A stretch of 64,000 nucleotides of DNA from Gemmatimonadales bacterium (GTDB taxonomy: Bacteria; Gemmatimonadota; Gemmatimonadetes; Gemmatimonadales; GWC2-71-9). Positions within the stretch are counted from its first letter, which is position 1, and each line of letters opens with the position of its first letter. Of the stretch, positions 1-64,000 are shown in pieces. The translations under genes and the position numbers were made by a program. Below the pieces are notes generated by a model. It ran no database searches and had not been told where the DNA came from. It saw only the letters and a list, made by a program, of their open reading frames with translations. Where the stretch lies: positions 2,517 through 66,516 of the forward strand of contig DASPXJ010000056.1 of NCBI GenBank assembly GCA_035637355.1, written 5' to 3'.

Positions 1-145
1 CACGTGAGTTCATTGTTCAAGCGGTACGAGATGACGTTCGCGACAGGGCTGACGAGTTCATCATGGGTACCCCGCGTCCAACCCAAAGCGATCGCGTTGC
101 AGCGCCCAGGTGGTCCCGCTTGCTGCAGAAAGACCGCCGATTTCC

Positions 146-781
146 TTAAGAACCCCAGATGGGGATTCTCACGACCCCCCTCAGATATGCAGCCCAATAG
201 GCAATGCCGACACCGCTAGCACCAAGCGCGCCCGTAATCTCCGCCCGCACTGGCGGGATAATCTTTATTCCCAGCCCAAGCTCTCCTACTTCGTAGAAGT
301 CCGTCTTGTCGTCGTGAGGAAACTGAACTGTCGACGTCGGCTTGTATTGTGCATGCGCGGCGCCAAGGTATATGTTGAGCACTGGATAGACTGGATAGGC
401 CTCGTAGAAATAGCCGAAGGCACCGCCGACGCTGACATCAAAGGCGCTAATGGTTCCCACTTGTTGACCAGTCGAGTCAACGAGTGTTCGCTTGCCGATC
501 GACTCTCCGCGTATGACGATTGCAAAACCCTTTCCTCCAACCGGAATCCCGAACTCGGCGGTGTAGCTAGCCTTGTCACCAAACGCGACCAATGCGTCCC
601 GATCAGGACGTTTGGTCGCGGTGTCGGCGCGAAAAACGACCCCGTCACCAAACCGCCAAAGCTTCCCTACCCCAACGGCGAGCCAGGCGGCGCCACCTTG
701 CGGTTCCCGTTGCGCTGCCAAGTCGACACTCGTGACTGCGAATTCTGAGAGGCACAGCGCTAGGCGGGCAACCCGCAACAT
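146..781 (-). CDS. putative outer-membrane beta-barrel protein (accessory region)
   Basis: ORF 146..850 trimmed to the internal ATG at 781 (MLRVARLALCL...). Alternating amphipathic strands rich in aromatics (YTAEFGIPV, ISAFDVSVGGAFGYFYEAY, NIYLGAAHAQY). No family recognised and no canonical C-terminal aromatic residue. Confidence 0.4.
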   Translation of the reverse strand: MLRVARLALCLSEFAVTSVDLAAQREPQGGAAWLAVGVGKLWRFGDGVVFRADTATKRPDRDALVAFGDKASYTAEFGIPVGGKGFAIVIRGESIGKRTLVDSTGQQVGTISAFDVSVGGAFGYFYEAYPVYPVLNIYLGAAHAQYKPTSTVQFPHDDKTDFYEVGELGLGIKIIPPVRAEITGALGASGVGIAYWAAYLRGVVRIPIWGS

Positions 782-999
782 CGGACTTCCTCCGGCTCCC
801 CTCGAGGCGTGGGGGATCCGCACGACATCGCGCCTCGCAGTTCGTAGCATCTGGGTTGTGTTTCAATATGCGTCCCAGAGCGTGGCTCGCAAGGTGGGCG
901 GGACGGCCTAATACCTTCGCTCTGCGCGGCCGGGCGGGTGGAGGGGCCTGGCAGGTAGAGCGCGTTCGCTACTTCGGCCAAGAGACCGAGAAGCAACCC

Positions 1000-1157
1000 G
1001 TGGTAGCAACGGTGGTAACAACGGCGCCGTCGCTGGCTGGCGCCGGCCGACGCGCGACACCTGTAAGTGCCTCAAACAACAACGGCCGGCATCGGTGGTC
1101 GCTGGCCGGTGCCGCCTCCGGAGCCGACGGTCCCGCGTTCGAATCGCGGCTGGCGCA
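1000..1157 (+). repeat. att-like repeat copy A: GGTAACAA-type motifs plus a tRNA-Arg(CCG)-like 3' fragment (anticodon loop to discriminator, 1116..1157)
   Basis: Aligns by eye with 4539..4698. Last 29 nt are identical (GGTCCCGCGTTCGAATCGCGGCTGGCGCA). Reads as loop CTCCGGA, GCCGA, CGGTC, T arm CCGCG-TTCGAAT-CGCGG, acceptor strand CTGGCGC, then A. No D arm and no pairing 5' anticodon-stem strand. Confidence 0.65.
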
Positions 1158-1456
1158 TTGAGGTACACGGTCGATTTCTCCTCTGTAACAGATTTCGTAA
1201 CAAGGCGGCCTTATTGGCTCGCCGGGTTAACTCGCGCAAACAGATCACCCGCGTTCCCGCCCCTATCCCCAATCCAAACCTCCCAACGAATCCTCTGCTC
1301 CAAAGGGACTTCATTCGCCGTAAAATAGAAGAGCAGCCGTTCCCGCGCCGAAGTGGCGTCTTAGGAACGACTGCTCGTTGAACAGCGACCAGCCGGTTGT
1401 ACGCTAAATAAAACCTACCCTGCTTGTCGCCTAACCAGTAGCCGGATTGACAAACC

Positions 1457-1873
1457 TCACTTCACTGGAAGGCCCCGCAGCAGCGCGTCTGGGACCCGGT
1501 CTCGAACCTCGGCAAAAAGCCGCTGCGCGCGACCTAGAACCTCTTCCATGTCCCCACGCAGAAAGTCTGGGCGGTTGATTACGTAATCCGCTTGCTCGCG
1601 CTGAAGGCGAAGGGTGCAGAGCTTCTGCTTGATGTTCATCAGGTGAGCCCGTTTGCTGTCGTGCAAAGTGGACCGCACCCAGTGGTGCGTGTTATACGGA
1701 GGCACTGTGCCAGCGCCGTTCACTTGGTCGATGCGCTTGATCAACAAGAGCAGGCAGGCGTAATAGCTTCGATTCATCGCGGTGCGCCAGCAGCTTTGCT
1801 CCGAAGCGCCACCGGGTCGGGCCGTCACGAGGTCAACGGCAATTGTGAGCAGTGCTTCCGGGTCGAGCGGCAT
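1457..1873 (-). CDS. HEPN domain protein (candidate toxin/effector)
   Basis: 138 aa. All-helical pattern with NRSYYACLLLLIKRI and a C-terminal REQADYV motif typical of HEPN (PF05168-like) proteins. ATG directly abuts the stop of the upstream gene. Confidence 0.5.
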   Translation of the reverse strand: MPLDPEALLTIAVDLVTARPGGASEQSCWRTAMNRSYYACLLLLIKRIDQVNGAGTVPPYNTHHWVRSTLHDSKRAHLMNIKQKLCTLRLQREQADYVINRPDFLRGDMEEVLGRAQRLFAEVRDRVPDALLRGLPVK

Positions 1874-2422
1874 CTACTGCGCTCTATGACACACCAAAAC
1901 GAAATCGTCCTCGACTGCGGGGAAGGCGGTAACGAAGTAGTTGACCAAAGCGTCCTCTCCATCAAGGAACGCTTCCAGCGCGATTACGGGCGTGCTGATT
2001 GTCACCACGGCGAAAACGTTGGGCTCGCGGTCGATATCGCACCGGAGGTCGGCGCTCATCGTAGTTGCTACTCCGAAAAGCCGTTTTGCCTCGCCTCGAA
2101 GCCCGCGCAGCGCTTGAATCCGTGCTTCCGACCACCATTCCGCGCCTACAGGCTCGGCGGTGCGCTTAGTAAGCGCGTTCACCAACCTCGCTGTCGCTGT
2201 CGCCCGCACGGTTACCGCGTCTCGAATTGTCCCGGCATCCGCACTGTAGAGCCACACCTTGTTGAACGGAGCACGGCTTACGTGCCTGCCGAGATTAGCC
2301 TGCGCGAGAAATCCCGCGTCAACCACATACCAAACAAAGCGCTTCGCTGGCTTGGAGGCCTCCACGTCCCACTTCTCGGACAGCGCTAGATTGCCCCTGG
2401 GGCGAAAAGCAGTCGAGTTCAT
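1874..2422 (-). CDS. hypothetical protein, middle gene of the HEPN cassette
   Basis: 182-aa ORF. Its stop abuts the HEPN start and its start overlaps the upstream stop (ATGA). No GSx..DxD nucleotidyltransferase motif recognised. Confidence 0.5.
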   Translation of the reverse strand: MNSTAFRPRGNLALSEKWDVEASKPAKRFVWYVVDAGFLAQANLGRHVSRAPFNKVWLYSADAGTIRDAVTVRATATARLVNALTKRTAEPVGAEWWSEARIQALRGLRGEAKRLFGVATTMSADLRCDIDREPNVFAVVTISTPVIALEAFLDGEDALVNYFVTAFPAVEDDFVLVCHRAQ

Positions 2423-2880
2423 AGTGATTCGTTGGCAGTCATGCGGACATGAAGAATAATCAGAATCATGGCATCGTGCACGACGCGCAGCGCTGTAAAA
2501 AGTGCCTCGGGTGATAAACCCTCCTCCCGCAACACTCTGACCACGAGTATCCTCGTGATCCTTCGCGCCTCCTCATCGGCGTCAATGACAAACTCAACCT
2601 CACCATGCAGCAGTAGGTCGCGCACAAGATTGAATCGAAAGACTCTAAACTCTTGTGGGCTGAGTGCTCCGATCACTCGCCGGTGCTCGTCGCTGACTTC
2701 TACGGCGCGAATAATCCTGACTAAGTGGTCGCGGTCAGCGGGACAAAGAATGTGAGTTAGGAGCCCGTCCTTCCCCGGGTAGTTGACGGCGAAGTGCCAT
2801 CGCGTTTTGGAGTCCTCCACGACATCGACGGATATCCCCTCACGCTCAAGCCATCGTCTGACCTGCTGAGCATCAACCAT
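2419..2880 (-). CDS. hypothetical protein, YbjN/DUF2299-like (tentative)
   Basis: 153-aa ORF, first gene of the cassette. General resemblance to the YbjN-type chaperone-like fold (VRRWLEREGISVDVVED..., FVIDADEE...). Weak by-eye call. Confidence 0.4.
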   Translation of the reverse strand: MVDAQQVRRWLEREGISVDVVEDSKTRWHFAVNYPGKDGLLTHILCPADRDHLVRIIRAVEVSDEHRRVIGALSPQEFRVFRFNLVRDLLLHGEVEFVIDADEEARRITRILVVRVLREEGLSPEALFTALRVVHDAMILIILHVRMTANESL

Positions 2881-3027
2881 GAATCACCGCCGAAGTGGGG
2901 AGAGAACGTGAACCGAAGTTACCTATGCGCCCCACTGGGGCAAGCAGCGCCTTAGTTGTCGCGGTTTCATGGGGAGGATCGCAGAAACGATTTGGAGAAC
3001 GTGCCAGCCAACGAACAACACCGTCAC

Positions 3028-3603
3028 CTACTCGCGGCCACCAAACCAGCGCCACGTTGAGACAAAGACCCACACAGCCGCACCAACCCACAAGAGCCAC
3101 GCGATTAGCCCCACCCCCTCGTCGCCATTGGTAGCGATCGCGTTTGCGACTAGAAACCCGACCACAAGCGCTCCCCAGAGCATTGCGATTTTGCCGGGGT
3201 GCCACCGCGTGACGTCCTTCGCCGTCTCTCTCCGTTCGCTTTTCTGATTCAGAAGCTGGTCAACGGTTGCACACAGGAGTTCGAGCCGCTGGTGGAAGAT
3301 GCGGTGCTCCGGTGTCGATGCTGGCGCGTCCAGCACCACACCCATGTCCCGCCGCAGTTCGACTAACTCCTCACGCGCGAGGCCCATAAGGAGCCTGTGG
3401 GCGTGCTGCTCGGGCATTGAGACGAGCATGGCGAGAAAGGAATCGGTCGGGGTGCTCGTCGCCGTATCGCCTTCCGGTTGTTGGCTCGGCTGGACAGCGA
3501 ACACTGACCCACAGGCACTACAGGAGTACACACGGCCAAATGTCTTTTCACGGATTGCGACCGCGCCGCCACAGTTCGAACACTTCGCGGGCGGCGCGCT
3601 CAC
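3028..3603 (-). CDS. zinc-ribbon membrane protein
   Basis: GTG start overlapping the upstream stop (GTGA). N-terminal CxxC...CxxC (CSNCGG...CSACGS). Two C-terminal hydrophobic helices (IAMLWGALVVGFLVANAI, LIAWLLWVGAAVWVFV). Confidence 0.55.
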   Translation of the reverse strand: MSAPPAKCSNCGGAVAIREKTFGRVYSCSACGSVFAVQPSQQPEGDTATSTPTDSFLAMLVSMPEQHAHRLLMGLAREELVELRRDMGVVLDAPASTPEHRIFHQRLELLCATVDQLLNQKSERRETAKDVTRWHPGKIAMLWGALVVGFLVANAIATNGDEGVGLIAWLLWVGAAVWVFVSTWRWFGGRE

Positions 3604-3740
3604 GGTTTGTACGTAATCGTGATCTTGACCTTGAAGGAATTACCACAGGGCCCGTAGTTCTTTCGACCCTTCGGAGAGCCCTTGTAGCCCTGGCAGCCGA
3701 TGTACGGTATCTCCTTTTCGGTTTCCTTGGTCGTCACCAT
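3600..3740 (-). CDS. small protein, 46 aa (not in the ORF track)
   Basis: Own translation: MVTTKETEKEIPYIGCQGYKGSPKGRKNYGPCGNSFKVKITITYKP. Its ATG overlaps the upstream stop (ATGGTGA) and its stop overlaps the downstream GTG start. Confidence 0.4.
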   Translation of the reverse strand: MVTTKETEKEIPYIGCQGYKGSPKGRKNYGPCGNSFKVKITITYKP

Positions 3741-3994
3741 GCCGTGAACAATGCGTCCGATGTCAGAACCGCCGTTATAACAGAGTGAGTTGCTGCAATT
3801 GATGTACTGGCCACATGATCGTAAACAGCCGGTTCGCCACGAAACATCGGCGACACACCGCGTCCAGACTCGGTTACTTCCACACGTAGCTTGTCAATTG
3901 TGGGGAATGCTTCCTTAAGTGGAACCTTCGGCCCCATGATTGATTCGCCTTGATTGAACACATCCGAAGCCTTCTGTCGCTTGTTCCGGTCCAT
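3734..3994 (-). CDS. hypothetical protein (86 aa)
   Basis: ORF 3734..4117 trimmed to ATG 3994 (MDRNKRQKASD...), which lies 4 nt after the stop of the upstream gene. Confidence 0.4.
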   Translation of the reverse strand: MDRNKRQKASDVFNQGESIMGPKVPLKEAFPTIDKLRVEVTESGRGVSPMFRGEPAVYDHVASTSIAATHSVITAVLTSDALFTAW

Positions 3995-3998
3995 GAGC

Positions 3999-4247
3999 CT
4001 AGCTCGCACGGCTGATCGTGACGGTGGGTGCGAACCCCGTCCATACAGCCTCGCCGGTTCCCGGTCGTACGACGGTCGACGTACTCCCGGCAGCACCCGG
4101 CATGGCGACCGTGACAAGCGGACCGGCCTGCTCGCCGGGCGTGAGAATGTGTATGTCCGGGTTGTGGTAAGGATCGTGCGACCGCTGAGTGCCCAAGCAA
4201 AGAGCGCAAGCGAACAGCGCGCCGTGCGCGCAACGAATCGGTCTCAA
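3999..4247 (-). CDS. small secreted protein or lipoprotein (82 aa, TTG start)
   Basis: Frame of ORF 3999..4319. TTG at 4247 is preceded by GGGGG. N-terminus RPIRCAHGALFACALC resembles a signal/lipobox. The ATG at 4319 would overlap the upstream gene by 64 nt. Confidence 0.35.
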   Translation of the reverse strand: MRPIRCAHGALFACALCLGTQRSHDPYHNPDIHILTPGEQAGPLVTVAMPGAAGSTSTVVRPGTGEAVWTGFAPTVTISRAS

Positions 4248-4255
4248 GTAACCCC

Positions 4256-4483
4256 CTAGTTCTGGCTCAACACGTGTGCGTAGATAGCCGCGCGCACGCG
4301 CTCGTACTGCTCGTACCAACCGGGCTCGCCTTGGCCCTCAAGGACCGGCCAGATTTTCAGCGACAGGGTTGCACCATAGTCGCGCGCGGGCTCCGCATTC
4401 CTCAGCGCACATCGGGCGAACAACTTGCCGTCGACCAGCACGGTCCCGTGGTGCGACAATTTGCGGCGGGCGTCGAGTGTCAT
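4256..4483 (-). CDS. hypothetical protein (75 aa), first gene of the island operon
   Basis: ATG at 4483 preceded by AAGGAGG (complement of 4491..4497) at 7-nt spacing, with an AT-rich stretch upstream. Confidence 0.55.
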   Translation of the reverse strand: MTLDARRKLSHHGTVLVDGKLFARCALRNAEPARDYGATLSLKIWPVLEGQGEPGWYEQYERVRAAIYAHVLSQN

Positions 4484-4538
4484 GGTGGGCCCTCCTTCGC
4501 ATCTAAAATCTAACTACTTGGGTGCATCCCATCCTATG

Positions 4539-4698
4539 ACGTGGTAACAATGGCGGTAACAACGGGGACGTTTTTGACGGGTACTGGCGAGTGTGACTAC
4601 GCGCTTGGTGGTAGAAACAACAACGGCCAGCGTTGGTGATCGCTGGCCGTCCTGGCCTCCGCAGCCGAAGGTCCCGCGTTCGAATCGCGGCTGGCGCA
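4539..4698 (+). repeat. att-like repeat copy B: GGTAACAA-type motifs plus a tRNA-Arg(CCG)-like 3' fragment (4657..4698)
   Basis: Direct repeat of 1000..1157 with an identical terminal 29 nt (4670..4698). GGTAACAATGG at 4543..4553 and GGTAACAACGG at 4555..4565. Ends 2 nt before the stop codon of the convergent gene at 4700. Confidence 0.65.
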
Positions 4699-4699
4699 C

Positions 4700-5386
4700 T
4701 CAGAAGACGAGAGCAAACCCGATCCGTCCCAGCGACTGTTGAATCGGCGCGGCGGTATCGCCACTCCCATCGTTCGTCGTCCGCGAGAAGCGCTGGAATC
4801 CATAGTCCCCCGTCACGCGCACGCGGCCGCGCAGGGCCTCCACCGTGAGCCCGAGGCCGAGATGCAGCGCGCCGAGCGCTGACGTCGATCCCCCGCCCGA
4901 GTATTTCGAGCCGAACATCAGCCCGCCGCTCAACGCCATGCGGACGCCAGGCCCCAACAGGTACGCCATCTGCGCGCCGGCCGTCACGGCCCCGACCGAT
5001 TGCGCTTCGAACTCCGGATCCGCCGTGCGGTTCATGAAGCCGAGCTCACCGCTCACCGGGCCGGTGATGTAGTACCGCAGCCGCACGTCCACTTCCGACG
5101 CGTCGAACTCTTTGGTGGCGGTTCCGTCTTTGCTGGGCTTGTACTTCAGCTTCGAGAGCACGACGTCGGCTGAGAACTTCTTCCACTGGACTGTGGCGCT
5201 GCCGGCGATGCCGGAGCCGCGGTAATGCAGGTCGGAGGACACCTCGCGATAATCCCCGAACGCGATCTGAGGGCCGACGGAGAAATGCTGGGCGGAAAGT
5301 TGGAATGTTGGAATGTTGGAAAGAACTAGAGTTAATGCGACCGTCCAACCGTCCAACCGTCCAACCGTCCAACGTTTCTCGCTCAT
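4700..5386 (-). CDS. outer-membrane beta-barrel protein
   Basis: 228 aa. Signal peptide ends SAQ. Amphipathic strands and C-terminal ...GFALVF (terminal Phe). Start overlaps the upstream stop (ATGA). Confidence 0.65.
   Translation of the reverse strand: MSEKRWTVGRLDGWTVALTLVLSNIPTFQLSAQHFSVGPQIAFGDYREVSSDLHYRGSGIAGSATVQWKKFSADVVLSKLKYKPSKDGTATKEFDASEVDVRLRYYITGPVSGELGFMNRTADPEFEAQSVGAVTAGAQMAYLLGPGVRMALSGGLMFGSKYSGGGSTSALGALHLGLGLTVEALRGRVRVTGDYGFQRFSRTTNDGSGDTAAPIQQSLGRIGFALVF
5299..5372. repeat. inverted blocks of 8-nt tandem repeats: (GTTGGAAT)x3 and (CCGTCCAA)x4
   Basis: Read directly from the sequence. The blocks are separated by 18 nt and lie inside the signal-peptide coding part of 4700..5386. 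Confidence 0.8.
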
Positions 5387-6414
5387 CGCCCACCCCCGGC
5401 CCGCGGCAGCGGCACCACGCTGAGCGCGACCTGCTGGCGGCGGCGCGTGTTTTCCTGGGCGATCTCGGTGTTGCGGCGGGAAATCTGCTCGCGCAGCAGT
5501 TGGTTGTAGAGAACGTTGCCGCGGGCCGCCTGCGGCGCCGGCTTGCGCAGCGTCATAATGAATCCCGCGAGGATGACGCCGCCACCGATCATGCTTCCTT
5601 CCCGCAACGACGTCTTGCCGAGATCGCCGCTGGAAAAGGCGGACGTTCCTGCCAGTGCAATACCGGTGTAGACGAGCGCCAGCCCCATGGGCTTCCAGCT
5701 CTTGGGCGGCACCTCCGTCTCCGGCAGATAAGTGTAGCCCGGCAGGCTGGTGAGGTGCGGCAGGGTATCGACCGCGCCATGGGTGACGCGGATCGCCTGC
5801 GACGTCGAGAAGTTGTTCTGTCCCACCGTCGCTTCCACGACGATGTTGTAGTCGCCGGCCGCGACCGGATCGCCGCTCGCCAGCCGCGCGGGCCAGCGAA
5901 TGTTCACCTGCCCGCTCGCCACGGTCGAATCGATCCGGAGCGAGGTCTGCGGGCCCAGGACACGCGTGACGACACGGGCGGGCTGCGTCACGGTGTAGCG
6001 CACCGCGACCACGCCTTGCCCACCCACGAACGAGACGCTGTCGACGTGCAGTTGCCGGATGACCAGCACCTGCGTGAGGGCGACCTGAAACGCGCTCAGC
6101 GCCTTCGGTGACGTGCGGGTCGGATCGAGGTCGCGCTCGGGCTCGAGCAGGATCACCTGCTTGAACGCGTCGACCGCACGCAGAATCGAATCCATGCCGC
6201 TGTAGGTGAAGCCGAGCAGCTCGTATGCCCGCGCCCGCTCGTAACCGGTGAGTCGCTCGCGCAGCGCCGCCTGCCCCGCGCTCAAGGCCTGGCGAAAATC
6301 GAGATTGTTCAATGCTTGCTGCGCCCGACGTAGCGTGGCGTTCTGAACCGTCTGAGCCGCGCCGAGAGCCGGCGCGAAGGCCAACGCGAGGACGAGCAGC
6401 AGGCGGACGCGCAT
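5383..6414 (-). CDS. secreted/membrane protein with TPR-like N-terminus, FlgD-Ig-like domain and C-terminal TM helices
   Basis: ORF 5383..6474 trimmed to MRVRLLLVLALAFAPALGAAQ (ATG 6414). VAVRYTVTQPARV...GDYNIVVEA resembles the FlgD Ig-like fold. Hydrophobic GLALVYTGIALAG and GGGVILAGFIM. Confidence 0.55.
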   Translation of the reverse strand: MRVRLLLVLALAFAPALGAAQTVQNATLRRAQQALNNLDFRQALSAGQAALRERLTGYERARAYELLGFTYSGMDSILRAVDAFKQVILLEPERDLDPTRTSPKALSAFQVALTQVLVIRQLHVDSVSFVGGQGVVAVRYTVTQPARVVTRVLGPQTSLRIDSTVASGQVNIRWPARLASGDPVAAGDYNIVVEATVGQNNFSTSQAIRVTHGAVDTLPHLTSLPGYTYLPETEVPPKSWKPMGLALVYTGIALAGTSAFSSGDLGKTSLREGSMIGGGVILAGFIMTLRKPAPQAARGNVLYNQLLREQISRRNTEIAQENTRRRQQVALSVVPLPRAGGGR

Positions 6415-6418
6415 CAGA

Positions 6419-7963
6419 TCATCCTTCCGGATCGAGCACCCAGTTTTTGCGGACCGGCCCGTTGGGGGGAACATCGACGGTCTCGCTGCGTGTCTTGTAA
6501 CCGGCGCGCTCCACGCGAATCGAGTGACGCCCCGGGCTCACCGTAAACTCGACGACCGGCGTCGGCCCGACATCGCGGCCGTCGATGAACACCTCACCCG
6601 GCGGGATCGAATTCACCGTGATAAACCCCTGCTCGGCCGCGGCCGGAGGAGCGGCGCCTCGCCTCGAGGGAGGTGGCGGCGGCGGTTGCGCCGCAACGCG
6701 AGGCGGTTCCGCCGGTACCACGGCAGCCGGTGGAGGTGCCGGTGGAGCCTCACTCTTTCTGCCCAGTGTCAGATAGCCGCCGACGCCGGCCGCGGCGACC
6801 ACGAGCGCGCCCACCAGAATGCCGACACCCGACCGCTTCTTCTTTGCCGTGGGGATCGTCATCCCCGCGCGCGGGATCGGCGTCGTCGGAGCCGCCGTTA
6901 CTTCGGTCGGCGCATCGGCCGCAGCGGTGCGCTGCGGCCGCGGCGGCGGCCGCCGCTGGCTCTTGCTCGCTCCAGCCTTGGGGGCAGTCACCGGCTGTTC
7001 GGGCCACACGGCGGTGGCGAAGTCTTCCATCGTGTCGAAGCGCTGGGCCGGCTCCTTGGAAAGCGCGCGGGAGATGGCTCGAGTGAGGAACTCGGGCGCA
7101 TCGCCGCGCTTGGCGCGCGCGCTCGGGATCTCCTCGAAGATGTGCTTATAGAGGATTGTGTGGACCGAATCGCCGCTATACGGCAGCTCGGCGGTCATCA
7201 TGCGATACGCGACGACGCCGAGCGAGTACTGGTCGGCGCGGCCGTCCACGGTGGCGCCCTTGGCCTGCTCGGGCGCCATGTAGTGCGGCGTCCCGATGAT
7301 CATCCCCGTGCCGGTGAAGCCCGTCGCTGCCTGCAGCGCCTTGGAGATGCCGAAGTCGGTCAGCATCACGCGGCCGTCGTGGTCGAACATGATGTTGGCG
7401 GGCTTCACGTCGCGGTGCACGACGCCGCGTTGATGGGCATGGCCGAGGGCGCAGGCCGCTTCCCATAACACGCGCTGGATGTAATCGATGGTGAGCGGGG
7501 GGGGCTGCTTCTGATCGAGCACGTCCTCGAGCGACGTGCCCGCGATGTATTTCATGACGAAGTAGTTGAGCCCGCCCTCGCTCTCGACGCGGTAAATCGG
7601 GATGATGTTCGTGTGATCGAGCTTCGCCGAGGTCTTCGCTTCCTGCTGGAAACGCTTGACGATGTGCTCGTCCATCGAGATGTCGGGCGGCAGCACCTTG
7701 ATCGCGACTTCGCGCTCGAGCGTCAGGTCATGCGCCAGAAAAACGGCGCCCATGCCGCCCTTGCCGAGCATGCGCTCGACCTTGTATTTCCCTTCGACCA
7801 GGCGCTGCAGCCGCAGCATCAGCGCTTCGGTGCCGGTTGTGGCCGCGCCGAGCGTGCCGCCTCCCGTCACATCCGCGCCGCAGGCGTAGCAGAACTTGCT
7901 GCCGTCCGGCAGCGGCGTGTGGCATTTGAGGCATTCCATCATCGAACCCGCGGCTCCGGTCAT
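6419..7963 (-). CDS. Ser/Thr protein kinase with N-terminal zinc ribbon and C-terminal PEGA domain
   Basis: Hanks kinase motifs (GKGGMGAVF, VAIK, HRDVKPANI, DFG, APE). N-terminal CLKCH...CYACG. TM helix. C-terminal ITVNSIPPGEVFIDG...GRHSIRVERAGY (PEGA). Confidence 0.85.
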   Translation of the reverse strand: MTGAAGSMMECLKCHTPLPDGSKFCYACGADVTGGGTLGAATTGTEALMLRLQRLVEGKYKVERMLGKGGMGAVFLAHDLTLEREVAIKVLPPDISMDEHIVKRFQQEAKTSAKLDHTNIIPIYRVESEGGLNYFVMKYIAGTSLEDVLDQKQPPPLTIDYIQRVLWEAACALGHAHQRGVVHRDVKPANIMFDHDGRVMLTDFGISKALQAATGFTGTGMIIGTPHYMAPEQAKGATVDGRADQYSLGVVAYRMMTAELPYSGDSVHTILYKHIFEEIPSARAKRGDAPEFLTRAISRALSKEPAQRFDTMEDFATAVWPEQPVTAPKAGASKSQRRPPPRPQRTAAADAPTEVTAAPTTPIPRAGMTIPTAKKKRSGVGILVGALVVAAAGVGGYLTLGRKSEAPPAPPPAAVVPAEPPRVAAQPPPPPPSRRGAAPPAAAEQGFITVNSIPPGEVFIDGRDVGPTPVVEFTVSPGRHSIRVERAGYKTRSETVDVPPNGPVRKNWVLDPEG

Positions 7964-9588
7964 GGCTCCGCCCGCGGCCTCATCGCGGGAGACGCGCGGA
8001 GCGACGACTTCTTGGGCGAGCTGGCCGGCGCAACGGGGAAGCCGGAGCAGCCGCTCGTGTTGATGCAGAGGTCGTACGCGACGGGTGCGCCGAGATAGTC
8101 GACCGCGACGAGGTAATACTCGCCCTGCCCTAGCAACACTGTGATCGATTCCGTCGAGCCTGTGTCGGTGGAGGCGGCCTTCTGGTCGAGCGTGCTGCTC
8201 GCTCCGCCACCTGGGACGGTCAGCACATAGAGGTCTACGTCGCTGGACGAGGCCGTTGCGCCCGGCAGGGCCGCGATTTTCGCGGTGACGATCTGCCCGG
8301 CAACACCCGTCACGCGAAAGCGAATCCAGTCGATGTCGTGGGCGTTGTCGATGGTGAGTGTGTCACGGAACGACCCCGGCAGTGTGACCGCCAATCCCCG
8401 GGCATCGGCGGCGTCGCAAAAATCGTCTTCCTCGTGCGCATCGCGGCCGACCCCCGGGTCGGTGGTGATGTACCCCTCGAAGACGGCAAGACCGTACCGC
8501 CCCGGTTGGGAGTAGATCGACAGCGCGTGCAAACGTCCCGCCGGCATCCCCCTGAGCGCGACGACAGTCGATTCGGGTTGTGTCTCGACGGGCTCAAACG
8601 GTTGTCCTTTGCAGGCGTGTGAGCCGGGACCGAGCGTCCAGGCACTATCACCAAGGAAATAGCCACTCCCCGAAACGAAAACCAGCGAGTCAGAGAGAAA
8701 CGTCGAAAACGTCCCGAGGACATCCGGGGCGGTCAGAATGAGCGTGAGGTCGCGGGGTGTCGTCTGTGAGAATCGATACCAATCGACACCGACCTCGTCG
8801 CGCTTCAGGGGCTCGAACGCGAGCGCCGGATTGAAGAATCTTAGCGCGGGAAGAGCAGCGATGAGGGGCGGCGCTTCGAGGTTGATTGGCCGTGGCGTCG
8901 TTTCGTTCGGCTCCAGCACATCGACTGGCACAACGTGGGTTGTGTCGGGCGCGTTGCCGAACACACCCGGACCGATGAACGACACAGGCGCGGAGTGCGC
9001 CACCGGTGTCACCCAGAAGGTTGCCGTCGAGAAGCCGGTGGAGTCGCGGGTGCGCGTGGCAATCAACCCGGGCAGCGGATAGTCGAACTGGGTCGTGTTA
9101 TCGAGAAACGCGATGAAAATCGAATCGACGCCGACGCCATAGACCGTGATGGTGTCGCCAAAGCGCACCAGGCTGGGCCGGACACTGTCGATTTCCAACG
9201 GCCTGGAGACGCGCAGCGGCACGTAGGCCGTCTGGGATTTCTCGAATGCCACGGCGCGCGCGCTGACGGTGACGGTCCCCGACGCGATTCCGGTAACCTC
9301 TGCGCCGCCGAATCCCTGATCCTTGACGATCGCGAGCGAGTCGTTGTCGGTCGTCCATCGGAACACCACGTTCTTGACTTCGGCCGAGTCGCTGCCGGCG
9401 CGTTGCCACAGGTAGGCATGCGCCAGCAGCTTCTGCCCTGCCAACACGACCTGCCTGCCGGAGTCCGTTTGGACCGTGACGAAGAGATCGTTGCTTTTGT
9501 CGGTGGGAAACGCGCAGGTAACGGCGGCGAGCGCCGCTGCGAGCGTGACCACAAGTATGGCTCGGTCTAACCTGCGCATCCGGTCCAA
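7960..9588 (-). CDS. secreted protein with Big_2-like and pre-peptidase C-terminal (PPC) type domains
   Basis: 542 aa with a signal anchor. LAIVKDQGFGGAEVTGIASGTVTVSA resembles Big_2. DIDWIRFRVTG...SSDVDLYVL resembles PPC. Confidence 0.6.
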   Translation of the reverse strand: MDRMRRLDRAILVVTLAAALAAVTCAFPTDKSNDLFVTVQTDSGRQVVLAGQKLLAHAYLWQRAGSDSAEVKNVVFRWTTDNDSLAIVKDQGFGGAEVTGIASGTVTVSARAVAFEKSQTAYVPLRVSRPLEIDSVRPSLVRFGDTITVYGVGVDSIFIAFLDNTTQFDYPLPGLIATRTRDSTGFSTATFWVTPVAHSAPVSFIGPGVFGNAPDTTHVVPVDVLEPNETTPRPINLEAPPLIAALPALRFFNPALAFEPLKRDEVGVDWYRFSQTTPRDLTLILTAPDVLGTFSTFLSDSLVFVSGSGYFLGDSAWTLGPGSHACKGQPFEPVETQPESTVVALRGMPAGRLHALSIYSQPGRYGLAVFEGYITTDPGVGRDAHEEDDFCDAADARGLAVTLPGSFRDTLTIDNAHDIDWIRFRVTGVAGQIVTAKIAALPGATASSSDVDLYVLTVPGGGASSTLDQKAASTDTGSTESITVLLGQGEYYLVAVDYLGAPVAYDLCINTSGCSGFPVAPASSPKKSSLRASPAMRPRAEP

Positions 9589-9644
9589 TCCGTGACTTGA
9601 GGGTCGAACATACTATACGCGGGATGGTCGGGCCAGACAGTGAC

Positions 9645-11039
9645 TTACAGCGTGCCCCGGCGCTTCAGGTCGAGATATTTCGCGACCACCGCCTGCGCCG
9701 CGCGCTCCGGTGTGACGTCGATCACCAGCACGCCCGCGCGCCGCATGTGTCCCAGCGCTTCCTCGCGCGCATGCAGCAGCTCCTCGGCCGCGGCCTTGCG
9801 AAAGGCATCGCGCGCTGTGGCGGGCCGCTGTGTCGCCGCGGCGTCGAGCTCGGGATTGCGCAGCGTGACAGCGAGCGGCAGGTGACGCGGGCGTAACGTC
9901 GCGACGTTCGCCACGAGCGCATCCGAGGCAAAGCGATCGATGACATCGGTGAACAGCACCGTCAGCGCGCGCTTGCGGTTGCGCGCGGCGAGATACCGGA
10001 ACGCCCCCGGATAATCGGGCTCGACGAGTTTGGGTTGCACCTCCGCCAGCACATCGAGCACGCGCCGCACGCCGCTGCGTCCCCGCTCCGGCGCGACGAA
10101 ATGCTGGACGCCGTCGGCGAACGTCATGATGCCGACGTTGTCGTCGTGCTGCGCCGCGGCATAGGCCAGCTCCAGCGCCGCCTGGACCGCGAAATCGAGC
10201 CGTGCCACGCCGGCCGCCACGTCGGCGGTCATCAGCCTTCCCGTATCGAGCACCAGCAGCACCTGTTGGCGCCGCTCGGCTTCGTACTGGCGCGTGATCA
10301 CCTTCGCGCGGCGTGCCGTCGCCTTCCAGTCAATGTGACGCAGGTCGTCGCCCGGCACCCATTCGCGCAGCGACTCGAACAACCGTCCTTCTCCCAGCTG
10401 ACGAATCGGCTTCGTGCCGACGTCGCGGCGCCGCAGCGCTTCTGCGACCGACGCCCGCAGCCGCACCGATACGAGCGGTGGATAGACGACCACGTCCCAC
10501 GGCAGCGGCAGGCGAAAGCGATGCCGCCCCAGACCCAGGGGACCCAGACTATCGAGCACGAAGCCGCCGGTGCCGGCGGCCTCGCGCCCCCGCCGCAAGG
10601 GAACGACCGGCACCACCTCGCGGGTCGCCGCGCGGGGGGGAATGCGCACGGGCCTGGGTGGCTGCGACCCGCCGAGGATGTCGGGGCGCACCTCCCGCAC
10701 GCGCAACCGCGCGCGGCGGCGTGACGGGTTGGTCCAGCGATAGGTGACCTCGCCGGTGTGCCCGACGGACAACGCGGGCAGCGGCTCGCGGGCGACGACG
10801 ACCGTTTGCGCCAGCGTCGCATCGAGCCAAATCAGGACGACCAGGGCGATGTCGGCGACGAGCATGACATCGAGGCCCCACGACGTCCAGAATTGGGCGA
10901 CGCCGAACAGCGACAGCAGCCCGGCGATCAGCAGGGCGCGCGGCGTCCAGAGAATGCCGGCCACGGTGCCGAGCACGAGCCACAGCCCGAGGAAGGCGGC
11001 GATGACGGCGCCGACCGCGAGCACCGGCAGCAGGTTCAA
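9645..11039 (-). CDS. DUF58 domain protein (vWA-like MoxR partner)
   Basis: N-terminal TM helices. FESLREWVPGDDLRHIDWKATAR...QYEAERRQQVLLVLDTG is the characteristic DUF58 signature. Confidence 0.8.
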   Translation of the reverse strand: MNLLPVLAVGAVIAAFLGLWLVLGTVAGILWTPRALLIAGLLSLFGVAQFWTSWGLDVMLVADIALVVLIWLDATLAQTVVVAREPLPALSVGHTGEVTYRWTNPSRRRARLRVREVRPDILGGSQPPRPVRIPPRAATREVVPVVPLRRGREAAGTGGFVLDSLGPLGLGRHRFRLPLPWDVVVYPPLVSVRLRASVAEALRRRDVGTKPIRQLGEGRLFESLREWVPGDDLRHIDWKATARRAKVITRQYEAERRQQVLLVLDTGRLMTADVAAGVARLDFAVQAALELAYAAAQHDDNVGIMTFADGVQHFVAPERGRSGVRRVLDVLAEVQPKLVEPDYPGAFRYLAARNRKRALTVLFTDVIDRFASDALVANVATLRPRHLPLAVTLRNPELDAAATQRPATARDAFRKAAAEELLHAREEALGHMRRAGVLVIDVTPERAAQAVVAKYLDLKRRGTL

Positions 11040-11992
11040 GCGGTCGGCGCCTCCGTGCGGTCGAGAATCGCTTTGAGCGCCTGATCGGCGGTGACACCCT
11101 CGAGCTCGAGCTCCGGCGCGACGTTGACGCGGTGCCGCAGGACCGCGGGCGCGAGCAGCTTGACGTCGTCAGGAATGACGTAGTCGCGGCCGTCCAGCAG
11201 CGCGGCGGCGCGCGCGGCCTTGAACAGCGCCACGCCGGCGCGCGGGCTCGCGCCCAGCGTGAGCGACGCGGCCTCGCGCGTCGCCCGCACGATCGCGGTG
11301 ATGTAGCCGGTAATGCGCGGCTCGACCCGCACCGCGTCCACCGCCTGGCGCAGCTGCTCCAGCCCCTCGGCATTGACCACGGGCGTCACGCCATAGGTGC
11401 CGGTGCGGTCGGCTTCGAAGCCTTCGACGTAGCGCGTGAGGATTCCCTGCTCCACGGCGGCGGACGGATAGCCGACCTGCACCTTCGCCATGAAGCGGTC
11501 GAGCTCGGCTTCGGGCAGCGGATAAGTGCCCTCGAACTCGATCGGATTCTGCGTCGCGAACACGGTGAACGTCGCGGACAGGGGATGACTCTGGCCGTCG
11601 ACCGTGACGGTGCGCTCCTGCATCGCCTCGAGCAACGCCGCCTGAGTCTTGGCGGGCGCGCGATTGATCTCGTCGGCGAGCACGAGGTCGGCAAAGACGG
11701 GTCCCGGCCGGAAGGTGAACTGCTGCATGCCGGTAAGGAGCGTGATGCCGGTGATGTCGGCCGGCATGAGGTCGGGCGTGAACTGAATCCGCACAAAGCG
11801 CACGTCGAGCGCGAGGCCGAGAGTGCGGACGAGCAATGTCTTCGCCGTCCCGGGGACCCCTTCGAGCAGGATGTGGCCGCGCGCGAGCAGGCACACGAGC
11901 ACCTCGCGGGTGGCGGCTTCCTGTCCCAGCACCACGCGGCGCAGGGCCTCTACGATGCGCTGCGCGTCGTGCGCGGGCGTAGTTCCTCCCAC
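11036..11992 (-). CDS. MoxR-family AAA+ ATPase
   Basis: Walker A GVPGTAKT, Walker B LLADEINRA, and typical MoxR C-terminus. Start set to the in-frame GTG at 11992. The long Arg-rich N-terminal extension of ORF 11036..12403 overlaps the upstream gene. Confidence 0.85.
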   Translation of the reverse strand: MGGTTPAHDAQRIVEALRRVVLGQEAATREVLVCLLARGHILLEGVPGTAKTLLVRTLGLALDVRFVRIQFTPDLMPADITGITLLTGMQQFTFRPGPVFADLVLADEINRAPAKTQAALLEAMQERTVTVDGQSHPLSATFTVFATQNPIEFEGTYPLPEAELDRFMAKVQVGYPSAAVEQGILTRYVEGFEADRTGTYGVTPVVNAEGLEQLRQAVDAVRVEPRITGYITAIVRATREAASLTLGASPRAGVALFKAARAAALLDGRDYVIPDDVKLLAPAVLRHRVNVAPELELEGVTADQALKAILDRTEAPTA

Positions 11993-13224
11993 ACGTCCTC
12001 CACGGCTTGAGCGGCATGAAGCACGCGACCAGCGCGGTCGTCGCGATCGCGTACGGTGAGCAGCTGATGTAAACGACGCACGGCGGCGCGGCCCTCGGGG
12101 CCGCGCATTGCCAGCTCGAGTCCCTCGACCCATGGCACCACGTTGCCGTCGGCCAGATGACCGGTGCGGCTCAGGCGCCGCCGCAGTCCCAGCGCCAGCC
12201 GCCGGACGGCGGTATCCGCATCGGCGGCGCTCTCGAGTCCCGCCCCCAAGGCCTCCAGGTGCTCGAGCGGCGAGCGACGCCGCCGTTCGATCACGGAACG
12301 CGCGGGCCCGAACCGCACGGCGGTCATTGCCAACCAGACGAGGGCCACGGCAATCAACTGGAGGATCGCCCACCCGGCGGGTGAGCTGCGCAGCCAGCTC
12401 CACGTGCGGTCTGCAAACGACGTCTGGTGCCCGAATCCGAATCCCTGATGGTATTCATCCCACGCCACCCGTCCGGGACGCTCGCGACGCGGCGTGAGCA
12501 GCGGCAGCGCGACGATGGGAACGTCGCTGTCGCGCCAGACCTGGTTCGTGAACCAGCCGGGATCGGCGACGAGCGTGATCGTTCCGCCGCCGCGGTAGCG
12601 CAGGCGCAGAATCGCGGGACGGTTGTTCAGCGCGGCGACGACCGTATCGGCCGCGAACGGCAGCAGCGTGTTGCAGATCCCCAAGCGCCAGTCTTGCTCG
12701 GCGCCTTTGCGGAGTGATTCCAGCCGGCCGCTCCCGCCGGTGTCGGGTCTGATGACGGTCAATACGCGTTCGGTCCGTGGCAGGCGCAGGCCGGGCTGGG
12801 GTGAGCGCACGGCCATGCTGTCGTTGGAAATCCCGGCCGACCGAGTCCGCCACCCCGCGCAGAACGTGATGCCGCCGCCTGCACCGGTGGCGAGTACCGC
12901 GCCGCCGCCGCGCACGTACCGCGCGACCTGCTCCAGCTCGGCATCCTGCAGCGAGATGATGGGATTCAGCAGGACGAGAACGGCGGGACGATGCGCGCGA
13001 TCGCTCGCCAGGTTGAGCAGCGACGTGCGCCGTCGCTCCGTCGGCCGGCCCAGACGCGAGAGGACCTCATTCAGCGCCTTGCTGCCGCTGGGCCCGCTGA
13101 GATACGTCGACGTCCGCCGGTCGAAATCCGATTCTCGCGTCGGCCGGCGATTCGCCGCCCAGAGCGCGATGGCAACCGCCGCCGCGAGCAGCAGCGCGAG
13201 GCCGATTTCAAGCCGGTACGACAT
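11950..13224 (-). CDS. DUF4350 domain protein
   Basis: ORF 11950..13497 trimmed to ATG 13224 (MSYRLEIGLALLLAAAVAIALW). N-terminal TM, a second TM helix, and the usual position between DUF4129 and MoxR. Confidence 0.6.
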   Translation of the reverse strand: MSYRLEIGLALLLAAAVAIALWAANRRPTRESDFDRRTSTYLSGPSGSKALNEVLSRLGRPTERRRTSLLNLASDRAHRPAVLVLLNPIISLQDAELEQVARYVRGGGAVLATGAGGGITFCAGWRTRSAGISNDSMAVRSPQPGLRLPRTERVLTVIRPDTGGSGRLESLRKGAEQDWRLGICNTLLPFAADTVVAALNNRPAILRLRYRGGGTITLVADPGWFTNQVWRDSDVPIVALPLLTPRRERPGRVAWDEYHQGFGFGHQTSFADRTWSWLRSSPAGWAILQLIAVALVWLAMTAVRFGPARSVIERRRRSPLEHLEALGAGLESAADADTAVRRLALGLRRRLSRTGHLADGNVVPWVEGLELAMRGPEGRAAVRRLHQLLTVRDRDDRAGRVLHAAQAVEDVWEELRPRTTRSAS

Positions 13225-13795
13225 GCCGCCCCCGCGCCAGCTCCTGCGCCGCGGCGCCGAACGACTCGTACTCTCCCGCGTCGCACGGCACGGCCCCGAA
13301 GAGGTGGCGGTACAACTGCGCGACCAGACCGGCCAGGGATGCGCGCCCCGCATCGGTGAGGCGGGCTTCGCCGACGTACTCGGCCGGGGTCTTCGACGCG
13401 TGGAAGCGGAGCGCCTTGAGCCGCTCGAGCTCGAGGACGACGGCGAGGAAGCGGTGTGCGAGCGCCTCCGCGTACCGGCCCGCGCGGGCGAGTGCATCGG
13501 CGCGGGCGAGATGCGCCGCCGCGTCCATGATGATGCCGGCGCCGGCGGCGGTCTTACCCGTTCCGGTCCGCGCGGCGGGCCGCACGATGCGCCACATCAC
13601 GTATGCGACATGCACCAGCAGCACGATCAACGCGACGACAACCAGGGCGAGGCCGATGTTGAAGCCGACGGGGTAGCGATCGGCGAGATGATTGAGCCAT
13701 TCAACCAGGTTGTGCCACTGCCGGGCCAGCCAGGAGACGAGCCGGCGGCGCTCGATCCACTGGTATTCCGGACGGCTGAATACCTGGCCGACCAC
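13208..13795 (-). CDS. DUF4129 domain membrane protein (start uncertain)
   Basis: Frame of ORF 13208..14638. In-frame GTG at 13795. TM helix GFNIGLALVVVALIVLLVHVAYV followed by a helical domain (RYAEALAHRFLAVVLELERLKALRFHASKTPAEY). Confidence 0.5.
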   Translation of the reverse strand: MVGQVFSRPEYQWIERRRLVSWLARQWHNLVEWLNHLADRYPVGFNIGLALVVVALIVLLVHVAYVMWRIVRPAARTGTGKTAAGAGIIMDAAAHLARADALARAGRYAEALAHRFLAVVLELERLKALRFHASKTPAEYVGEARLTDAGRASLAGLVAQLYRHLFGAVPCDAGEYESFGAAAQELARGRHVVPA

Positions 13796-13866
13796 GCGCC
13801 GCAGCGAGTCGGGTGGGACAGCCGGTGGAGCGCTCGATGCCTGGAGCAGGGCGAGCCAGGTGCCGA

Positions 13867-14724
13867 TCAGCGGATCTCCATTTGCTCGCTGAGGACCTGC
13901 AGATCGAACGCCTCGCGCCGCACGCGCAAGTCGTAGTAGAGCAGCGTGATCGCGCACGGCAGAATCGGCGCCAGGACGATCCCCATCAGCGACGCCACCA
14001 CGACAAAGAGCGGTTGCAACGACGCGTTCCCCGCCGCGCCCAGCGCCCCGCTGATCCCCCCCACCACCATCTGGGGGAGCAACTGCGAGATCAGCCACGC
14101 GACCACCGCCGTTCCGAACACCTTTCCGCGCGCGCCACGCGTCAACTCCCAGGAACGCCCGAACGCATCGAACGAGCTCGTCAGGTCTTCGAGGACGACG
14201 ATGGGTGTGGTAGTGCCGTAGACACAGGCAACCCACACGACGAACCACGCCAACCCGACGAAGCCGACAAATCCGATCAATCCGCCGACCCCCACCACCT
14301 TGCCGACCATGACCAGCAGGACGACGACGAGCGCTCCGGCGCCCGGCACCAGGATCAGCAACAGGTTCTTGCTGAAGGTGACCAGCAGCAGCGGCAGGAT
14401 CTTGGAGACACCGAATCGCAGCGCGCTGCCGAGCTGCGGCTCCTGGCCGAGGTAGGAGTCCGAGATGATCCGAATCGTCCCCGCCTTGAGCAGCAGTCCC
14501 GCCGTCGTCCATACGATGATCAACAACAGGCCGAATAACACGCTGGTGCCGGTGTGCTGCTCGAGGATGTTCAGCATTTCGAACGGGCTGTTGCTGAACC
14601 GCACCTGCATGTAGATGCCGGCGGCCGTCGGGAGCCACACCAGCGCGAGGCTCAGCCGCATGAACAGGCCGAAGTGACGGCGGTAGATGTTGAAGCTGCC
14701 GTCGAGGATTTCGCCGAGCTGCAT
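13867..14724 (-). CDS. polytopic membrane protein (glycerophosphodiester phosphodiesterase membrane-domain-like / DUF975-like)
   Basis: 285 aa with 6-7 hydrophobic helices. First gene of the long minus-strand operon. Confidence 0.55.
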   Translation of the reverse strand: MQLGEILDGSFNIYRRHFGLFMRLSLALVWLPTAAGIYMQVRFSNSPFEMLNILEQHTGTSVLFGLLLIIVWTTAGLLLKAGTIRIISDSYLGQEPQLGSALRFGVSKILPLLLVTFSKNLLLILVPGAGALVVVLLVMVGKVVGVGGLIGFVGFVGLAWFVVWVACVYGTTTPIVVLEDLTSSFDAFGRSWELTRGARGKVFGTAVVAWLISQLLPQMVVGGISGALGAAGNASLQPLFVVVASLMGIVLAPILPCAITLLYYDLRVRREAFDLQVLSEQMEIR

Positions 14725-14783
14725 GGGCCTGAGATTCGAGCTAATGGGTCGCTCCGCGAGGGGACAGGCGGTAAAATGAGGAC

Positions 14784-16592
14784 ATGGCGGCCTCCGCGCG
14801 AGACCTCGATCTGCGCCAACATCACGGCGTCGAGACGCCGGAGCACGTCGAGGTCCGCTTCGAGCTGGCTGGTGTCGGCTCCCGCATGGCGGCCGGACTG
14901 CTGGACTTGCTGTTCCTGTTCCTCGGCCTGATGCTCCTCTGGATTGGCGGGGGCGTGATCGTCGGCGGCGTGTTGTCGAGGCAGGGGATGCTGCAGGGAT
15001 GGTTCGCCGCCGTGATGGTGCTGCTCATGTTTTCCGGGGTGTGGGGCTATTTCACGCTGTTCGAGGCGTTGAACGGCGGCCGGACGCCCGGGAAGCAGCT
15101 ACTCGGGATCCGCGTGGTCATGGACACGGGGCGGTCGATCACGCCCCCCGCGGCCCTGATTCGCAATTTGGTCCGGCTGCTCGACTGCTACTTCCCGATC
15201 CCGTTCGCGCCGGCGCTGGTCACGATGTTTCTCCACCCGAGCAACAAGCGTCCGGGGGATCTGGCGGCCGGCACGATCGTCGTGCGCGATCGCCCCACCG
15301 ACTGGGTACTTGGGGCCGCGACCGAGAGCGAATCGCCGGCGGACCCCATCGAGACCGGCCCGCCTGAGCTGTCCGAAGACGAATTCCGGCTGCTGGATCG
15401 CTTTCTCGCACGTTTGAGCGAGCTCAATCCCGACGTCCAGATCCGGATGACGGCGGACCTGGTGCGCCGCTTCGAGACGCGCATTCCGCGCCGCAGCGCC
15501 GACCCGCAAGGGTATCTCGTCACCGTCTTTGCCGAAGAGCAGCGCAAGCGTCGCAGCCGCTTCGCGCCGCGCGCGCAGGCGGGCGCGGCCGGTCGGATCA
15601 CCGTGCCGGCCGAGCGCTTCGTCGAGAAGAAGCGGCAGGGATGGGAGTCGTTCCGCGTCACCGCGGTGCGCATGGAGCGGTCCGGCGTCGGCGCACTGGA
15701 GCCGGGCGAGATTCCGGCGTTCGCCGCGCAGTACCGCGAGGTCGCCGCCGATCTCGCCCGCGCCCGCACGTATCAGGTCGACCCGCGGGTGATCACCTAC
15801 CTGGAGCGGGTGGTCACGGCAGGCCACAACGCGCTCTATCGGGCTCGCGGCAAGCAGCGCACGCCCCTGCCCCACTACATCCTGCGCGACTTCCCGGCCG
15901 CCGTCGTGCAATCCTGGCAGTACGTCCTGCTCGCTTTCCTTTTATTCGCCATTCCCGCGGCGGTCGGCTACCGGATGATCCGTGACCGGCCCGCGCTGGC
16001 GGAGGAGATCGTTTCGCCGGTCATGGTCGCGCGCGCCGAGGAAGCGGCCGAGAATCAGGTGGAAGGGCGCGGCTATGCGCAGGCCAGCAAGGAGGATCGC
16101 CCCGTGTGGGCCGCTTTGATCATGTCGAACAACATCAACGTCTCGTTCGGCACGTTTGTCGGCGGCCTGACGGGCGGCCTGCTGACCGCCTGGCTGCTGT
16201 TCGTCAACGGGATGATGCTCGGGCTCGTGATCGGCCTGTTTCAGAACTACCACGCGCTCAACTATCTCATGACGTTCGTGGCGGGACACGGCGTGCTGGA
16301 GCTGACGGCGATCTTCATCTCGGCGGGGGCGGGGTTTCGGCTGGCCAAGGCGCTGATCGCGCCGGGGGACCGCACTCGCAGGGACGCCCTGGTCCTGGAA
16401 GGACGCATCGCGGCGCGCATGATCGGCGCCGTCGTCACGCTGCTCGCGATTGCGGGGACAATCGAAGGCTTACTCTCGGCGTCCGATGCGCCTGCGATCT
16501 GGAAATACGGTGTCAGCGCATCAACAACGCTCTTGTTGGCGTTGTATTTCGTAAATGGCCGAAGGTATTTAGTTGTTCAGCGCCCCCTGTAG
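14784..16592 (+). CDS. RDD domain - linker - SpoIIM (stage II sporulation protein M-like) fusion membrane protein
   Basis: N-terminal RDD signature (GRTPGKQLLGIRVV...IRNLVRLLD). C-terminal SpoIIM-like helices (FVNGMMLGLVIG..., FVAGHGVLELTAIFISAGAGF). Confidence 0.7.
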   Translation: MAASARDLDLRQHHGVETPEHVEVRFELAGVGSRMAAGLLDLLFLFLGLMLLWIGGGVIVGGVLSRQGMLQGWFAAVMVLLMFSGVWGYFTLFEALNGGRTPGKQLLGIRVVMDTGRSITPPAALIRNLVRLLDCYFPIPFAPALVTMFLHPSNKRPGDLAAGTIVVRDRPTDWVLGAATESESPADPIETGPPELSEDEFRLLDRFLARLSELNPDVQIRMTADLVRRFETRIPRRSADPQGYLVTVFAEEQRKRRSRFAPRAQAGAAGRITVPAERFVEKKRQGWESFRVTAVRMERSGVGALEPGEIPAFAAQYREVAADLARARTYQVDPRVITYLERVVTAGHNALYRARGKQRTPLPHYILRDFPAAVVQSWQYVLLAFLLFAIPAAVGYRMIRDRPALAEEIVSPVMVARAEEAAENQVEGRGYAQASKEDRPVWAALIMSNNINVSFGTFVGGLTGGLLTAWLLFVNGMMLGLVIGLFQNYHALNYLMTFVAGHGVLELTAIFISAGAGFRLAKALIAPGDRTRRDALVLEGRIAARMIGAVVTLLAIAGTIEGLLSASDAPAIWKYGVSASTTLLLALYFVNGRRYLVVQRPL

Positions 16593-18920
16593 AATCCAGT
16601 TGCGAATGGTGTTGATCGTCGTGTTACTCAAGCAGTTTGATGTGCAGCCGAACGGCATACGCACGCCTGATCCGCCCACCGTCGTTTGCGTCCCCTGAAT
16701 CTTGTGCACCAGATAGGAGGAATCGGGGAGGAATGGCCGGACGCGTTTTAACGCCGGGACTTCGCCGGCCGCCACGTTGACGATCAAACCGTAGGAGACA
16801 CCGGAGGCGAGGCTCATCCCTTCCGGCGCACCGGCCCCCGAGTGGCAGCCGATGCAGTTCGCAGTGAAAACCGATTGCACGCTCGCCGCGAAGCTGACCC
16901 CGGTGGCCGCTACCGCCACAATCCGCTCACCGAACACCGTCCCGATGGTCGCGCGCACCGTCTCGGAGCCGGTGGTGGCATTCGTCGTCACCGTCACCGT
17001 CTCCGACGTGCTCGCCGACAGGCTCGCATGCGTGCCAGGCATGACGGACCACGTAACGTCGCTGCGGGTGCGCGGATCGATGTGGTTCGTCGAGTCGCGT
17101 ACCACGGCGATGAAGGGCGCACTCTGGCTGATCGTCATTTCTACGTCGGGCGTCCCGAAATTGACCGGCAGGAGCGATACCGACGCGGCGACCTGATCGA
17201 CGGTAACCGAGTTGACGCCGACGACGCTCGTTGCCGCGGTGGCATTGATCGTGGTGCTGCCGTTTCCCGCCGCGGTGATCGTCGTCGTTTTTGCGGTCGC
17301 CGGGCTGAACGACACGACATTGGCCGTCCCGGCGCTCCAGTTACACGGATGATTCGGGATGGTATCGCTCGCCGAATCCCTCACCACGCAGGACGCCTGC
17401 ACCGAACGGCCGATCGCCGTCAACGTGCCGAACGAGTTCGGATTGAGATCGGCGAACCGGGGGACCTGCCGGACAACGATGGATCGGGAGGAGTCCGTGA
17501 TCCCTCCTGTGGCGGCGCGCACCTTCACCGTTATCCCCGTGGCGCTCGAGCGTTGCAGCGCGGTCGCCAGCCCGGCGGCGTCGATGTCGAGCACGGCGTT
17601 GTTCGTCGACCAGGTGATCGCTTGACCCGGGATTGCTGCACCCCCCGAATCGCGCGGCTCGGCCGCGAAGGTTTGCGTATCGCCGACGAAGTTCAATGGC
17701 GCCGGGCTCGCCGGCGTCACGTTGATTGACGCCAGCACCTGCCGCACGACGAGCGGAACCTTGTCGTGGATGCCGCGGGCCACGACGTCGACGCTATCGA
17801 TTCCCGTATTGCCATTTCCCGTTACCAGGCCGGTCGAGGAGCCAATCGTCGCTATGGCGCCGGGGCTGAAGAGCGACCAGGCGAAATCCTTTGGATTGGG
17901 CACGATGGTGTTGCCCGCATCGCGCACGATGAGGCCGAGCTGCAGCGAGCCATTGAGCTGGTTGATGCGGGCCGTATCGAGCGGTGTGGGAGTGGGGCCA
18001 GTCGTGGCGATTTGAACGGAGGTATAGATGAGATTCACGGACACATCCACCGAATCCCCAAACACGCCCGACGTTGCGACCACGCGAGTCTGCCCTTCGT
18101 CGACCGCCCTGATGAGCCTGGCCCCACTGACCCCGGTGGCAGTGACCGTCGCGACGGCCGTGTTGCGCGAGGCCCAGACGATCATCGAGTCATCGAGCTG
18201 ATTCCCGCGTGCATCGAGCACGACAGCGGAGATCGTGTCGCTGCCGTTGATGCGGTCGAAATTGAAGACGATCGGCGTGAGACCCAACGTCGTCGCGACC
18301 TGGTGCACGGTCGCCGTGACGGAATCGGAGACGCCGTCGCCGCTCGCCACGATGCGGGTCGAGCCGTTCTGGAGCGCGGAGATATCGGCCAGCTGCGAGT
18401 TCCCCACCCGCCCCTGCGCCGACACGATCGCCGGCGCGCGGGACACCCACGCGAACGCCACGCCCGCCACGGCCGCGTCGAGCGCATCGCGGGCCTCGGC
18501 GGTCAGTGTGGCACCATCGCCCAGCGAGGAGAATGTCCGGTTGCCCGGCGCGATCACAATTGAGCCGATGCGCGTCCGGATCGCATGCGCCGGGCTCGAC
18601 ACCGAGGTTGGGGTGCCGTTGAGGACCGCGAGCGCGGTGATGTTGGTGCTGCCGAGTCGCACGCCGGTGACGAGCCCCGAGCCCGAGACTCGGGCGCGCG
18701 TGGTATCGGATGAAGTCCACTCGAAGGTGACGCCGCTGACTGCCGCGTTCCCACTCAGCGCGACGGCGGTCAGTTGCCGAGTGCCCGCAAGCACGACGGT
18801 CGAATCGCCGTTGATGACCACCGATGTGATGGTCGGAGGACCACCGTCGCCGCCACCACCGCCGCAACCAACCACGACGCCGGCCAACCCGCCCACCAGG
18901 ATCAAACGGAAACGACGCAT
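16569..18920 (-). CDS. secreted protein with multiple Big_2 (Ig-like) repeats and a C-terminal CxxCH cytochrome module (PSCyt1-like)
   Basis: Signal/lipobox-like N-terminus (GVVVGCGGG). Repeated ...LTA.A.D..G..v......W.S....vA.Vs..G.v... units. C-terminal FTANCIGCHSG...SYLVHKIQG...MPFGC...IRNWILQGA. Confidence 0.7.
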   Translation of the reverse strand: MRRFRLILVGGLAGVVVGCGGGGGDGGPPTITSVVINGDSTVVLAGTRQLTAVALSGNAAVSGVTFEWTSSDTTRARVSGSGLVTGVRLGSTNITALAVLNGTPTSVSSPAHAIRTRIGSIVIAPGNRTFSSLGDGATLTAEARDALDAAVAGVAFAWVSRAPAIVSAQGRVGNSQLADISALQNGSTRIVASGDGVSDSVTATVHQVATTLGLTPIVFNFDRINGSDTISAVVLDARGNQLDDSMIVWASRNTAVATVTATGVSGARLIRAVDEGQTRVVATSGVFGDSVDVSVNLIYTSVQIATTGPTPTPLDTARINQLNGSLQLGLIVRDAGNTIVPNPKDFAWSLFSPGAIATIGSSTGLVTGNGNTGIDSVDVVARGIHDKVPLVVRQVLASINVTPASPAPLNFVGDTQTFAAEPRDSGGAAIPGQAITWSTNNAVLDIDAAGLATALQRSSATGITVKVRAATGGITDSSRSIVVRQVPRFADLNPNSFGTLTAIGRSVQASCVVRDSASDTIPNHPCNWSAGTANVVSFSPATAKTTTITAAGNGSTTINATAATSVVGVNSVTVDQVAASVSLLPVNFGTPDVEMTISQSAPFIAVVRDSTNHIDPRTRSDVTWSVMPGTHASLSASTSETVTVTTNATTGSETVRATIGTVFGERIVAVAATGVSFAASVQSVFTANCIGCHSGAGAPEGMSLASGVSYGLIVNVAAGEVPALKRVRPFLPDSSYLVHKIQGTQTTVGGSGVRMPFGCTSNCLSNTTINTIRNWILQGALNN

Positions 18921-18989
18921 GACGGCCCCCTAGGGAAGGATTCCCCTAGGATGAACCGCGGCCTGCTGCCTGTCTAGATGCGCGCTTGC

Positions 18990-20567
18990 TTACCGCTTGG
19001 CCGTTGCAGGAAAGTGCTGATCCTGCGCGGCGCGGGTGAGGCGGACCACGGTCCCGTCGTTCCTGCGGAAATAGATCTGCCCGTACACGCTACCACCCAG
19101 CTGGAACACGACGCCGTCGGAGCGCCAGAACGGCTCGTTCGCACTCATGAGCTCGGAGCTCACGCGCTTGGTGATCGGCGCGGCTGCCGTCGCCGGGGCA
19201 ACGACGACCGCTTTTTTGTTGTCGATGAACATGTCGAAGGCGAGCGAGTCGCCCGCGGGGTTCCAGTCCACGAGGTCGGGCTGTCCGCGCGCGGCCGAGC
19301 AATCGCCGGCGGCCACAATGGCATCGACGCCCGTGTCGCGGTTGCGCGTATGCACCTCGCCGCTACATCCCTGGATCGTGTAGGCGAGCGTGTGGCTGCC
19401 GGCGACAGGCTGCCATGCCACGCTGTTCACAGAGTTCGGCGTTCCAGGGATTGCTGTCTGCCCGCCTCCTGTCGCGTCCATGATGAAGATCTGGCCACCG
19501 CGCACGTAAATGATCGAGTCTCCCGCCGGTGACCAGTCGGGCGACTGATGGTCGGTAAACGGAACGGCGGTGAGCGGCGTGAGCGTCCCGCCGGCGTCGC
19601 GCCGGCAGATTTGAGAATAGGACGTGATGTAGTAGCATGCGACCAGCACGCTGCCGTCGGCCGCCGACACGCGCGGCCGCCACTTGGTGCCGTTGAACCA
19701 GTTCGACGTGCTATCGCCGGTAATGACGAACGCGGTGTCGCCGGCGGCGCGAATCGTCAAGCCGCTGACTCCTGGCGTCGCCCGTCCCGACCCCTCCGAT
19801 TGGTAATACAGCGAGTCGGGGAGCGTAGTCTGCGGTGCGCAGTGCTCCGCGATCGCCGCGCCCGTGCGCGATCCGCTGGTCGGCAGCTCAACGGCGCGTG
19901 AGAGCATGAACAGCGCATCGCGCGACGTCACGCGTCCGTCCGAGTCCACATCGCCGCGGGTCAGAGTAAAGCCGCCCGTGGGAAGTCCCACCGCGCCCGC
20001 CAACGCGATGAGGGCGTCGCGGCTGCCGACGCTCGCGTCACCGTCGATATCGCCCCAGACCGTGGTCCCGAGGCAGATCTCGGCCAGCGCCGCCTCCTCA
20101 TCGTAGGGCCGGGGCGTGGCGTCGCTTTGGCTGACGCTGATCGGATCGGCGTACAGCACGGCTCCGCTTGTGGAACCGGCTTCGAGCCGTAGCCGAAACC
20201 GCACTGCGTCTCCCCCATACGTGCCGGACGGCGCGCACCCCGCCGCCGAGAACTCGACGTAGTTCGCTCCCTGGATCGGCGGGTTCAGCGGGAATGTCGC
20301 CGAATCAGGGCAGGCGGAGGCGGCGCTGCCCGAGACGTAGCTGACGCGTGTCGGATCGAAGTGCACGCGAACCGTAAACGCCCCCAGGCCGGCACTCGCC
20401 TGATCGAACGCCATCAGCGTGACGTTGGTCTCACCGCCGGCGAGCGCCGCGTACACGCTGTCGCCCGAATCGTAGAAGAACTGGAAGCGAATTGCGGAGC
20501 CGGTCTGCGCCGCGACCGGTGCGACGACGCCGAGGCCCATGACGAGTGCGGTGAGCGTGCGCTTCAT
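18990..20567 (-). CDS. cohesin-like + dockerin-like + TolB/PD40-type beta-propeller protein
   Basis: Signal peptide ends AAQ. GAFTVRVHFDPTRVSYVSG is cohesin-like. GDIDGDASVGSRDALIAL...GDVDSDGRVTSRDALFML is a duplicated dockerin repeat. SPDWSPAGDSIIYV and VDWNPAGDSLAF are PD40-like. Confidence 0.7.
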   Translation of the reverse strand: MKRTLTALVMGLGVVAPVAAQTGSAIRFQFFYDSGDSVYAALAGGETNVTLMAFDQASAGLGAFTVRVHFDPTRVSYVSGSAASACPDSATFPLNPPIQGANYVEFSAAGCAPSGTYGGDAVRFRLRLEAGSTSGAVLYADPISVSQSDATPRPYDEEAALAEICLGTTVWGDIDGDASVGSRDALIALAGAVGLPTGGFTLTRGDVDSDGRVTSRDALFMLSRAVELPTSGSRTGAAIAEHCAPQTTLPDSLYYQSEGSGRATPGVSGLTIRAAGDTAFVITGDSTSNWFNGTKWRPRVSAADGSVLVACYYITSYSQICRRDAGGTLTPLTAVPFTDHQSPDWSPAGDSIIYVRGGQIFIMDATGGGQTAIPGTPNSVNSVAWQPVAGSHTLAYTIQGCSGEVHTRNRDTGVDAIVAAGDCSAARGQPDLVDWNPAGDSLAFDMFIDNKKAVVVAPATAAAPITKRVSSELMSANEPFWRSDGVVFQLGGSVYGQIYFRRNDGTVVRLTRAAQDQHFPATAKR

Positions 20568-23248
20568 CGCGCAGCCCTCCGCATCGCGTCAAGCCTGCTC
20601 CGGTACCAGCGGGCGCGCTCGGCCCGCACGCTCGCGAACCGCTCGATGGCGGCGCGCCCCGCCGCGCGGCGCTGCTCGACCGTAAGACGCGTCCCAGTGC
20701 GCTGGATCGCCGCCGTGACGGCGGAGGTCGTGACCTCCACTGTCGCTGCCGATGCGAGCACGACTTTCGGGGCGAGTGGCGGCACGGACGGGGCTGCGAG
20801 CAGCGGCGTCAGGTCGCCGGTGTGGCCGCTGACGGAATCCGCACCGGGCCCTCCGGGTGATACTCCGCCGTCCACGCCCCACCAGTTGCCGCTCGCGTCC
20901 ACCGAGTCGGACGGCGTGTAGATCGCGAAGAGCGCGTTCGCCTTGAAGGCATTGCCGTGCGCCTGATGATCGAAGCCCGTGGCGAACGGGATGTACAGGC
21001 CATAGCCGGCGTTGTTCTGGATGTTGTTGCCCGTCATGACGAGCCCGCCACCGTCGATCTGGATCGCCGCAGAGTCGGCGCCGGACACGGCATTCGAGTC
21101 GAGCAGCGCGGTCGTCCCGCCGAAGTTTTGAATACCGAGCCCCGTTCGGGTGTGAATGCGCCGCAGCGTGTTGCCGACCAGGCGCAGCGAGGCGTACACG
21201 CTGCCCACGGTGAATCCGCCCTGGCCGGAGAAGAAGTAGATAGTCGGCCCCGCGACATCCTCCACGAGGTTGCCTCGGGCGATCAGTGTATCGACTTCGC
21301 CGACATAGATGGCCCACACGGCGGCGTTCTGCACCACGTTCGAGTCGAGCCGCACGAGAGGGGGACGGCCGGAGTAGAAGTCGCCCGCCACCTTGATGCT
21401 TCCCGGCCCGTTTTGGCTCCCCCCCAGTACCGTGTTGTTCACGACCGCGCTGCGGAAGGACCCGTTCACGAGGATACCAGTCCCGTTCGCCGAGCCGGGC
21501 ATGTCGACGGTATTGCCACGCACCTCGAGCTGCGGTGCGATCCCAAATGCCGCCACCGTTGCGAAGATGCCGCTGTCGCATCCTGACAGCGTGTTTCCCG
21601 CGAGCTGATGATCGGCGGTTTCGGCGTCGATGCCGACGCCGTATGCGAGGGAATCGCACGTCACATCGTTCGTGAGAATGAACGACGAGTCGCCGGCGGC
21701 GCCGTACGAGAAGATTCCCACGGAGCGCGGGCGCTGGATCGTGTTGCCGGCGACGTACGCCGCGGCGTCCTCGAGGTCCAGGGCATAGTCAAAGTCCGCG
21801 AACGTGCTGCCCGTGACGCTGTCGACGCCGCCGCGGAACGTGGACACGCCACTCGAGCCGCGAGCGAAGTCCACGTTCTGCACGGTGGTGGCGACGTTAT
21901 CCGTCTGGATCGGGTAATCGACGTCGCGCATCGTGACGTTTGTGATGCGCAGGTTCGACGGCGGAGCACCGGCCGGCTGCTGCGCCCAGATCCCTGAGTC
22001 GGAGCTGTCGAACGCCACGTTCGCGACCTGGTTCGCGCCGGCGCCGTAGAAGCTCAGGGCGGTCGACGACAAGCCGCGGCCCAGAATCCGCACGCCGGCG
22101 CCCGCGCCGCGCACCGCGACGCTCCGGAAGAACACCGCCTCCTCGAGGTAGCGCCCCGGACGCAGCGACACGGTGTCGCCGTCCTGGACCGCGAGACTCG
22201 CCTCCTCCGCACTCGCGAACGGGTACTGCGAGTTGCCGAGGCGGATGGCGTTCACGACCGCGGCGGCATCGACGATGTGGGTCGACCGGCGCGCGAGGAC
22301 CGTGAGCGTGGCGACGGCGCTGTCACGCAGGCCGCTCTTGCCGATGATGGTCGCGGTGCCAGGAGCCACGGCAACAGCCTGGCCGTCCTGTAAAACGAGG
22401 ACGACCGAGGGATCAGTCGAGCGCCAAAAGACATCCGGCATCGCGCGGCTGGCCCCGCCGGCGGTGGCGCGGAGCTGGAGCGCGAAACTCTGGTTGACGG
22501 CGACGGTAGCGGTATCGGGCGCCACGGCGTACGTCACCACGGCATCGCTGCCGCACGCGCCTACGGCGATGCGCATCACGCGGAACGTGCTCACGTCGAT
22601 GCCGACGGCATGCGAAAGGATCACGAGCGCGTCGCGCGCTTCGATCGATGCACTGCCATCCACGTCCGCCAACCCGATCTCCGGGAACGCCGACACGTCG
22701 AGCCCCACTGCCGCCGACAACGCCAGCAGCGCATCGCGCGAGCCCGCGCTGCGATCACCATCCGGGTCGCCCCAGTAACCGCGCGCCGGGCAGTAGAGGC
22801 CGTTCTCGGGGGCGGCATCCGCCAGGGCATTCGCGAACGACGGACCGGCCGCGGCCAGCTCGCGTACGTCGACAAGAATGGTCGTGCTGGAGCTCTGCAG
22901 CGGCGCCAACCGCGCGACCCCCACCGTAACGCGTCCCGTTGCGCCGTTGGGATTCGCCCCAGCGATTTTGAGGACGCCTTGCAGCGCCGAATCGGCGTTG
23001 ACAGTGATCGCGCTGAATGCGCCGGGGCCGATGGCATCGAGACGCAACACTGCCGGATCCCAGCGGAGGTTGGTGGTAAACGACCCTAACCGATCGGCGC
23101 GGGCGGACCAATCGATTTCGATCGGCACGTCGAACGGCACGTTGGTGAAGGAGGACAGCCCGCCGCCGAGGCGGACCGGCACGGTCTGCGCCGAAAGGAG
23201 TCGGGTGCCGGCAGTGAGTGCAGCGAGGGTCAAGGCCACGCGCCTCAT
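20564..23248 (-). CDS. cohesin-like + dockerin-like + Big_2 + right-handed beta-helix (PbH1) protein
   Basis: Start trimmed to MRRVALTLAALTAGTRLLSAQ (ATG 23248, ATGA overlap with the upstream stop). GSFTTNLRWDPAVLRL is cohesin-like. GDPDGDRSAGSRDALLAL...ADVDGSASIEARDALVIL is dockerin-like. Long G/N/V-rich beta-helix region. Confidence 0.7.
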   Translation of the reverse strand: MRRVALTLAALTAGTRLLSAQTVPVRLGGGLSSFTNVPFDVPIEIDWSARADRLGSFTTNLRWDPAVLRLDAIGPGAFSAITVNADSALQGVLKIAGANPNGATGRVTVGVARLAPLQSSSTTILVDVRELAAAGPSFANALADAAPENGLYCPARGYWGDPDGDRSAGSRDALLALSAAVGLDVSAFPEIGLADVDGSASIEARDALVILSHAVGIDVSTFRVMRIAVGACGSDAVVTYAVAPDTATVAVNQSFALQLRATAGGASRAMPDVFWRSTDPSVVLVLQDGQAVAVAPGTATIIGKSGLRDSAVATLTVLARRSTHIVDAAAVVNAIRLGNSQYPFASAEEASLAVQDGDTVSLRPGRYLEEAVFFRSVAVRGAGAGVRILGRGLSSTALSFYGAGANQVANVAFDSSDSGIWAQQPAGAPPSNLRITNVTMRDVDYPIQTDNVATTVQNVDFARGSSGVSTFRGGVDSVTGSTFADFDYALDLEDAAAYVAGNTIQRPRSVGIFSYGAAGDSSFILTNDVTCDSLAYGVGIDAETADHQLAGNTLSGCDSGIFATVAAFGIAPQLEVRGNTVDMPGSANGTGILVNGSFRSAVVNNTVLGGSQNGPGSIKVAGDFYSGRPPLVRLDSNVVQNAAVWAIYVGEVDTLIARGNLVEDVAGPTIYFFSGQGGFTVGSVYASLRLVGNTLRRIHTRTGLGIQNFGGTTALLDSNAVSGADSAAIQIDGGGLVMTGNNIQNNAGYGLYIPFATGFDHQAHGNAFKANALFAIYTPSDSVDASGNWWGVDGGVSPGGPGADSVSGHTGDLTPLLAAPSVPPLAPKVVLASAATVEVTTSAVTAAIQRTGTRLTVEQRRAAGRAAIERFASVRAERARWYRSRLDAMRRAAR

Positions 23249-26200
23249 GGCCGGCCTCGGGAAAGGCGTGGCGGAGCGGGGACAGGTGCCGGTCCGTACG
23301 GAGCGGGGAGGACCGGATCGAAGATTACGTTGTCGCTCACCGCGTCGCCGAGCGAAGCAACATTGCACGCGGTGCACCCCGATGGCCCGAGCGGATCTTT
23401 CCACCAATTGTTGGCGGCATCGAGCGCGGGCACAGTCCCGTTCGTCACCGCGAAGAAGGTATTCAACACGAAGTTGTTGTTGACGATCATCGAGCCTTCG
23501 GCGCCGCTGAACACGCTGATGCCGGTGCCGTTCGCCTGGAACACGCTTTGCCGCACGGTGGCGGGAGACGACAGCTGCAGGCCGCGGCCGCTGTGCCCCA
23601 GCACGACCATGCTGTCAAACAGAATCGTTCCCGTCGACCCGAACACATTGGCGCCGGCGATCGCGTTTTGCTCGAGCCGGCCGCCGTACACGTTGGCCGC
23701 GCTCTGAATCCCGCTCAGGCTGAGCGCGAAGTCGCCGCACTCGCCGCCGCAGCTGTCGCGGAAGCCGCGGATCGTCACGCGCCGGATGTCGACGAGATTC
23801 GACCCGTCGACCCGGACGCCTGCGTCGACGCCAGCGGCGAGGGTGTCATCGCGGATCGCCACGTTGGCGACGTCGCTGACGAGCACGGCCGCGCTGGATT
23901 GCCGGTAGGGCACACTGTCCAGACGCGCGCGAAGCAGGGAGAAGTCGGTGAAGTGCGTCACCGTGATTCCGCCTTGCGTGCTCGCGAACTTCGTCCCATC
24001 CACGCTCACGGATCCGCTCGGCGCATTCAGATCGCCGGTCGCGCGAATCGCGTAGTCCCCCCCCTGGATGAGGCCGCCTTGCAGGGCGAGCGTAGGACCG
24101 GCGCGCACCGTCATGTCGGCATCGATGCCGCCATACGTATTGGAATCCAGCACAAAGCGATCGAGCTGCGCGCTCTGGATCCCCGCGAGCGCCAGACCGG
24201 GCGCCTGCGTCGTCTGGTAGAGAACTTTCGCGGGCGGACCCTCGCTGGAGAACGCCCCGCTTGGTTGGACCTCGCATCCGAACTCGCAGAGTCCCGAGCT
24301 CAGGCCCAGGTTCCGGGCGATGGTCGTGCCGTCTCCCTGCACCACGCGCGTCGAATCGACGAGGACGCCGCCGCCCAGATTGTCGATCACCCCGGTCGAG
24401 TCGAGTCGCACGGAATCGGCGCGCAGGACCGTGAGCGCGAAAATCGATGCGCCAAAGCGCTTGAACGACGGCTGAGCCGACCCGGTGACGCTCAGCTTGA
24501 CGATCGAGACGGTTGCGACTGAATCCGTCAGGACCGCCTGGTCCAGGATATCGCGGAGCGTATCGGCCCGCAGCGAGAGCCGGTTCGTCGCACCGGCGAC
24601 GACCCCCCCGCCGTTGAGGATGTGCTCCACGCTCGTCGAGTCCACCGTGACCCGGTCTATGCCTGTGAAGGTGAACCCGTCTCCGAAAGCGACCGAGTCG
24701 ACCTGCGACCTCGATACTCGCACCAATGATCCTGGTGTCCGGGCCGCGGGATTGCGTTGGCGAATGCGGACGCCATCGCTCGACCGCCGCAACACGACAT
24801 TGGCCATCAGCGCCGTGTCAGCGCTGATCACGATGCCGTCGCGCAGGTCCCTCGCCACGCCGTTGCTGAACGAGACATACCGCGCGCTGTCCACCTTGAT
24901 CGGACCGGCGGCTGCCAGGTTGAATTGGGACAGGTCCACGCGCTCGACGAACGACGCGCCGAGCGAAACCGCCCGCTCGGACGACGCGCCGACCACCGTG
25001 ACTCGGCTCGCCCGCAGCGAATCGCCGACGACCATCGCGACACCGATCGCGACGGGGCCTTCGACGTCCGGGTAAGGGCCGGGGGCTACGGCGCGGAAAT
25101 CCGCACCGTCTACGACCACGGCGGCGGTCGTCTCGGCGAGGAAGCCCGCGAGCGCGAGTCCGCTCCCGCTCACTCCCAGCAGGACGGCGCGGCGCATATT
25201 GCGAACCCGGAACCCCGGCCCGCGCATCGAGCTCGCGACGACCGACTGGACCTCCAGAGAATCGCTGGCCGCCACGATGCCCGCTTCGATGCCGGCGTTC
25301 GATTCGAGCAGCCGGAACCGCCGGATCACGACCAGGCCGGCTGAGCCGACCGCGATCGCCGATCCCGCGGCGTTCGTGATCGTCGGCATTCCGGCGGCGC
25401 TCGAGTCTCCCAACAGCACCACGGGCTTGCTGATGATGGCCGGGCCGTACGGGGGCGAGCTGCCCACGCGCACCGTGTCGCGGGGCGCGGCGGCGTCCAG
25501 CCCTTCCTGGATCGTCGGGAAGGGATACGCAGCCGAGCCGAGGTGCACTGGATTCGTGGCCGCGATGCTTTGCTCGACGTACCAAGTGTGACGCGGCTGG
25601 ACCGTGACATCGAGCGTTTGACTGAGGCCGATCGCCTGGGCCGTGATCGTGGCAGAGCCATTTCCGACGGCGGTCACGCGTCCAGCCGAATCGACCGCAG
25701 CGACGCCTGGCGCGTTGGAGCTCCAGAGGAGGCCGCTCGCCGACGTCGGGTTGCCCCCGGCGTCGCGCGCCTGAGCCGCGACCGGCAAGACGTCCCCGGG
25801 CGCGAGCTGGGCACTCGCCGGCGCGAGCACGAGCGTCGCCGCCGCTGCGCCGGCACAGGACGCGTTGGGCTGGCCCACGCGGGCGAAGCTCGGCAGTCCG
25901 ACCGCCGCCGACAGGATTCCGAGCGCGTCGCGCGTGTCCGCATCGCCGTCGGCGTCGACGTCGCCGTTGACCAGGGTGAACGGCGCAATCGGCAGCCCCA
26001 CCGCCGCCGTCACCACCAGCAGCGCGTCGTTCGAGAGGATGCTGCCGTCGCGATTCACGTCGCCGAACGGGCCGCTCGACGCGCAGATCGCGCCCGCGGT
26101 CGGCGTCGCAGCGATGGACGCGAAGCTCACGGCAGCCGTGAGCACCGGCGAGACGACCGTCACCGGGGAGGAGCCGGTGGCGGTGCGCATCTCGAAGGTG

Positions 26201-26541
26201 AGCTCGGCGATCGAGAAGAGTCCGGTGGCGCCCGACGGATTCGCCGCGGCGAGAATGAGCGAGCCGGACGCGGCGCCGACCGCGTTGACGGCCGGACTGC
26301 CGAACGCGCCCGGCGCGGCACTGATGTACCGCACCACGTTCGTGTCCCACGTGACCTCGAGCTGATACGACCCGACGGTCGCGCCGCCGGCGCTAATCAC
26401 GAGAGGCACTGTCGCGCGCCGGCCGCTGTCGATCGCGATGCCCGCCGGATACATCCCGACGAGCGCCTGCGCCTGGAGCGCTGCGGGAGCAGCCACCAGG
26501 GCCAGGAGCGACAGAAGGCCAGAGACTCGGCGCACGGTCAT
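23245..26541 (-). CDS. cohesin-like + dockerin-like + Big_2 + right-handed beta-helix (PbH1) protein
   Basis: 1098 aa with signal peptide ...ALQAQ. GSYQLEVTWDTNVVRYIS is cohesin-like. GDVNRDGSILSNDALLVV...GDVDADGDADTRDALGIL is dockerin-like. A Big_2 unit is followed by about 700 aa of beta-helix-like repeats. Confidence 0.7.
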   Translation of the reverse strand: MTVRRVSGLLSLLALVAAPAALQAQALVGMYPAGIAIDSGRRATVPLVISAGGATVGSYQLEVTWDTNVVRYISAAPGAFGSPAVNAVGAASGSLILAAANPSGATGLFSIAELTFEMRTATGSSPVTVVSPVLTAAVSFASIAATPTAGAICASSGPFGDVNRDGSILSNDALLVVTAAVGLPIAPFTLVNGDVDADGDADTRDALGILSAAVGLPSFARVGQPNASCAGAAAATLVLAPASAQLAPGDVLPVAAQARDAGGNPTSASGLLWSSNAPGVAAVDSAGRVTAVGNGSATITAQAIGLSQTLDVTVQPRHTWYVEQSIAATNPVHLGSAAYPFPTIQEGLDAAAPRDTVRVGSSPPYGPAIISKPVVLLGDSSAAGMPTITNAAGSAIAVGSAGLVVIRRFRLLESNAGIEAGIVAASDSLEVQSVVASSMRGPGFRVRNMRRAVLLGVSGSGLALAGFLAETTAAVVVDGADFRAVAPGPYPDVEGPVAIGVAMVVGDSLRASRVTVVGASSERAVSLGASFVERVDLSQFNLAAAGPIKVDSARYVSFSNGVARDLRDGIVISADTALMANVVLRRSSDGVRIRQRNPAARTPGSLVRVSRSQVDSVAFGDGFTFTGIDRVTVDSTSVEHILNGGGVVAGATNRLSLRADTLRDILDQAVLTDSVATVSIVKLSVTGSAQPSFKRFGASIFALTVLRADSVRLDSTGVIDNLGGGVLVDSTRVVQGDGTTIARNLGLSSGLCEFGCEVQPSGAFSSEGPPAKVLYQTTQAPGLALAGIQSAQLDRFVLDSNTYGGIDADMTVRAGPTLALQGGLIQGGDYAIRATGDLNAPSGSVSVDGTKFASTQGGITVTHFTDFSLLRARLDSVPYRQSSAAVLVSDVANVAIRDDTLAAGVDAGVRVDGSNLVDIRRVTIRGFRDSCGGECGDFALSLSGIQSAANVYGGRLEQNAIAGANVFGSTGTILFDSMVVLGHSGRGLQLSSPATVRQSVFQANGTGISVFSGAEGSMIVNNNFVLNTFFAVTNGTVPALDAANNWWKDPLGPSGCTACNVASLGDAVSDNVIFDPVLPAPYGPAPVPAPPRLSRGRP

Positions 26542-26545
26542 TCCG

Positions 26546-27064
26546 TCAGGGCTTTACTTGGTCGGCAGCCAACACCGTGCGCTGCACCTGCAGGCGCGGC
26601 GACAGATTCGCGAGCGAGCGCGCCGCCGACAGCTCTTCCATCTGGAGCGACAGGTCGCGCGACCAGCTCGCCGCCTTCACGGTGAACGTGGCGCTGTAGA
26701 GCGTCAGATCGGCAAACCCGGTCGCGTTGGCGCCGGCGAAGCGAATCTCGCCCGCCCCCGCCCCGTTCGGGTTCGCGACCCGCAGCCCGTCGTTGATCGT
26801 GACCTCGGCCTTGTACTGCAGCGCCGCCGGGTCGAAGTGCAGCCGGCCCGTGTAGCTGCCGACTTTCAGATTCGCGTCGGCGGAGCGCACGATGACGCTC
26901 ACCTTCACGCTTTGACCGGCCAGCGCGTGGAGATTGTCGACGATGACGTAGGCATTGACGCCCTGCTCCGGCGGTGGCGGCAGGGGATCGGGCCGGGTCG
27001 GCTCGTCGGCGCATGCGGCGCCGACAAGCACGACGGCCATGGCGATGGTACGAAGTGGCAACAT
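26546..27064 (-). CDS. small cohesin-like lipoprotein (possible anchor/scaffold)
   Basis: 172 aa. N-terminal VVLVGAAC lipobox-like sequence. GSYTGRLHFDPAALQYKAEV is a cohesin-like core. No other domain. Confidence 0.6.
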   Translation of the reverse strand: MLPLRTIAMAVVLVGAACADEPTRPDPLPPPPEQGVNAYVIVDNLHALAGQSVKVSVIVRSADANLKVGSYTGRLHFDPAALQYKAEVTINDGLRVANPNGAGAGEIRFAGANATGFADLTLYSATFTVKAASWSRDLSLQMEELSAARSLANLSPRLQVQRTVLAADQVKP

Positions 27065-27093
27065 GATCCTAGTCCTCCCTCGGCAGTGCCGAG

Positions 27094-28491
27094 CTAGGGG
27101 GTGATTCTCGCGGCACCCGATACGACGACGTACCGGCCGCTCGTGAAATAGTTGAAGAAGGTGGGCGACACGCCCGACACTTCGCTGATTTGCAGCGCAT
27201 GACCGTCAGCGCCCGTCGCCAGCGCGGTGAACCACAGCCGCGTCAGCACGAGCGGTCCCGATTTCGAGTTCGCGTCCACGGCCGCGAACCGCAGCACGCC
27301 GATGCTGGAGCTGTCGTTGACCGTCGGCGCCGCGTACGTCCCCGCCGACGTGCTGTCGAAGCGCAGCACCGCCGCATCCCAGCTGTAGCGCGCGTTGTAG
27401 CTGCCGAGCGAGTCCGCCACCGCCAGCTGATCGATGCGCACATCGACCGTGACCGTCTGCCCAACGCGCCGCGTGCCGAAGGCGCGGCCGTTCGTCACCG
27501 CGGCGATGAGCATGTCGCCGGGCGCGCTCGCGGGGTTACCCACCGCGACGACCACCGAGTCGGCACCGGTGCCGGCCTGCGCGACGATCACCGCGCTTCC
27601 CTTGGTGAGCCCGGTGACGAGACCGCTGCCCGACACCGACGCGATCGACGGCGAGCGGCTGATCCACGTGGCGAGAGCAGGATTGAGCAACGCGCCGCCC
27701 GCATCCTTGACCGTATCCGCCAACTGGATCGTCTGGTTGGGCGCCGTCGTCCGCAGCGCGGCGTAGCCGGGTGTGACGACGACGAGCGCGGGCACGCCCA
27801 CCTGCGGCAGGACCGTCACGGGCAGCGTGTCCGCGTCGCCGTAGATCTGCGCGACGACCCGAGCCACCCCACCCGCCGTTCCCGTGCGCGCGACAATGAA
27901 CCGGCTGCTGCGGACGCGCACCAGCGTCGTGTCGAGATTGACCAGGGCGACCGGCACACCCAGTACAGGCACGCCGCTCGAGTCTACGTTGATCGTCATC
28001 AGGAGCGAGTCGCCTTGCGGCAGCGACGCGCTGATCGGGCCGGCGGTGACCAGGCAGCCGGACGTCGCCTGGCAGGGCCCGACGTAGCTGACGAGGATCT
28101 CGACCGGTGGCGGTGTCTCCGCATTCGCGGCCACCTGCACGGTGTCGATCCCCTGGTAGAGCACGGTGGCGTCGCTGGAGCGCACGCCCTCGAGCAGGAT
28201 TTCGAATTGCTCCGGATCGGAGAGCAGCGGAATGGTGAGCGGCAGGTCGACGCTGCCGCTCGAGTCGACCGCGACGGTGGTGTCGATGACGATGGCGCTC
28301 GATGGGACCCGCGTGATGCGGATGTGGAGCGCGTCGAGATCGCCCGTGAGGACGCCGGGCATCGTCTGCGAGAAGACGGGAACGACCGCGAGACTGACGC
28401 GTTGTCCCGGCGCGAACCCTTCCGCGCACGCGAAGGCCCCTGCCAAGCCCAGCACCCACGGCAGGCGGCCGAGACGCACTACCTGGCCCAC
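27094..28491 (-). CDS. secreted Big_2 + C-terminal cohesin-like protein
   Basis: 465 aa. Big_2-like unit (IQLADTVKDAGG...VSGSGLVTGLTKGSAVIVA). C-terminal GSYNARYSWDAAVLRFDS. Confidence 0.6.
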   Translation of the reverse strand: MGQVVRLGRLPWVLGLAGAFACAEGFAPGQRVSLAVVPVFSQTMPGVLTGDLDALHIRITRVPSSAIVIDTTVAVDSSGSVDLPLTIPLLSDPEQFEILLEGVRSSDATVLYQGIDTVQVAANAETPPPVEILVSYVGPCQATSGCLVTAGPISASLPQGDSLLMTINVDSSGVPVLGVPVALVNLDTTLVRVRSSRFIVARTGTAGGVARVVAQIYGDADTLPVTVLPQVGVPALVVVTPGYAALRTTAPNQTIQLADTVKDAGGALLNPALATWISRSPSIASVSGSGLVTGLTKGSAVIVAQAGTGADSVVVAVGNPASAPGDMLIAAVTNGRAFGTRRVGQTVTVDVRIDQLAVADSLGSYNARYSWDAAVLRFDSTSAGTYAAPTVNDSSSIGVLRFAAVDANSKSGPLVLTRLWFTALATGADGHALQISEVSGVSPTFFNYFTSGRYVVVSGAARITP

Positions 28492-29579
28492 TCTATAAAC
28501 AGGCCGAGTCGCGGCCCTACGATCGAGACACTCTTTCCTTCGTCATGCAGCGTGCCGAATGCGAGCTGCGCCTGCACCACGCCAGCGGCGCGGTCGCTCA
28601 ACCGATATCGCAGGTCGGTTCCCGCGCGGAGCAGATAGCCGAGCAGGGCCATCCGCGCGCCATTGTCCGTCAGCTCATGACGGAACTCGAGTAGCGGCGA
28701 CAGCGTCGTCTTGGGACTGAGGGGCCGATCGAGCTTGGCGCCGAGCGCGAGCACGTTGCCGCGCGGCACTGGGACGGCCCCCGGCGCCGCGCGCAGGCGC
28801 CGCATTTCCCAGCCGTACAGCGAAAGATGCGAGCTGCCCAGTGGCATGCTCACCGCCGCGTAGCCGAGCACGCGATGACCAATCGTGCTTTGGTCACCGC
28901 CGCCGAGGTCGTTCGCGGCCGTGGTGGTGAAGACCAACGCACCGCGGAAGTACTTGCCGCCGCCGAACGGACCCTCGATTCCCAGCCGCGCGCGAATCTC
29001 GCCGCCCGGGCTCATCTCGGAGCCGCCCTGGACGGGCACGTAGCTAGCGGCGTAGCGATAACTGGCACCCGTTCCGATCGCCCACGCGCTGCCCATCTTG
29101 AAAGCCGACGCAAACCCTGCTGAAACGCCGCCGCCTGAGCCGAAGCCCGGAGTCATGAATCCAAGCAGATCGGTCGCGGTTGCGCCGAATAATGGGATCG
29201 TCGTGTCGGGGACTGCCGTTGCGCCGGTGGGAATCGTGCCGACGAGATTGAACACGACCTTGCCGGGAATCACGCCGAACGTGGCGCGAATGTCGGTATC
29301 GACGAGCCCCGAATGCGTGATCGTCCCGCCGCCCGCCTCGGTGACTGACGCGCGCGCAAACGCGGTTCCGACGTCGAGGACGAGCCGGTTCCCGATGCGT
29401 TGCGTGACGCTGATGGGAATCGTGAGCTCGCTGATGCGGCTGAAGGCGAGCCCGGTGCCGAAATTGTACGACTCGAAGTAGACGCCGCTGCGGGCCGCGG
29501 TCGTCGCGGCCTGTGCGGCGAGAATCCCCGGCAGCAGCGCGGCGGCCAGAGCGAGCGCGACGTGACGGGCGCGGGTCAC
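28479..29579 (-). CDS. outer-membrane beta-barrel protein
   Basis: 366 aa, signal peptide ...ILAAQA. Amphipathic strands throughout, Gly/aromatic rich. Confidence 0.55.
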   Translation of the reverse strand: MTRARHVALALAAALLPGILAAQAATTAARSGVYFESYNFGTGLAFSRISELTIPISVTQRIGNRLVLDVGTAFARASVTEAGGGTITHSGLVDTDIRATFGVIPGKVVFNLVGTIPTGATAVPDTTIPLFGATATDLLGFMTPGFGSGGGVSAGFASAFKMGSAWAIGTGASYRYAASYVPVQGGSEMSPGGEIRARLGIEGPFGGGKYFRGALVFTTTAANDLGGGDQSTIGHRVLGYAAVSMPLGSSHLSLYGWEMRRLRAAPGAVPVPRGNVLALGAKLDRPLSPKTTLSPLLEFRHELTDNGARMALLGYLLRAGTDLRYRLSDRAAGVVQAQLAFGTLHDEGKSVSIVGPRLGLFIEWAR

Positions 29580-30895
29580 GGTTTGTGGAAAATGACGCGG
29601 AGTACGCCGGAGGCCTGCACCACGCTCGTGATGCCCTGACTCTCCGTCGTAGGATTACTGAGGGTGCTGCCGACACCGTTCTGGCCGGGCTCGGCAATGA
29701 TCGGCGTCAGCTCAGCGGTCGCCTGGCTCAGAGCACCCGTCACGGCAGGCTCGGTAGGCGTCGTCATTTGTGCGACCGCTTCGACGACCGTCACGACATC
29801 GCCCGGCGATGCCTGCACCGCGGGCGCGGCTGCGGCCGCCTGCTGCTGCTGCTGGGCCTGTTGGAACGACGGATCGGCGCGCACCGCCGCGCTGAACGCG
29901 GCCGCGGCGGCACGGTAGTCGCCGCGATCCAGCGCTTCGAGTCCGTTACTGTAGGCCAGGAAGGCCGCCAGATTCTTCGGTCCCTGCCGCAAGATGCGCT
30001 GCCGCTCGGCTTCCGTTAATTGAATGCCCAGCTGCGTGGCGAGGCCGAAGACGAGCTGCTTCTCGAGATCGAGCAGCTGCTTGAACGTGCCGTTGGCCTG
30101 CGCGCCCCCCGGGCGCACGTTGCCGTCGCCGCGCACGACGATCGCCGATAGGCGCACCGGGCCGTTCTGTGTGATCGACGCGACGCCCTGCACCATCCGC
30201 TCCGCGCGCAGCAGGCGCCCGACGCGCGCCGCCGTGCCCGGATCCGCGCGCGCGCTCTGTCCGAGCTTCAGCTCGTCGAGCAGCGCGCCGATCTGTACGC
30301 GCTCCAGCAGCCGCAGGCTACGCACCATCGCCAGATCGGACATCACCAGCTCGGCGAGTCCCCGCGACAACGGCTGGAAGCTCGAATCGCCTGCGATCGT
30401 CATCGGCAATACCGCGATCGTGGAGGGCTCGGGGGCGAGTGTCGTCAGCGTGGACTCGCGCGCCAATGCCAGCTTGGCGGTCTGCGCCGCCTGCGTGCGC
30501 AACGCGAGCTGCGCCAGCGCGCGGACGGCGGCGACGCCGCGCGCCTGTGGATAGCGGGCCGCGAAGTCGCTGTAGGTCGCAAACGCGAGATCGTAGCGCC
30601 CGGCTTTTTCCTGACAGCCGCCGACGACCATCGGTCCCAATGCCTCGCCGGGGGCCAGCATCTGGCCCGCGTTTGCGACGACCACCGCGGTATCACACCG
30701 TCCCGCCGCCACGAGCGCGGCGGCGAGACGGAAGCGGACTTGAGCGTTGGTGGGTTGCTGGGCTGCCTGGGCTTTGAGGGCTGGGATGTTAGCGGGTGTG
30801 ACGGGAACGTTTCGTGGCCCGCCTGCACAGGCCACGAACAAGCCGCTCATCCCTACGAGCAGATACCGCGGACCAGCCAGAATCTGGGACTCCAC
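29576..30895 (-). CDS. CsgG/HfaB-like lipoprotein with TPR-like regions
   Basis: Lipobox-like LFVAC. IAVLPMTIAGDSSFQPLSRGLAELVMSDL...LLERVQIGALLDELKLGQS...RVGRLLRAERMVQG matches the CsgG-family core pattern. First gene of the operon, with a 216-bp upstream gap. Confidence 0.6.
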   Translation of the reverse strand: MESQILAGPRYLLVGMSGLFVACAGGPRNVPVTPANIPALKAQAAQQPTNAQVRFRLAAALVAAGRCDTAVVVANAGQMLAPGEALGPMVVGGCQEKAGRYDLAFATYSDFAARYPQARGVAAVRALAQLALRTQAAQTAKLALARESTLTTLAPEPSTIAVLPMTIAGDSSFQPLSRGLAELVMSDLAMVRSLRLLERVQIGALLDELKLGQSARADPGTAARVGRLLRAERMVQGVASITQNGPVRLSAIVVRGDGNVRPGGAQANGTFKQLLDLEKQLVFGLATQLGIQLTEAERQRILRQGPKNLAAFLAYSNGLEALDRGDYRAAAAAFSAAVRADPSFQQAQQQQQAAAAAPAVQASPGDVVTVVEAVAQMTTPTEPAVTGALSQATAELTPIIAEPGQNGVGSTLSNPTTESQGITSVVQASGVLRVIFHKP

Positions 30896-31111
30896 CTGGT
30901 GAAGAAGGGGGTGTAAAATGCCTGTACCATGGGCGCACGCAAGAGCGGGCGTGGCCGGGACTGATTTACCGCTGTCTGACCGAAACTGCCATGACGCGGG
31001 TCACGCGGAACGACATTCGGCGCGCGGACCGTCTAATAAGGAAGGCGATGCGCAGGCGGGTCGGAGGCCACCACGCCGTGGCGGGGCAATAGCGAGGGCG
31101 ATGCCGCCGGC

Positions 31112-31297
31112 TCACTCTAGGCTGTGCAGCAGCTGACGCATCTTGCGCGCCAGGTCCTCGATCTGTTTGAGCCCGGCCAGCGCCTCCTCGTCGAACTTCT
31201 CAGGCGTGAGGAGCAGGAGCTGAGTCTCGGCGAGTATCGCCGAGAGAGGATTGGACAGGTCGTGCCGCAACTTCGCCATCGCCTGCGGATCGGACAT
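31112..31297 (-). CDS. stand-alone HisKA (DHp) domain mini-protein
   Basis: ORF 31112..31360 trimmed to the ATG at 31297, which is coupled to the upstream stop (TGATG). H-box LRHDLSNPLSAILAETQLLL. No ATPase domain present. Confidence 0.5.
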   Translation of the reverse strand: MSDPQAMAKLRHDLSNPLSAILAETQLLLLTPEKFDEEALAGLKQIEDLARKMRQLLHSLE

Positions 31298-31611
31298 CAG
31301 AGCAATGAGCGGTACAGGTCCCGCAGGTGATGATCCCGCAGGTCCCGCACCGATTGCCACAGATCCTGCTCCGTGCCGGCGCAGAAGATCTCCGCGCTGG
31401 AGCGCTCCAGTTCCGTCCCCTCGGCGCCGAACATGATGCGACCACGCCAGATACCGTCTTCGGTGCGGCGCAGGGAAAGGCGGATGTCTATGGGTTGTCC
31501 GTCGAAGCGGATGGGGGGCAGATCATGGACGACCGTATCGGTCGCAGCAGCTGGTGTGTATCGGGCAGGTTGTGCAGGCATGCCGATCCAGGGGCTGGTT
31601 TGAAACAACAT
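31297..31611 (-). CDS. hypothetical protein (104 aa)
   Basis: ORF translationally coupled to the DHp mini-protein. No recognisable motif. Confidence 0.45.
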   Translation of the reverse strand: MLFQTSPWIGMPAQPARYTPAAATDTVVHDLPPIRFDGQPIDIRLSLRRTEDGIWRGRIMFGAEGTELERSSAEIFCAGTEQDLWQSVRDLRDHHLRDLYRSLL

Positions 31612-31638
31612 TATAAATGGCTAGGAGTTACGCAATAG

Positions 31639-31727
31639 TCGGTTCTCGGTACTCGGTTTTCGGTACTCGGTTTTCGGTACTCGGTGCTCGGTATTCGCGA
31701 ATACCGAGCACCGAATACCGAAAACCG
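31639..31727. repeat. eight tandem heptads (TCGGTNN) running into a 30+30-nt near-perfect palindrome
   Basis: Read directly. The arm 31668..31697 pairs with 31698..31727 with one mismatch, centred on TTCGCGAA. The element starts 3 nt after the stop of the M50 gene (minus strand) and has no U tract. Confidence 0.85.
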
Positions 31728-31729
31728 CT

Positions 31730-32818
31730 TTAGCTTCGAAACGGCGCTGGCGCAAACGTCAGCAGGAACAGCAGCAAACTCGCCAGCAACAGCCACAGCC
31801 TCGATCGCGGCAGCGGGCGATAGGCATCGAGCACGGGCGGATGGCGCAGCTGGCCGCGCGAGACCACGAGCACGATGAAGCCCCACAGCAGCCACCCCAC
31901 CCAGAACCACCCCAGCAGCATGACCACGACCCACAACGCGCGCGCGATCCGCTGATGCCACCGGGTCGTGGCGGCAAAGACGATGTGGCCACCATCGAGC
32001 TGCGCCATCGGCAGGAGATTGAGCATCGTTACGAACATGCCGAACCACCCGGCGAGTGCCATGGGGTGCAGCATGATCGTCGCGGTATCGCCTTGGGTAA
32101 GACGGCGGACGAGCCATGTGATCGCTGAATCGCCGAGCGCCATCACGCCAGGGCCCCACGGTGCCACCATGCCGCGGATCGGCGCATCGGTTATCCCGTG
32201 GCTATGCGCCAATCCGATCCACAGGATCGGCAGCGCGACCACGAAGCCCGCGATCGGCCCAGCGGCACCGACGTCGAGCAACTGCCGCCGGTCGTTGACG
32301 ATCGTCCTCAGCCGGATGAAGGCTCCGAACGTCCCGATTGCCCAGGGCGCCGGAGGTCCCGGAATAAAGAACGGTGGCGAGACGTTGAGCTGGTAGCGCC
32401 GCGCCGTGAGGTAGTGTCCCAGCTCGTGGCAGAGCAGGATGGCCAGTAACGGCAGCGAAAACGACAGACCGAGCGGAAAGGCACCGAGCAAGGCGTCCGG
32501 CCGCCAATCCCTGGGATCTGAAGGCAGGGCACCCGCGACGACGGCGCCGGATAGCGTCGTCGTGATCAGGACCCCCACGAACAGCAGCGCGTGCGTTGTC
32601 CACGCCTCGCGCGCTTTATGCGTGGGTCGCGTGAGCACGAGATGGCGCCCGTCAGCCTCGTTCGACCAGTAGTACGTCCCTGGCCATTGCTGGAGAGCGG
32701 CGGAGAGCTCGGCGGAGGGTGGGGACCCGGCATGAGCCGGATCTACAAGTGCGTCAACAACTTCGCGGTCGTGGAGAGGTGTGGTCCGCCACGCGAGTAG
32801 AAACCTTGTGAGGCTCAC
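31730..32818 (-). CDS. site-2 protease family (M50) membrane metalloprotease
   Basis: HELGH zinc motif ([10 protein letters not shown]), second motif [12 protein letters not shown], and multiple TM helices. Confidence 0.85.
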
Positions 32819-32937
32819 GTCCCCGTACTATACTTGAGCGTTCGCACACCGCCATAACTCCAAGTTTCCATTATCAACGAGACCACTCCCCAACCCCGGG
32901 TTTTCCCCGCCGTAGCGCAAACGGAGCTGAAGCACAC

Positions 32938-34197
32938 GTGGATATCGCCGAACTAAAGAGGAAGTCCGTCGCGGAACTGCACGCGATGGCCGAGAGCCTG
33001 AACATCACCAACTACTCCGGGCTCCGCAAGCAGGATCTCATTTTCCGCATCGAGCAGTCGCTGCTCGACACCGACACGGTTCTCCGTGGCGAGGGCGTGC
33101 TTGAAATTCTGCCGGAAGGCTACGGGTTCCTCCGCAGCCCCGACTGGAATTATCTGTACGGCCCCGACGACATCTACGTCTCGCCCAGCCAGATCAAGCG
33201 TTTCGATCTGCGCACCGGCGACACGATCATGGGCCAGGTGCGGCCGCCGAAGGAGGGCGAGCGGTACCTCGCGCTCTTGAAAGTCGAAGTCGTCAACGGC
33301 GAAGAGCCGGAGAAGGCGAAGCATCGCGTCGCCTTCGACAACCTGCGCCCCCGCTATCCCGAGCAGCAGCTCAAACTCGAGCGGAAAGACGGCGATCTGT
33401 CGATGCGGGTGATGGACATCCTGTCACCGATCGGCAAGGGACAACGCGGCCTGATCGTGTCGCCGCCCAAGGCCGGCAAGACCATCCTGATGCAGAAGCT
33501 GGCCAACTCCATCATCGAGAATCATCCCGAGGTCTATCTCATCGTGCTGCTCATCGACGAGCGGCCCGAAGAGGTGACCGATATGGAGGAGAACGTCAAA
33601 GGGCCGAACGTGGAGGTGGTGTCGTCGACGTTTGACGAGCCGGCGGACCGCCACGTGCAGGTCGCGGACATGGTGATCGAAAAGGCGAAACGGCTGGTCG
33701 AGCACGGCAAGGACGTCGTGATTCTGCTCGACTCGATCACCCGCCTGGGCCGGGCCCACAACGTCGTGGTGCCGCACTCGGGCAAGATTCTCTCCGGCGG
33801 TGTGGACGCGAACGCCTTGCAGAAACCGAAGCGCTTCTTCGGCGCCGCGCGCAACATCGAGGGCGGCGGCTCGCTCACCATTCTGGCGACCGCGCTGATC
33901 GACACCGGCTCGCGCATGGACGAGGTGATTTTCGAGGAGTTCAAGGGCACCGGTAACTCCGAAGTCATTCTCGACCGGCGCATCGCCGAGCGGCGCACGT
34001 TCCCGGCGATCGACGTGCAACGCAGCAGCACGCGGAAGGAAGAGCTGCTGCTCAGCAAGGAAGAGCTGAACAAGGTCTACCTGCTCCGCAATTTCCTGTC
34101 CGACATGCCGCCCGTCGAGGCGATCGAATTCCTGCTGGAGCGGCTCAAGCGCACGAAGACGAACACGGAATTCTTCCAGACCATGTCACAAGGGTGA
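32938..34197 (+). CDS. rho: transcription termination factor Rho
   Basis: GTG start. Rho N-terminal domain, cold-shock-like RNA-binding region, Walker [18 protein letters not shown], and the conserved C-terminus. Confidence 0.95.
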
Positions 34198-34658
34198 AGG
34201 GGGGGCGTCTTCTCGCCGTCGACTGGGGCGAGCGCCGCATCGGCCTCGCCCTTTCCGACGAGACGCAGACACTCGCCCAGCCTCTCGCCACTCTCACGCG
34301 CCGCGCCGGAAAACGCTTCCCGATGGCGCAGCTGCTCGAGCAGGTCACCAGAAACCACGTCGTGGGGATTATCGTCGGGCTGCCGCTGAACGAGGCTGGA
34401 GCCGAGGGTGATGCGGCTCACGCCGCGCGAGCCCTCGCCGATGATATCAAGCGTCGGGTGGGGGGGGGCGGGGGGGGCGGGGGGGGCGGTGACCTGGAGG
34501 TGCGCATGTGGGACGAGCGGATGACCACGGCCCGGGCGCTGGCCGCGGTGCGTGAAATGGGCGGCACGACACGCGGCCGCAAGGAAGATGTGGACGCGAT
34601 GGCCGCCGCGCTGCTGTTGCAGCACTACCTCGACACGCAGAAGGGCACGGCGCAGTGA
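34194..34658 (+). CDS. ruvX: Holliday junction resolvase-like / pre-16S rRNA nuclease RuvX (YqgF)
   Basis: [19 protein letters not shown]... is the YqgF signature. Contains an in-frame Gly10 insert encoded by (GGGGGGGGC)x3. Confidence 0.8.
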
Positions 34659-35677
34659 GACTGCGTCTCGCCCTCGTCTGCGCCGTTCTCGCCTGCGGCT
34701 CCCAACAGCCGCAAGGCTATCAGTCGGTGGCGGACAATATCATCGTGATCATTCCGCGCGGTGCCACCTATTACCAGGCGCTCGATTCACTCGAAGCGCG
34801 GGGCGTCATCAAGAGCCGCGACTGGTTCAGCCTGTATGCGCGTCTCCGCGGGCTCCCCTCCAACCTGAAGAGCGGCGTCTACATGTTCGCGCCCGATGAG
34901 AGTTGGAGTAGCGTCGTCACTACGCTGAAAAAAGGGCGCGGGCTCGAGGCGCGCTTCACCGTGCTCGAAGGGATGATGGGATTCGAGGTCGGCGAACGCG
35001 CCCGCTCCTGGCTCGGGGTGCCGCGCGACTCCTTCGCCGCCGCGATGCGCGATACGTCCCTGGAGCGCGAGCTCGGCATCCGGCCGAGCCCCGCCGGGGT
35101 CGAGGGCTACATGTACCCGACGACGTACGTCGTCCCCATGCGCATGCGCGCCCGCGACCTCATGAAGCTGATGACGCACGAGTTCATCGCGCGCTGGCAG
35201 CCGGAGTGGGATGCCCGGCTCGCCGAGCTGCACATGACGCGACACCAGATCGTCACCCTCGCCTCGATCATCGAAGCAGAAGTGCGATACACGCCCGACC
35301 GGCCATACGTCTCCGCGGTCTATCACAACCGGCTCAAGCGCGGAATGGCACTACAGGCCGATCCGACCGTCGTCTACGCGCACGGCCGCCGGTTGCGTCG
35401 TGTGTGGGAGAAACAGCTGCAAATCCACTCCCCTTATAACACATACCTGAATCCGGGACTGCCGCCGGGCCCGATCAATCAGCCCAGTGACTCGAGTCTG
35501 ATCGCGGCACTTTACCCTGCGCAGACCGGCTACCTCTATTTCGTGGCCCAACCCGATGGGAAGCACATATTCTCAGCCTCGTACGCCGATCATCTGGCCG
35601 CGATCAAGCGTGTGCGGCAACGCCCACCGCCCGTGCAGCGGCCTCCGGGTCCCCCGCGCCCAGCACGGCGCCAATGA
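34655..35677 (+). CDS. mltG: endolytic murein transglycosylase MltG (YceG family)
   Basis: N-terminal anchor. ASIIEAEV..., ADPTVVY and YNTYLNPGLPPGPINQP are YceG hallmarks. Confidence 0.85.
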   Translation: MRLRLALVCAVLACGSQQPQGYQSVADNIIVIIPRGATYYQALDSLEARGVIKSRDWFSLYARLRGLPSNLKSGVYMFAPDESWSSVVTTLKKGRGLEARFTVLEGMMGFEVGERARSWLGVPRDSFAAAMRDTSLERELGIRPSPAGVEGYMYPTTYVVPMRMRARDLMKLMTHEFIARWQPEWDARLAELHMTRHQIVTLASIIEAEVRYTPDRPYVSAVYHNRLKRGMALQADPTVVYAHGRRLRRVWEKQLQIHSPYNTYLNPGLPPGPINQPSDSSLIAALYPAQTGYLYFVAQPDGKHIFSASYADHLAAIKRVRQRPPPVQRPPGPPRPARRQ

Positions 35678-36230
35678 CGGCGACGCCGGCGGCACCGGCG
35701 CGCATGACGGACGACGCATTCGGCGCCGTGATGCCCCCGATCCCGATGACGGGGACACCCTCGGGCGCGTGTCGAGCCAGCGCCGCGAAGCCCTCGGGAC
35801 CGAGCGGCGGCCCGGCGTCGCGCTTCGTGGGTGTTGCAAAGCAGGGACCGACACTCCAGTAATCGGCAGGAAGGGCGGCCGCGCGCTCGGCCTCCTCGGC
35901 CGTGCCGACGGAGATGCCGAGCAGAAAGCCGGCGGGAAGGTGCCGGCGCAGCGCCGCGAGCGGGGTGTCGTCCCAACCGAGGTGCGCGCCCGCGGCGCCG
36001 GCGGCGAGGGCGATGTCGGCGCGATCATTGACGAGCACGGGAACCGGCAGGGCCGCAACCAGTGCGCGGGTCAACTCCAGAACTTCGCCCGGTGAGCCAT
36101 CTTTCCAGCGGACCTGAATCATCGTGGCGCCGCCCTGGGCGGCGGCGCGGCAGACAGCGACGGCATCCCGCCCTCCGAGCAGGACGGGATCGGTGATCAC
36201 CATCAAGCGCAACTGATCGGCTAGTGCCAT
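35604..36230 (-). CDS. thiE: thiamine-phosphate synthase
   Basis: ORF 35604..36497 trimmed to ATG 36230 (MALADQLRLMVITDP...). Motifs IQVRWKD, LVNDRADIALA and GIGGI. Confidence 0.8.
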   Translation of the reverse strand: MALADQLRLMVITDPVLLGGRDAVAVCRAAAQGGATMIQVRWKDGSPGEVLELTRALVAALPVPVLVNDRADIALAAGAAGAHLGWDDTPLAALRRHLPAGFLLGISVGTAEEAERAAALPADYWSVGPCFATPTKRDAGPPLGPEGFAALARHAPEGVPVIGIGGITAPNASSVMRAGAAGVAVIGAVLGAGDPEAAARAVGVAAHA

Positions 36231-36591
36231 GACGAAAATCCTGCGTGGACTGCGTGGGGCGACCACGGCGACCGCCAATACGAGCGACGCGATACTCGAA
36301 GCGACGGAGGAGCTGCTCTCCGCCCTGCGGGACGCCAATGGCTTCGCGCCCGAAGACGTGGAGAGCGCGATCTTCACGTCCTCCCCCGACCTCACCGCCG
36401 AGTATCCCGCCCGCGCCGCCCGCCGGCTCGGCTGGAGGGACGTGCCGCTGCTCGGCACCGCGGAAGTCGCTGTTCCCAGCGGACTGCGGCGCTGCATCCG
36501 GGTGTTGCTGCACTTCTACACGGCCAAGCCGCAGCAAGCGCTGAAACATATCTACCTGCGTGAAGCCGCGAAGCTACGTCCGGACCGATGA
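36229..36591 (+). CDS. aroH: chorismate mutase, AroH class
   Basis: 120 aa. ILRGLRGATT..., SSPDL...YPA and CIRVLLH...YLREAAKLRPD resemble B. subtilis AroH. Confidence 0.8.
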   Translation: MTKILRGLRGATTATANTSDAILEATEELLSALRDANGFAPEDVESAIFTSSPDLTAEYPARAARRLGWRDVPLLGTAEVAVPSGLRRCIRVLLHFYTAKPQQALKHIYLREAAKLRPDR

Positions 36592-37745
36592 CGGTCAAAG
36601 TCAGCGCGCGCGGGGCTGAACGCTGGAAGCAGGGCCATCCGTGGATCTACCGCAGCGACGTCGCCGAACAGCCCGATAAGAAGCCGGGCATCGTCTCAGT
36701 TACCGATCGCAAGGGCAAGTTCCTCGGCCAGGCGCTGTACTCCCCCAGCTCCGAAATCAGACTGCGGCTGCTCACGCGTAGCGAGGAGGCGATCGACGCG
36801 ACGTGGTGGGCGGAACGGATCGCGGCGGCGGCCGGCCGCCGCCAGGGCATCGATGCCACCGGCTGGCGCGTGGTGCATGCCGAGGGGGACGGCTTACCCT
36901 CGCTCGTCGTCGACAAGTACGGGGCGTTCGTCGTTGCTCAGCTACTTTCTGCAGGCTTGGAATCGGCCCGGGAAGAGATCCTGGAGGCGATGAAAACGGT
37001 GCTCCAACCCGAGGGCATCCTGCTCCGCAACGACGCGGCGGTGCGCCGGCACGAGGGGTTGCCGTCGGAGGTCGTGCTGGCCTCCGGCCAGGTGCCCGAG
37101 GCCGTGGAGGTTGTCGAGGATGGCGTGAAGTATCTCGCGGCACCGTGGGGGGGACAGAAGACGGGCGCCTTTCTCGATCAACGGGAGAACCGCATCCTCG
37201 TGGGGCGGCACACGCGCGCGGGCGGCCGCGCGCTCGATCTCTTCGCCTATCACGGCTCGTTCGCGCTGCATCTCGCCCGCCACGCCAAGGAAGTCGTCGC
37301 CGTCGATCAGAGCGCGGAAGCGCTGGCGCGCGGCGCCGAGAATGCGCGTCTCAACGGCATCGGAAATATCGAGTGGCGCGAAGCGAATACGTTCGACTTG
37401 CTGCGCGAGCTCGAGCGGCGTCGCGAGCCATTCGACACGATTGTGCTCGATCCGCCCGCGTTCGCCAAGACCAGAGCCAACCTCGAGCGCGCCGTCGCCG
37501 GGTACAAGGAAATCAACCTCCGGGCGATGAAGGTTCTCGCGCCCGGAGGCGTGTTGTTCACGTCATCCTGTTCCTACCATGTGAGCCGCGACGTCTTCAA
37601 CGCGATGCTCAGCGACGCCGCGCGCGACTCGGGCCGCCGCATGCAGTGGCTCGCGGCGACCGGCGCGGCCAGCGATCACCCGGAGCTGCTCAACGTGCCG
37701 GAGACCGGATACTTGAAGGGTGCCCTGCTGCGGGCGGTTGGTTGA
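36588..37745 (+). CDS. rlmI: class I SAM-dependent rRNA m5C methyltransferase (RlmI-like, PUA N-terminus)
   Basis: GHPWIYRSDV start. A YHGSFALH segment is followed by the DPPAF motif (IVLDPPAFAK). Length is typical of the RlmI family. Confidence 0.7.
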   Translation: MTVKVSARGAERWKQGHPWIYRSDVAEQPDKKPGIVSVTDRKGKFLGQALYSPSSEIRLRLLTRSEEAIDATWWAERIAAAAGRRQGIDATGWRVVHAEGDGLPSLVVDKYGAFVVAQLLSAGLESAREEILEAMKTVLQPEGILLRNDAAVRRHEGLPSEVVLASGQVPEAVEVVEDGVKYLAAPWGGQKTGAFLDQRENRILVGRHTRAGGRALDLFAYHGSFALHLARHAKEVVAVDQSAEALARGAENARLNGIGNIEWREANTFDLLRELERRREPFDTIVLDPPAFAKTRANLERAVAGYKEINLRAMKVLAPGGVLFTSSCSYHVSRDVFNAMLSDAARDSGRRMQWLAATGAASDHPELLNVPETGYLKGALLRAVG

Positions 37746-37755
37746 TCGTTATTTT

Positions 37756-37875
37756 CGCGCCCTGAGAGGGCGCGCTCGGCTGTGAGGGCGCCCTTAGAGG
37801 GCGCACACATGCCGAGCCCGGGCTCTCAGCCCGGGTTTGCGCACACAACGCCGAGCCGGGGCTCTTAGCCCGGGT
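37756..37875. terminator. array of four GC-rich hairpins between convergent genes (putative bidirectional terminators / REP-like repeats)
   Basis: CGCGCCCT-GAG-AGGGCGCG (37756..37774), GCGCCCT-TAG-AGGGCGC (37788..37804), CCCGGGCT-CTC-AGCCCGGG (37817..37835), CCGGGGCT-CTT-AGCCCGGG (37856..37874). The last two lie in a ~36-nt direct repeat. Confidence 0.5.
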
Positions 37876-37879
37876 ACAC

Positions 37880-38542
37880 CTACGATCTCCCTTGTTCTCG
37901 CTTCCATAAAACGTACGACTGCACGATCGGAACCACCGCGATGACGACGATCGCCGCGATAACCAGAGGCAGGAAGGCGCCTTGCGGCAGGAACGCGCAG
38001 GCGGCGATGACCAATCCTCCCAGGACCATGAGCCATCCGCCGGTGCGATGGGTCTTCCGCCACACGGTGTCGCTCGAGAGCGTCCAGGGGGTGCGAATCC
38101 CGACGAACCAGTTCGGCTCGACGCGGGTGAGGTAATTCCCGAGGAACACCAGCAGTAGGCCGATGCCCAACGGCATCAGGCGAACGATCTTGACCGAGAA
38201 CCCGAGACCGGCGGCAATCGTCAGCGCCTGGGCGACGAGCAGGAACACGATCAGCGCGTGGGCGATGAGCCAGTAACTGGTCAGGAACTTGGCGTAATTC
38301 TCCCGCCGCGGATCCACCTTCGGCAGCACGTTGAACAAGACCGTCATGACGACCATGATGATCGGGGCGAACGCGAGCACCGACAGCCGGCTGGAGAAAC
38401 CGTCGGGCGTGCCGTCGAAGCGAAAGTGCGTGGGCATGGTGGGCGGCAACCGCGGATACGCCCACACCGCCATGGCGACGGCCACGGCGGCCATCACGAG
38501 ACCAAACCAACGGCTACGCATGCTGCTCTCCTTCCCCACCAA
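37880..38542 (-). CDS. SdpI/YhfL-family membrane protein (DUF1648)
   Basis: 220 aa with 5-6 TM helices. PTHFRFDGTPDGF near the N-terminus is typical of the SdpI family. Follows an ArsR/SdpR-like gene. Confidence 0.65.
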   Translation of the reverse strand: MVGKESSMRSRWFGLVMAAVAVAMAVWAYPRLPPTMPTHFRFDGTPDGFSSRLSVLAFAPIIMVVMTVLFNVLPKVDPRRENYAKFLTSYWLIAHALIVFLLVAQALTIAAGLGFSVKIVRLMPLGIGLLLVFLGNYLTRVEPNWFVGIRTPWTLSSDTVWRKTHRTGGWLMVLGGLVIAACAFLPQGAFLPLVIAAIVVIAVVPIVQSYVLWKREQGRS

Positions 38543-38792
38543 AGCGGGTCATGAAGTAGCGCACGACCTCCTGAAAGACGGTCGTGTTCAGCCGGTAGCG
38601 GATGAACTGCCCTTCGCGCTCGGTGGCGACGAGGTCGGCCGCCTTGAGCACGCCGAGGTGGTGCGACACCGACGCGAACGCGATCGGGAACTGCTCCGCG
38701 ATCTCGCCCGCGGTGAGATCCTTGGCGGTCAGCAGCTCGAGGATCTTGCGACGAGTCGGGTCGGCCAGAGCGCGAAACAGCGAATCCTGCAT
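38514..38792 (-). CDS. ArsR/SdpR-family transcriptional regulator
   Basis: Trimmed to MQDSLFRALADPTRRKILELL... Winged-HTH ArsR signature (ASVSHHLGVLKAADLV). Confidence 0.8.
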   Translation of the reverse strand: MQDSLFRALADPTRRKILELLTAKDLTAGEIAEQFPIAFASVSHHLGVLKAADLVATEREGQFIRYRLNTTVFQEVVRYFMTRFGGEGEQHA

Positions 38793-38871
38793 AGCAGAGA
38801 TATTTATACAAGTATCTAAATATGTCAAGGCAAGTTGACTAAATCAGCCCCCATCACAAACTTGCAGCACC

Positions 38872-39780
38872 ATGTCTGCGCCCCCGCCACCGCCCCCGGT
38901 CGCTAATGCCCTGGACCGGTCCCGCGCCGTGCGCCGCGTACTCGGGGGTCTCCTCATCGCCAACATCGCGGTCGTGCTCGCCAAGGCGACGATCGGCATG
39001 CTGGCCGGCTCGCTCGCCGTCCTGGGTGACGCGGTGCACTCCTCCGTCGACGCGGTCTACAATGTGCTGGGCCTCGTCGTCGTGCGCGTCGCATCACGCG
39101 AGCCCGACGAAGAGCACCCCTACGGACACGGCAAGTTCGAAACGCTCGGCGCGCTCGCAATCGTCGTCTTCCTGTCGATCACCTGTTTTGAGCTGGTCCG
39201 CAGCGCCATCGGCCGTCTCGTGTCGGGCGGGCATACGGTGCGGATGAGCGACGCCGGCCTCGCCCTGCTGCTCGCGACGCTCGCCACGAACATCCTCGTC
39301 GCCTGGTACGAAAACCGCCGGGGGCACGAGCTCGCCAGCGAGCTGCTCATCGCCGACGCGGCGCACACGCGTACCGATGTCTTCATCACGATCGGCGTCC
39401 TGATCGGCGTGCTGTTTTCGCGTCAGGGGGAGGGGGGGGGCCATACCTGGGTAGATCCGGTCGTCGCCATCGCCGTGGCACTGCTGATCGTGCGCGTGGC
39501 CTACCAGATTCTGAAACGCGTCGTGCCGGTGCTCGTCGACGAGCGCGCGATCCCCGAGCCGACGATCCGCCAATCGGCGCAGGCCGTCGCGGGCGTGAAG
39601 AGCGCCTACGGGATCCGCTCGCGCGGCGGCAACACGGGCGTGCGCTACGCGGAAGTCACGATCGCCGTCGACTCATCGGCCAACGTCGCCGCCGCGCACG
39701 CCATCGCCGATGCCGTCGAAGAGCGACTGAAGAAGGACCTGGAGCTGGAAGAAGTGACGGTGCACGTCGAGCCATGCTGA
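38872..39780 (+). CDS. cation diffusion facilitator (CDF) family transporter
   Basis: LAVLGDAVHSSVD and HTRTDV motifs, six TM helices, and a C-terminal cytoplasmic domain. Confidence 0.85.
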   Translation: MSAPPPPPPVANALDRSRAVRRVLGGLLIANIAVVLAKATIGMLAGSLAVLGDAVHSSVDAVYNVLGLVVVRVASREPDEEHPYGHGKFETLGALAIVVFLSITCFELVRSAIGRLVSGGHTVRMSDAGLALLLATLATNILVAWYENRRGHELASELLIADAAHTRTDVFITIGVLIGVLFSRQGEGGGHTWVDPVVAIAVALLIVRVAYQILKRVVPVLVDERAIPEPTIRQSAQAVAGVKSAYGIRSRGGNTGVRYAEVTIAVDSSANVAAAHAIADAVEERLKKDLELEEVTVHVEPC

Positions 39781-40643
39781 CCTCCCTGCCCTTTGAGCGC
39801 GCCAGCAAAACCACCGGCATGCCCCCAGCCCGGCGGCTGCCGCGCTCGCTCAAGCAGGAGTATCAGGAGTTCATCCTGCAGCGGCTCGAGGAGTACAAGA
39901 ACACCGTCCCACGGGCGGAGCTGCTGCAGATCGGCGACGAAGCGGTGCGGGAGCTGCAGGCGAGCGCCCAGGATCAGTATCTGCTCACCGAAGTGCTGCT
40001 GCTCGAGCATGTCGATCGCATCATCGCCCGGCGCCTGCGACTCCCTTCATTCCCCCGCTGGCGCCAGAAACACCGCGCTCTGCGGGAGGCACAGCGGGAA
40101 CCGACGCACTGGGGATTCGACCGCGGGCACCCGGTCGTCCCGTGGGCCGCGCGCGTCGAGCCGGGCGACGTCGTCGTCGTGCTCGGCTCCGCGGCACTCG
40201 CGGAAGCGTTGTTTCTCGCGGCGCACGATGCCGAGGTGTTTCTGCTGGATCAGGATTTGGGTGCCGTGGAGGCAGCCGAGGGACGCGCCGTCACCGAACA
40301 GCTTGCCGGGGCATTCCAGGCGCTGGTCATCAACTTCGGGAGCTGGTTCCCCGATCTCTCACCGTCGCTCGTCGCGATCGCGCCGGCCGCGCTCGGCCAG
40401 CTCCGCGCCAAAGAGCGGGCGTCATTGATTGCCGACCTTCAGGTGCGGACGCCGTCGGGCGGGGTGCACGTGGTGCTGCCTCCCGAGGCCCCGAGCCGAG
40501 GGGTCATTCCCCTCGCCGCCGAGGCGCTCCAGAGCCTGTATCGGGGATGGCAGGTCCAGAACGGCCGCCGGTCCAAGCACTCGGGCTTCACCGCGATCAA
40601 GCCGCCGCGTCAGCTCGACACGGCGCGAAACGTGTCGGATTGA
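39774..40643 (+). CDS. hypothetical protein, possible Rossmann/methyltransferase-like fold (start uncertain; alternative ATG at 39819)
   Basis: 289-aa ORF with good codon bias. VVVVLGSAALAEALFLAAHDAEVFLLDQD resembles a nucleotide-binding beta-alpha-beta unit. Confidence 0.45.
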   Translation: MLTSLPFERASKTTGMPPARRLPRSLKQEYQEFILQRLEEYKNTVPRAELLQIGDEAVRELQASAQDQYLLTEVLLLEHVDRIIARRLRLPSFPRWRQKHRALREAQREPTHWGFDRGHPVVPWAARVEPGDVVVVLGSAALAEALFLAAHDAEVFLLDQDLGAVEAAEGRAVTEQLAGAFQALVINFGSWFPDLSPSLVAIAPAALGQLRAKERASLIADLQVRTPSGGVHVVLPPEAPSRGVIPLAAEALQSLYRGWQVQNGRRSKHSGFTAIKPPRQLDTARNVSD

Positions 40644-40673
40644 CGATTCGCCCTCCACTCAAAGACCGTAACT

Positions 40674-40746
40674 CGTTGTAGGACGGTACGTTGTACGCAG
40701 AGTGAACGTGGCAGGGCGCTTGCTTACAAGATAGCGTCCTACAACG
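40674..40746. promoter_or_regulatory. 12-bp perfect inverted repeat CGTTGTAGGACG / CGTCCTACAACG with a 49-nt spacer
   Basis: Read directly (40674..40685 and 40735..40746). A third related half-site, CGTTGTACG, is at 40689..40697. Lies upstream of a small ORF and fdhA. Confidence 0.4.
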
Positions 40747-40762
40747 TATCGGACTCTGCGCC

Positions 40763-40930
40763 ATGACCAGTCTTCCACTCATGATCGACGACGAACCGAT
40801 GGGCATCATTCTGCGAGCCGGCCAGCAGGTGCTGCGGCCCGCCAAGATTTGGGCGTATTGCTGGTTCCTCGATGAGGGGGAAGACGGCGATCACACCCAC
40901 CGCCATCTCCCGGTGGACCCGAAGATCTAG
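40763..40930 (+). CDS. small protein, 55 aa (not in the ORF track)
   Basis: Own translation: MTSLPLMIDDEPMGIILRAGQQVLRPAKIWAYCWFLDEGEDGDHTHRHLPVDPKI. About 78% G/C at third positions. Preferred over the antisense ORF 40739..40939. Confidence 0.3.
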   Translation: MTSLPLMIDDEPMGIILRAGQQVLRPAKIWAYCWFLDEGEDGDHTHRHLPVDPKI

Positions 40931-40962
40931 CAGCACCACATTCGGCTGCCTATTTATCAGGC

Positions 40963-43896
40963 ATGCCGACTCTCAAAGTCGACGGCCGCTCCCTCGAGGC
41001 TGCCGAAGGCCAAACGATTCTCGACGCCGCCCGGGCGTCGGGGATCGAGATTCCCACACTCTGCTGGTATCCCACGCTGTCCATCGTCGGCAACTGCCGC
41101 ATCTGCCTCGTCTCCGTCGAGGGGCAAGCCAAGCTGATGCCGGCGTGCGCGACGAAGATCGCCGACGGCATGGTGGTCACCACGCAGTCGCATGCCGCGG
41201 TCGAAAACCGCAGGGGCGTCCTGCGCCTGCTGGCGGAGCGCTATCCCGCCGATCACCTGCGAAACGGCGGCCGGGACAATCCGCGCAACGAGTTCGAGCG
41301 CTACCTGGTGCAGTACGACGTCGTGCCGACGCCGGTCGCCGACCGCGATCTGCCGCTGCGCACGGGCGACGAGCGTCCGGGCGATCCGATGATCCGCCAC
41401 GATATGTCCACCTGCATCCTGTGCACCCGCTGCGTGCGCGCCTGCGAGGACATCCAGGTCGTCGGTGTGCTGGATGTGGGGTACCGCGGCGAGCACGCCG
41501 AGATCATCGTCGGCGCCGACGGCGATCCCGACAAGGCGGGATGCACCTGGTGCGGCGAATGCGTCCGCGTCTGCCCGACCGGCGCGATCTTCGAAGTGAT
41601 GCCGCGCCAACGCTTCGCGCCCGAGCAGATCCGCTCTCCGGAAAAGATCGTGCACTCCGTTTGCCCGTACTGCGGCGTCGGCTGCCAGGTCGATCTGCAT
41701 GTTGCCGATAACAAAGTCATCCGCGTCACCTCTCCCGACATCGAGCTGAACACCCCGAATCAAGGATCCACCTGCGTGAAGGGCCGCTTCGGTTATGACT
41801 TCCCGCAACATCGGGATCGGCTGACGAAGCCCTTGATCAGGAAGGGGTGGACGAGGGAACGCGGCCGCTGGATCTGGAAGGGCCTGCACGGCGCCGAGCG
41901 TCGCGCGGGTCCGTGGCGCACGATCGAGAGTGAAGGCAAGAGCAGCAAGCCCGGTACGCCGCCTCGCGCCACCGGCAAGAGCGTGCGTGAGCTACCGCTG
42001 CTCGAACGGCTCGACATGGACATCCGCGATCGGGTCGCGACACCCGAGGACTGGTACTCGCCGTTCCGCGAGGCCACGTGGGAGGAAGCGCTCGAGCTGA
42101 CGTCTCAAGAGCTGCTGCGAATCAAGGCGGCCCGCGGGCCCGACGCGCTGGCCTGCTTCTCGTCGGCCAAGTGCTCGAACGAAGAGAATTATCTGATGAT
42201 GCGCATGTTCCGGGGCGCGCTGGGCACGAACAACGTGGACCACTGCACCCGGCTGTGCCATTCGACGTCGGTCGCGGCGATGCAGCGCGCGATCAACACC
42301 GCGGCCGCCTCCGGCTCCATGCGCGAGATCGAGCAGGCGTGCGACGTCATCTTCATCGCCGGCGCCAACACGACCGAGTCGCACCCGGTGTTCGGCGCCG
42401 CGCTGAAGCGCGCGCACGAGAAGCGCGCGACCCTCATCGTCGCCGATCCGCGCCGCACCGAGCTGGCGGGGCGCGCCGACGTCCACCTGCAGATGCAACC
42501 CGGCACCGACGTCGCCCTCTACTCGGCGATGTTGAATCACATCCTGTCGCTGGGGCTCGAGAACAAGGCATTCCTCGCCGAACGAACCCATGATTTCGAC
42601 AAGGTGCGCGCGGCGGTGCAGCCATACACGGCGGCAAAGGCGGCAAAAATCACCGGCATTGCCGCGGAAAAGATCGAGCGCGCCGCCGAGATGTACGCCC
42701 GCGGGCCGAACACGAGCACGCTCTGGGCGATGGGCCTGACGCAGCACGCCAACGGCACCGACATCGTGACGTCGCTGCTCAATCTGATGTTCGCCTGCGG
42801 CATGATCGGGCGCTGGGGCGCGGCGATGCTGCCGGTGCGCGGCCAGAACAACGTCCAGGGCGCGTCCGACGTCGGCGCCATTCCGTTCGTCTACACCGAC
42901 TATCAGCCCGTTGGCGACGAGAAGGTCCGGGCGCGTTTCGCCGCGACCTGGGGCGTTCCGGCCGATGCGCTGTCGCTCAAGAGCGGCCTGATGGTCACCG
43001 AGGTCGTCAAGCCCGAGAGCGGCGTGCGTGGGATGTACATCATGGGTGAGAACCCGGTCATCTCCGACCCCGACATCGCACACGCCGAGCATTGGTTTCA
43101 GGAACTCGAGTTTCTGGCCGTGCAGGACCTCTTCCTGACGGAGACCGCGCGCTACGCCGACGTGGTGCTGCCCGGGGCCAGCTTTTCCGAAAAGGCCGGG
43201 ACGTTCGTCAACACCGAGCGACGCATTCAGCTGACACACAAGGCGGTCGACTCCCCCGGCGAGGCCCGCGGCGATCTCGAGATCCTGATGGACCTCAGCA
43301 ACCGGCTGGGGCTGTCGACGACGTTCCGCGGCGCCGAAGACGTGATGCGCGAGATCGCGCGAGTGACTCCCAGCTGGGCGGGCGTGACGTACGAGCGGCT
43401 CGAAGGCGCCGGGCTGCAGTATCCCGTTCCGACCAAGGACCATCCGGGCACCGCGTTCCTCTTCGACAGGGCGTTCCCGACCGCGGACGGCCGCGCCACG
43501 TTCGTGGCGGTCGAGTACACCGATCCCGTCGAGCTGCCGGACGACGAGTATCCGTTCGTGATGAATACCGGCCGCCAGCTCTACCACTGGCACACCGGCA
43601 CCATGACGCGCCGCGCCAGCGGCCTCGATGCCCGCGAGCCGACCGCCATCGTCGAGATTCATCCCGAGGACGCGAAGCAGTTGCACGTGCGGGAGGGCGA
43701 GCTGGTGCGGCTCACGTCGCGCCGTAACTCGATGGTCAGCGCGGCGCGCATCTCCGACCGCGTGGCGCGCGGGCAGGTGTTCGTGCCGTTTCATTTCCGG
43801 GAAGCCGCCGCCAATCTGCTGACGAATCCGGTGCTGGACCCCTACGCGAAGATGGCCGAGCTGAAGGTCTGCGCGGTGCGAATCGAGCGCGCGTGA
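40963..43896 (+). CDS. fdhA: formate dehydrogenase alpha subunit (NAD-dependent type; 2Fe-2S + 4Fe-4S + molybdopterin domains)
   Basis: N-terminal 2Fe-2S (CRICLV), 4Fe-4S motifs (CILCTRCVRAC, CGECVRVCP), a MopB 4Fe-4S site (CPYCGVGC), and the active-site CTRLCHS with Cys rather than Sec. Confidence 0.9.
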   Translation: MPTLKVDGRSLEAAEGQTILDAARASGIEIPTLCWYPTLSIVGNCRICLVSVEGQAKLMPACATKIADGMVVTTQSHAAVENRRGVLRLLAERYPADHLRNGGRDNPRNEFERYLVQYDVVPTPVADRDLPLRTGDERPGDPMIRHDMSTCILCTRCVRACEDIQVVGVLDVGYRGEHAEIIVGADGDPDKAGCTWCGECVRVCPTGAIFEVMPRQRFAPEQIRSPEKIVHSVCPYCGVGCQVDLHVADNKVIRVTSPDIELNTPNQGSTCVKGRFGYDFPQHRDRLTKPLIRKGWTRERGRWIWKGLHGAERRAGPWRTIESEGKSSKPGTPPRATGKSVRELPLLERLDMDIRDRVATPEDWYSPFREATWEEALELTSQELLRIKAARGPDALACFSSAKCSNEENYLMMRMFRGALGTNNVDHCTRLCHSTSVAAMQRAINTAAASGSMREIEQACDVIFIAGANTTESHPVFGAALKRAHEKRATLIVADPRRTELAGRADVHLQMQPGTDVALYSAMLNHILSLGLENKAFLAERTHDFDKVRAAVQPYTAAKAAKITGIAAEKIERAAEMYARGPNTSTLWAMGLTQHANGTDIVTSLLNLMFACGMIGRWGAAMLPVRGQNNVQGASDVGAIPFVYTDYQPVGDEKVRARFAATWGVPADALSLKSGLMVTEVVKPESGVRGMYIMGENPVISDPDIAHAEHWFQELEFLAVQDLFLTETARYADVVLPGASFSEKAGTFVNTERRIQLTHKAVDSPGEARGDLEILMDLSNRLGLSTTFRGAEDVMREIARVTPSWAGVTYERLEGAGLQYPVPTKDHPGTAFLFDRAFPTADGRATFVAVEYTDPVELPDDEYPFVMNTGRQLYHWHTGTMTRRASGLDAREPTAIVEIHPEDAKQLHVREGELVRLTSRRNSMVSAARISDRVARGQVFVPFHFREAAANLLTNPVLDPYAKMAELKVCAVRIERA

Positions 43897-44612
43897 ACCT
43901 CGGCCTCAACGGAAGAGTAGCGCTCGTCTGCGGAGGTACGCGCGGCATCGGCCGCGCGGTCGCGAACCTGCTCACCGAGGAGGGTGCCCAAGTCGCGGTC
44001 AACGGCCGCGATCTCAAGACGGCGCCGTTCCCCGCGGACGTGACGATTCCTGCCGAGGCCGAGAAACTGGTGCAGGACGTCGCGAAGCAGTTCGGCCGGC
44101 TCGACGTGCTGTTCTGCAATGCCGGCGGTCCACCCGCGGCTCCGTTCAAGGACCAACCGGCGGATGCCTGGCGCAAGGCGATCGAGCTGAACCTCCTTTC
44201 CACGATCCATCTCGCGCGCGCCGCCGTGCCGATCATGACCAAGGCGAAGTGGGGTCGCATCATCTGCCTCGCCTCGGTCGCCGCCCTCCAGCCGCTGCCC
44301 GGCCTCATCCTCTCGTCGACCGCGCGTGCCGGAGTGCTCGGCTTCGCCAAAGCGTTGTCCGACGAGGTCGCGAAAGACGGCATCACCGTCAACAGCATCT
44401 GCCCCGGCTTCATCGCCACCGAGCGGATTGAAGAGCTGACCAAGGCCCGGCCCGAGATGATCAAGCAACGGCTGGCCGAGACGCCGATCGGGCGGATCGG
44501 CACGCCGGAGGAGCTGGCTGCCGCAGTCGTGTTTCTAGCGTCGGAACGAGCCAGCTATATTACCGGCGCAGTACTCGAGGTAGATGGCGGCTTCACGCGA
44601 TCGATCTTCTAA
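43893..44612 (+). CDS. SDR-family oxidoreductase
   Basis: VALVCGGTRGIGRAVA glycine motif, and NAG in CNAGG. The expected catalytic YxxxK was not seen on reading (ARAGVLGFAK in its place), so this rests on the Rossmann motif and length alone. Confidence 0.75.
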   Translation: MNLGLNGRVALVCGGTRGIGRAVANLLTEEGAQVAVNGRDLKTAPFPADVTIPAEAEKLVQDVAKQFGRLDVLFCNAGGPPAAPFKDQPADAWRKAIELNLLSTIHLARAAVPIMTKAKWGRIICLASVAALQPLPGLILSSTARAGVLGFAKALSDEVAKDGITVNSICPGFIATERIEELTKARPEMIKQRLAETPIGRIGTPEELAAAVVFLASERASYITGAVLEVDGGFTRSIF

Positions 44613-44649
44613 CGCATCCCGCTTCTCGCATCCCGCATCCCGAGCGCAC

Positions 44650-45684
44650 ATGCAAGCCATCGTGAAGCCGAGTCGCGCCCCTGGCCTGAAGGTTACGACC
44701 GTCCCGAAGCCGTCCCCCGGTCCGGGGGAGGTGCTGATCGCCGTGCGGCACGCCGGGGTCTGCGGCACCGACCTCCACATCGCCGACTGGAACCCATGGG
44801 CCCAGGGCCGCATCAAGCCACCGATCGTCGTGGGCCACGAATTCGCCGGAGAGATCGAGTCCGTCGGTGACGGCGTCACGGGACTCCGCGCGGGCCACCT
44901 CGTCACCGCCGAGGGTCACATCGTCTGCGGGCACTGCCTCCAGTGCCGCACCGGGAACAGCCACATCTGCAAGAACACGCGCATCATCGGCGTCGATCGC
45001 GACGGCGCATTTGCGGAGTACATCGTGATGCCCGCGACCAATGTGCTGACGCTCGATGGGGGAAACATTCCGACGGAAGTCGGCGCAATCATGGATCCGA
45101 TGGGCAATGCGTTTCACACGGTGCTGACCGCAGAAATTCCCGGCAGCACCGTTTTCGTTGTCGGATGCGGGCCGATCGGCTGCTTCGCGGTCGGGATCGC
45201 GCGGGCGGCAGGCGCCACCAAGGTCATTGCGTCCGATGTGAATCCCACGCGCCTCGCGCTCGCGGAGAAAATGGGCGCGCACGTCACCATCAACGCGAAG
45301 CGGGACGACGTCGTGAAGACGGTCCTCGCCGAGACCGCCGAGGAAGGCGCGGACGTGGTGTGCGAGATGTCGGGTGTGCCGTCGGCGCTGCACCAGGCAT
45401 TCGCGGCGGTGCGGTTGGGCGGGCGCGTGCAGCTACTCGGCATTCCGGACGGCGAAGTCCCGGTCGATCTCGCCAATGAGATCATCTTCAAGGGGATCAC
45501 CGTGTACGGCGTCATCGGCCGCAAGATGTACCAGACCTGGCACCAGATGCGCCGATTTCTCCTGGGCGGGCAGTTCGATCCGCGGCCCGTCATCACGCAC
45601 AAATTCCCGCTCGCCAAGATCGACGAAGCCCTGGCGGCGATTCGCTCGGGGGACGCCGGGAAAGTCATTCTGGAGATCGTATGA
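44650..45684 (+). CDS. tdh: L-threonine 3-dehydrogenase
   Basis: Trimmed to MQAIVKPSRAPG... Zn-ADH motifs GHEFAGEI and CGHCLQCRTGNSHIC. Followed by kbl. Confidence 0.85.
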   Translation: MQAIVKPSRAPGLKVTTVPKPSPGPGEVLIAVRHAGVCGTDLHIADWNPWAQGRIKPPIVVGHEFAGEIESVGDGVTGLRAGHLVTAEGHIVCGHCLQCRTGNSHICKNTRIIGVDRDGAFAEYIVMPATNVLTLDGGNIPTEVGAIMDPMGNAFHTVLTAEIPGSTVFVVGCGPIGCFAVGIARAAGATKVIASDVNPTRLALAEKMGAHVTINAKRDDVVKTVLAETAEEGADVVCEMSGVPSALHQAFAAVRLGGRVQLLGIPDGEVPVDLANEIIFKGITVYGVIGRKMYQTWHQMRRFLLGGQFDPRPVITHKFPLAKIDEALAAIRSGDAGKVILEIV

Positions 45685-46874
45685 GCTTCATGGGGCAGCT
45701 GCAGGACGAGCTGGCGGAGTTCAGGAAGGACGGCGTTTACAAGCGGCTCAATTACCTCGACTCACCGCAGGATGCGCGCGTCAAGATGGAAGGGCGCGGC
45801 GAGGTCGTGATCCTGTCCTCCAACAACTACCTGGGCCTCTGCGACGTCCCTGAAGTCGTCCGGGCGGGCCAGGCGGCGCTCGACCGCTGGGGCGCTGGCA
45901 CCGCGTCGGTACGCTTCATCTGCGGCACGTTCACCGTGCACCGCGACCTCGAGGATGCGCTGGCGAAATTCGTCGGCTGCGAGTCGTCGCTGACCTACGT
46001 AAGCTGCTGGAATGCGAACGAAGGGCTCTGCCCCACGGTGCTCGGCGAGGCGGACGTCGTGATCTCCGATCAGCTGAATCACGCCTCGATCATCGATGCG
46101 ATTCGCCTCGCCAAGACGATCACCAAGTGTCAGACCGCCGTCTACAAGCATTCCGACATGGCCGACCTCGAGGAGAAGCTGCGCGCCGCGGGCAACGCGC
46201 GGCGCAAGCTCATTTTCACCGACGGCATTTTCTCGATGGAAGGGGACATCGCCAGGCTCCCCGATCTCGTGGCGCTGGCGCGCAAGCACGATGCCGTCCT
46301 GGCCGTCGACGACTCGCACGCTACCGGTGTGCTCGGCAAGAGCGGCCGCGGCACCGCCGAGCACTACGGCATGCTGGGTGAAATCGACGTGATCACGTCG
46401 ACGCTCGGCAAGGCGCTCGGCGGCGCGGCCGGCGGATTCACGGCCGGTCCGCTCGCGCTCACCGATTATCTGACGCAGCGCTCGCGGCCGCAGCTCTTCA
46501 GCAACGCTCTGCCACCCACCGTCGCCGCCAGTGCGCTCGCCGCCGTCCGTCACGTCACGGCGCACCCCGAGCTTGTCACGCGGCTGCATCAGAACGCGCG
46601 CTATTTCCGCGAGCAGCTGCTGGCGCTCGGCTTCAAGCCGCTGCCCGGGGACACCCCCATCGTGCCCGTGATCCTGGGCGAGACGGCGAAAGCGATTCAC
46701 ATGAGCGAGCTGTTGCTGGCCGAGGGTGTCTTCGTCACCGGGTTCGGCTATCCTGTTGTCCCGCAAGGACATGCGCGTGTGCGCTGCCAGCTCTCGACCG
46801 CTCACACGCGCGATGATCTCGACTTTGCGCTCCGCGCTTTCAAGAAGGTCGGCTCCAAACTCGGGTTGATCTAA
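45681..46874 (+). CDS. kbl: glycine C-acetyltransferase (2-amino-3-ketobutyrate CoA ligase)
   Basis: Alpha-oxoamine synthase pattern (SNNYLGL, DQLNHASIIDAIRL, DDSHATG, TLGKALGG with PLP lysine). Confidence 0.9.
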   Translation: MSFMGQLQDELAEFRKDGVYKRLNYLDSPQDARVKMEGRGEVVILSSNNYLGLCDVPEVVRAGQAALDRWGAGTASVRFICGTFTVHRDLEDALAKFVGCESSLTYVSCWNANEGLCPTVLGEADVVISDQLNHASIIDAIRLAKTITKCQTAVYKHSDMADLEEKLRAAGNARRKLIFTDGIFSMEGDIARLPDLVALARKHDAVLAVDDSHATGVLGKSGRGTAEHYGMLGEIDVITSTLGKALGGAAGGFTAGPLALTDYLTQRSRPQLFSNALPPTVAASALAAVRHVTAHPELVTRLHQNARYFREQLLALGFKPLPGDTPIVPVILGETAKAIHMSELLLAEGVFVTGFGYPVVPQGHARVRCQLSTAHTRDDLDFALRAFKKVGSKLGLI

Positions 46875-49345
46875 TGCACACACTTCTTCTCCTGGCGGTT
46901 TTTCAGGCCGTCGGGCCGTCCGGCCGTCCGGCCGACGCTTTAGGGTTCGAGCCTGGCGCCGACTCGATGCTCGCCGATTGGAAGCAGGTGAGCGGCTATG
47001 TGAATGGCCTCGCGCGGCAGAGTCGGTACGTCCACGTCGACACGCTCGGGAAGACGACGGAGGGGCGGCCCTTCGTGCTGTTGACTATCACATCGCCGGC
47101 GAACATCGCGCGTCTCGCCGACATCAAACGCGCGCAGGCGCTGCTCGCGGATCCGCGCCGCTTGAATGACACCGCACTCGCCGAAATCCGGATGACGCAA
47201 CCCGCCGTCATCCTCATCAGCAACAACATCCACTCGACGGAAGTCGCTTCCAGTCAGATGGGGATGACGCTCGCGTACCGGCTGGCGACGAACCCCGAAC
47301 TGCAGCGGCTGCTCGACTCTGTCGTCGTACTGATGATTCCCTCGATGAACCCCGACGGTCTCGACACCGTGGTGAGCTGGTACCGCCGCTACAAGGGGAC
47401 ACGATACGAGGGCGGACCCTTGCCCTGGCTGTACCACAAATACATCGGGCACGACAACAACCGCGACTGGTTCATGCTGACACAGGTGGAGACGCGACTC
47501 GTCACGCGGATGCTGTACAAGGAATGGTTTCCGGAAATCGTGTACGACGTGCACCAGATGGGCGCCAACGGCGTGCGCCTGTTCGTCCCGCCGTTTCAGG
47601 ATCCTGTCAATCCCAATCTCGATCCCGCGATCGTCGCCGGGATCAATCTCGTCGGGGCGCAGATGGCAGCGGCGCTCTACGATGCGGGGATGACCGGGAT
47701 CGCGCACCAGCAGACCTACGACCTGTGGTGGCACGGCGGCTTTCGCTCCACGCCCACGCGGCACAACATGATCGGCATCCTTACCGAAGCGGCGAGCACG
47801 CGCCTCGGGTCACCGATCACGCTGCCCCTGGACTCCGTACGCCAGCCTGGTCGGGGCGTGAATTACGCCGCGCCGTGGCCCGGAGGCACCTGGCACCTCG
47901 GCGACATCGTGCGCTACGAGCTGATCACATCCGAGGCGCTCGTGCGGCTCGCCGCACGCGATCGCGTGAACGTGATCGACCGCTTCGTCGGTCTGGGGCG
48001 GCGCGCGGTCGAAGCTGGTTTAGCCGGCGATCCGTTCGCATACGTGTTACCGGCTGAGCAGCGCGACCCGGAGAGTTGGACAGCCCTGGCGAACGTGCTC
48101 GGCGCGGGCGCCGTCGAAGTGTGGCGCGCCGCCGAACCGTTCACGGCCGACGGGAGGAGTTACCCGGCGGGCTCGCTGGTCGTGCCGATGGCCCAGCCGT
48201 ATCGCGCGCACGCCAAGGACCTGCTCGAGCCGCAGCGATACACGCCCGTGGCCGATCGCCCGCCGTACGACGTCGCCGGCTGGACGCTGCCCTTGACGAT
48301 GGGTGTGCACGCCGACGTCGTGAACGCGCCGTTCCGCGCCAACCTCGTGAAGGTGGACACGGTCGTGCCCGCACCGGGCAGAATCGAGGGCACTGGCGAG
48401 GTGTTCATTCTGAACAACCGGACCAACGCCGAGTCACGCGTGGTCGCGGAGCTGCTCGCTGCGGGACAGTCCGTGACGGTGGCGGGAGAGTCTCTCGTTG
48501 TCCAAGGTCCGAGGGCGCGGGCGATGCTCAGCGAGGCGGCCGCGCGCCATGGATTCTCGGTGACTGCCGTCAGGAACGGCCCAGCGCCTGGTACGGGAGT
48601 GACGAGGCAGCGCTTGCCACGCATCGGCCTGTACCAACCCTGGACCGGCAACATCGACGAGGGCTGGACGCGGTGGTTGCTCGAGCAGTATGGGCTCAGC
48701 TACACGACACTGCACGACAGCGATTTCAAGAAGGGAGCGCTGCGGCAGCGGTTCGACGTGATCGTCCTGCCGGACATCGATGCGCCGGCAATCCTCCACG
48801 GCATCGACTCAACTCGCATTCCAGTGCAATACGCAGGCGGGATTGGCGAAACGGGCGCCAGCGCCGTTTCGGCATTTGTTCGGGGTGGTGGCGTGCTCGT
48901 CTGCCTCGACGGTTCAAGTAATTTCGCGATTGCACGCCTTAACCTCCCTGTCGTCAACGTCCTAGCCGGTGAGGCATCGGGTCCGCAAGTTTTGCGATTT
49001 TACGCCCCAGGCTCTATTTTCGGTGTGCTTTTGGGAGGTGTGGAGCGGGCGGGCAGCCCCGTGACGCTGGGGGTGCCCGACTCCCTCGACATCTACTTCG
49101 AGAATAGCGCCGCCTTCACCGTGTCGGCCCCGGCCAGGGCCTTGGCGACGTATCCCGCGCAGCCCCTGCGCTCCGGCTATGCCCGGTTCCAGGAACGGCT
49201 CGAAGGGAAAGCGGCGCTGGTGGAGGCACCGGTAGGCAGCAGGGGGGGGCGTGTGATCCTGTTTGGGTTTCGGCCGCAGTTCCGGGGCCAGACGCACGGC
49301 ACCTTCAAGCTGCTCTTCAACGCGGTCCTGTTGGCGGCCCCATAG
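46874..49345 (+). CDS. M14-family metallocarboxypeptidase-like protein (large, secreted)
   Basis: Signal peptide. NNIHSTE provides the HxxE zinc motif. 823 aa with a long C-terminal extension. Confidence 0.65.
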   Translation: MHTLLLLAVFQAVGPSGRPADALGFEPGADSMLADWKQVSGYVNGLARQSRYVHVDTLGKTTEGRPFVLLTITSPANIARLADIKRAQALLADPRRLNDTALAEIRMTQPAVILISNNIHSTEVASSQMGMTLAYRLATNPELQRLLDSVVVLMIPSMNPDGLDTVVSWYRRYKGTRYEGGPLPWLYHKYIGHDNNRDWFMLTQVETRLVTRMLYKEWFPEIVYDVHQMGANGVRLFVPPFQDPVNPNLDPAIVAGINLVGAQMAAALYDAGMTGIAHQQTYDLWWHGGFRSTPTRHNMIGILTEAASTRLGSPITLPLDSVRQPGRGVNYAAPWPGGTWHLGDIVRYELITSEALVRLAARDRVNVIDRFVGLGRRAVEAGLAGDPFAYVLPAEQRDPESWTALANVLGAGAVEVWRAAEPFTADGRSYPAGSLVVPMAQPYRAHAKDLLEPQRYTPVADRPPYDVAGWTLPLTMGVHADVVNAPFRANLVKVDTVVPAPGRIEGTGEVFILNNRTNAESRVVAELLAAGQSVTVAGESLVVQGPRARAMLSEAAARHGFSVTAVRNGPAPGTGVTRQRLPRIGLYQPWTGNIDEGWTRWLLEQYGLSYTTLHDSDFKKGALRQRFDVIVLPDIDAPAILHGIDSTRIPVQYAGGIGETGASAVSAFVRGGGVLVCLDGSSNFAIARLNLPVVNVLAGEASGPQVLRFYAPGSIFGVLLGGVERAGSPVTLGVPDSLDIYFENSAAFTVSAPARALATYPAQPLRSGYARFQERLEGKAALVEAPVGSRGGRVILFGFRPQFRGQTHGTFKLLFNAVLLAAP

Positions 49346-49370
49346 ACGACGGGGGCCCGGAGGAGTTCCG

Positions 49371-50537
49371 ATGAAGCAGCTTGTGAGCCTCGCGGCCCTA
49401 ATCCTCGTCTTCAGCCCTGCGGCCGCGCAACGGTCTCAGAGCATCGAGTTCGGCGGGTTCGGCTCGTACTGGCGCTTCGACCACCTGTACTTTCTCAAGA
49501 ACTCGTTCGGGGGCGGCGCGCGCATCGCGTATGCCTGGAGCGACCGCCTGTCTATCGAGGTCACCGGCGACTTCACGAAGACGGTAGACACCGCCTCTTT
49601 GCAAAACGTGTCGGTGTCCGCGGTGGGCGGCAACGTGGTGTTCAATTTCCCCATGGGCGACCGGGCGACGCTCTATGCCACCGGCGGATACTCGCGACTC
49701 GTCTTCGGCCCCGACCCGCCCTACGATTTCACCGACAACATGGTCAATGGCGGCCTCGGGGCACGCGTGTTCCTCAGCCCACACCTGGCGTTGCGGCTGG
49801 ATGCCCGGGCGATGTACAACAGACAGAATCGCGATCCACTCAACCCCACCCCACGCGGTAGCTGGACGGGTCAGGTCGAGGGCGGAGCGGGCCTCTCCTA
49901 TTTCTTCATTCCGCCCCAACAGGGACGCGGCTTCAGCCGGCAGTATCAATGGTATTGGGGCGCTCAGGGCGGTGCCTTCATCTCCAAGACCAATACACAG
50001 CCGTACGTGTACGATCCGATCATCGGCGGCCACTGGCTGATCACCGCGCGCCGCACCGCGTTGTACGTCGCCTATGAACAGGCGCTCTTCCTGTCGGACG
50101 CGCAGGCCGTGATCTTCGATCCCAGCTCGTCAGGCTGCTCGCTGGGTACGGGCCCCTGTCGCGACGTCTCGTTCCACGACATGCGCCGCATCATGTTCGG
50201 CGTGCTCGCCTTCCCCGCCCAGAAGGTCATCGAGCCGTTCGGCGGCGGCGGCTTCGCCATCATGCAAGTGCTGAATCCGGCAATCGACTGCTCGGGAGGG
50301 TGCTCCAGCTCCCAGTTCGCGGAGGCATCCGATCGCGTCAACGAGCTATCGAGCCGGGCGTTCTTCTGGTTGATGGGTGGGTTACAGATCAACTACTCGA
50401 GCAAGCTGAACGTCTTCGCGCATTACCTGCTGACCTCCGGCGCCTCGAACTTCCTGCTCCAGAGCAACACGCATACGCTCCAGGGCGGGATCCGTTACAG
50501 CATGGGATCGGCGAAGGAAGGGGTCACCGAGCGGTAA
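49371..50537 (+). CDS. outer-membrane beta-barrel protein
   Basis: ATG 49371 preceded by GGAGG. Signal peptide ...SPAAAQ. An OmpA-like beta-barrel N-half (IEFGGFGSYWRF..., RLSIEVTGDF) and further strands. Confidence 0.6.
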   Translation: MKQLVSLAALILVFSPAAAQRSQSIEFGGFGSYWRFDHLYFLKNSFGGGARIAYAWSDRLSIEVTGDFTKTVDTASLQNVSVSAVGGNVVFNFPMGDRATLYATGGYSRLVFGPDPPYDFTDNMVNGGLGARVFLSPHLALRLDARAMYNRQNRDPLNPTPRGSWTGQVEGGAGLSYFFIPPQQGRGFSRQYQWYWGAQGGAFISKTNTQPYVYDPIIGGHWLITARRTALYVAYEQALFLSDAQAVIFDPSSSGCSLGTGPCRDVSFHDMRRIMFGVLAFPAQKVIEPFGGGGFAIMQVLNPAIDCSGGCSSSQFAEASDRVNELSSRAFFWLMGGLQINYSSKLNVFAHYLLTSGASNFLLQSNTHTLQGGIRYSMGSAKEGVTER

Positions 50538-50554
50538 GTAGTCGCACGAAAGGC

Positions 50555-51139
50555 TTAGCGGGAAACCCACGGCGAGTCCTTGAGATAGAAGCGCAGCGGC
50601 CAGTCGGCCGCCTGCGTGACACCGATGCGCGGACTCGTTGCGATCGCGCTCTTTTTCGGCGCCGGCCCGTCGGCGACGATGCGCAGCAACCCACGCTGTA
50701 ACGAAACGCCGTCCAGCGCACCGGTGACGCCGAGCGCCTCGCACAGCCGCGCGGGGCCCGCGCAGAGCGGCTCTCTCCCGCGGCGTTGCCGCATCGTGTC
50801 GAGCCCGGCGAGCGGCTCGAGCGCGCGAATCAGTACCGCCGCGGGATACTCCGGCTTTTCGGTCACGACGTTGAGACACCAATGCATCCCGTAGGTGAAA
50901 TACACATATGCCGTCCCAGGCCGGCCGTAGAGCGATTCGGTGCGCGCCGTGCGCCGGTGCCCATAGGCATGACACGCGGGATCGTGGGGGCCGACGTACG
51001 CTTCGACCTCGACGATGCGGCCGGCCGTCTCCCGCCGGCGTCCGCCCACGTCGCTGACGACAATGCGCCCCAATAGTCCACGCGCGACCTCTTCCGTGGG
51101 TCGCGCGTAGAACTTCGCCTGAACGGCGCTGCCTCGCAC
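50555..51139 (-). CDS. mpg: DNA-3-methyladenine glycosylase (Mpg/AAG family)
   Basis: ARGLLG..., IVEVEAY...DPACHAY and GTAYVYFTYGMHWCLNVV are family hallmarks. Confidence 0.85.
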   Translation of the reverse strand: MRGSAVQAKFYARPTEEVARGLLGRIVVSDVGGRRRETAGRIVEVEAYVGPHDPACHAYGHRRTARTESLYGRPGTAYVYFTYGMHWCLNVVTEKPEYPAAVLIRALEPLAGLDTMRQRRGREPLCAGPARLCEALGVTGALDGVSLQRGLLRIVADGPAPKKSAIATSPRIGVTQAADWPLRFYLKDSPWVSR

Positions 51140-51141
51140 CG

Positions 51142-52890
51142 TTACGCGCCGCCTCCCGTCAGGCCGCGCTTAACCTTGGACCAGAAAGACTCACCGGCGT
51201 CGGCTGGCGCGACCGCCGGAGGTTGTGGAGGAGCGGGAGGTTCTGAGGGGTCTGAACGGGTCGGCTCCGGCATCGGGCGCAGATTGCCGTTCGCGACATC
51301 AGGAGATTCCGATTCGTAACGCCGAGGCCCACGGCCGCGGCCACCACGACCACCGCGCCGGCCACGGCCGCCGCGTTCCCCCCGCTCGCCGCGGTCGCCG
51401 TTCTCAGCCTGCCCGCGGCCTCGCCCGCGACCACCCCGACCACCTCGTCCGCCCCGCTCGCCCCGCTCGCCCCGCTCGCCCCGCTCGCCCCGCTCCTGCG
51501 CGGGGCTCGACGGCGCCCCTGGGGGGGTGGGGGGGGGCTTGGGAGTCAGCACGTCGGCGCGAGGGCGGAAGTTGGGATCGACTTCCACGACGCCGATTTT
51601 GGGGATCTCGGGGACACCGCCGCCGGGAGCCGGACGGCGGGCACCACCGCGAGAACCGCGGCGAAAGCGCGCGCTGCGCATCGGAATTCCGCCTGGTGCC
51701 GACGACGGCGTGCTGTATGGCGGTGGCGGCGCCGACGAAGTCGGCATCGGAACGTCGTCCTCTTCTTCTGCATCCCCGGGGAGAGGGGGGGGAGGGGGGG
51801 GAGGGGCCGCGCCAATGGCCGGACGCGGAGCCTCCACCTCATCGCTCAGCGACTTTTCCTCTTCCTGTGGAGCCGGCTCCTGGTCTATGCCCATGCCGAC
51901 GGCCTGCTTGATCAACCCGAACGCGCCACCGAACGAAAACCCCGGCTTCGTCGCCGGCGCTTCCGGCTCCTCGGTGGGCGCGGGGCCGCGTCCTCGGCCC
52001 CGGCCGCCCCGGCGGCTGCGGGGCTTCTCAGCGGCTTCGCTCATCGCGGCGAGTGCGGGCTGCGCCGCCGCGCCTTGTACTTGTGGGCCCAGGGCGATCT
52101 CGTACTGCCCGTTGTCGAGTCTGGTCAACGTGATAAGGCCACGCCGGGCGGCCTCGATCACGAACTTGCTGAAGCGCGAGAACCCGGCGTCTTTCTCGTC
52201 GAAGTTCGGGTCGATCTCCTGCATGACCTGTTTCAAGCGGTCGGAGCGCATCACGTCGTTGTGCGCCGTCATCTGTTTGACCGCCTCGACGACCAGCTCC
52301 CATGGATCCCGCTTCACGTACTCGACTTCGCTCGTCTTCGTGAAGCCGGCGAGCTCGTTGTACGAGTAGTACTCATCGCAATTCTGGATGAGCAGGTCGC
52401 TCGAGGACTCCCGAATCCCCACCCCGATCACGTACTTGCCGTATTCCTTCAGCTTGAGCACGAGCGACGAGAAATCAGAATCGCCGGACAAGAGGATGAA
52501 GGTGCCGATCTCCGGCCGCGTGAACACCAGCTCCAGCGCATCGATCGCCAGGCGGATGTCGGTGGCATTCTTCTTGTTCGCCCCGTGCGCCGGCGCGAAG
52601 ATGAGATCGATCGAGGATTCGGAGAGCGGGACGATGTATTGCGGGTAACGGCGCCAGTCGGCATAGGCGCGCTGCACGGCAACCTTCCCCCGGATGATCT
52701 CTGACTGGAGCAGGCGTTTCAGCTCGGTCTGCAGGTCCGAGCGAATCGCCATCGTCACGTTATCGAAGTCGATCATCAGCGCGGCATTGGGCGCGTGGGC
52801 TGGGGGTTCTTTGTGGGCGGGGCGTGGCAAATGATTGTGAGCTTGCTGCGGTGTCATAGCGTACTCTGTTCCTGCCCTGAGGCGGGACAA
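51142..52890 (-). CDS. NYN (LabA-like) nuclease domain + OST-HTH/LOTUS domain protein with long Pro-rich and RGG/ERG-repeat tail
   Basis: MIDFDNV..., KNATDIRLAIDA and ILLSGDSDFS indicate NYN. VMRSDRLKQVM...FSRFSKFVIEAARRGLI indicates OST-HTH. C-terminal (ERG)5(RGG)n. Start may be MTPQQ at 52857. Confidence 0.75.
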   Translation of the reverse strand: MSRLRAGTEYAMTPQQAHNHLPRPAHKEPPAHAPNAALMIDFDNVTMAIRSDLQTELKRLLQSEIIRGKVAVQRAYADWRRYPQYIVPLSESSIDLIFAPAHGANKKNATDIRLAIDALELVFTRPEIGTFILLSGDSDFSSLVLKLKEYGKYVIGVGIRESSSDLLIQNCDEYYSYNELAGFTKTSEVEYVKRDPWELVVEAVKQMTAHNDVMRSDRLKQVMQEIDPNFDEKDAGFSRFSKFVIEAARRGLITLTRLDNGQYEIALGPQVQGAAAQPALAAMSEAAEKPRSRRGGRGRGRGPAPTEEPEAPATKPGFSFGGAFGLIKQAVGMGIDQEPAPQEEEKSLSDEVEAPRPAIGAAPPPPPPPLPGDAEEEDDVPMPTSSAPPPPYSTPSSAPGGIPMRSARFRRGSRGGARRPAPGGGVPEIPKIGVVEVDPNFRPRADVLTPKPPPTPPGAPSSPAQERGERGERGERGERGGRGGRGGRGRGRGQAENGDRGERGERGGRGRRGGRGGRGRGPRRYESESPDVANGNLRPMPEPTRSDPSEPPAPPQPPAVAPADAGESFWSKVKRGLTGGGA

Positions 52891-53118
52891 GCTCGTAGCA
52901 CGTTCCTCTGAGCGAGGAAGTGAACGACGCTCATCTGCTGCGTCGGGCTCTTGGTGAAGGCGTCTTGCGCCGTAGTTAAGGCTGGCTGGTGCGTGGGGAG
53001 GGTCGCCGGGTCACCGCGGCGCGCCCGTGCGCGTTACCTCGACCCGATGCCGAGGCCCGCAGGCGCCGCCTGATGGTTTCGACCCCTCGCCTATGGCACT
53101 GCCAGGCGTTTGAACGCA

Positions 53119-53274
53119 TCAACTATAAACGATTGGCAGCGCGGAAGCTAGGGCAGGAGCTCCGCCGGGATCGGTGCCGCGAGCCCATCCGGTGCCGACC
53201 GCGAGCAGCAGCGCCCGCAACGTCGCGGGCGTCCGTTCCAACACGTCCACCGATCGCTGGAGATCGAACTCCAT
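53119..53274 (-). pseudogene. possible truncated DinB-superfamily fragment (51 aa)
   Basis: MEFDLQRSVDVLERTPATLRALL...GW...PGG resembles the first helix of DinB_2 proteins, but the ORF stops where the conserved WS...HL segment should follow. Confidence 0.25.
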
Positions 53275-53627
53275 TACCGCAACTCCGTCGCTTCCCAGTG
53301 TAATCGATGCGCGATGCGGTGGATGAGCGGTGCCAGCAGGAGGCCCGCGACGCCGAGAAACAAACCACCGGCATAGAGGGCATAGAACCCCGCGAACAGC
53401 TTCCCTCCGTTCGTTTGGGGAGCGTTCACGGGACCCATTCCGCCTAGCAGCATCGCCGTATTCAGGAAGGCATCGCGCCAGGAAAGCCGTTCGTAGTGTT
53501 CGTAGCCCCACATTCCGGCCAGCAGCGAGAAACCAACCGACACGAGGGCCACGCCCAGGTGATTTGCCATGCGCCGCGCGAAGCGCCGTGGCGACAGCGG
53601 TGGGGTGTGACGGCCCTCGTACATCAT
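53274..53627 (-). CDS. small two-TM membrane protein, ion-channel-like with a non-canonical pore loop
   Basis: TM1 LGVALVSVGFSLLAGMWGY, a pore-helix-like SWRDAFLNTAMLLGGMGP, and TM2 LFAGFYALYAGGLFLGVAGLLL. GGMGP stands in place of the TVGYG filter. Confidence 0.4.
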   Translation of the reverse strand: MMYEGRHTPPLSPRRFARRMANHLGVALVSVGFSLLAGMWGYEHYERLSWRDAFLNTAMLLGGMGPVNAPQTNGGKLFAGFYALYAGGLFLGVAGLLLAPLIHRIAHRLHWEATELR

Positions 53628-53809
53628 GTCCCGCGTTGACCTCGCCTCGGCGTCGTGGGTGGCTCGGGATCACGCGGAGTCCGGGCAGGCTCCCACGGCT
53701 CGGGCGGCCGTGGCTTGGGTGGCTCCGGCAGTTTCACCGGTCCCGGTTCCTTCTTCTTCCAGAGCGGAGGCAAGTCCATAATCTCTCCTTCTTCCTGTTG
53801 AGTCTTCAC
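53624..53809 (-). CDS. Pro-rich small protein (61 aa)
   Basis: ORF coupled at both ends by ATGA-type overlaps with neighbouring genes. Low-complexity PEPPKPRPPEPWEP. Confidence 0.3.
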   Translation of the reverse strand: MKTQQEEGEIMDLPPLWKKKEPGPVKLPEPPKPRPPEPWEPARTPRDPEPPTTPRRGQRGT

Positions 53810-54921
53810 GAGCTGAGCTTCCTGACGGGCGCGACCGGTTTTGGTTTCCAGAGATCGATAGGCTTTGCTACCCCTTTCGGCCGGAACGGCAGCGCGACCT
53901 TACACCCCTGGCCCGCTGCGGCATACGCGGCGTACAGGACTTCCTGTACCACCCGCCCCGTCTCCCCATCGGAGATCGGCGTCTCTTTGCCGCGCACGCA
54001 TCGCGCGAAGTGCCGCATCTCCTGCGGGAAGCCGTAATTCCAGTGCTCCTCGAACACCGGATAGCTCCATCCCTTGGTCGATGCGGCTTTCTCGACGGCG
54101 TAGCCGAATCCGACTTCCGAATATGTCGGCAGCGCGTTGCCCATGAGCATGTCGGCGTAGGTCTGGCCCTTGTCGCCGAAGACTTCGATGCAGTCGTCCA
54201 TCCCGCCAGGCCGGTTCCAGCTGCTCTCCACCATGCCGACGGCGCCGTTCGCGAACTCGATGATCGTGACCGCTTCGTCCTCCCCCTGAGTGCGGTCGCC
54301 GTGGACCTGAGTCGCCATGTGCGAATACACGCTCGTGACTTTCGGTTTTCCGAGAAACCACCAGCAGAACGCGATGCCGTGGCAGCCTAGATCCATGACG
54401 GCGCCACCGCCGGACTGGGTGACGTCCCAGAACCAGTCGGAATGCGGGCCGGAATGTTTCTCTCCCTGCTTTACGAGGTGCACGCGGCCGAACGCTCCCT
54501 CATCAGCCATCTGCTTCGCCTTCACATATTTCGGCGCAAAGAACAGCTCTTCGGCGTAGAGCAGCAACACGCCCGCCTGGCGACATGCGTCGATCATCGC
54601 GTCCGCTTCCTCGAGGGTCATGCAGAGCGGCTTTTCGCAGACGACGTGCTTGCCGGCCTTGGCGGCAGCGATCGTGATCTCCGCGTGCAGCCGGTTCGGC
54701 GCCGTGATCGAGATCAGCTCGACCTCCGGGTTGTGCAGCAGCTCGTGGTAGTCGGTGTAAGCGTGGGGGATGCCGTGCCGTTTGGCAAAGGCCGCGGCGT
54801 TGCCTTTCGTCGGCGAGGCGACGGCGACGAGCTCGGCCTCCTCCGGCACCGCTTTCACCGCTGCGGCAATGCAGTCCGCCTGAAATCGCGATCCGATAAT
54901 GCCAACTTTGACCTTGGTCAT
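53806..54921 (-). CDS. Gfo/Idh/MocA-family oxidoreductase
   Basis: N-terminal Rossmann KVGIIGSRFQADC..., EKPL motif (VVCEKPLCMT), and typical length. Confidence 0.85.
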   Translation of the reverse strand: MTKVKVGIIGSRFQADCIAAAVKAVPEEAELVAVASPTKGNAAAFAKRHGIPHAYTDYHELLHNPEVELISITAPNRLHAEITIAAAKAGKHVVCEKPLCMTLEEADAMIDACRQAGVLLLYAEELFFAPKYVKAKQMADEGAFGRVHLVKQGEKHSGPHSDWFWDVTQSGGGAVMDLGCHGIAFCWWFLGKPKVTSVYSHMATQVHGDRTQGEDEAVTIIEFANGAVGMVESSWNRPGGMDDCIEVFGDKGQTYADMLMGNALPTYSEVGFGYAVEKAASTKGWSYPVFEEHWNYGFPQEMRHFARCVRGKETPISDGETGRVVQEVLYAAYAAAGQGCKVALPFRPKGVAKPIDLWKPKPVAPVRKLSS

Positions 54922-54990
54922 GACGGCATTCTATCGCAGCAAAACGTTCTTGGTAACGTTTGACTGACTGGCGGCATTTGTCCTATCAGC

Positions 54991-55509
54991 ATGACCATAC
55001 CAGCAGTGAGACCGTCGAGCCTCCCGCGCGTGGATGCCCAGGCGCTAGGCACGTTGTACGACACGTACGCAAGCCGACTCTTTCGCCTCGCCTATCGGCT
55101 GCTCGGAACGCGCGAAGATGCGGAGGATGTAGTGCACGACGTGTTCGTGGGGCTACCCGAAGCGCTGGGGCATTATGAGGAACGCGGCCGTCTCGACGCC
55201 TGGCTGCGACGGGTGACGGTGCGGGTGGCGTTGATGCGCCAGCGCACGCGCGAACGGCGCCGCGAGATATCACTCCACAGCGCCGCGGATGTCCCGACGC
55301 CCCCAGGGCTTACGCCGGAACAGATGACGCTGCACGCGGCAGTGAACGCGCTTCCCGGAGCGCTCCGCAGCGTGCTCGTGCTCAAGGAAATGGAAGGGTA
55401 TAGCCATGCCGAAATCGCGGCACTGCTCGGCATCAGCGCGGTGACGTCGCGAGTTCGACTGTATCGCGCGATCAAACGCGTGCGCCAGCGAATGGAGGAT
55501 CGCCCATGA
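54991..55509 (+). CDS. ECF-type RNA polymerase sigma factor
   Basis: Region 2 (RLAYRLLGTREDAEDVVHDVF, DAWLRRVTVRVAL) and region 4 (GYSHAEIAALLGISAVTSRVRLYRA). Confidence 0.9.
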   Translation: MTIPAVRPSSLPRVDAQALGTLYDTYASRLFRLAYRLLGTREDAEDVVHDVFVGLPEALGHYEERGRLDAWLRRVTVRVALMRQRTRERRREISLHSAADVPTPPGLTPEQMTLHAAVNALPGALRSVLVLKEMEGYSHAEIAALLGISAVTSRVRLYRAIKRVRQRMEDRP

Positions 55510-56471
55510 CGACGGACTTTCGAGCGAAGCTGCAGGAACTGCCGGCCCCCGAACCGCGGGTCGAGCTGCGTGAGCGGATCCTCGCCAGCCGGGCGACGGG
55601 AGCGCGTGTGGTCCTGCCGGCGGATCGCCATCCATCGCGCCTGACTGCGCCGAGGGCGATCGCCGCGGCGATTGTGCTGACGATCCTCACATGGGGTGTC
55701 TACAGCGTGTTTGTCGGCCGTGAGGAGGAAATTCCGTCAGGCTCGGCGGTCTTCGCCGGCAGCCTGCTGTGGCCGACGCGGGCACTGGGTCAGGAAGTCG
55801 GGACATCGGATACCGTGGGCCGCGCCCGCTATCCGCTGCTCGACCGTGTGCCGTTGCGAGCATTGCAATCAGGCTCCTGGAGCTACCGGGCAACGATGAC
55901 GACGGATGGCCTGGTCACCACGGAGCAGGGCATCCGGACGTTCTCCATCGCGCCGACGACGGTCCACGGGGTCCCGGCACTGGCGATCGTCACGTACGGG
56001 ACCGGACGCTACGCCCCGGAGGGGTTCACCGACTCTCTGGTCGTGAGTCGAGATTCACTGCGGCTGCTACGACGCACGAAACGTTTTGGGCGCTATCCCG
56101 GCGGGGGGGACTTCCCTGCCGAGCCGCCGCGGTATCTGTCGTGGCGGGAGGCGGACATCAACTGGGTGGGCTCGGCGTATCGCGCGCTGTTTCAGCTGAC
56201 GCCGCTCAACAGCTCGTGGCGCGGCAGCGTCTACGTACCGTGGATCACATACCCCAACCGCGTGCGGGCACTTGCGATCGACCTCCGCGTGACCGGCAGT
56301 GAGCGTGTCACGTCGCCCGCGGGAAGCTACGACACGTGGGTCGTCAGCGTGCGCTTCCGCAACGATGAAGCGCGGGTCTACGTCAGCAAGGATCGCGGGT
56401 TCGTCGTCAAAACCGCTATGCCGATGGGGGAGGATGCTGTCTGGGAGCAGGTGCTGACCGGAGGGTCCTAA
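55506..56471 (+). CDS. membrane-anchored protein, probable anti-sigma factor partner
   Basis: 4-nt overlap with the sigma gene. Short cytoplasmic N-terminus, one TM helix (AIAAAIVLTILTWGVYSVF), and a large extracytoplasmic domain of unknown family. Confidence 0.5.
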   Translation: MTTDFRAKLQELPAPEPRVELRERILASRATGARVVLPADRHPSRLTAPRAIAAAIVLTILTWGVYSVFVGREEEIPSGSAVFAGSLLWPTRALGQEVGTSDTVGRARYPLLDRVPLRALQSGSWSYRATMTTDGLVTTEQGIRTFSIAPTTVHGVPALAIVTYGTGRYAPEGFTDSLVVSRDSLRLLRRTKRFGRYPGGGDFPAEPPRYLSWREADINWVGSAYRALFQLTPLNSSWRGSVYVPWITYPNRVRALAIDLRVTGSERVTSPAGSYDTWVVSVRFRNDEARVYVSKDRGFVVKTAMPMGEDAVWEQVLTGGS

Positions 56472-56476
56472 GCCCA

Positions 56477-56938
56477 TCAAAACGGCATTCTGGGCCCTAA
56501 CTGCATGTCTTGCGGCGTCGGCGCGAGGGAGTCGGGATTCGCCGGCAGCGTGAAGCGAACGTAGGTCCCATCGAACGTTCCCGGGAATCGCGGCATGCGC
56601 GTAGTGTCCGGTATCAGCACAAAGTCACGACCGGTCGACGTGTAGTCGCCCTCGATGAACGATTCCCAGTATGTGTAGCCGCCCCCTGAGGCAGAGCAGT
56701 TGTCGATGAAGTTGATGGACAGCTCGAATTGGTGAAACCGTCGCCCCAGGGCCATGATGGCATAGGTCATGAGCCGAGTGCACGCGGCGGTGGAATCGAC
56801 GACCCGGGGGGGATCAAACGAGTGGGAATACGATGCGTCACCCGGATCCAATACCGCGATGCCCGACGTGTCTCCCGAGCATGACGCGGCCAAGAACCCA
56901 ACGACGATCAGTGTGAGTTTTACCGGCGTGTGTCCCAT
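56477..56938 (-). CDS. lipoprotein, function unknown
   Basis: Trimmed to MGHTPVKLTLIVVGFLAASC (lipobox LAASC). Confidence 0.5.
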   Translation of the reverse strand: MGHTPVKLTLIVVGFLAASCSGDTSGIAVLDPGDASYSHSFDPPRVVDSTAACTRLMTYAIMALGRRFHQFELSINFIDNCSASGGGYTYWESFIEGDYTSTGRDFVLIPDTTRMPRFPGTFDGTYVRFTLPANPDSLAPTPQDMQLGPRMPF

Positions 56939-57990
56939 ACGGCGACTCCTACCCGCGAATCGGCGGTGCCATAGTAGAGATACCACCGTCCCCTGAACGG
57001 CACGAGGCCTTCCACGAACGTCGTACCCTCTGAATACTGACCGGTTCGCTCATAACTCTCGGTCGGACGGATGAACGGCGTGCCCGACCGCGCGATCAGC
57101 TTCAGCGGATTGCGGGCGTCAAACAACGCCTGGCCACCCGTGTACACGCGCGCCGGCAGCGTCGAATCGCCGTACGTCCTGTCGTTCCCCGCATTATAAA
57201 GCACGACGATGCCGTGAGCGGTGAGCAGCGCGGGCGGACCAGCTTCGACCAGCCAGGAATCGAAATAGCCCGGACGCGGTGACAGCACCTTCATGAGCCG
57301 GCCATCGGCGTCTTGCAACGGGGTCCAGTCGATCAGGTTGTCGGAAGTGGCTAGGGCCAAATCGGGGACGCCAAAATACATCCAGTACTTGCCATTCACA
57401 CGGGTTGCGATGAGGCGATCGCCTTCGACTCGGCTGAGAATGGCGCCGGATTTGGACTCGAAGCGTAAATACTTGCCGCCGGCGGCGTGAGCAAACGCCG
57501 GTCCGTGCTTTGTCCACACGATGAGGTCGCGCGAGGTCGCTACGGCCAGCCGCGGCACGTCGCGGTTCCACTGCGTGTATGTCAGCACGTACATGCCGTC
57601 ATTCGACTCGACGATGCGCGGATCCTCGACACCACCGGGCCACTCATTCTGCCGCTGTGCATCGCTGTCAGGATAGAGCACGGGGGTCGCACGCCGCGTG
57701 AAGTGCAGACCGTCGCTGCTTTCGGCCAGGCCGAGTCGCGACGTGTGGCCACCGATCTGCCGCTCGCCGCTGGCATCCTCGGCGCGATAGAGGAGAAAGA
57801 CCCTTCCGTCTTTTACGACAGCGGCCGGATTGAAAGTCGCGTATTCCTCCCAGGCGACGACGCTGTCGATCATCGGCGAGCGGAAATGAGCAGTTGGGTT
57901 CGGCGTGATGACGGGGTTTACGTCGGCCGGCTTCGTGAAGGGACCGAACATCCATGATTGCTGCACGAGAACCAGCGCAGCCCACATCAT
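56920..57990 (-). CDS. glycoside hydrolase family 130-like (DUF377) protein, secreted
   Basis: FNPAAVVKDGRVFLLYRAED..., SRLGLAESSDGLHF, GGVEDPRIV and LAVATSRDLIVW match the GH130 five-bladed propeller pattern. Start set at MMWAALVLV (57990). Confidence 0.7.
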   Translation of the reverse strand: MMWAALVLVQQSWMFGPFTKPADVNPVITPNPTAHFRSPMIDSVVAWEEYATFNPAAVVKDGRVFLLYRAEDASGERQIGGHTSRLGLAESSDGLHFTRRATPVLYPDSDAQRQNEWPGGVEDPRIVESNDGMYVLTYTQWNRDVPRLAVATSRDLIVWTKHGPAFAHAAGGKYLRFESKSGAILSRVEGDRLIATRVNGKYWMYFGVPDLALATSDNLIDWTPLQDADGRLMKVLSPRPGYFDSWLVEAGPPALLTAHGIVVLYNAGNDRTYGDSTLPARVYTGGQALFDARNPLKLIARSGTPFIRPTESYERTGQYSEGTTFVEGLVPFRGRWYLYYGTADSRVGVAVWDTRR

Positions 57991-58733
57991 CGTTTGAAGT
58001 AGTCTCGACCAAACAAGAAATGGCTGATGCGGGACTTCGTCGTCGGTCGCGCGATACCCCAGATCGGCGCGGTGCCGTGGCGCTTGCAGGCGGTGATGGG
58101 ACCGTAGCGGCCCCACGAGAATCCCTGCCCCGTCGTCGCTCGACGCAGGTCGATGATCTCGAAATCGGGTGTCAGTGTCGCCGCGAATGCCGCCAGCTCC
58201 GGATCAGTCGAGCGGGCGGCGTCCGCCTGGCTGATCAGGTCGGGGTTGTGGCGCCAGATGTGCAGCGACGCGTCTTCATGCACGATATCCACCGGGCTGC
58301 GCCGTCCCGGCTGCCACATCTGGATCGCTTCTCGCAGGAACTGTTCGACGGTTGAGGCCTGATACACGATCACCGGCGGGTCATGACAGGCATACCAGAC
58401 GGGGCTCCAGGACCTGGAGTCGGGATGCAAGTCCACCACCCAAAAATTCCCGTAGCCATCACCGGCGATAGAATGGGCCGACGGGAAAACCTCCTCCAGG
58501 CCGAAGCCATTCAGGCCAAGCAGGGTGAACGACTCGAGCGGCCCGTTGACCAGGCCAATGGACACGCTGAGCGCGGCGCGGATGTCCGCGGGCAACGCCG
58601 CGGGAAGCCTCGCCTCGAGCGCGCTGACCTCGGCGTCCGTCGCCGGCGGCAGCAGCTCGAGGATCTCCACTGCGCCGTCTTCATCGCGCAGTTCCAGGCC
58701 ACGAAGCTGCTCGAGTGTGTCAGCGAGCATCAA
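57987..58733 (-). CDS. SMI1/KNR4 (SUKH-1) family protein
   Basis: ATDAEVSALEARLPAALPADIRAAL... then GDGYGNFWVVDL is typical of SUKH-1 immunity-type domains. Confidence 0.6.
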   Translation of the reverse strand: MMLADTLEQLRGLELRDEDGAVEILELLPPATDAEVSALEARLPAALPADIRAALSVSIGLVNGPLESFTLLGLNGFGLEEVFPSAHSIAGDGYGNFWVVDLHPDSRSWSPVWYACHDPPVIVYQASTVEQFLREAIQMWQPGRRSPVDIVHEDASLHIWRHNPDLISQADAARSTDPELAAFAATLTPDFEIIDLRRATTGQGFSWGRYGPITACKRHGTAPIWGIARPTTKSRISHFLFGRDYFKR

Positions 58734-58751
58734 CGAATCGAAACGCTCCAG

Positions 58752-59102
58752 TCATTGTCCGCGCTCCGGCGGCACGCGGCGCGGTTCCGATCCTTGTACC
58801 AGCCGCCGTTCCACGAAGTCCAGGCGCTCCTGCGTTTCGCTCAATTCCTGCCGCAGCTTGCTCAGCTCGTCCTCGAATGCTTCGAACCGCTCCGCGTCAG
58901 GTGCTTCGAGCCGCGCGCCGGCCTCCCCCTCGCGGCGACGCCGTTGCAGACGCTGCGCCCAGAGTCCGAAGCCGAGCGCGAGCGTCGCATGGACGCCGGC
59001 ATGCCATGGTTCGGTCCCTCCCGCCGCGAAGCCTACCGCAACCAGGTTGGCGGCGCTCAGCAGGATGGCGATCGGCAGCCAGGTCGCGGGCTTGAAGGTC
59101 AT
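58752..59102 (-). CDS. small membrane protein with a C-terminal coiled coil
   Basis: Trimmed to MTFKPATW... Two hydrophobic helices followed by FEAFEDELSKLRQELSETQERLDFVERRL. Confidence 0.45.
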   Translation of the reverse strand: MTFKPATWLPIAILLSAANLVAVGFAAGGTEPWHAGVHATLALGFGLWAQRLQRRRREGEAGARLEAPDAERFEAFEDELSKLRQELSETQERLDFVERRLVQGSEPRRVPPERGQ

Positions 59103-59653
59103 GAACGAATGTATCCCTCCCACTTCGAGGCATCCACGCCCTTAACGATGAGCCATACTGTCAGCGAGCCTTCGCCCAGAACCGCGATTGGGATGATGAA
59201 GGGTGACAGATGGGCACCGAAAGCGGGGGACAACAGGTTCGCGAACGAGCTGATTACATAGCTCGATCCCCCGATCGCCAACAAGACGCCCAGTATCTGG
59301 GGGAGGAACGTCGACCGCACAATCAAGTATCCGACCGAAGCGATCTGAAATCCGAAATGCACCATGGCTATGGAGAAGCCCTGCCCCTGGCCGTTATCGA
59401 GGGCGTCGCCGGCGCCGCTGGCCACACCCACAAGACCGCAAAAGGCGGCAAATAGTGCGACGCTTTGGTTGACCGGCTTGAGCAGCTCGTAGAGCAGACC
59501 GGTCACGCCGATATAACACACACCGGCGAAGAGATTGGCGACCAGCGCGAGACGCGGCTGTGTGGCCCGGACGGCGAAGGCGACCATACCGGCCGCAATG
59601 ACCAGCAACCACAACCAACCGGCGACTCGAGCAGAGCGACGAGGTTCGGTCAT
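59099..59653 (-). CDS. DUF4386 family membrane protein
   Basis: Trimmed to MTEPRRSARVAGWLWLL... (ATG 59653, coupled to the upstream stop). Paralogous pattern to the upstream gene. Confidence 0.6.
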   Translation of the reverse strand: MTEPRRSARVAGWLWLLVIAAGMVAFAVRATQPRLALVANLFAGVCYIGVTGLLYELLKPVNQSVALFAAFCGLVGVASGAGDALDNGQGQGFSIAMVHFGFQIASVGYLIVRSTFLPQILGVLLAIGGSSYVISSFANLLSPAFGAHLSPFIIPIAVLGEGSLTVWLIVKGVDASKWEGYIRS

Positions 59654-60306
59654 CGCGCCTCCAATGGTGCGACACCCTTGATGAGGAGCCAGAACCCGAG
59701 CGGAATCTCGTACGCCGCCATGGGCAACCACATGAGTTGCGTGACCGCCCCGTGCAGCAATCCTCCGAGCTGCAGCGGCAGACCCACCACGATCAAGATA
59801 GAGGCGACCACGCCAAGCCACGCCAGCGGGACGGGAATCATCCGGCCACGCAGCAGCAGCCAGGAAAAGAGCGTGCTGCCGAGGGCGAAGAAGCTCGCAG
59901 CGACAAGCGGACTGTCCTCCAGCACGAACCCGGCGAGCGTTTGTGCTGACGCGGGGTCTGGTGCGCTCGTCGCGAGCCAAAGCAGCCCCAGCGATGCCGG
60001 AATGGAGACGGCGCCGGTCACGCCCTCGGCGACGCGGCAGGTCAGTCCCAGCATCGCGAGATCGGCATCCTGGTCGCGCGTAATCGCCCACAGGCTCACC
60101 GCGAGCGCCAGCGCGCAGAAGCTGCTAAACAGGGAGAGGACGGCGGCGACGTGCACATCCGTAGCGTGTTGGGCGACGGAGGCGAGTTTCGCCGCCATCC
60201 CCTCGCCGCTGGTGGCGCGGCTCATCAGGACCATGCTCGGAAATGCGACGGCGATGTAGAAGAGGTAGGCGAAGCCGGCGAGGCGCGCGTTGTTCCTGCG
60301 AGTCAT
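59650..60306 (-). CDS. DUF4386 family membrane protein
   Basis: RRNNARLAGFAYLFYIAVAF... and a C-terminal ...YEIPLGFWLLIKG are typical of DUF4386. Confidence 0.6.
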   Translation of the reverse strand: MTRRNNARLAGFAYLFYIAVAFPSMVLMSRATSGEGMAAKLASVAQHATDVHVAAVLSLFSSFCALALAVSLWAITRDQDADLAMLGLTCRVAEGVTGAVSIPASLGLLWLATSAPDPASAQTLAGFVLEDSPLVAASFFALGSTLFSWLLLRGRMIPVPLAWLGVVASILIVVGLPLQLGGLLHGAVTQLMWLPMAAYEIPLGFWLLIKGVAPLEAR

Positions 60307-60385
60307 GTCCGCTCCGGCGAAGGTGTAGAGGCCCTACGGGACCCGATGTTGCGAGATTCAACGGAATGCCAGCAAACTAGGGCAT

Positions 60386-61225
60386 ATGAAAAAATCGATC
60401 GGCGACAACATGATTCCGAAGGACTGGGGATTCGAAAGAGGCCTGGACCTCGTCAAGCGAGCCGGATTCGAGGGCATCGAGCTGTGGCTGGGCGACGTCC
60501 CCTGGTTTCAGATGACCACCACCGACACGCAGGTGCGAGAGCTGCGGCGCAAAGTCGAGAACGCCGGGCTCGTCGTATCCAACGTCTCGACCGGATTGCA
60601 TTGGGCATCGCCCCTGTCCGCGCGCGACCCCGCCGTTCGCGCGCAAGCGGCACGCATCGTGGAGCGGGAAATCGAGACGGCGGTGCTGCTCGGCAGCGAC
60701 GCCATCCTCCTGGTGGCGGGGCTCGTGACCGAGGAGGTCCCCTACAACGAGGTCTACCAGCGCTGCGTGGAGTCGCTCAAGCCGCTCGGCGAGAAAGCCG
60801 CACGCGCCGGCGTTCGGATCGGCTGTGAGAACTGCAACGCCGAGCACCACTTTCTCATCAGCCCGCGCGAGTTCTGGCAATTTCTCAACGACGTGAACAG
60901 CGCCGCCGTGGGGATTCATCTCGACGTCGGCAACATCCACGACACCGGATTTGCCGAACAGTGGATCGAGATCCACGGGCCGAAAATCACCCGCATTCAC
61001 CTGAAGGACGTGCTGAAGCATCGCGGGCGCTGCGGCGATCAGAGCGTGTACACCAACCTCTTTCTGGGCGACAACAATTGGCCCGCCATTCGCGCCGCGA
61101 TGACCAAGGTGGGGTACGACGGCTGGCTCATCGCGGAAATGGAGGCGCGCTACCGCTACGCGCCGGATCAGCAGTTCTACGACACCGCGCAGGCGATGGA
61201 CCGCCTGATTGCGGGAAGGCTCTAG
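60386..61225 (+). CDS. sugar phosphate isomerase/epimerase (xylose isomerase-like TIM barrel)
   Basis: GFEGIELW, ...IGCENC..., HLDVGN, HLKD and AEME conserved metal-ligand positions. Confidence 0.8.
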   Translation: MKKSIGDNMIPKDWGFERGLDLVKRAGFEGIELWLGDVPWFQMTTTDTQVRELRRKVENAGLVVSNVSTGLHWASPLSARDPAVRAQAARIVEREIETAVLLGSDAILLVAGLVTEEVPYNEVYQRCVESLKPLGEKAARAGVRIGCENCNAEHHFLISPREFWQFLNDVNSAAVGIHLDVGNIHDTGFAEQWIEIHGPKITRIHLKDVLKHRGRCGDQSVYTNLFLGDNNWPAIRAAMTKVGYDGWLIAEMEARYRYAPDQQFYDTAQAMDRLIAGRL

Positions 61226-61226
61226 C

Positions 61227-61874
61227 GTGGACTTGAGCCGGCGCGAATTCCTCAGTTGCGCCGCTGCAGCGATGAGCCTCCGGCTGCCGATCCCATCGCC
61301 CGTGGCCCACACGGTGCGGCACGTTGGCTGCATTCTTCCCGTTGCGGGCCAATGCTCGCTGCCCGAATCAGTCTCGGGATTCCACGCCGCGCTCGATAAC
61401 GAGCCTCGCGCCGTGCTGGGGCACCTCGTCGTCGTCCCGGCGTTATTGGAGCTGCCGCCGGATTTCGCCCGAGGAATCGTGTCGTGGCTCCGACACGGAG
61501 CGACCGTGATCGTCGAATCGGGCGCAGCTTTCACGGGGCAGCTGAGTTTCCGCCGGCACCGTCGTTCGCTGCGCGACGGCCTGCAACTCGCCGTCCACGC
61601 CCCCGTGAGGCTGTGGTCCGAACAGCGCCCATCCCGGCGCACCCCGTATGTCGACTACACCTGGCCCCATCCCGCCAAGATCCGCGATTTCAGCCGCGTA
61701 GTACCGCTCGGGGACCAGCCCGGCGAAATCATCGCGCGGGCGGATGGTCTGCCGGTGGCACTCAAGCGCCGGACCGGGCCAGGCACTTTGATCTACCTCG
61801 GCTCCCCGCTCGGCCCGGCGCTCTGGGCGGGGGACGTCGCCGCCAAACGCTGGTTGCTTTCCATCCTGGCATGA
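61227..61874 (+). CDS. Tat-signal protein, function unknown
   Basis: In-frame GTG at 61227, just after the upstream stop. The SRREFLSCAAAAMSL twin-arginine motif is at the N-terminus. Confidence 0.5.
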   Translation: MDLSRREFLSCAAAAMSLRLPIPSPVAHTVRHVGCILPVAGQCSLPESVSGFHAALDNEPRAVLGHLVVVPALLELPPDFARGIVSWLRHGATVIVESGAAFTGQLSFRRHRRSLRDGLQLAVHAPVRLWSEQRPSRRTPYVDYTWPHPAKIRDFSRVVPLGDQPGEIIARADGLPVALKRRTGPGTLIYLGSPLGPALWAGDVAAKRWLLSILA

Positions 61875-63334
61875 TCGCTGTCCTGGCGCTGTGCGTCGCG
61901 ACGACGCTCGCCGCGCAGGGTAGGAATGCGCACGAGCTGGTGTGGGGCGGAGACGCCGAGGGCGGTGCCCCGTTCGTGGAAGCCGACCCGGCCAATCCAT
62001 CGCAGGTGCGCGGCTTCGACGTGGAGGTCGCCGGCCGCATCGCCCACGGGCTGGGTCGCCGCAGCGCGCGGTTTCTCCAGGTCCAGTGGTCCAACATCGA
62101 TCAATCCGTCGAACGCGGGGACTTCGTACTCGGCCTCTCCGGCGTGGAAGACACGCCGGCGCGTCGCGCTCGACACGCCGTCACCCTGCCCTACTTCGAG
62201 TTCCGCGAAGTGCTCGCCGTGCGACCGGAAGACCGGGACCGGGTCCATGGCCTAGCCGACCTGCGTGGCCGGCGTGTCGCGACGCTCGGCGCCACGATTG
62301 CGTACGATTTGCTCGTCACCGCGCGCGGCTCCGCCGGCGTGATCCCCGTCTCCTACGACGACGACGTACACCCCTACGCCGACCTCGTCGCGGGTCGAGT
62401 CGACGCGGTGTTGCTCGACCACATCATCGCGCAACGTGCCCTGCGCAGGCGCGGCGGATCGGGGTTCGTGATCCTCGCGCAACCTGTCGCCATCAGCCAT
62501 TACGTGGGCGTGCTGGCCCGCGCCGATTCCGTGCTGCGTGACTCGGTGGACGCGGTGCTGCGGGAGGCGATGCGCGACGGCAGCCTGGAGCAGATCTTCC
62601 GCCGCTGGAGTGTGTGGGACCCGAGCCAGCTCACACTGTTCGATCGCGTCCTGCGCTCCAGCGCGATGACGCCGGCCGCTCCAGCGGCAGCGACGCAGGC
62701 CGTCGCCTATCTCCCTTCGCTCGCCCGCGCGGCCGCAGTGACGCTGCTGGTGTCGCTCTTGTCCATGGCACTGGCGGTCGTCGTCGGACTCGTATTGGCG
62801 TCGGGCCGCTTGTACGGCCCGGTGTGGCTGCGGTTCCTGACCACCATCTACATCGAGGTGATTCGCGGCACGCCACTCCTGCTGCAGTTGTTCGTCATCT
62901 ATTACGGGTTGGCCGGCGTCGTACGGCTGCCGGCGTTCCTCGCCGCGGTTCTGGCCCTGGGCCTGAACTACGCGGCCTACGAGGCCGAGATCTATCGCGG
63001 CGCGCTCGAGGCGGTGCCGCGGGCGCAGCTCGAGGCCGCGCGCACGCTCGGTTTCTCGGAGGCGCAGATCCTCCGCCTGGTGCGCGGCCCGCAGGCGCTT
63101 CGCTATGCGCTTGCGCCAATGACCAACGACTTCGTCGCCCTGCTCAAGGATTCCGCTCTCGTGTCGGTCATTACGGTTGTCGAGCTGACCAAGGAGACGG
63201 CGATCTACGCGACCAACATCGGAAGCTGGGTTGTCCCCGGGGTGCTCTGCGCTCTCGTGTACCTGGTGATGTCGCTGCCGCTGGCGCGCCTGGCCCGCCG
63301 GCTCGAGCACCGCTGGGGAGGACGAGCAGCGTGA
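61871..63334 (+). CDS. amino-acid ABC transporter, fused substrate-binding (family 3) and permease protein
   Basis: ATG 61871 overlaps the upstream stop. The SBP part has GFDVEVA...SNIDQSVERGDFVLGLSG. The permease part has IRGTPLLLQLFVIYYGL and EAARTLGFS (EAA loop). Confidence 0.8.
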   Translation: MIAVLALCVATTLAAQGRNAHELVWGGDAEGGAPFVEADPANPSQVRGFDVEVAGRIAHGLGRRSARFLQVQWSNIDQSVERGDFVLGLSGVEDTPARRARHAVTLPYFEFREVLAVRPEDRDRVHGLADLRGRRVATLGATIAYDLLVTARGSAGVIPVSYDDDVHPYADLVAGRVDAVLLDHIIAQRALRRRGGSGFVILAQPVAISHYVGVLARADSVLRDSVDAVLREAMRDGSLEQIFRRWSVWDPSQLTLFDRVLRSSAMTPAAPAAATQAVAYLPSLARAAAVTLLVSLLSMALAVVVGLVLASGRLYGPVWLRFLTTIYIEVIRGTPLLLQLFVIYYGLAGVVRLPAFLAAVLALGLNYAAYEAEIYRGALEAVPRAQLEAARTLGFSEAQILRLVRGPQALRYALAPMTNDFVALLKDSALVSVITVVELTKETAIYATNIGSWVVPGVLCALVYLVMSLPLARLARRLEHRWGGRAA

Positions 63335-63990
63335 CGGCGCTGCTCACGATCGACGGGCTGCGCGTTCGCTACGAAACGCGAGATGTGCTGCGCGCCTTAT
63401 CGCTCGACGTCGCGCGAGGGGAGATCGTGGCGTTGATGGGCCCCTCGGGCGTGGGGAAGACGACGGCCCTCCGGGCGGTCGCCGCATTGCAGCCGTTCGA
63501 CGAGGGGCGGATCGTCGTCGATGGATTCGCGCTGGCACCCGGACCCGTGCCGCCGGAATCGCGCCTCGCGCCGCTGCGCCGCCGGGTGGGACTCGTGTTT
63601 CAGGGCCACGCGCTGTTCGCGCACCTCACGGCGCTCGACAACGTCACGCTGGCGATGCGACACGTTCTGGGAAAGACTCGCGGTGAGGCGGAGGCTGTCG
63701 GCGAGAAACTCTTGACCTCCCTCGACGTCGGCGCGCGCGCGGGCGCATGGCCGAGTCAGCTGTCGGGTGGCGAGGCGCAGCGGGTGGCGATTGCCCGTGC
63801 GCTGGCACCGGATCCCGCGCTGCTCCTCATGGATGAGCCGACCGCCGCGCTCGACCCGGCGCGGCGCAACACGCTGGGCACTACGTTGCGCCGCCTGTGC
63901 GCGCAGGGCCGCGGCTTGCTCGTGGCAACGCACGACGCGGAGTTCGCGCGGGCGAATGCCGATCGCGTCGTGATGCTGACGACCGGCTAG
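63331..63990 (+). CDS. amino-acid ABC transporter ATP-binding protein
   Basis: GTG 63331 overlaps the upstream stop. Walker A GPSGVGKTT, signature LSGGEAQRVAIARAL, Walker B LLLMDEPT. Confidence 0.9.
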   Translation: MTALLTIDGLRVRYETRDVLRALSLDVARGEIVALMGPSGVGKTTALRAVAALQPFDEGRIVVDGFALAPGPVPPESRLAPLRRRVGLVFQGHALFAHLTALDNVTLAMRHVLGKTRGEAEAVGEKLLTSLDVGARAGAWPSQLSGGEAQRVAIARALAPDPALLLMDEPTAALDPARRNTLGTTLRRLCAQGRGLLVATHDAEFARANADRVVMLTTG

Positions 63991-64000
63991 CCCGCTCGCT

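What the first reader, a model, noticed from the sequence alone, without database searches (positions are those of the whole stretch)
1000..4698. Two ~160-nt repeats ending in an identical tRNA-Arg(CCG)-like 3' fragment bracket an integrase-less 3.4-kb island
Seen: 1000..1157 and 4539..4698 align in direct orientation. The last 29 nt are identical (GGTCCCGCGTTCGAATCGCGGCTGGCGCA); the rest is only roughly 80% similar by eye. The shared 3' part reads as a tRNA from the anticodon loop onward. It has loop CTCCGGA in copy A (anticodon CCG) or CTCCGCA in copy B, then GCCGA, then a 5-nt variable loop. These are followed by T arm CCGCG-TTCGAAT-CGCGG, acceptor strand CTGGCGC and discriminator A. Neither copy has a D arm or a pairing 5' anticodon-stem strand, so both are fragments. 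The non-tRNA part carries repeated GGTA(A/G)CAAYGG motifs (1002..1024, 4543..4565). GTAACA motifs recur just right of copy A (1185..1205). That is the layout expected for arm-type recombinase sites around att cores. The enclosed DNA is AT-richer than the core (hand counts of a few lines). Inference: this is a tandem array of two related tRNA-Arg-targeting elements. Copy A would be the junction; the left element and the intact tRNA would lie off the left edge. Copy B would be the terminal attR, abutting the native OMP gene at 4700. No integrase, excisionase or replication gene lies in 1158..4538, so this unit would need a recombinase supplied in trans, or it is a decayed remnant.
Basis: partly seen in the sequence, partly recalled or inferred. 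Interest (0 to 1): 0.6.

Follow-up and report, generated by a model that had tools for sequence, protein, structure and literature searches.

The report
Integrase-less island array at tRNA-Arg
Two small pieces of foreign DNA that no longer carry their own integration enzyme sit one behind the other after a tRNA-Arg gene of a soil Gemmatimonadales bacterium, which is a known way for bacteria to pile up accessory genes.

Summary
Copies A (1000-1157) and B (4539-4698) are real direct repeats. Each ends in the 3' half of tRNA-Arg(CCG), starting at the anticodon loop. The intact tRNA-Arg(CCG) lies 1.9 kb left of the window. At least five congeners have the empty site, with the tRNA abutting the 4700 gene. 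Both enclosed segments have about 59% GC against 66% genome-wide, and neither holds a recombinase.

New here: the ~160-nt module (two arm repeats, a conserved hairpin, an anticodon-loop core) is the conserved end of a Gemmatimonadales-wide element family. This family also targets tRNA-Thr(CGT), Ile(GAT) and Arg(TCT), and it forms arrays with unit spacings of 0.4-7.5 kb. Its cognate integrase is a divergent ~420-aa tyrosine recombinase. When present, it sits on the other side of the core and reads toward it. A match lay there for only 7 of 36 testable units, four of them as remnants. This genome has none.

The locus is a tandem accretion of decayed, CIME-like elements, comparable to tycheposon islands. 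It is a new member of a known kind and of moderate interest. Mobilisation of the cassettes in trans is not excluded.

The parts
1..13 (-). First 13 nt of a 446-aa trypsin-like protease with TPR repeats (C56:1189-2529). It is cargo of the left cassette, and most of the gene lies left of the window.
   Evidence: ORF list. Pfam Trypsin_2 at 1.8e-23 plus TPR families.
146..782 (-). 212-aa protein of no known family, cargo of the left cassette. The listed ORF runs to 850; there is an ATG at 782.
   Evidence: no family match.
795..912 (.).
   Evidence: 81-84% identity to L139, L155, L164 and L181.
1002..1024 (+). P-arm direct repeats of copy A (GGTAGCAACGG, GGTAACAACGG).
   Evidence: The pair is conserved in 59 of 78 metagenome units by regular expression.
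1083..1108 (.). Hairpin of copy A, degenerate (one mismatch and one G-T pair).
   Evidence: Fold z-score -0.7.
1114..1157 (+). tRNA-Arg(CCG) 3' half, copy A, from the anticodon loop to the discriminator base. It is the core of the junction between the two cassettes.
   Evidence: 95-98% identity to the intact tRNA.
1158..1259 (+). P' arm of the right cassette, with GGTACACGG at 1162, GTAACA at 1185 and GTAACAA at 1197.
   Evidence: Window 1114-1259 is 78% identical to two sites in G004. One of them follows that genome's intact tRNA-Arg(CCG). P' arms of the same layout appear.
1457..2880 (-). Three overlapping cargo genes: a 153-aa DUF2299 protein, a 182-aa protein, and a 138-aa protein with faint HEPN-like hits.
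   Evidence: PF10061 at 1.6e-22; phrog_5176 at 6e-8; PADLOC HEPN_IX at only 0.043.
3028..3603 (-). 191-aa cargo protein with an N-terminal zinc ribbon and a hydrophobic C-terminal part.
   Evidence: weak zinc-ribbon hits only.
3991..4538 (.). End segment of the right cassette, shared with a cassette of G033:C79.
   Evidence: 79% identity over 709 nt, including copy B.
4256..4483 (-). 75-aa protein that is conserved next to B-type units on three other contigs. Function unknown.
   Evidence: 70-83% amino-acid identity in L031, L171 and L205. The AlphaFold model was poor.
4543..4565 (+). P-arm direct repeats of copy B (GGTAACAATGG, GGTAACAACGG).
4624..4649 (.). Perfect 9-bp hairpin with an 8-nt loop. 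On the minus strand it is followed by GTTGTTGTTTC, so it looks like a terminator for transcription entering from the core side.
   Evidence: Terminator-like site on the minus strand at 4651-4622. Fold -29.3 kcal/mol, z-score -5.7.
4654..4698 (+). tRNA-Arg(CCG) 3' half, copy B. This is the terminal displaced fragment (attR side), and its loop carries a G-to-C change.
4700..5386 (-). Native 228-aa gene, a putative outer-membrane protein that ends in ...ALVF. No family match. It is the chromosomal flank of the site.
   Evidence: Homologues (58-77% amino-acid identity) lie beside tRNA-Arg(CCG) in nine relatives' loci; a tenth hit (L010, the 76.8% one) lies beside a unit where ARAGORN called no intact tRNA. 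No Pfam or NCBIfam hit.

Best explanation
The locus is a tandem accretion of two decayed integrative elements at the tRNA-Arg(CCG) gene of a soil Gemmatimonadales genome.

**Proposed mechanism.** Steps 1 to 3 are inferred from the anatomy. Step 4 is supported by remnants seen in other contigs.
1. Each element arrived as a circle with an attP laid out as follows: P arm (two GGTAACAACGG repeats, ~60 nt, hairpin), then a core at the anticodon loop, then a copy of the tRNA 3' half, then a P' arm (two or three GTAACA-type repeats).
2. A family-specific tyrosine integrase recombined the core with the anticodon loop of the chromosomal tRNA. The element's copy of the 3' half restored the gene. The old 3' half was displaced to the far end, behind the P arm.
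3. A second integration at the restored tRNA pushed the first element outward. This left copy A as a P-core-P' junction and copy B as the terminal attR beside the native gene at 4700.
4. The integrase genes, which in intact relatives sit on the P' side and read toward the core, were then deleted.

**Result.** Two cargo-only cassettes of 3.1 and 3.5 kb remain. They cannot move unless a cognate integrase comes in from outside, because this assembly encodes none.
For: **Site anatomy**
- The intact tRNA and two 3'-half fragments lie in direct orientation.
- Identity to the tRNA starts at the anticodon loop in both copies and in all ten aligned units.

**Empty sites and foreign composition**
- Five congeners have the empty site.
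- GC is 7-8 points lower in both cassettes than in the genome.

**The unit is a conserved module**
- It occurs in 7 of 36 same-genus genomes besides G000.
- 12 distinct Arg(CCG)-type units were found in species-representative genomes and 80 in soil metagenome contigs.
- The cargo next to these units is unrelated from one locus to the next.
- A sister module with GTGGTGCCAA repeats and the same hairpin carries the reverse complement of the tRNA-Thr(CGT) 5' half, again starting at the anticodon loop. 43 distinct units of this kind were found, including two on G000:C12.

**Cognate integrase family**
- Six recombinase frames near units form one family, 50-93% identical to each other. L138 and L082 are 99.8% identical and are one element. 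Pfam PF00589 scores range from 2e-7 to 1.5e-11.
- Of 36 Arg-type units with at least 2.5 kb available on the P' side, 7 have a family match there. All 7 are on the opposite strand; 3 are full-length and 4 are C-terminal remnants. None of 39 units has a match on the P side.

**Absence from G000**
- tblastn finds no family member.
- The genome search gives 0 matches in G000, against 10 of 36 congeners with a match.
- A family HMM run on all frames of at least 30 aa finds only an unrelated weak hit on C97.

**Mosaic arrays**
- One cassette plus its unit is 98% identical between G033:C73 and L070, and the homology stops just past the core.
- Two homologous cassettes stand in opposite order in G033 and G019.
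Against:
- The left junction does not fit the simple model. The intact tRNA is followed by a 57-nt copy (~89% identical) of the tail of the 4700 gene, not by a P' arm.
- Copy A's hairpin is degenerate, and copy B's loop is mutated.
- No intact element with both GTAACAAC-type arms and a full integrase was seen end to end. The full-length integrases sit beside other P' types (AAACAGTYGC repeats in L155) or beside a truncated core (L138/L082).
- The genome is a 187-contig MAG, 95.7% complete. An integrase could lie in the unassembled part.
- A second copy of the tRNA cluster on C123 shows that the region is not cleanly resolved.
Confidence: 0.62

Rival explanations
1. The cassettes are non-autonomous elements that are still mobile. 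They keep working P and P' sites and are excised, shuffled and re-inserted in trans by family integrases from incoming or co-resident elements. The tRNA-anchored arrays would then behave like an integron-style cassette reservoir.
For: - Most units lack any integrase trace nearby (29 of 36 on the P' side), yet the whole ~170-nt module stays conserved. Most columns are at least 80% conserved in 91 units.
- Spacings between adjacent units are small: 412-7496 nt in 10 Arg pairs and 950-5551 nt in 12 Thr pairs.
- A cassette that is 98% identical in two species-level genomes has different neighbours, and the homology breaks just past the core.
- Cassette order differs between G033 and G019.
- Full-length family integrases are abundant in public data, with 1843 clusters at E<=1e-10 among the 8000 candidates scored.
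Against: - C-terminal integrase remnants at the expected place show decay rather than design.
- Most array-bearing congeners have no full-length family integrase. Among the 36 congeners only G012 and G011 do.
- The sample of units was found with patterns that require an intact hairpin or core, which inflates apparent conservation.
- Copy A's hairpin and copy B's loop are damaged.
- No excision was shown.
Confidence: 0.28
2. The repeats arose without a site-specific recombinase. A segmental duplication of the tRNA end, or homologous recombination with DNA from relatives, produced the repeated tRNA halves and the insertions.
For: - The outermost repeat pair (C56:569-670 and 7170-7270, 93% identical over 102 nt) extends 57 nt beyond the tRNA into the neighbouring gene. 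This looks more like homology-driven exchange than a clean att site.
- A second tRNA cluster copy exists on C123.
Against: - Copies A and B belong to different unit subtypes. Copy A's arm is 84-89% identical to units of G028 and G005. Copy B's arm groups with G033:C79. They are therefore not duplicates of each other.
- The same module architecture recurs at four different tRNAs, with boundaries at the anticodon loop, and a dedicated integrase family sits beside it.
Confidence: 0.05
3. The ~160-nt units are genes for a structured, tRNA-like small RNA or are purely regulatory repeats such as terminators, and have nothing to do with recombination.
For: - The hairpin is conserved. Compensatory changes on both sides are visible by eye in 2 of 10 aligned units.
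- Copy B's hairpin scores as terminator-like on the minus strand.
- The same hairpin also occurs away from tRNA fragments in Gemmatimonadales contigs.
Against: - There is no Rfam match, even at E<=1.
- The whole unit does not fold better than shuffled sequence (z-scores -1.3 and -0.7).
- In the Thr family the core is the antisense of a tRNA 5' half. The shared logic is therefore at the DNA level (the anticodon loop), not a tRNA-like RNA end.
Confidence: 0.03
4. The arrangement is an assembly or binning artefact of the MAG.
For: - The assembly has 187 contigs.
- Two versions of the Val-Arg-Pro-Arg tRNA cluster end or begin contigs C123 and C56.
Against: - Thirteen soil runs were listed for window 900-4900, and 12 of them hold at least half of the sampled words. 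Eleven of those 12 are flagged as possible sources. The one that is not (X12, a separate study) holds 88% of the words. Word content does not prove contiguity.
- The same architecture is seen in independent assemblies.
Confidence: 0.02

Closest known systems
CIMEs (cis-mobilizable elements) and tandem accretion at ICE/IME att sites in streptococci. Read as passages of the review PMC5704250. The primary papers, Pavlovic 2004 and Bellanger 2011, were seen only as references there.
   Same: Both are elements that have lost their integration genes but keep attL and attR. Both sit in tandem at the 3' end of a tRNA gene, built up by successive site-specific integrations.
   Different: - The host phylum and the integrase family are different.
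- No conjugation or mobilisation genes were seen here.
- The Gemmatimonadales cassettes are small (unit spacing 0.4-7.5 kb).
- They share a long conserved end module with a hairpin.
- The family uses several tRNAs, and either the 3' or the 5' half.
- Cis-mobilisation is untested here.
Tycheposon-built genomic islands of Prochlorococcus (bioRxiv 10.1101/2020.12.28.424599; passages read, supplements closed).
   Same: Both involve tRNA-targeting tyrosine-recombinase elements. In both, new arrivals push older ones into the island, leaving partial tRNAs, fragmented integrases and cargo-only material.
   Different: - Tycheposons usually carry a replication module, and some are PICI-like. No replication genes were seen here.
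- Whether the integrases are related to each other was not tested.
- The conserved P-arm and hairpin module does not appear in the passages I read.
Islander-type tDNA genomic islands with an anticodon-centred attP (PMC4383910; passages read).
   Same: An intact tDNA plus a displaced fragment in direct orientation. Crossover at the anticodon loop: 2083 of 3919 Islander islands are of this class, 3760 have 3' fragments and 159 have 5' fragments. Tandem arrays are known (125 with two or more).
   Different: Islander requires each island to have its own integrase gene, so arrays like this one are excluded by its design.
Integrons (from general knowledge, recalled).
   Same: Arrays of small integrase-less cassettes, each ending in a recombination site that contains a hairpin.
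   Different: - There is no integrase gene at the head of the G000 array.
- The sites are tRNA halves with arm repeats, not attC.
- The recombinase family is not IntI.
- An IntI-like gene does exist elsewhere in this genome (C3), but it is not linked to the array.
Tandem ssrA-targeting islands of Dehalococcoides (PMC3146451; search listing and start of abstract only).
   Same: Site-specific islands at a single tDNA (here the tmRNA gene ssrA), in an uncultured-type environmental lineage.
   Different: The target there is the tmRNA gene. Further comparison was not made, because only the listing was read.

Membership tests
tDNA-integrated genomic island (Islander definition) | Intact tRNA gene plus a cognate fragment in direct orientation bounding the island | tested here: met
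   Intact tRNA-Arg(CCG) at C56:540-613. Fragments at window 1114-1157 and 4654-4698, on the same strand.
tDNA-integrated genomic island (Islander definition) | Own integrase gene inside each island | tested here: not met
   No PF00589 match on C56. No recombinase among the cargo ORFs. No family integrase in G000.
tDNA-integrated genomic island (Islander definition) | Crossover sublocation, here the anticodon loop | tested here: inconclusive
   Identity with the tRNA begins two bases before the loop in the Arg units and inside the loop in the Thr units. The strand-exchange point itself cannot be read from sequence.
CIME (cis-mobilizable element) | Retains attL and attR | tested here: met
   Right cassette: P' arm (1158-1259), P arm (4543-4649), and cores on both sides. 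Left cassette: only the right end is canonical. Its left end is the intact tRNA followed by a 57-nt copy of the neighbouring gene's tail.
CIME (cis-mobilizable element) | [quoted passage not shown] | tested here: met
CIME (cis-mobilizable element) | Derived from an autonomous element by deletion | tested here: inconclusive
   Integrase remnants at the expected position occur in other contigs (L160, L181, L141, L066). No remnant is left in G000.
CIME (cis-mobilizable element) | Can be mobilised together with an incoming related element | not testable with these tools
   This needs an excision or transfer experiment.
Integron | intI gene next to attI at the head of the array | tested here: not met
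   The array head in G000 is a tRNA cluster. The IntI-like gene is on C3.
Integron | attC sites with R''/L''-L'/R' structure and a GTTRRRY core (consensus recalled) | tested here: not met
   By eye only: the hairpin flanks read ...CAACGG / CCGTTG..., and the repeated unit is a tRNA half.
Known structured RNA (Rfam) | Match to a covariance model | tested here: not met
   No match at gathering scores in the whole window, and none at E<=1 in 900-4800.

The most novel reading that the evidence does not exclude
Gemmatimonadales may run a tRNA-anchored cassette system. Small integrase-less cassettes would keep a ~170-360-nt end module (arm repeats, an insulating hairpin, an anticodon-loop core). Members of a large, diversified tyrosine-integrase family would capture, shuffle and exchange these cassettes between arrays at several tRNA genes. 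Each integrase subfamily would have its own arm motif (GTAACAAC, GTGCCAA or AAACAGTYGC) and its own tRNA target. The two cassettes in this window would then be live substrates of that system, not fossils.
Probability: 0.28. Interest if true: 0.72.

Novelty: new member of a known kind. Interest (0 to 1): 0.42.

Why it matters
- Gemmatimonadota are abundant in soil but barely cultured, and their mobile DNA is almost undescribed. My searches found no paper on these elements.
- The conserved end module makes it easy to find the flexible-gene hot spots of this clade. Cargo seen here includes a mercury-resistance operon, proteins with TIR and PLD domains, faint HEPN-like hits, and kinases.
- The integrase family, together with its defined sites in tRNA-Arg(CCG) and tRNA-Thr(CGT), could be turned into site-specific integration tools for a phylum that lacks genetic tools.
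- For annotation, the hairpin-plus-fragment units are miscalled by ARAGORN as 69-nt tRNA-Arg genes in some contigs.

Tried and rejected
- **Structured RNA.** Rfam found nothing. Whole-unit folds are no better than shuffles. The first fold call failed on length.
- **Phage origin.** The hairpin pattern in IMG/VR gave 5 stretches. None has arm repeats or a tRNA core, so they are chance matches.
- **First integrase screen.** phmmer with G000's own recombinase frames found nothing in 5770 ORFs and one fragment in 2875 ORFs. This was a false negative. A small custom HMM then found six family integrases, two of them in the set screened first. The early statement 'no integrase near any unit' was therefore withdrawn.
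- **Recurrent flank genes.** The families that recur most in the flanks (ECF sigma factor, HlyD, cupin, HTH and others) are cargo or chromosomal genes, not recombinases.
- **G000:C140 integrase.** It belongs with its G028:C10 homologue, which heads a tRNA-Gln island carrying QueC, FolE2 and radical-SAM genes. It is not the cognate enzyme.
- **The 75-aa conserved protein.** The AlphaFold model had a mean pLDDT of 49, so no fold search was run.
- **Origin of the 57-nt gene-tail copy.** BLAST against the relatives was uninformative.
- **Xer/dif and attC readings.** Both were rejected by eye and from recalled consensus sequences only, not by a test.

Full report
**Where the window lies.** The window is G000:C56:2517-66516 of a 3.32-Mb, 187-contig assembly. 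The assembly is 95.7% complete and 1.7% contaminated. Contigs that carry the same sequence module have public titles naming Gemmatimonadota, Gemmatimonadales or Gemmatimonadaceae MAGs in 67 of the 80 listed rows. I therefore treat the organism as a soil Gemmatimonadales bacterium.

- Copies A (1000-1157) and B (4539-4698) align directly. BLASTN gives 76.4% identity over 161 nt, with E 1e-23 against the whole assembly. MAFFT gives 82% mean column identity. The spacing is 3541 nt.
- The last 29 nt are identical.
- The 3' ~45 nt are the 3' half of tRNA-Arg(CCG). ARAGORN on the whole assembly finds intact tRNA-Arg(CCG) genes at C56:540-613 and C123:5321-5394. Both fragments match them at 96-100%.
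- The C56 gene lies 1.9 kb left of the window start, in a Val(GAC)-Arg(ACG)-Pro(CGG)-Arg(CCG) cluster.
- ARAGORN finds no tRNA in the window. Rfam finds nothing at gathering scores or at E<=1 in 900-4800.
- GC is 59.2% for the left segment (C56:614-3515) and 58.5% for the right one (window 1158-4538). The genome has 66.4%.
- No recombinase, excisionase or replication protein is detectable among the ORFs of either segment.

**Empty sites exist in relatives.**
- The homologue of the 4700 gene ends 0-10 nt from an intact tRNA-Arg(CCG) in G008, G036, G002 and G034, and 37 nt from it in G013.
- Three further genomes have gaps of 430-620 nt: G022, G018 and G028. The G018 value rests on an unpublished genome.
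- In G000 the last base of copy B is one base from the stop codon of that gene. Copy B plus the gene therefore reproduces the empty-site junction. Everything between the intact tRNA and copy B is an insertion.

**The unit is a conserved module, not a local oddity.**
- A search of 60 relatives found near-full-length copies (arm plus tRNA half) in 7 of 36 same-genus genomes. These are G005, G009 (unpublished), G012, G014, G028 (two copies), G029 and G033.
- The ten aligned units share five features:
  - two GGTAACAACGG repeats spaced one helical turn apart;
  - a conserved ~60-nt stretch;
  - a hairpin, CGGCCAGCG-N8-CGCTGGCCG;
  - about six bases of spacer;
  - tRNA sequence running from the anticodon loop to the 3' end.
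- By eye, 2 of the 10 hairpins show changes on both sides that keep the pairing (G028 copy 2 and G033).
- Pattern scans added 12 distinct Arg(CCG)-type units in species-representative genomes and 80 in soil metagenome contigs. These scans required an intact hairpin or core. The conservation of the arm and middle parts was not imposed by the search: most columns are at least 80% conserved in 91 units. It may still reflect relatedness.
- Copy A is close to the majority type. Its arm is 84-89% identical to the arms of G028 and G005.
- Copy B belongs to a minority type shared with G033:C79. The two are 79% identical over 709 nt, which includes a 75-aa gene.
- A and B are therefore two independent acquisitions, not duplicates of each other.

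**A sister family shows that the logic is at the DNA level.**
- On other contigs the same hairpin is preceded by two GTGGTGCCAA repeats. It is followed by the reverse complement of the 5' half of tRNA-Thr(CGT), again starting at the anticodon loop.
- 43 distinct units of this type were found. Some form arrays that end at an intact tRNA-Thr, as in G019:C126.
- G000 has two such units on C12, upstream of its tRNA-Thr(CGT).
- Single cases use Ile(GAT) (three units) and Arg(TCT) (one unit).
- An antisense 5' half cannot make a tRNA-like RNA end. The whole Arg unit also does not fold better than shuffled sequence, with z-scores of -1.3 and -0.7. The common denominator is a crossover at the anticodon loop.
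- Anticodon-loop crossovers are the most frequent class in Islander: 2083 of 3919 islands. Islander also records 159 islands with 5' fragments (PMC4383910, passages read).

**Sequence on the other side of the core.**
- Right of copy A stand GGTACACGG, GTAACA and GTAACAA (1162-1203).
- Window 1114-1259 is 78% identical to two places in G004. One of them directly follows that genome's intact tRNA-Arg(CCG).
- Other units are followed by three GTTACAAC/GGTAACAAC repeats, or by two AAACAGTYGC repeats. My motif classification there was crude, and it placed copy A itself under 'other'.
- Copy A therefore has arm repeats on both sides, as a junction of two tandem elements should. Copy B has them only on the left.

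**The cognate integrase.**
- The PF00589 search found no tyrosine recombinase on the array contigs of G000, G028, G014, G012 or G029.
- A Pfam scan of 61 ORFs around nine arrays found none either.
- A phmmer screen with G000's own recombinases also found nothing. That screen later proved insensitive.
- An HMM built from six catalytic domains then found six recombinase frames close to units, among 14,552 ORFs.
- The six form one family, 50-93% identical to each other. L138 and L082 are 99.8% identical and are the same element.
- The three full-length frames scanned reach PF00589 at 2e-7 to 1.5e-11. The two scanned against NCBIfam have only sub-threshold XerA/XerD-like matches. The one queried has no sequence relative among solved structures.
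- The family is large: 1843 clusters at E<=1e-10 among the 8000 candidates scored. Where a name is given, it is only 'integrase'.
- Its position is fixed. Of 36 Arg-type units with at least 2.5 kb available on the P' side, 7 have a family match within 2.5 kb, and all 7 read toward the core. Three are full-length (L138 and L082, which are one element, and L155). Four are C-terminal remnants (L141 counted for two units, L160, L181).
- None of 39 units has a match on the P side.
- In two contigs (L163, L181) a full or contig-cut integrase instead lies 69 nt upstream of the intact tRNA-Arg(CCG) and reads toward it. This is the geometry seen at tRNA-Thr and tRNA-Gly(CCC) in G017 and G012. The same tRNA seems to be targeted from both sides by different subfamilies.

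**This genome has no such integrase.**
- tblastn with all six proteins gives nothing at E<=1e-3.
- The genome search finds 0 matches in G000. By contrast 10 of 36 congeners have a match, near full length only in G012 and G011.
- A family HMM run over every frame of at least 30 aa finds only a weak hit (E 4.5e-4) to an unrelated recombinase on C97.
- G000's other PF00589 genes, named here from size and sequence end-motifs recalled from memory, are:
  - two Xer-like genes (C69, C62);
  - an integron-integrase-like gene (C3);
  - the C97 gene;
  - a C140 gene whose G028 homologue heads a tRNA-Gln island.

**Evidence for decay and for modular exchange.**
- Remnants of the integrase C-terminus at the expected place show that integrase-bearing elements lose the gene while keeping their ends.
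- Among Thr arrays, a 754-nt cassette of G033 corresponds to the P-proximal 680 nt of a 3.3-kb cassette of G019 (84% identity). Two homologous cassettes also stand in opposite order in the two genomes.
- One cassette plus its unit is 98% identical over 1212 nt between G033:C73 and L070. Homology stops just past the core, and the next cassettes are unrelated.
- Spacings between adjacent units are 412-7496 nt (10 Arg pairs) and 950-5551 nt (12 Thr pairs).
- These facts fit site-specific accretion and exchange at the cores. They do not tell whether integrase-less cassettes still move.

**The hairpin.**
- In copy B it is perfect and strong: -29.3 kcal/mol, z-score -5.7.
- On the minus strand it is followed by GTTGTTGTTTC and scores as terminator-like.
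- In both families this orientation would stop transcription that enters the element from the core side. In the Thr family, that is transcription from the displaced tRNA promoter and 5' half.
- The same hairpin also follows an intact tRNA-Ser in one contig, and it stands alone elsewhere.
- I read it as an insulating terminator (inference). A binding site for an accessory recombination protein is equally possible.
- Copy A's hairpin is degenerate (z-score -0.7).

**What does not fit.**
- The intact tRNA on C56 is followed by 57 nt that copy the tail of the 4700 gene at about 89% identity. As a result, C56:569-670 and 7170-7270 form a 102-nt repeat that is 93% identical.
- No P' arm follows the intact tRNA. 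The left cassette thus begins with empty-site sequence.
- Capture of flanking DNA by an earlier aberrant excision in a donor, or a homologous exchange with a relative, could explain this. BLAST gave no clue.
- C123 carries a second version of the tRNA cluster, followed by a small gene as in G028. C123 is 79-82% identical to the cluster regions of G011 and G028 over 4.6-4.8 kb. G000 has only one copy of the 4700 gene.
- C123 and the start of C56 may be two haplotypes of one variable site, or a real duplication. This stays open.

**Comparison with what is known.**
- The locus works like the tandem accretions of ICE/IME-derived CIMEs. [quoted passage not shown]
- It also works like tycheposon islands. 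There, incoming elements push older ones inward and leave partial tRNAs and fragmented integrases (bioRxiv 10.1101/2020.12.28.424599, passages read; its supplements were closed and may hold closer parallels).
- It fails the Islander definition only because neither island has its own integrase.
- It is not an integron: there is no intI at the head of the array and there are no attC sites.
- Four literature searches found no description of these Gemmatimonadales elements. The search terms were CIME/accretion, tandem islands/anticodon loop, Gemmatimonadetes/integrase/tRNA/genomic island, and tycheposons.

**Verdict.**
- It is a new member of a known kind: decayed, integrase-less integrative elements stacked at a tRNA gene.
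- Its added value is that it exposes an undescribed element and integrase family of a poorly known phylum.
- Interest is moderate (0.42).
- The boldest reading not excluded is an integron-like, trans-served cassette system anchored at tRNA anticodon loops (probability about 0.28).
- Two claims rest on unpublished genomes. G009 supplies one of the ten aligned units and the TIR cargo. G018 supplies one spacing value. No main conclusion depends on either.

Noticed in passing
G000:C12:15600-18006 (locus L128), outside the window: A second array in the same genome. Two tRNA-Thr(CGT) 5'-half fragments, each followed by the same hairpin and by GTGGTGCCAA repeats, lie 1.37 kb apart. The second hairpin lies 0.9 kb from the intact tRNA-Thr(CGT), and both fragments are upstream of it.
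   Followed up: partly
L001:614-670 (C56, left of the window): The intact tRNA-Arg(CCG) is followed by a 57-nt copy (~89% identical) of the 3' end of the gene at window 4700. It is not followed by a P' arm, so the outermost repeat pair is 102 nt long. Unexplained.
   Followed up: partly
G000:C123:4515-5537 (locus L002): A second version of the tRNA cluster (Ala, Gly, Met, Val, Arg, Pro, Arg(CCG)), followed by a small gene as in G028. The tRNA sequences are nearly the same as on C56, but the spacers are unrelated. This could be a co-assembled haplotype or a true duplication.
   Followed up: partly
G000:C3:64128-65180 (locus L129:12129-13181): A 351-aa tyrosine recombinase near a contig end, with PF00589 and Phage_int_SAM_4 domains. 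By recall it looks like an integron integrase. No attC array was looked for.
   Followed up: no
L001:458-530; L002:4860-4945, 5100-5200 and 5285-5320; window 5297-5372: Spacers between the tRNA genes hold inverted arrays of short tandem repeats of 7-8 nt, such as TGATCAAT, GCGGATTG/CAATCCGC and CTAGACGG. The repeat word differs from spacer to spacer. Tandem GGAATGTT and CCGTCCAA repeats lie at the 5' end of the 4700 gene.
   Followed up: no
L023:9473-9676 and L024:9141-9296 (G028:C11): Two Arg-type units lie 19.6 kb apart beside tRNA-Asn(GTT), not at G028's own tRNA-Arg(CCG). The T-arm of the first copy matches the G012 type of tRNA-Arg rather than G028's own. A MerR/HMA/MerA-like operon ends at the second unit. 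The units seem to travel inside a larger island.
   Followed up: partly
L071 and L101 (genome-contig loci): Some tRNA-Arg 3'-half fragments carry a ~38-nt insertion inside the T loop.
   Followed up: no
L127:1-8216 (G028:C10) and L126:5657-11592 (G000:C140): In G028, a low-GC island next to tRNA-Gln(CTG) carries QueC, FolE2, a protein with an HTH_17 domain, and its own divergent integrase. G000:C140 has a homologous integrase (29% identity) together with QueC and a radical-SAM gene.
   Followed up: partly
L025:12820-12888, L006:1501-1569 and L160:3992-4060: ARAGORN calls a 69-nt 'tRNA-Arg(ccg)' from the hairpin plus the tRNA half. This is an annotation pitfall for these units.
   Followed up: no
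window 795-912: A conserved ~118-nt block just left of copy A recurs near units on four metagenome contigs. Its function is unknown.
   Followed up: partly

Follow-up and report, generated by a model that had tools for sequence, protein, structure and literature searches.

Among described systems, those closest to the genes considered here are the cellulosomes and amylosomes of Clostridia and Ruminococcus, in which a cell-anchored cohesin protein (the anchoring scaffoldin) is matched with secreted dockerin proteins. The cohesin module is characterised by a nine-strand jelly-roll fold and by calcium-dependent dockerin binding, and a cellulosome proper comprises dockerin-bearing glycoside hydrolases (GHs), a multi-cohesin scaffoldin and a CBM. 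Cohesins and dockerins are also found outside plant cell-wall degraders, where both modules may share one chain, as in proteins of Archaeoglobus fulgidus, and partner domains may be non-glycosidase ones such as a beta-helix or propeller. Proteins of this non-cellulosomal type have been described (Peer et al. 2009, FEMS Microbiol Lett 291:1, cited in PMC8542988).

A five-gene cassette (g3–g7) sharing these properties was found in the window, a stretch of 64,000 nucleotides from a soil, diderm Gemmatimonadales bacterium. It resembles the cellulosome in combining cohesins with type-I-like dockerins, in module profiles that match cellulosomal and amylosomal structures first, in the two near-symmetric F-hand repeats of each dockerin and, on the evidence of the genes, in coupling cell-anchored cohesin proteins with secreted dockerin proteins. 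It differs in that the host is diderm and anchoring falls to lipoproteins instead of SLH or sortase proteins; in that cohesins number at most one per protein and no GH, CBM or CAZyme family was detected; in that each dockerin protein (hereafter a client) has its own cohesin directly before the dockerin; and in that the whole set constitutes a single cassette. Compared with such non-cellulosomal proteins, it appears to be distinguished by a full complement encoded contiguously (two anchors plus three clients), by its conservation as a block and by a demonstrable accessory indel. The region as a whole is probably best read as three layers, namely the g1–g2 pair, the accessory g3–g7 cohesin–dockerin assembly, and an independent g8.

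Gene layout and the slot downstream of the barrel gene

Eight ORFs called on the minus strand, co-directional and tightly packed, span positions 16569–30895 (Table 1). Overlaps of 4 nt occur at g1/g2, g5/g6 and g6/g7, an overlap of 13 nt or, more likely, 1 nt at g2/g3, and gaps of 29, 4 and 69 nt at g3/g4, g4/g5 and g7/g8, respectively; coordinates and junctions agree with the initial annotation, in which eight minus-strand genes were separated by overlaps or gaps of at most 69 nt. The true start of g3 is probably the GTG at 28479, which overlaps the g2 stop as TAGTG, and in the gene calls g3 orthologues overlap the barrel stop by 1 nt at their start. Translational coupling of g2 and g3 through this 1–13-nt overlap leaves a possible functional tie between cassette and barrel. 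For g6, the ORF at 20564–23407 (minus strand) gives 947 aa from a TTG, while a start at codon 54, an ATG, yields the 894-aa product originally proposed, and exactly that product is contained in public gene calls.

Table 1. Genes and modules of the region (positions are those of the window)
Feature	Position	Strand	Description
g1	29576..30895	(-)	Lipoprotein, TPR + CsgG-N-like; conserved core gene outside the cassette
g2	28479..29579	(-)	Outer-membrane beta-barrel; core gene, always paired with g1
Cassette g3–g7	18980..28478	(-)	Accessory, ~9.5 kb, five genes; indel relative to L027
g3	27094..28491	(-)	Lipoprotein anchor: Ig-like stalk including Big_2, C-terminal cohesin
g3 cohesin	27124–27534
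g4	26546..27064	(-)	172-aa lipoprotein (…VGAAC), Pro-rich linker, single cohesin
g4 cohesin	26567–26965
g5	23245..26541	(-)	Secreted 1098-aa client: signal peptide–cohesin–dockerin–Big_2–beta-helix
g5 cohesin	26080–26469
g5 dockerin	25891–26073		Cys-bracketed
g5 beta-helix	23458–23889		Long, right-handed; best Pfam stretch
g6	20564..23248	(-)	Secreted 894-aa client: signal peptide–cohesin–dockerin–Big_2–beta-helix–tail
g6 cohesin	22784–23188
g6 dockerin	22595–22780		Cys-bracketed
g6 beta-helix	21428–21904		Best stretch
g7	18990..20567	(-)	Secreted 525-aa client: signal peptide–cohesin–dockerin–probable propeller
g7 cohesin	20073–20507
g7 dockerin	19878–20060		Cys-bracketed
g8	16569..18920	(-)	Lipoprotein (…VVGC-GGGGG), seven Big_2-like Ig repeats + cytochrome c-like module
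g8 cytochrome c-like module	16572–16937		C-terminal, monohaem; CIGCH + conserved RMP

In all of the related loci examined (30+), g1 and g2 occupy this site side by side. No partner genes follow the pair in six of them (L014, L015, L016, L018, L020, L021); it is followed by unrelated genes in two distant relatives (L040, L041), and is intact in L039, the contig of which ends just past the barrel gene. What follows the barrel gene varies: the slot is either empty or filled by a g8-type Ig-stalk cytochrome, by a cupredoxin giant (an Ig protein of roughly 880–1890 aa with cupredoxin at its C-terminal end) or by the g3–g7 cassette. Where a variable gene is present, it runs in the same direction as the pair, with its start no more than a few nt from the barrel stop, and most first genes open with a conserved-Cys lipoprotein-like leader; the N-terminal stalk of g3 is 30–37% identical to the N-termini of cupredoxin giants at other loci.

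That the cassette is accessory was apparent from the closest relative found (L027, g1 92% identical), which carries g1, g2 and g8 and no cohesin or dockerin gene: on alignment, homology extends to the barrel stop codon and restarts 11 nt past the g7 stop, a clean indel. Parts of g3–g7 recur in unchanged order, and with the same module pattern, in six other assemblies. Comparison of L004, L007/L037, L010, L025 and L036, with all five genes present only in L037, indicated that the order cohesin, cohesin, cohesin–dockerin, cohesin–dockerin, cohesin–dockerin (g7) is kept as far as the contigs reach. Module HMMs detected no cassette cohesin or dockerin elsewhere in the window, nor any in loci without the cassette, and the cohesin-only lipoproteins g3 and g4 strictly co-occur with dockerin genes wherever sequence reaches them. 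The eight genes had been presented as one 14-kb operon with g1 and g2 at its head. Co-conservation was borne out for the g3–g7 block, but g1/g2 and g8 are independent of it, and a single system is contradicted by the six loci in which the pair is alone and by the lack of g3–g7 in L027.

The g1–g2 pair and the question of an export channel

The CsgG channel is built from a full-length domain in which two transmembrane beta-hairpins form a 36-strand pore. The g1 product (lipobox ...LFVAC) has an N-terminal TPR, followed by a CsgG-N-like alpha/beta domain (~140 aa, aa ~158–296) and a further TPR-like region; after a disordered linker rich in Q/A/P comes a conserved C-terminal strand motif with Pro as its last residue. 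Like CsgG/HfaB it is a lipoprotein whose N-terminal alpha/beta core scores above the Pfam CsgG cutoff (PF03783; 32.6–35.5 bits against a GA of 20.8), and to that extent its description as CsgG-like stands, but the match is limited to model positions 30–99 of 210. Because residues 41–255 of E. coli CsgG correspond to positions 2–209 of the same model, the match stops before the TM1 and TM2 hairpins, which we take to lie at roughly residues 149–169 and 199–223 of the E. coli precursor, and so covers only the pre-TM1 third. The ~55 residues between the match and the next TPR are too few for the hairpins, and relatives of g1 at 34–45% identity keep the architecture and likewise have too few residues. 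A weak hhalign comparison (E 0.033) left a 17-residue gap in g1 opposite the CsgG segment 'IIGYESNVKSGGVGARYFG', presumably the TM1 hairpin; PDB sequence searches with g1 returned no CsgG match, and its AlphaFold model has a pLDDT of 36. Further differences from CsgG/HfaB are the flanking TPRs and a partner that is a separate barrel. Homologues of g1 number 953 (the best 120 of the 953 being 74–100% identical) and carry the NCBI label 'CsgG/HfaB family protein'; its neighbours (Rho, an M50 peptidase, small ORFs, the barrel and RDD/SpoIIM) include no csgE/F/A/B or hfaA/D genes. With the hairpin segment unmatched, too few residues to accommodate it and no curli or holdfast neighbours, the sequence argues against g1 as a CsgG secretion channel, and that part of the first description was abandoned.

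Classical general porins (OmpF/OmpC/Omp32 type) are trimeric, with 16 strands and an inward-folded L3 loop carrying a PEFGG motif. The g2 product had rightly been called an outer-membrane beta-barrel: AlphaFold predicted 16 strands (pLDDT 70.6, pTM 0.67), and the top Foldseek matches were general porins, OmpG and FadL. A long, nearly invariant loop between strands 5 and 6 (aa 117–151) includes TPGFGSGGG, in which a P-G-F-G-x-G-G motif is reminiscent of PEFGG; the loop is modelled at a pLDDT of 28–48. Unlike those porins, g2 matches no Pfam or NCBIfam family (no porin Pfam, no DUF560), aligns with them at a TM of only ~0.45–0.5, and has a TPR lipoprotein gene as its obligatory partner; its relatives fall into 797 clusters at 50% identity (E ≤ 1e-3). 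As modelled, g2 looks like a general 16-strand porin and not the protein conduit first envisaged.

AlgK–AlgE, PelB–PelC and Slam resemble the pair, by analogy only, in that a TPR lipoprotein is encoded with an outer-membrane barrel, and PelC has a CsgG/TolB-N-like fold. No family-level match links the pair to AlgK–AlgE or PelB–PelC, and no synthase or glycosyltransferase genes were found near g1–g2. Slam consists of an N-terminal TPR and a DUF560 14-strand barrel, whereas here TPR (g1) and barrel (g2) are separate proteins; identification of the pair as Slam was rejected on the lack of DUF560 in g2 and a Pfam TPR_Slam match in g1 (E 0.063, 14.1 bits) far under the 35.2-bit cutoff.

A Slam-like logic could nonetheless apply, if g1–g2 were a dedicated outer-membrane translocon or docking platform for the adjacent stalked lipoprotein (candidate cargo being g3, g4, g8 and the cupredoxin giants) and the cohesin tips of g3 and g4 recruited dockerin clients at the surface, an arrangement considered unlikely. 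The variable genes do begin co-directionally at or near the barrel stop, mostly with lipoprotein-like leaders, but in at least eight loci the pair is found by itself; the TPR_Slam match lends some colour to the idea, but neither DUF560 nor any other translocon family was detected in g2 (Pfam, NCBIfam), the fold matches of which are diffusion porins with the conserved loop at the place of L3. Ig-rich proteins of ~1880 aa seem, by estimate, too long for the periplasm and the fast evolution of g5 and g6 is of a kind often seen in surface-exposed proteins, yet periplasmic examples exist of cytochrome c, cupredoxin, NosD-like beta-helix and TolB-like propeller. On the preferred, three-layer reading, g1–g2 is a separate, always-present pair and not the export channel of g3–g7, and would function as a stand-alone outer-membrane combination of a TPR/CsgG-N-like lipoprotein with a porin-like barrel.

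Cohesin and dockerin modules of g3–g7

Five mutually related cohesin-like modules are distributed over g3–g7, and three dockerin modules with duplicated calcium loops over g5–g7, each of which thereby carries both in one chain. Against Pfam Cohesin (PF00963, GA 24.1 bits), g3 and g4 scored above GA (27.5 and 25.8) and g5 below it (16.1), and against Dockerin_1 (PF00404, GA 22.9 bits) g7 scored above (24.5) and g5 below (20.3); Pfam called neither the cohesins of g6 and g7 nor the dockerin of g6. BLASTP identified the g6/g7 cohesins as paralogues of those in g3, g4 and g5 (down to 1e-16) and the three dockerins as 48–53% identical to one another (1e-12 to 1e-20), while a custom cohesin HMM scored 141 bits with g3 and 160 with g4. 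Searched against the PDB, a 16-sequence cohesin profile matched the cellulosomal cohesins 2vn5/1g1k best (E 0.003–0.007). The equivalent 11-sequence dockerin profile gave 14 matches below E 0.02, 12 of them dockerins (best E 1.3e-5) and two a 'serine protease' entry, with neither calmodulin nor thrombospondin represented; the g6 dockerin, as a single sequence, matched 4uyp_B at E 0.004. The Pfam scores are modest, and two cohesins and one dockerin rest on paralogy or custom profiles.

All six calcium loops retain D1, D/N3, D/S5 and D12 at a repeat spacing of 33 residues, each followed by a DAL-containing helix, an arrangement conserved in 16 modules. Such a duplicated 22-residue F-hand layout with near-symmetric helix residues (S/T/A-R/N-D-A-L) is, as far as sequence can indicate, typical of binding-competent dockerins. 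A Cys pair brackets 16/16 dockerins (3–5 residues upstream, 10–13 downstream), in a place equivalent to the non-covalent N-/C-terminal clasp described for dockerins (PMC3821032). The modules originally assigned, their quoted motifs and their union in single chains of g5, g6 and g7 were all recovered, and the cohesin and dockerin assignments withstood both the HMM and the profile searches. Between orthologues of g5 and g6 the dockerin is 71–81% conserved, the adjacent cohesin 52–55% and the beta-helix 34–50%, and the anchor cohesins of g3 and g4 are 71–85% conserved, a pattern that fits dockerins contacting conserved partners.

Were the cohesin-like modules generic beta-sandwiches (carbohydrate-binding or Ig-like) and the dockerin-like ones calcium-stabilised inserts, g3–g7 would encode paralogous envelope proteins that do not pair, a prospect regarded as decidedly unlikely. 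Pfam scores near or under threshold and a cohesin profile reaching only E ~0.003 would be in keeping with it, but in the PDB each profile matches its cognate family best and the duplicated F-hand layout keeps its helix residues. For many dockerins outside cellulosomes no partner is known, and here the dockerin is fused almost directly to the cohesin, beginning 2–4 residues after it in each client; yet nothing in g5 or g6 is as well conserved as the dockerin, and the cohesin-only genes keep strict company with dockerin genes. So short a linker could favour a fixed intramolecular arrangement.

Client proteins, their putative tethering and the g8 lipoprotein

Lipoboxes are present in g3 and g4 and signal-peptidase-I sites in g5–g7, while Pfam Big_2 occurs in g3 (27.3 bits), g5 (24.1 bits), g6 and g8. 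As initially annotated, g5 and g6 are beta-helix giants, each above cutoff for Beta_helix (PF13229, 25.9 bits; g5 33.8, g6 64.6) and NosD (PF05048, 23.6 bits; g5 30.7, g6 46.2); the helices have no PDB sequence relative and could themselves be catalytic. The C-terminal tail of g6 is Arg-rich and helical. Orthologue comparison indicated fast evolution of g5 and g6 and identities of 71–81% for g4 and 74–96% for g7. In g7 the cohesin and dockerin stand as first described, and the C-terminal domain is a probable, if weakly supported, TolB/PD40-like beta-propeller on sequence: the NCBIfam TolB propeller match (E 4e-5) is far below cutoff, Pfam propeller matches including PD40 are sub-threshold only, and a PD40/Tricorn_N match in an orthologue is 'faint'. 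No GH, CBM or other CAZyme family was recorded in the eight proteins (Pfam, E ≤ 0.1), in line with the original statement that glycoside hydrolases are missing; there being no multi-cohesin scaffoldin either, the cassette was not classed as a cellulosome.

The g3–g7 assembly would be self-contained. Once exported by Sec, g3 (a cohesin on an Ig stalk) and g4 (a cohesin on a short linker) would be lipid-anchored, with g5, g6 and g7 released into the periplasm or beyond. The two-repeat, calcium-binding client dockerins, putatively closed by a disulfide of the conserved Cys pair, would plug into cohesins and tether the clients to the g3/g4 anchors; because each client brings a further cohesin, chains or branches would be allowed, with five cohesins to three dockerins. 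The payload would most likely be polysaccharide-binding or -processing (the beta-helix) together with a propeller partner. No outer-membrane translocation signal or secretion system was seen in the window, and a cell-surface location of the complex is therefore unsupported. That a CsgG-like channel and barrel export or anchor the cohesin–dockerin and redox proteins on the surface as one machine is very improbable, the common strand, the overlapping or near-overlapping junctions and the CsgG score and name of g1 being outweighed by a g1 match that ends before TM1/TM2 with a gap opposite the presumed hairpin and no PDB counterpart in CsgG, by a pair that lacks partners in six loci and has other contexts in distant relatives, by a closest relative devoid of g3–g7, and by the similarity of g2 to general porins.

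The third layer is likewise independent. The g8 protein has no cohesin or dockerin, its gene occurs without the cassette in L027, L001, L006 and L008, and the cassette-bearing L032 lacks it; g8 is part of the slot's older variable repertoire and stands outside the cassette, and its redox module can no longer be counted, as it had been, as part of the complex. It would be a lipoprotein whose Ig stalk carries a cytochrome c tip, and its gene one of several that can alternatively fill the slot. A c-type cytochrome is recognised by a CxxCH haem-attachment motif plus a distal ligand. The Big_2 repeats and CxxCH of the original g8 label were retained; PF07635 (PSCyt1), the family proposed there as a check, was not reported in g8 even at E ≤ 10, and Cytochrom_C (16.4 bits) and CBB3 (16.7 bits) both fall under their Pfam cutoffs. 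The CxxCH and downstream RMP are invariant in five homologues, and the best profile matches of the module in the PDB are almost all c-type cytochromes, including FoxE (best E 0.004).

Gene layout and module assignments

The eight minus-strand reading frames (g1–g8) were confirmed by ORF calling at the positions first assigned to them, with 4-nt overlaps at the g1/g2, g5/g6 and g6/g7 junctions, an overlap of 1 or 13 nt at g2/g3, and gaps of 29, 4 and 69 nt at the others. The mechanically called frame of g6 is 947 aa long with a TTG start; the shorter 894-aa product proposed in the initial annotation was upheld: a protein initiated at the ATG of codon 54 has an ordinary signal peptide, and public gene calls include an identical product. 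A lipobox is present on g1 (a TPR lipoprotein with a CsgG-like stretch), on the cohesin lipoproteins g3 and g4, and on g8 (a cytochrome c-like lipoprotein), with leaders of the signal-peptidase-I type on g2 (a barrel) and on the three cohesin plus dockerin proteins g5, g6 and g7, hereafter termed clients. Flanking genes on both sides are unrelated housekeeping genes: Rho, an M50 peptidase and two small ORFs on the g1 side, and an RDD/SpoIIM membrane protein plus a DUF4129/DUF4350/MoxR/DUF58 cluster on the g8 side. No secretion-system or polysaccharide-synthesis genes were detected in the remainder of the window, an Rfam scan of the window returned no RNA family, and a promoter and terminator scan gave background level only.

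Pfam matches to Cohesin lay over the cutoff in g3 and g4 and under it in g5, those to Dockerin_1 over it in g7 and under it in g5, while Beta_helix/NosD was matched in g5 and g6, and Big_2 in g3, g5, g6 and g8. By BLASTP the five cohesin-like modules are related to one another (down to 1e-16), and the three dockerins, in which an internal duplication is present, share pairwise identities of 48-53%. When run against the PDB, a cohesin profile built from 16 modules of the window and its orthologues gave the cellulosomal cohesins 2vn5 and 1g1k as top matches (E 0.003-0.007). An equivalent dockerin profile of 11 sequences gave 14 PDB matches below E 0.02, 12 of them real dockerins (best 1.3e-5) and the remaining two a 'serine protease' entry, with calmodulin and thrombospondin absent among them; the g6 and g7 dockerins matched PDB dockerins even as single-sequence queries. 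All six calcium loops retain D1, D/N3, D/S5 and D12, with a repeat spacing of about 33 residues. These profile matches and conserved loops therefore sustain the cohesin and dockerin assignments originally made, and the alternative of generic EF-hand or thrombospondin-type calcium sites fails.

Each client carries an N-terminal cohesin followed after 2-4 residues by its dockerin, and in 16 of the 16 modules examined the dockerin is flanked by a Cys 3-5 residues upstream and another 10-13 residues downstream. Such a Cys pair, if disulfide-bonded, would hold the two ends of the dockerin to each other; dockerins are known to be stabilised at this place by a non-covalent 'intramolecular clasp' (PMC3821032). 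The PD40 propeller attributed to g7 was seen in matches, but all of these were sub-threshold. No glycoside hydrolase had been noticed initially, and none of the eight proteins was assigned to a GH or CBM family by Pfam either. However, the beta-helix fold occurs in polysaccharide lyases, hydrolases, epimerases, adhesins and NosD, so that this result speaks to recognisable CAZyme families only. PDB searches with the beta-helix regions revealed no relative pointing to an enzyme class.

The cassette and the variable slot

Synteny was compared across 26 g1-anchored genome loci, every one from a Gemmatimonadales or Gemmatimonadota MAG, together with metagenome loci. A conserved frame (Rho, M50, a 104-aa ORF, a ~61-aa ORF, g1, g2, a variable slot, RDD/SpoIIM) was evident throughout the genome loci with both flanks on the contig and the long metagenome contigs L001 and L003. 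The slot was empty in L014, L015, L016, L018, L020 and L021; it held a g8-type protein alone in L027 and L001, a short g8-type Ig fragment in L013, L019 and L024, a giant Ig-rich protein ending in a cupredoxin in L003, L006, L009, L012, L028 and L029, and a cohesin-dockerin cassette in L004, L007/L037, L010, L025 and L036. Custom HMMs gave an identical module order in the cassette loci, to the limit of each contig (cohesin, cohesin, then three cohesin-dockerin proteins, the last being g7), and detected no cohesin or dockerin module in the non-cassette loci or elsewhere in the window. The complete g3-g7 set is present in L037. On short contigs, the gene that comes after g6-g7 is g8, one for a Big_1 plus cupredoxin protein, or RDD itself.

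L027, the nearest relative identified (identity 92% for g1, 97% for M50 and 98% for RDD), carries g1, g2 and g8 without the cassette, and alignment of the two DNAs showed homology extending to the barrel stop codon and resuming 11 nt past the g7 stop. Relative to L027 the cassette is a clean indel of ~9.5 kb. It follows from this indel and from the slot contents across loci that g3-g7 are co-conserved with one another but not with g1/g2 or g8, so that the co-conservation expected of the whole operon stands for the cassette only. A metagenome scan anchored on g7 yielded six short contigs only, and a homologue search with the cohesin-dockerin head of g5 gave seven matches among 8000 candidates scored.

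The redox module of g8, initially regarded as a possible part of the complex, is not supported as such, since g3-g7 are not co-conserved with g8. Pfam did not detect in g8 the PSCyt1 family (PF07635) suggested for it, and its Cytochrom_C and CBB3 matches were both sub-cutoff; in five homologues, both the CxxCH and an RMP lying downstream of it are invariant, and the best PDB matches of the module profile were almost all c-type cytochromes, FoxE among them. Seven Big_2-like repeats precede this module. The cupredoxin slot proteins are Ig-rich, at about 880-1890 aa (884 aa in L009; 411 aa in L033), and all those tabulated end in an amicyanin-like blue-copper domain (…YHC-x2-H-x2-M-TGT…). Most start with a conserved-Cys lipoprotein-like leader, which is not evident in L029, and the g3 stalk shares 30-37% identity with the N-terminal ~200 aa of those in L006, L009, L012 and L028.

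A speculative reading, which we consider improbable, is that in this Gemmatimonadales lineage the conserved porin-lipoprotein pair marks a swappable slot for Ig-stalk lipoproteins with an exchangeable tip (monohaem cytochrome c, amicyanin-like cupredoxin or cohesin), the cohesin docking post for the beta-helix and propeller clients then being a converted ancestral redox lipoprotein of the stalked kind. Were it true, the cohesin version would constitute a lipoprotein-anchored cellulosome-like assembly in a diderm, and the redox-tipped versions beside the porin might form an envelope-spanning electron-transfer device, possibly used in the oxidation of metal or another extracytoplasmic substrate.

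Positions of features in the window and of cupredoxin slot proteins in related loci
Feature	Sequence	Positions	Strand	Description
g1–g8	window	16569-30895	-	eight genes, g1 at the 30895 end
g1 C-terminal motif	window	29576-29640	-	hydrophobic strand G-x-[IL]-[IR]-[IV]-[IF]-[FI]-x-x-P, kept at 34-45% identity; terminal Pro invariant
g2 loop	window	aa 117-151, within 28479-29579	-	…TIPTGATAVPDTTIPLFGATATDLLGFxTPGFGSGGGVS…; contains TPGFGSGGG
g6 C-terminal tail	window	20564-20760	-	Arg-rich, helix-like, ~60 aa (…EQRRAAGRAAIERFASVRAERARWYRSRLDAMRRAAR); kept in orthologues (43-61% identity, L033 and L034); no family assignment
MoxR cluster and RDD-SpoIIM	window	9645-16592		MoxR AAA+ / DUF58-VWA / DUF4350 / DUF4129 cluster and convergent RDD-SpoIIM fusion membrane protein, directly past g8
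14-nt repeats	window	31636-31727		14-nt unit x5 (7-nt sub-period, roughly CGGTnnT)
Palindrome	window	31668-31697 / 31698-31727		30 nt, 97% complementary
104-aa ORF	window	31297-31611	-	no family; identity 85-98% across all related loci
61-aa ORF	window	31112-31297	-	free-standing HisKA-only peptide; H-box RHDLSNPL
Cupredoxin protein	L003	12420-18035		
Cupredoxin protein	L006	2439-8087		
Cupredoxin protein	L009	12414-15068		
Cupredoxin protein	L012	12408-18080		
Cupredoxin protein	L028	10078-15735		
Cupredoxin protein	L029	13014-18065		
Cupredoxin protein	L033	1965-3200		

The lipoprotein-barrel pair

Among the homologues listed for g2, identities were 71-100% and none bore a family name; an exhaustive profile search placed the family at 797 clusters at 50% identity, and phmmer found no match in the PDB. 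The AlphaFold model is a 16-strand barrel (pLDDT 70.6) for which Foldseek gave general porins, OmpG and FadL as best matches (TM about 0.45-0.5). The most conserved stretch of g2 is a long, nearly invariant loop between strands 5 and 6, poorly modelled (pLDDT 28-48), whose position and motif resemble those of L3 in classical porins, a likeness offered as a lead only.

In the three distant members of the g2 family with readable contigs, the gene immediately before the barrel encodes a TPR plus CsgG-like lipoprotein of 451-460 aa, and the genes that follow are unrelated, being threonine synthase in one and a 155-aa ORF plus a chemoreceptor operon in another; the third contig ends after the barrel. 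With few exceptions the first variable gene of the slot overlaps the stop codon of the barrel or begins right beside it, for which reason its co-expression with the barrel is likely, and g1/g2 thereby stay candidates for a platform or translocon serving the slot proteins by a Slam-like logic. Such a role is nevertheless rendered less likely by the independent existence of the g1-g2 pair in at least eight loci and by the porin-like fold of g2.

The initial annotation had also envisaged export of the complex through a CsgG-type protein channel. The Pfam CsgG match in g1 (32.6 bits against a GA of 20.8) is restricted to model positions 30-98/99 of 210 and, given that residues 41-255 of E. coli CsgG correspond to model positions 2-209, it stops before the presumed position of the first transmembrane hairpin; only ~55 residues separate the match from the next helical repeat of g1. 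Comparison with E. coli CsgG by hhalign was insignificant with a shallow g1 profile and weak (E 0.033) with a richer one, in which a 17-residue gap in g1 stands opposite CsgG 'IIGYESNVKSGGVGARYFG', and with E. coli LpoB the signal peptide was matched and nothing more. Sequence and profile searches of g1 against the PDB returned TPR proteins only, with no CsgG, LpoB or PelC, and an AlphaFold2 model built on 30 aligned sequences, each sharing 76-93% identity with g1, was unusable at pLDDT 36. With a partial Pfam match and no PDB link, nothing was found in support of the channel, and the idea that such a channel exports the complex, appealing as it was, is corrected as mistaken. A role for g1/g2 in polysaccharide export (AlgK/AlgE-like or PelB/PelC-like) is retained purely as an analogy because no synthase genes lie nearby.

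Homologues of g1 numbered 953, the best 120 of the 953 being 74-100% identical, and distant relatives (34-45% identity) retain the lipobox, TPR, alpha/beta domain, TPR-like region, disordered linker and terminal strand motif. Since this motif comes after a disordered linker of ~80 residues, it may act in strand insertion or in docking.

Proposed assembly, location and setting

In the proposed working of the cassette, g3 (lipid anchor, Ig-like stalk, cohesin) and g4 (lipid anchor, Pro-rich linker, cohesin) would serve as anchoring posts, and g5, g6 and g7 would be Sec-exported soluble proteins that dock by means of their dockerins. With five cohesins to three dockerins, all dockerins could be satisfied and two cohesins left free, which could lengthen the assembly or take dockerin proteins encoded elsewhere. 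Orthologue identities were 71-85% for the anchor cohesins, 74-96% in all parts of g7, and for g5/g6 71-81% in the dockerins, 52-55% in the cohesins and 34-50% in the Big_2 plus beta-helix parts; this uneven conservation is what would be expected if the g5/g6 dockerins touch conserved partners while the payloads diversify.

Neither an outer-membrane sorting signal nor a secretion system is apparent, and periplasmic precedents exist for NosD-like beta-helices, TolB-like propellers, cytochrome c and cupredoxins alike; on these grounds a membrane-tethered periplasmic complex would be as plausible as a surface one. Exposure seems to be favoured by the Ig-stalk slot proteins of other loci, which at ~1680-1890 aa appear overlong for the periplasm, and the fast divergence of g5 and g6 would be a further point in its favour.

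Non-cellulosomal cohesins and dockerins, both in one chain included, were reportedly made known bioinformatically by Peer et al. in 2009 (cited in PMC8542988), and to our knowledge such pairs have been catalogued with partners or function almost never assigned. Other diderm phyla have been inferred to carry cellulosome-like sets (PMC8542988). The literature searched contained nothing linking Gemmatimonadota to CsgG or to a cohesin-dockerin cassette, and no description of a slot of stalked cytochrome c or cupredoxin lipoproteins beside a conserved porin-like barrel. What appears to be new is a compact contiguous set of anchors and clients with lipoprotein anchors, a head of cohesin, Cys, dockerin and Cys common to all three clients, a cassette demonstrable as an accessory indel, and its placement in a slot otherwise given to stalked cytochrome c or cupredoxin lipoproteins beside a conserved porin-like pair. 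As anchors and clients are encoded side by side, the full 15-pair interaction matrix is small enough for direct testing, and natural presence/absence variants in close relatives provide a ready comparison. The cassette would supply a diderm example of lipid-anchored cohesins and putative Cys-clamped dockerins, which may serve as orthogonal assembly parts.

Several minor features accompany the conserved frame. Synteny of the MoxR/DUF58/DUF4350/DUF4129 cluster is kept in nearly all related loci. The 14-nt repeats and palindrome, the repeat motif having no other occurrence within the window, sit in the short gap from the M50 peptidase stop to the 104-aa ORF, which is itself joined by a TGATG overlap to the 61-aa ORF, a peptide scoring 30.4 bits against a Pfam HisKA cutoff of 26.9 and lacking an ATPase domain. 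Both ORFs lie just upstream of g1 (~215 nt away) across syntenic Gemmatimonadales loci, and two of three distant relatives retain just one small ORF upstream of the g1 homologue.
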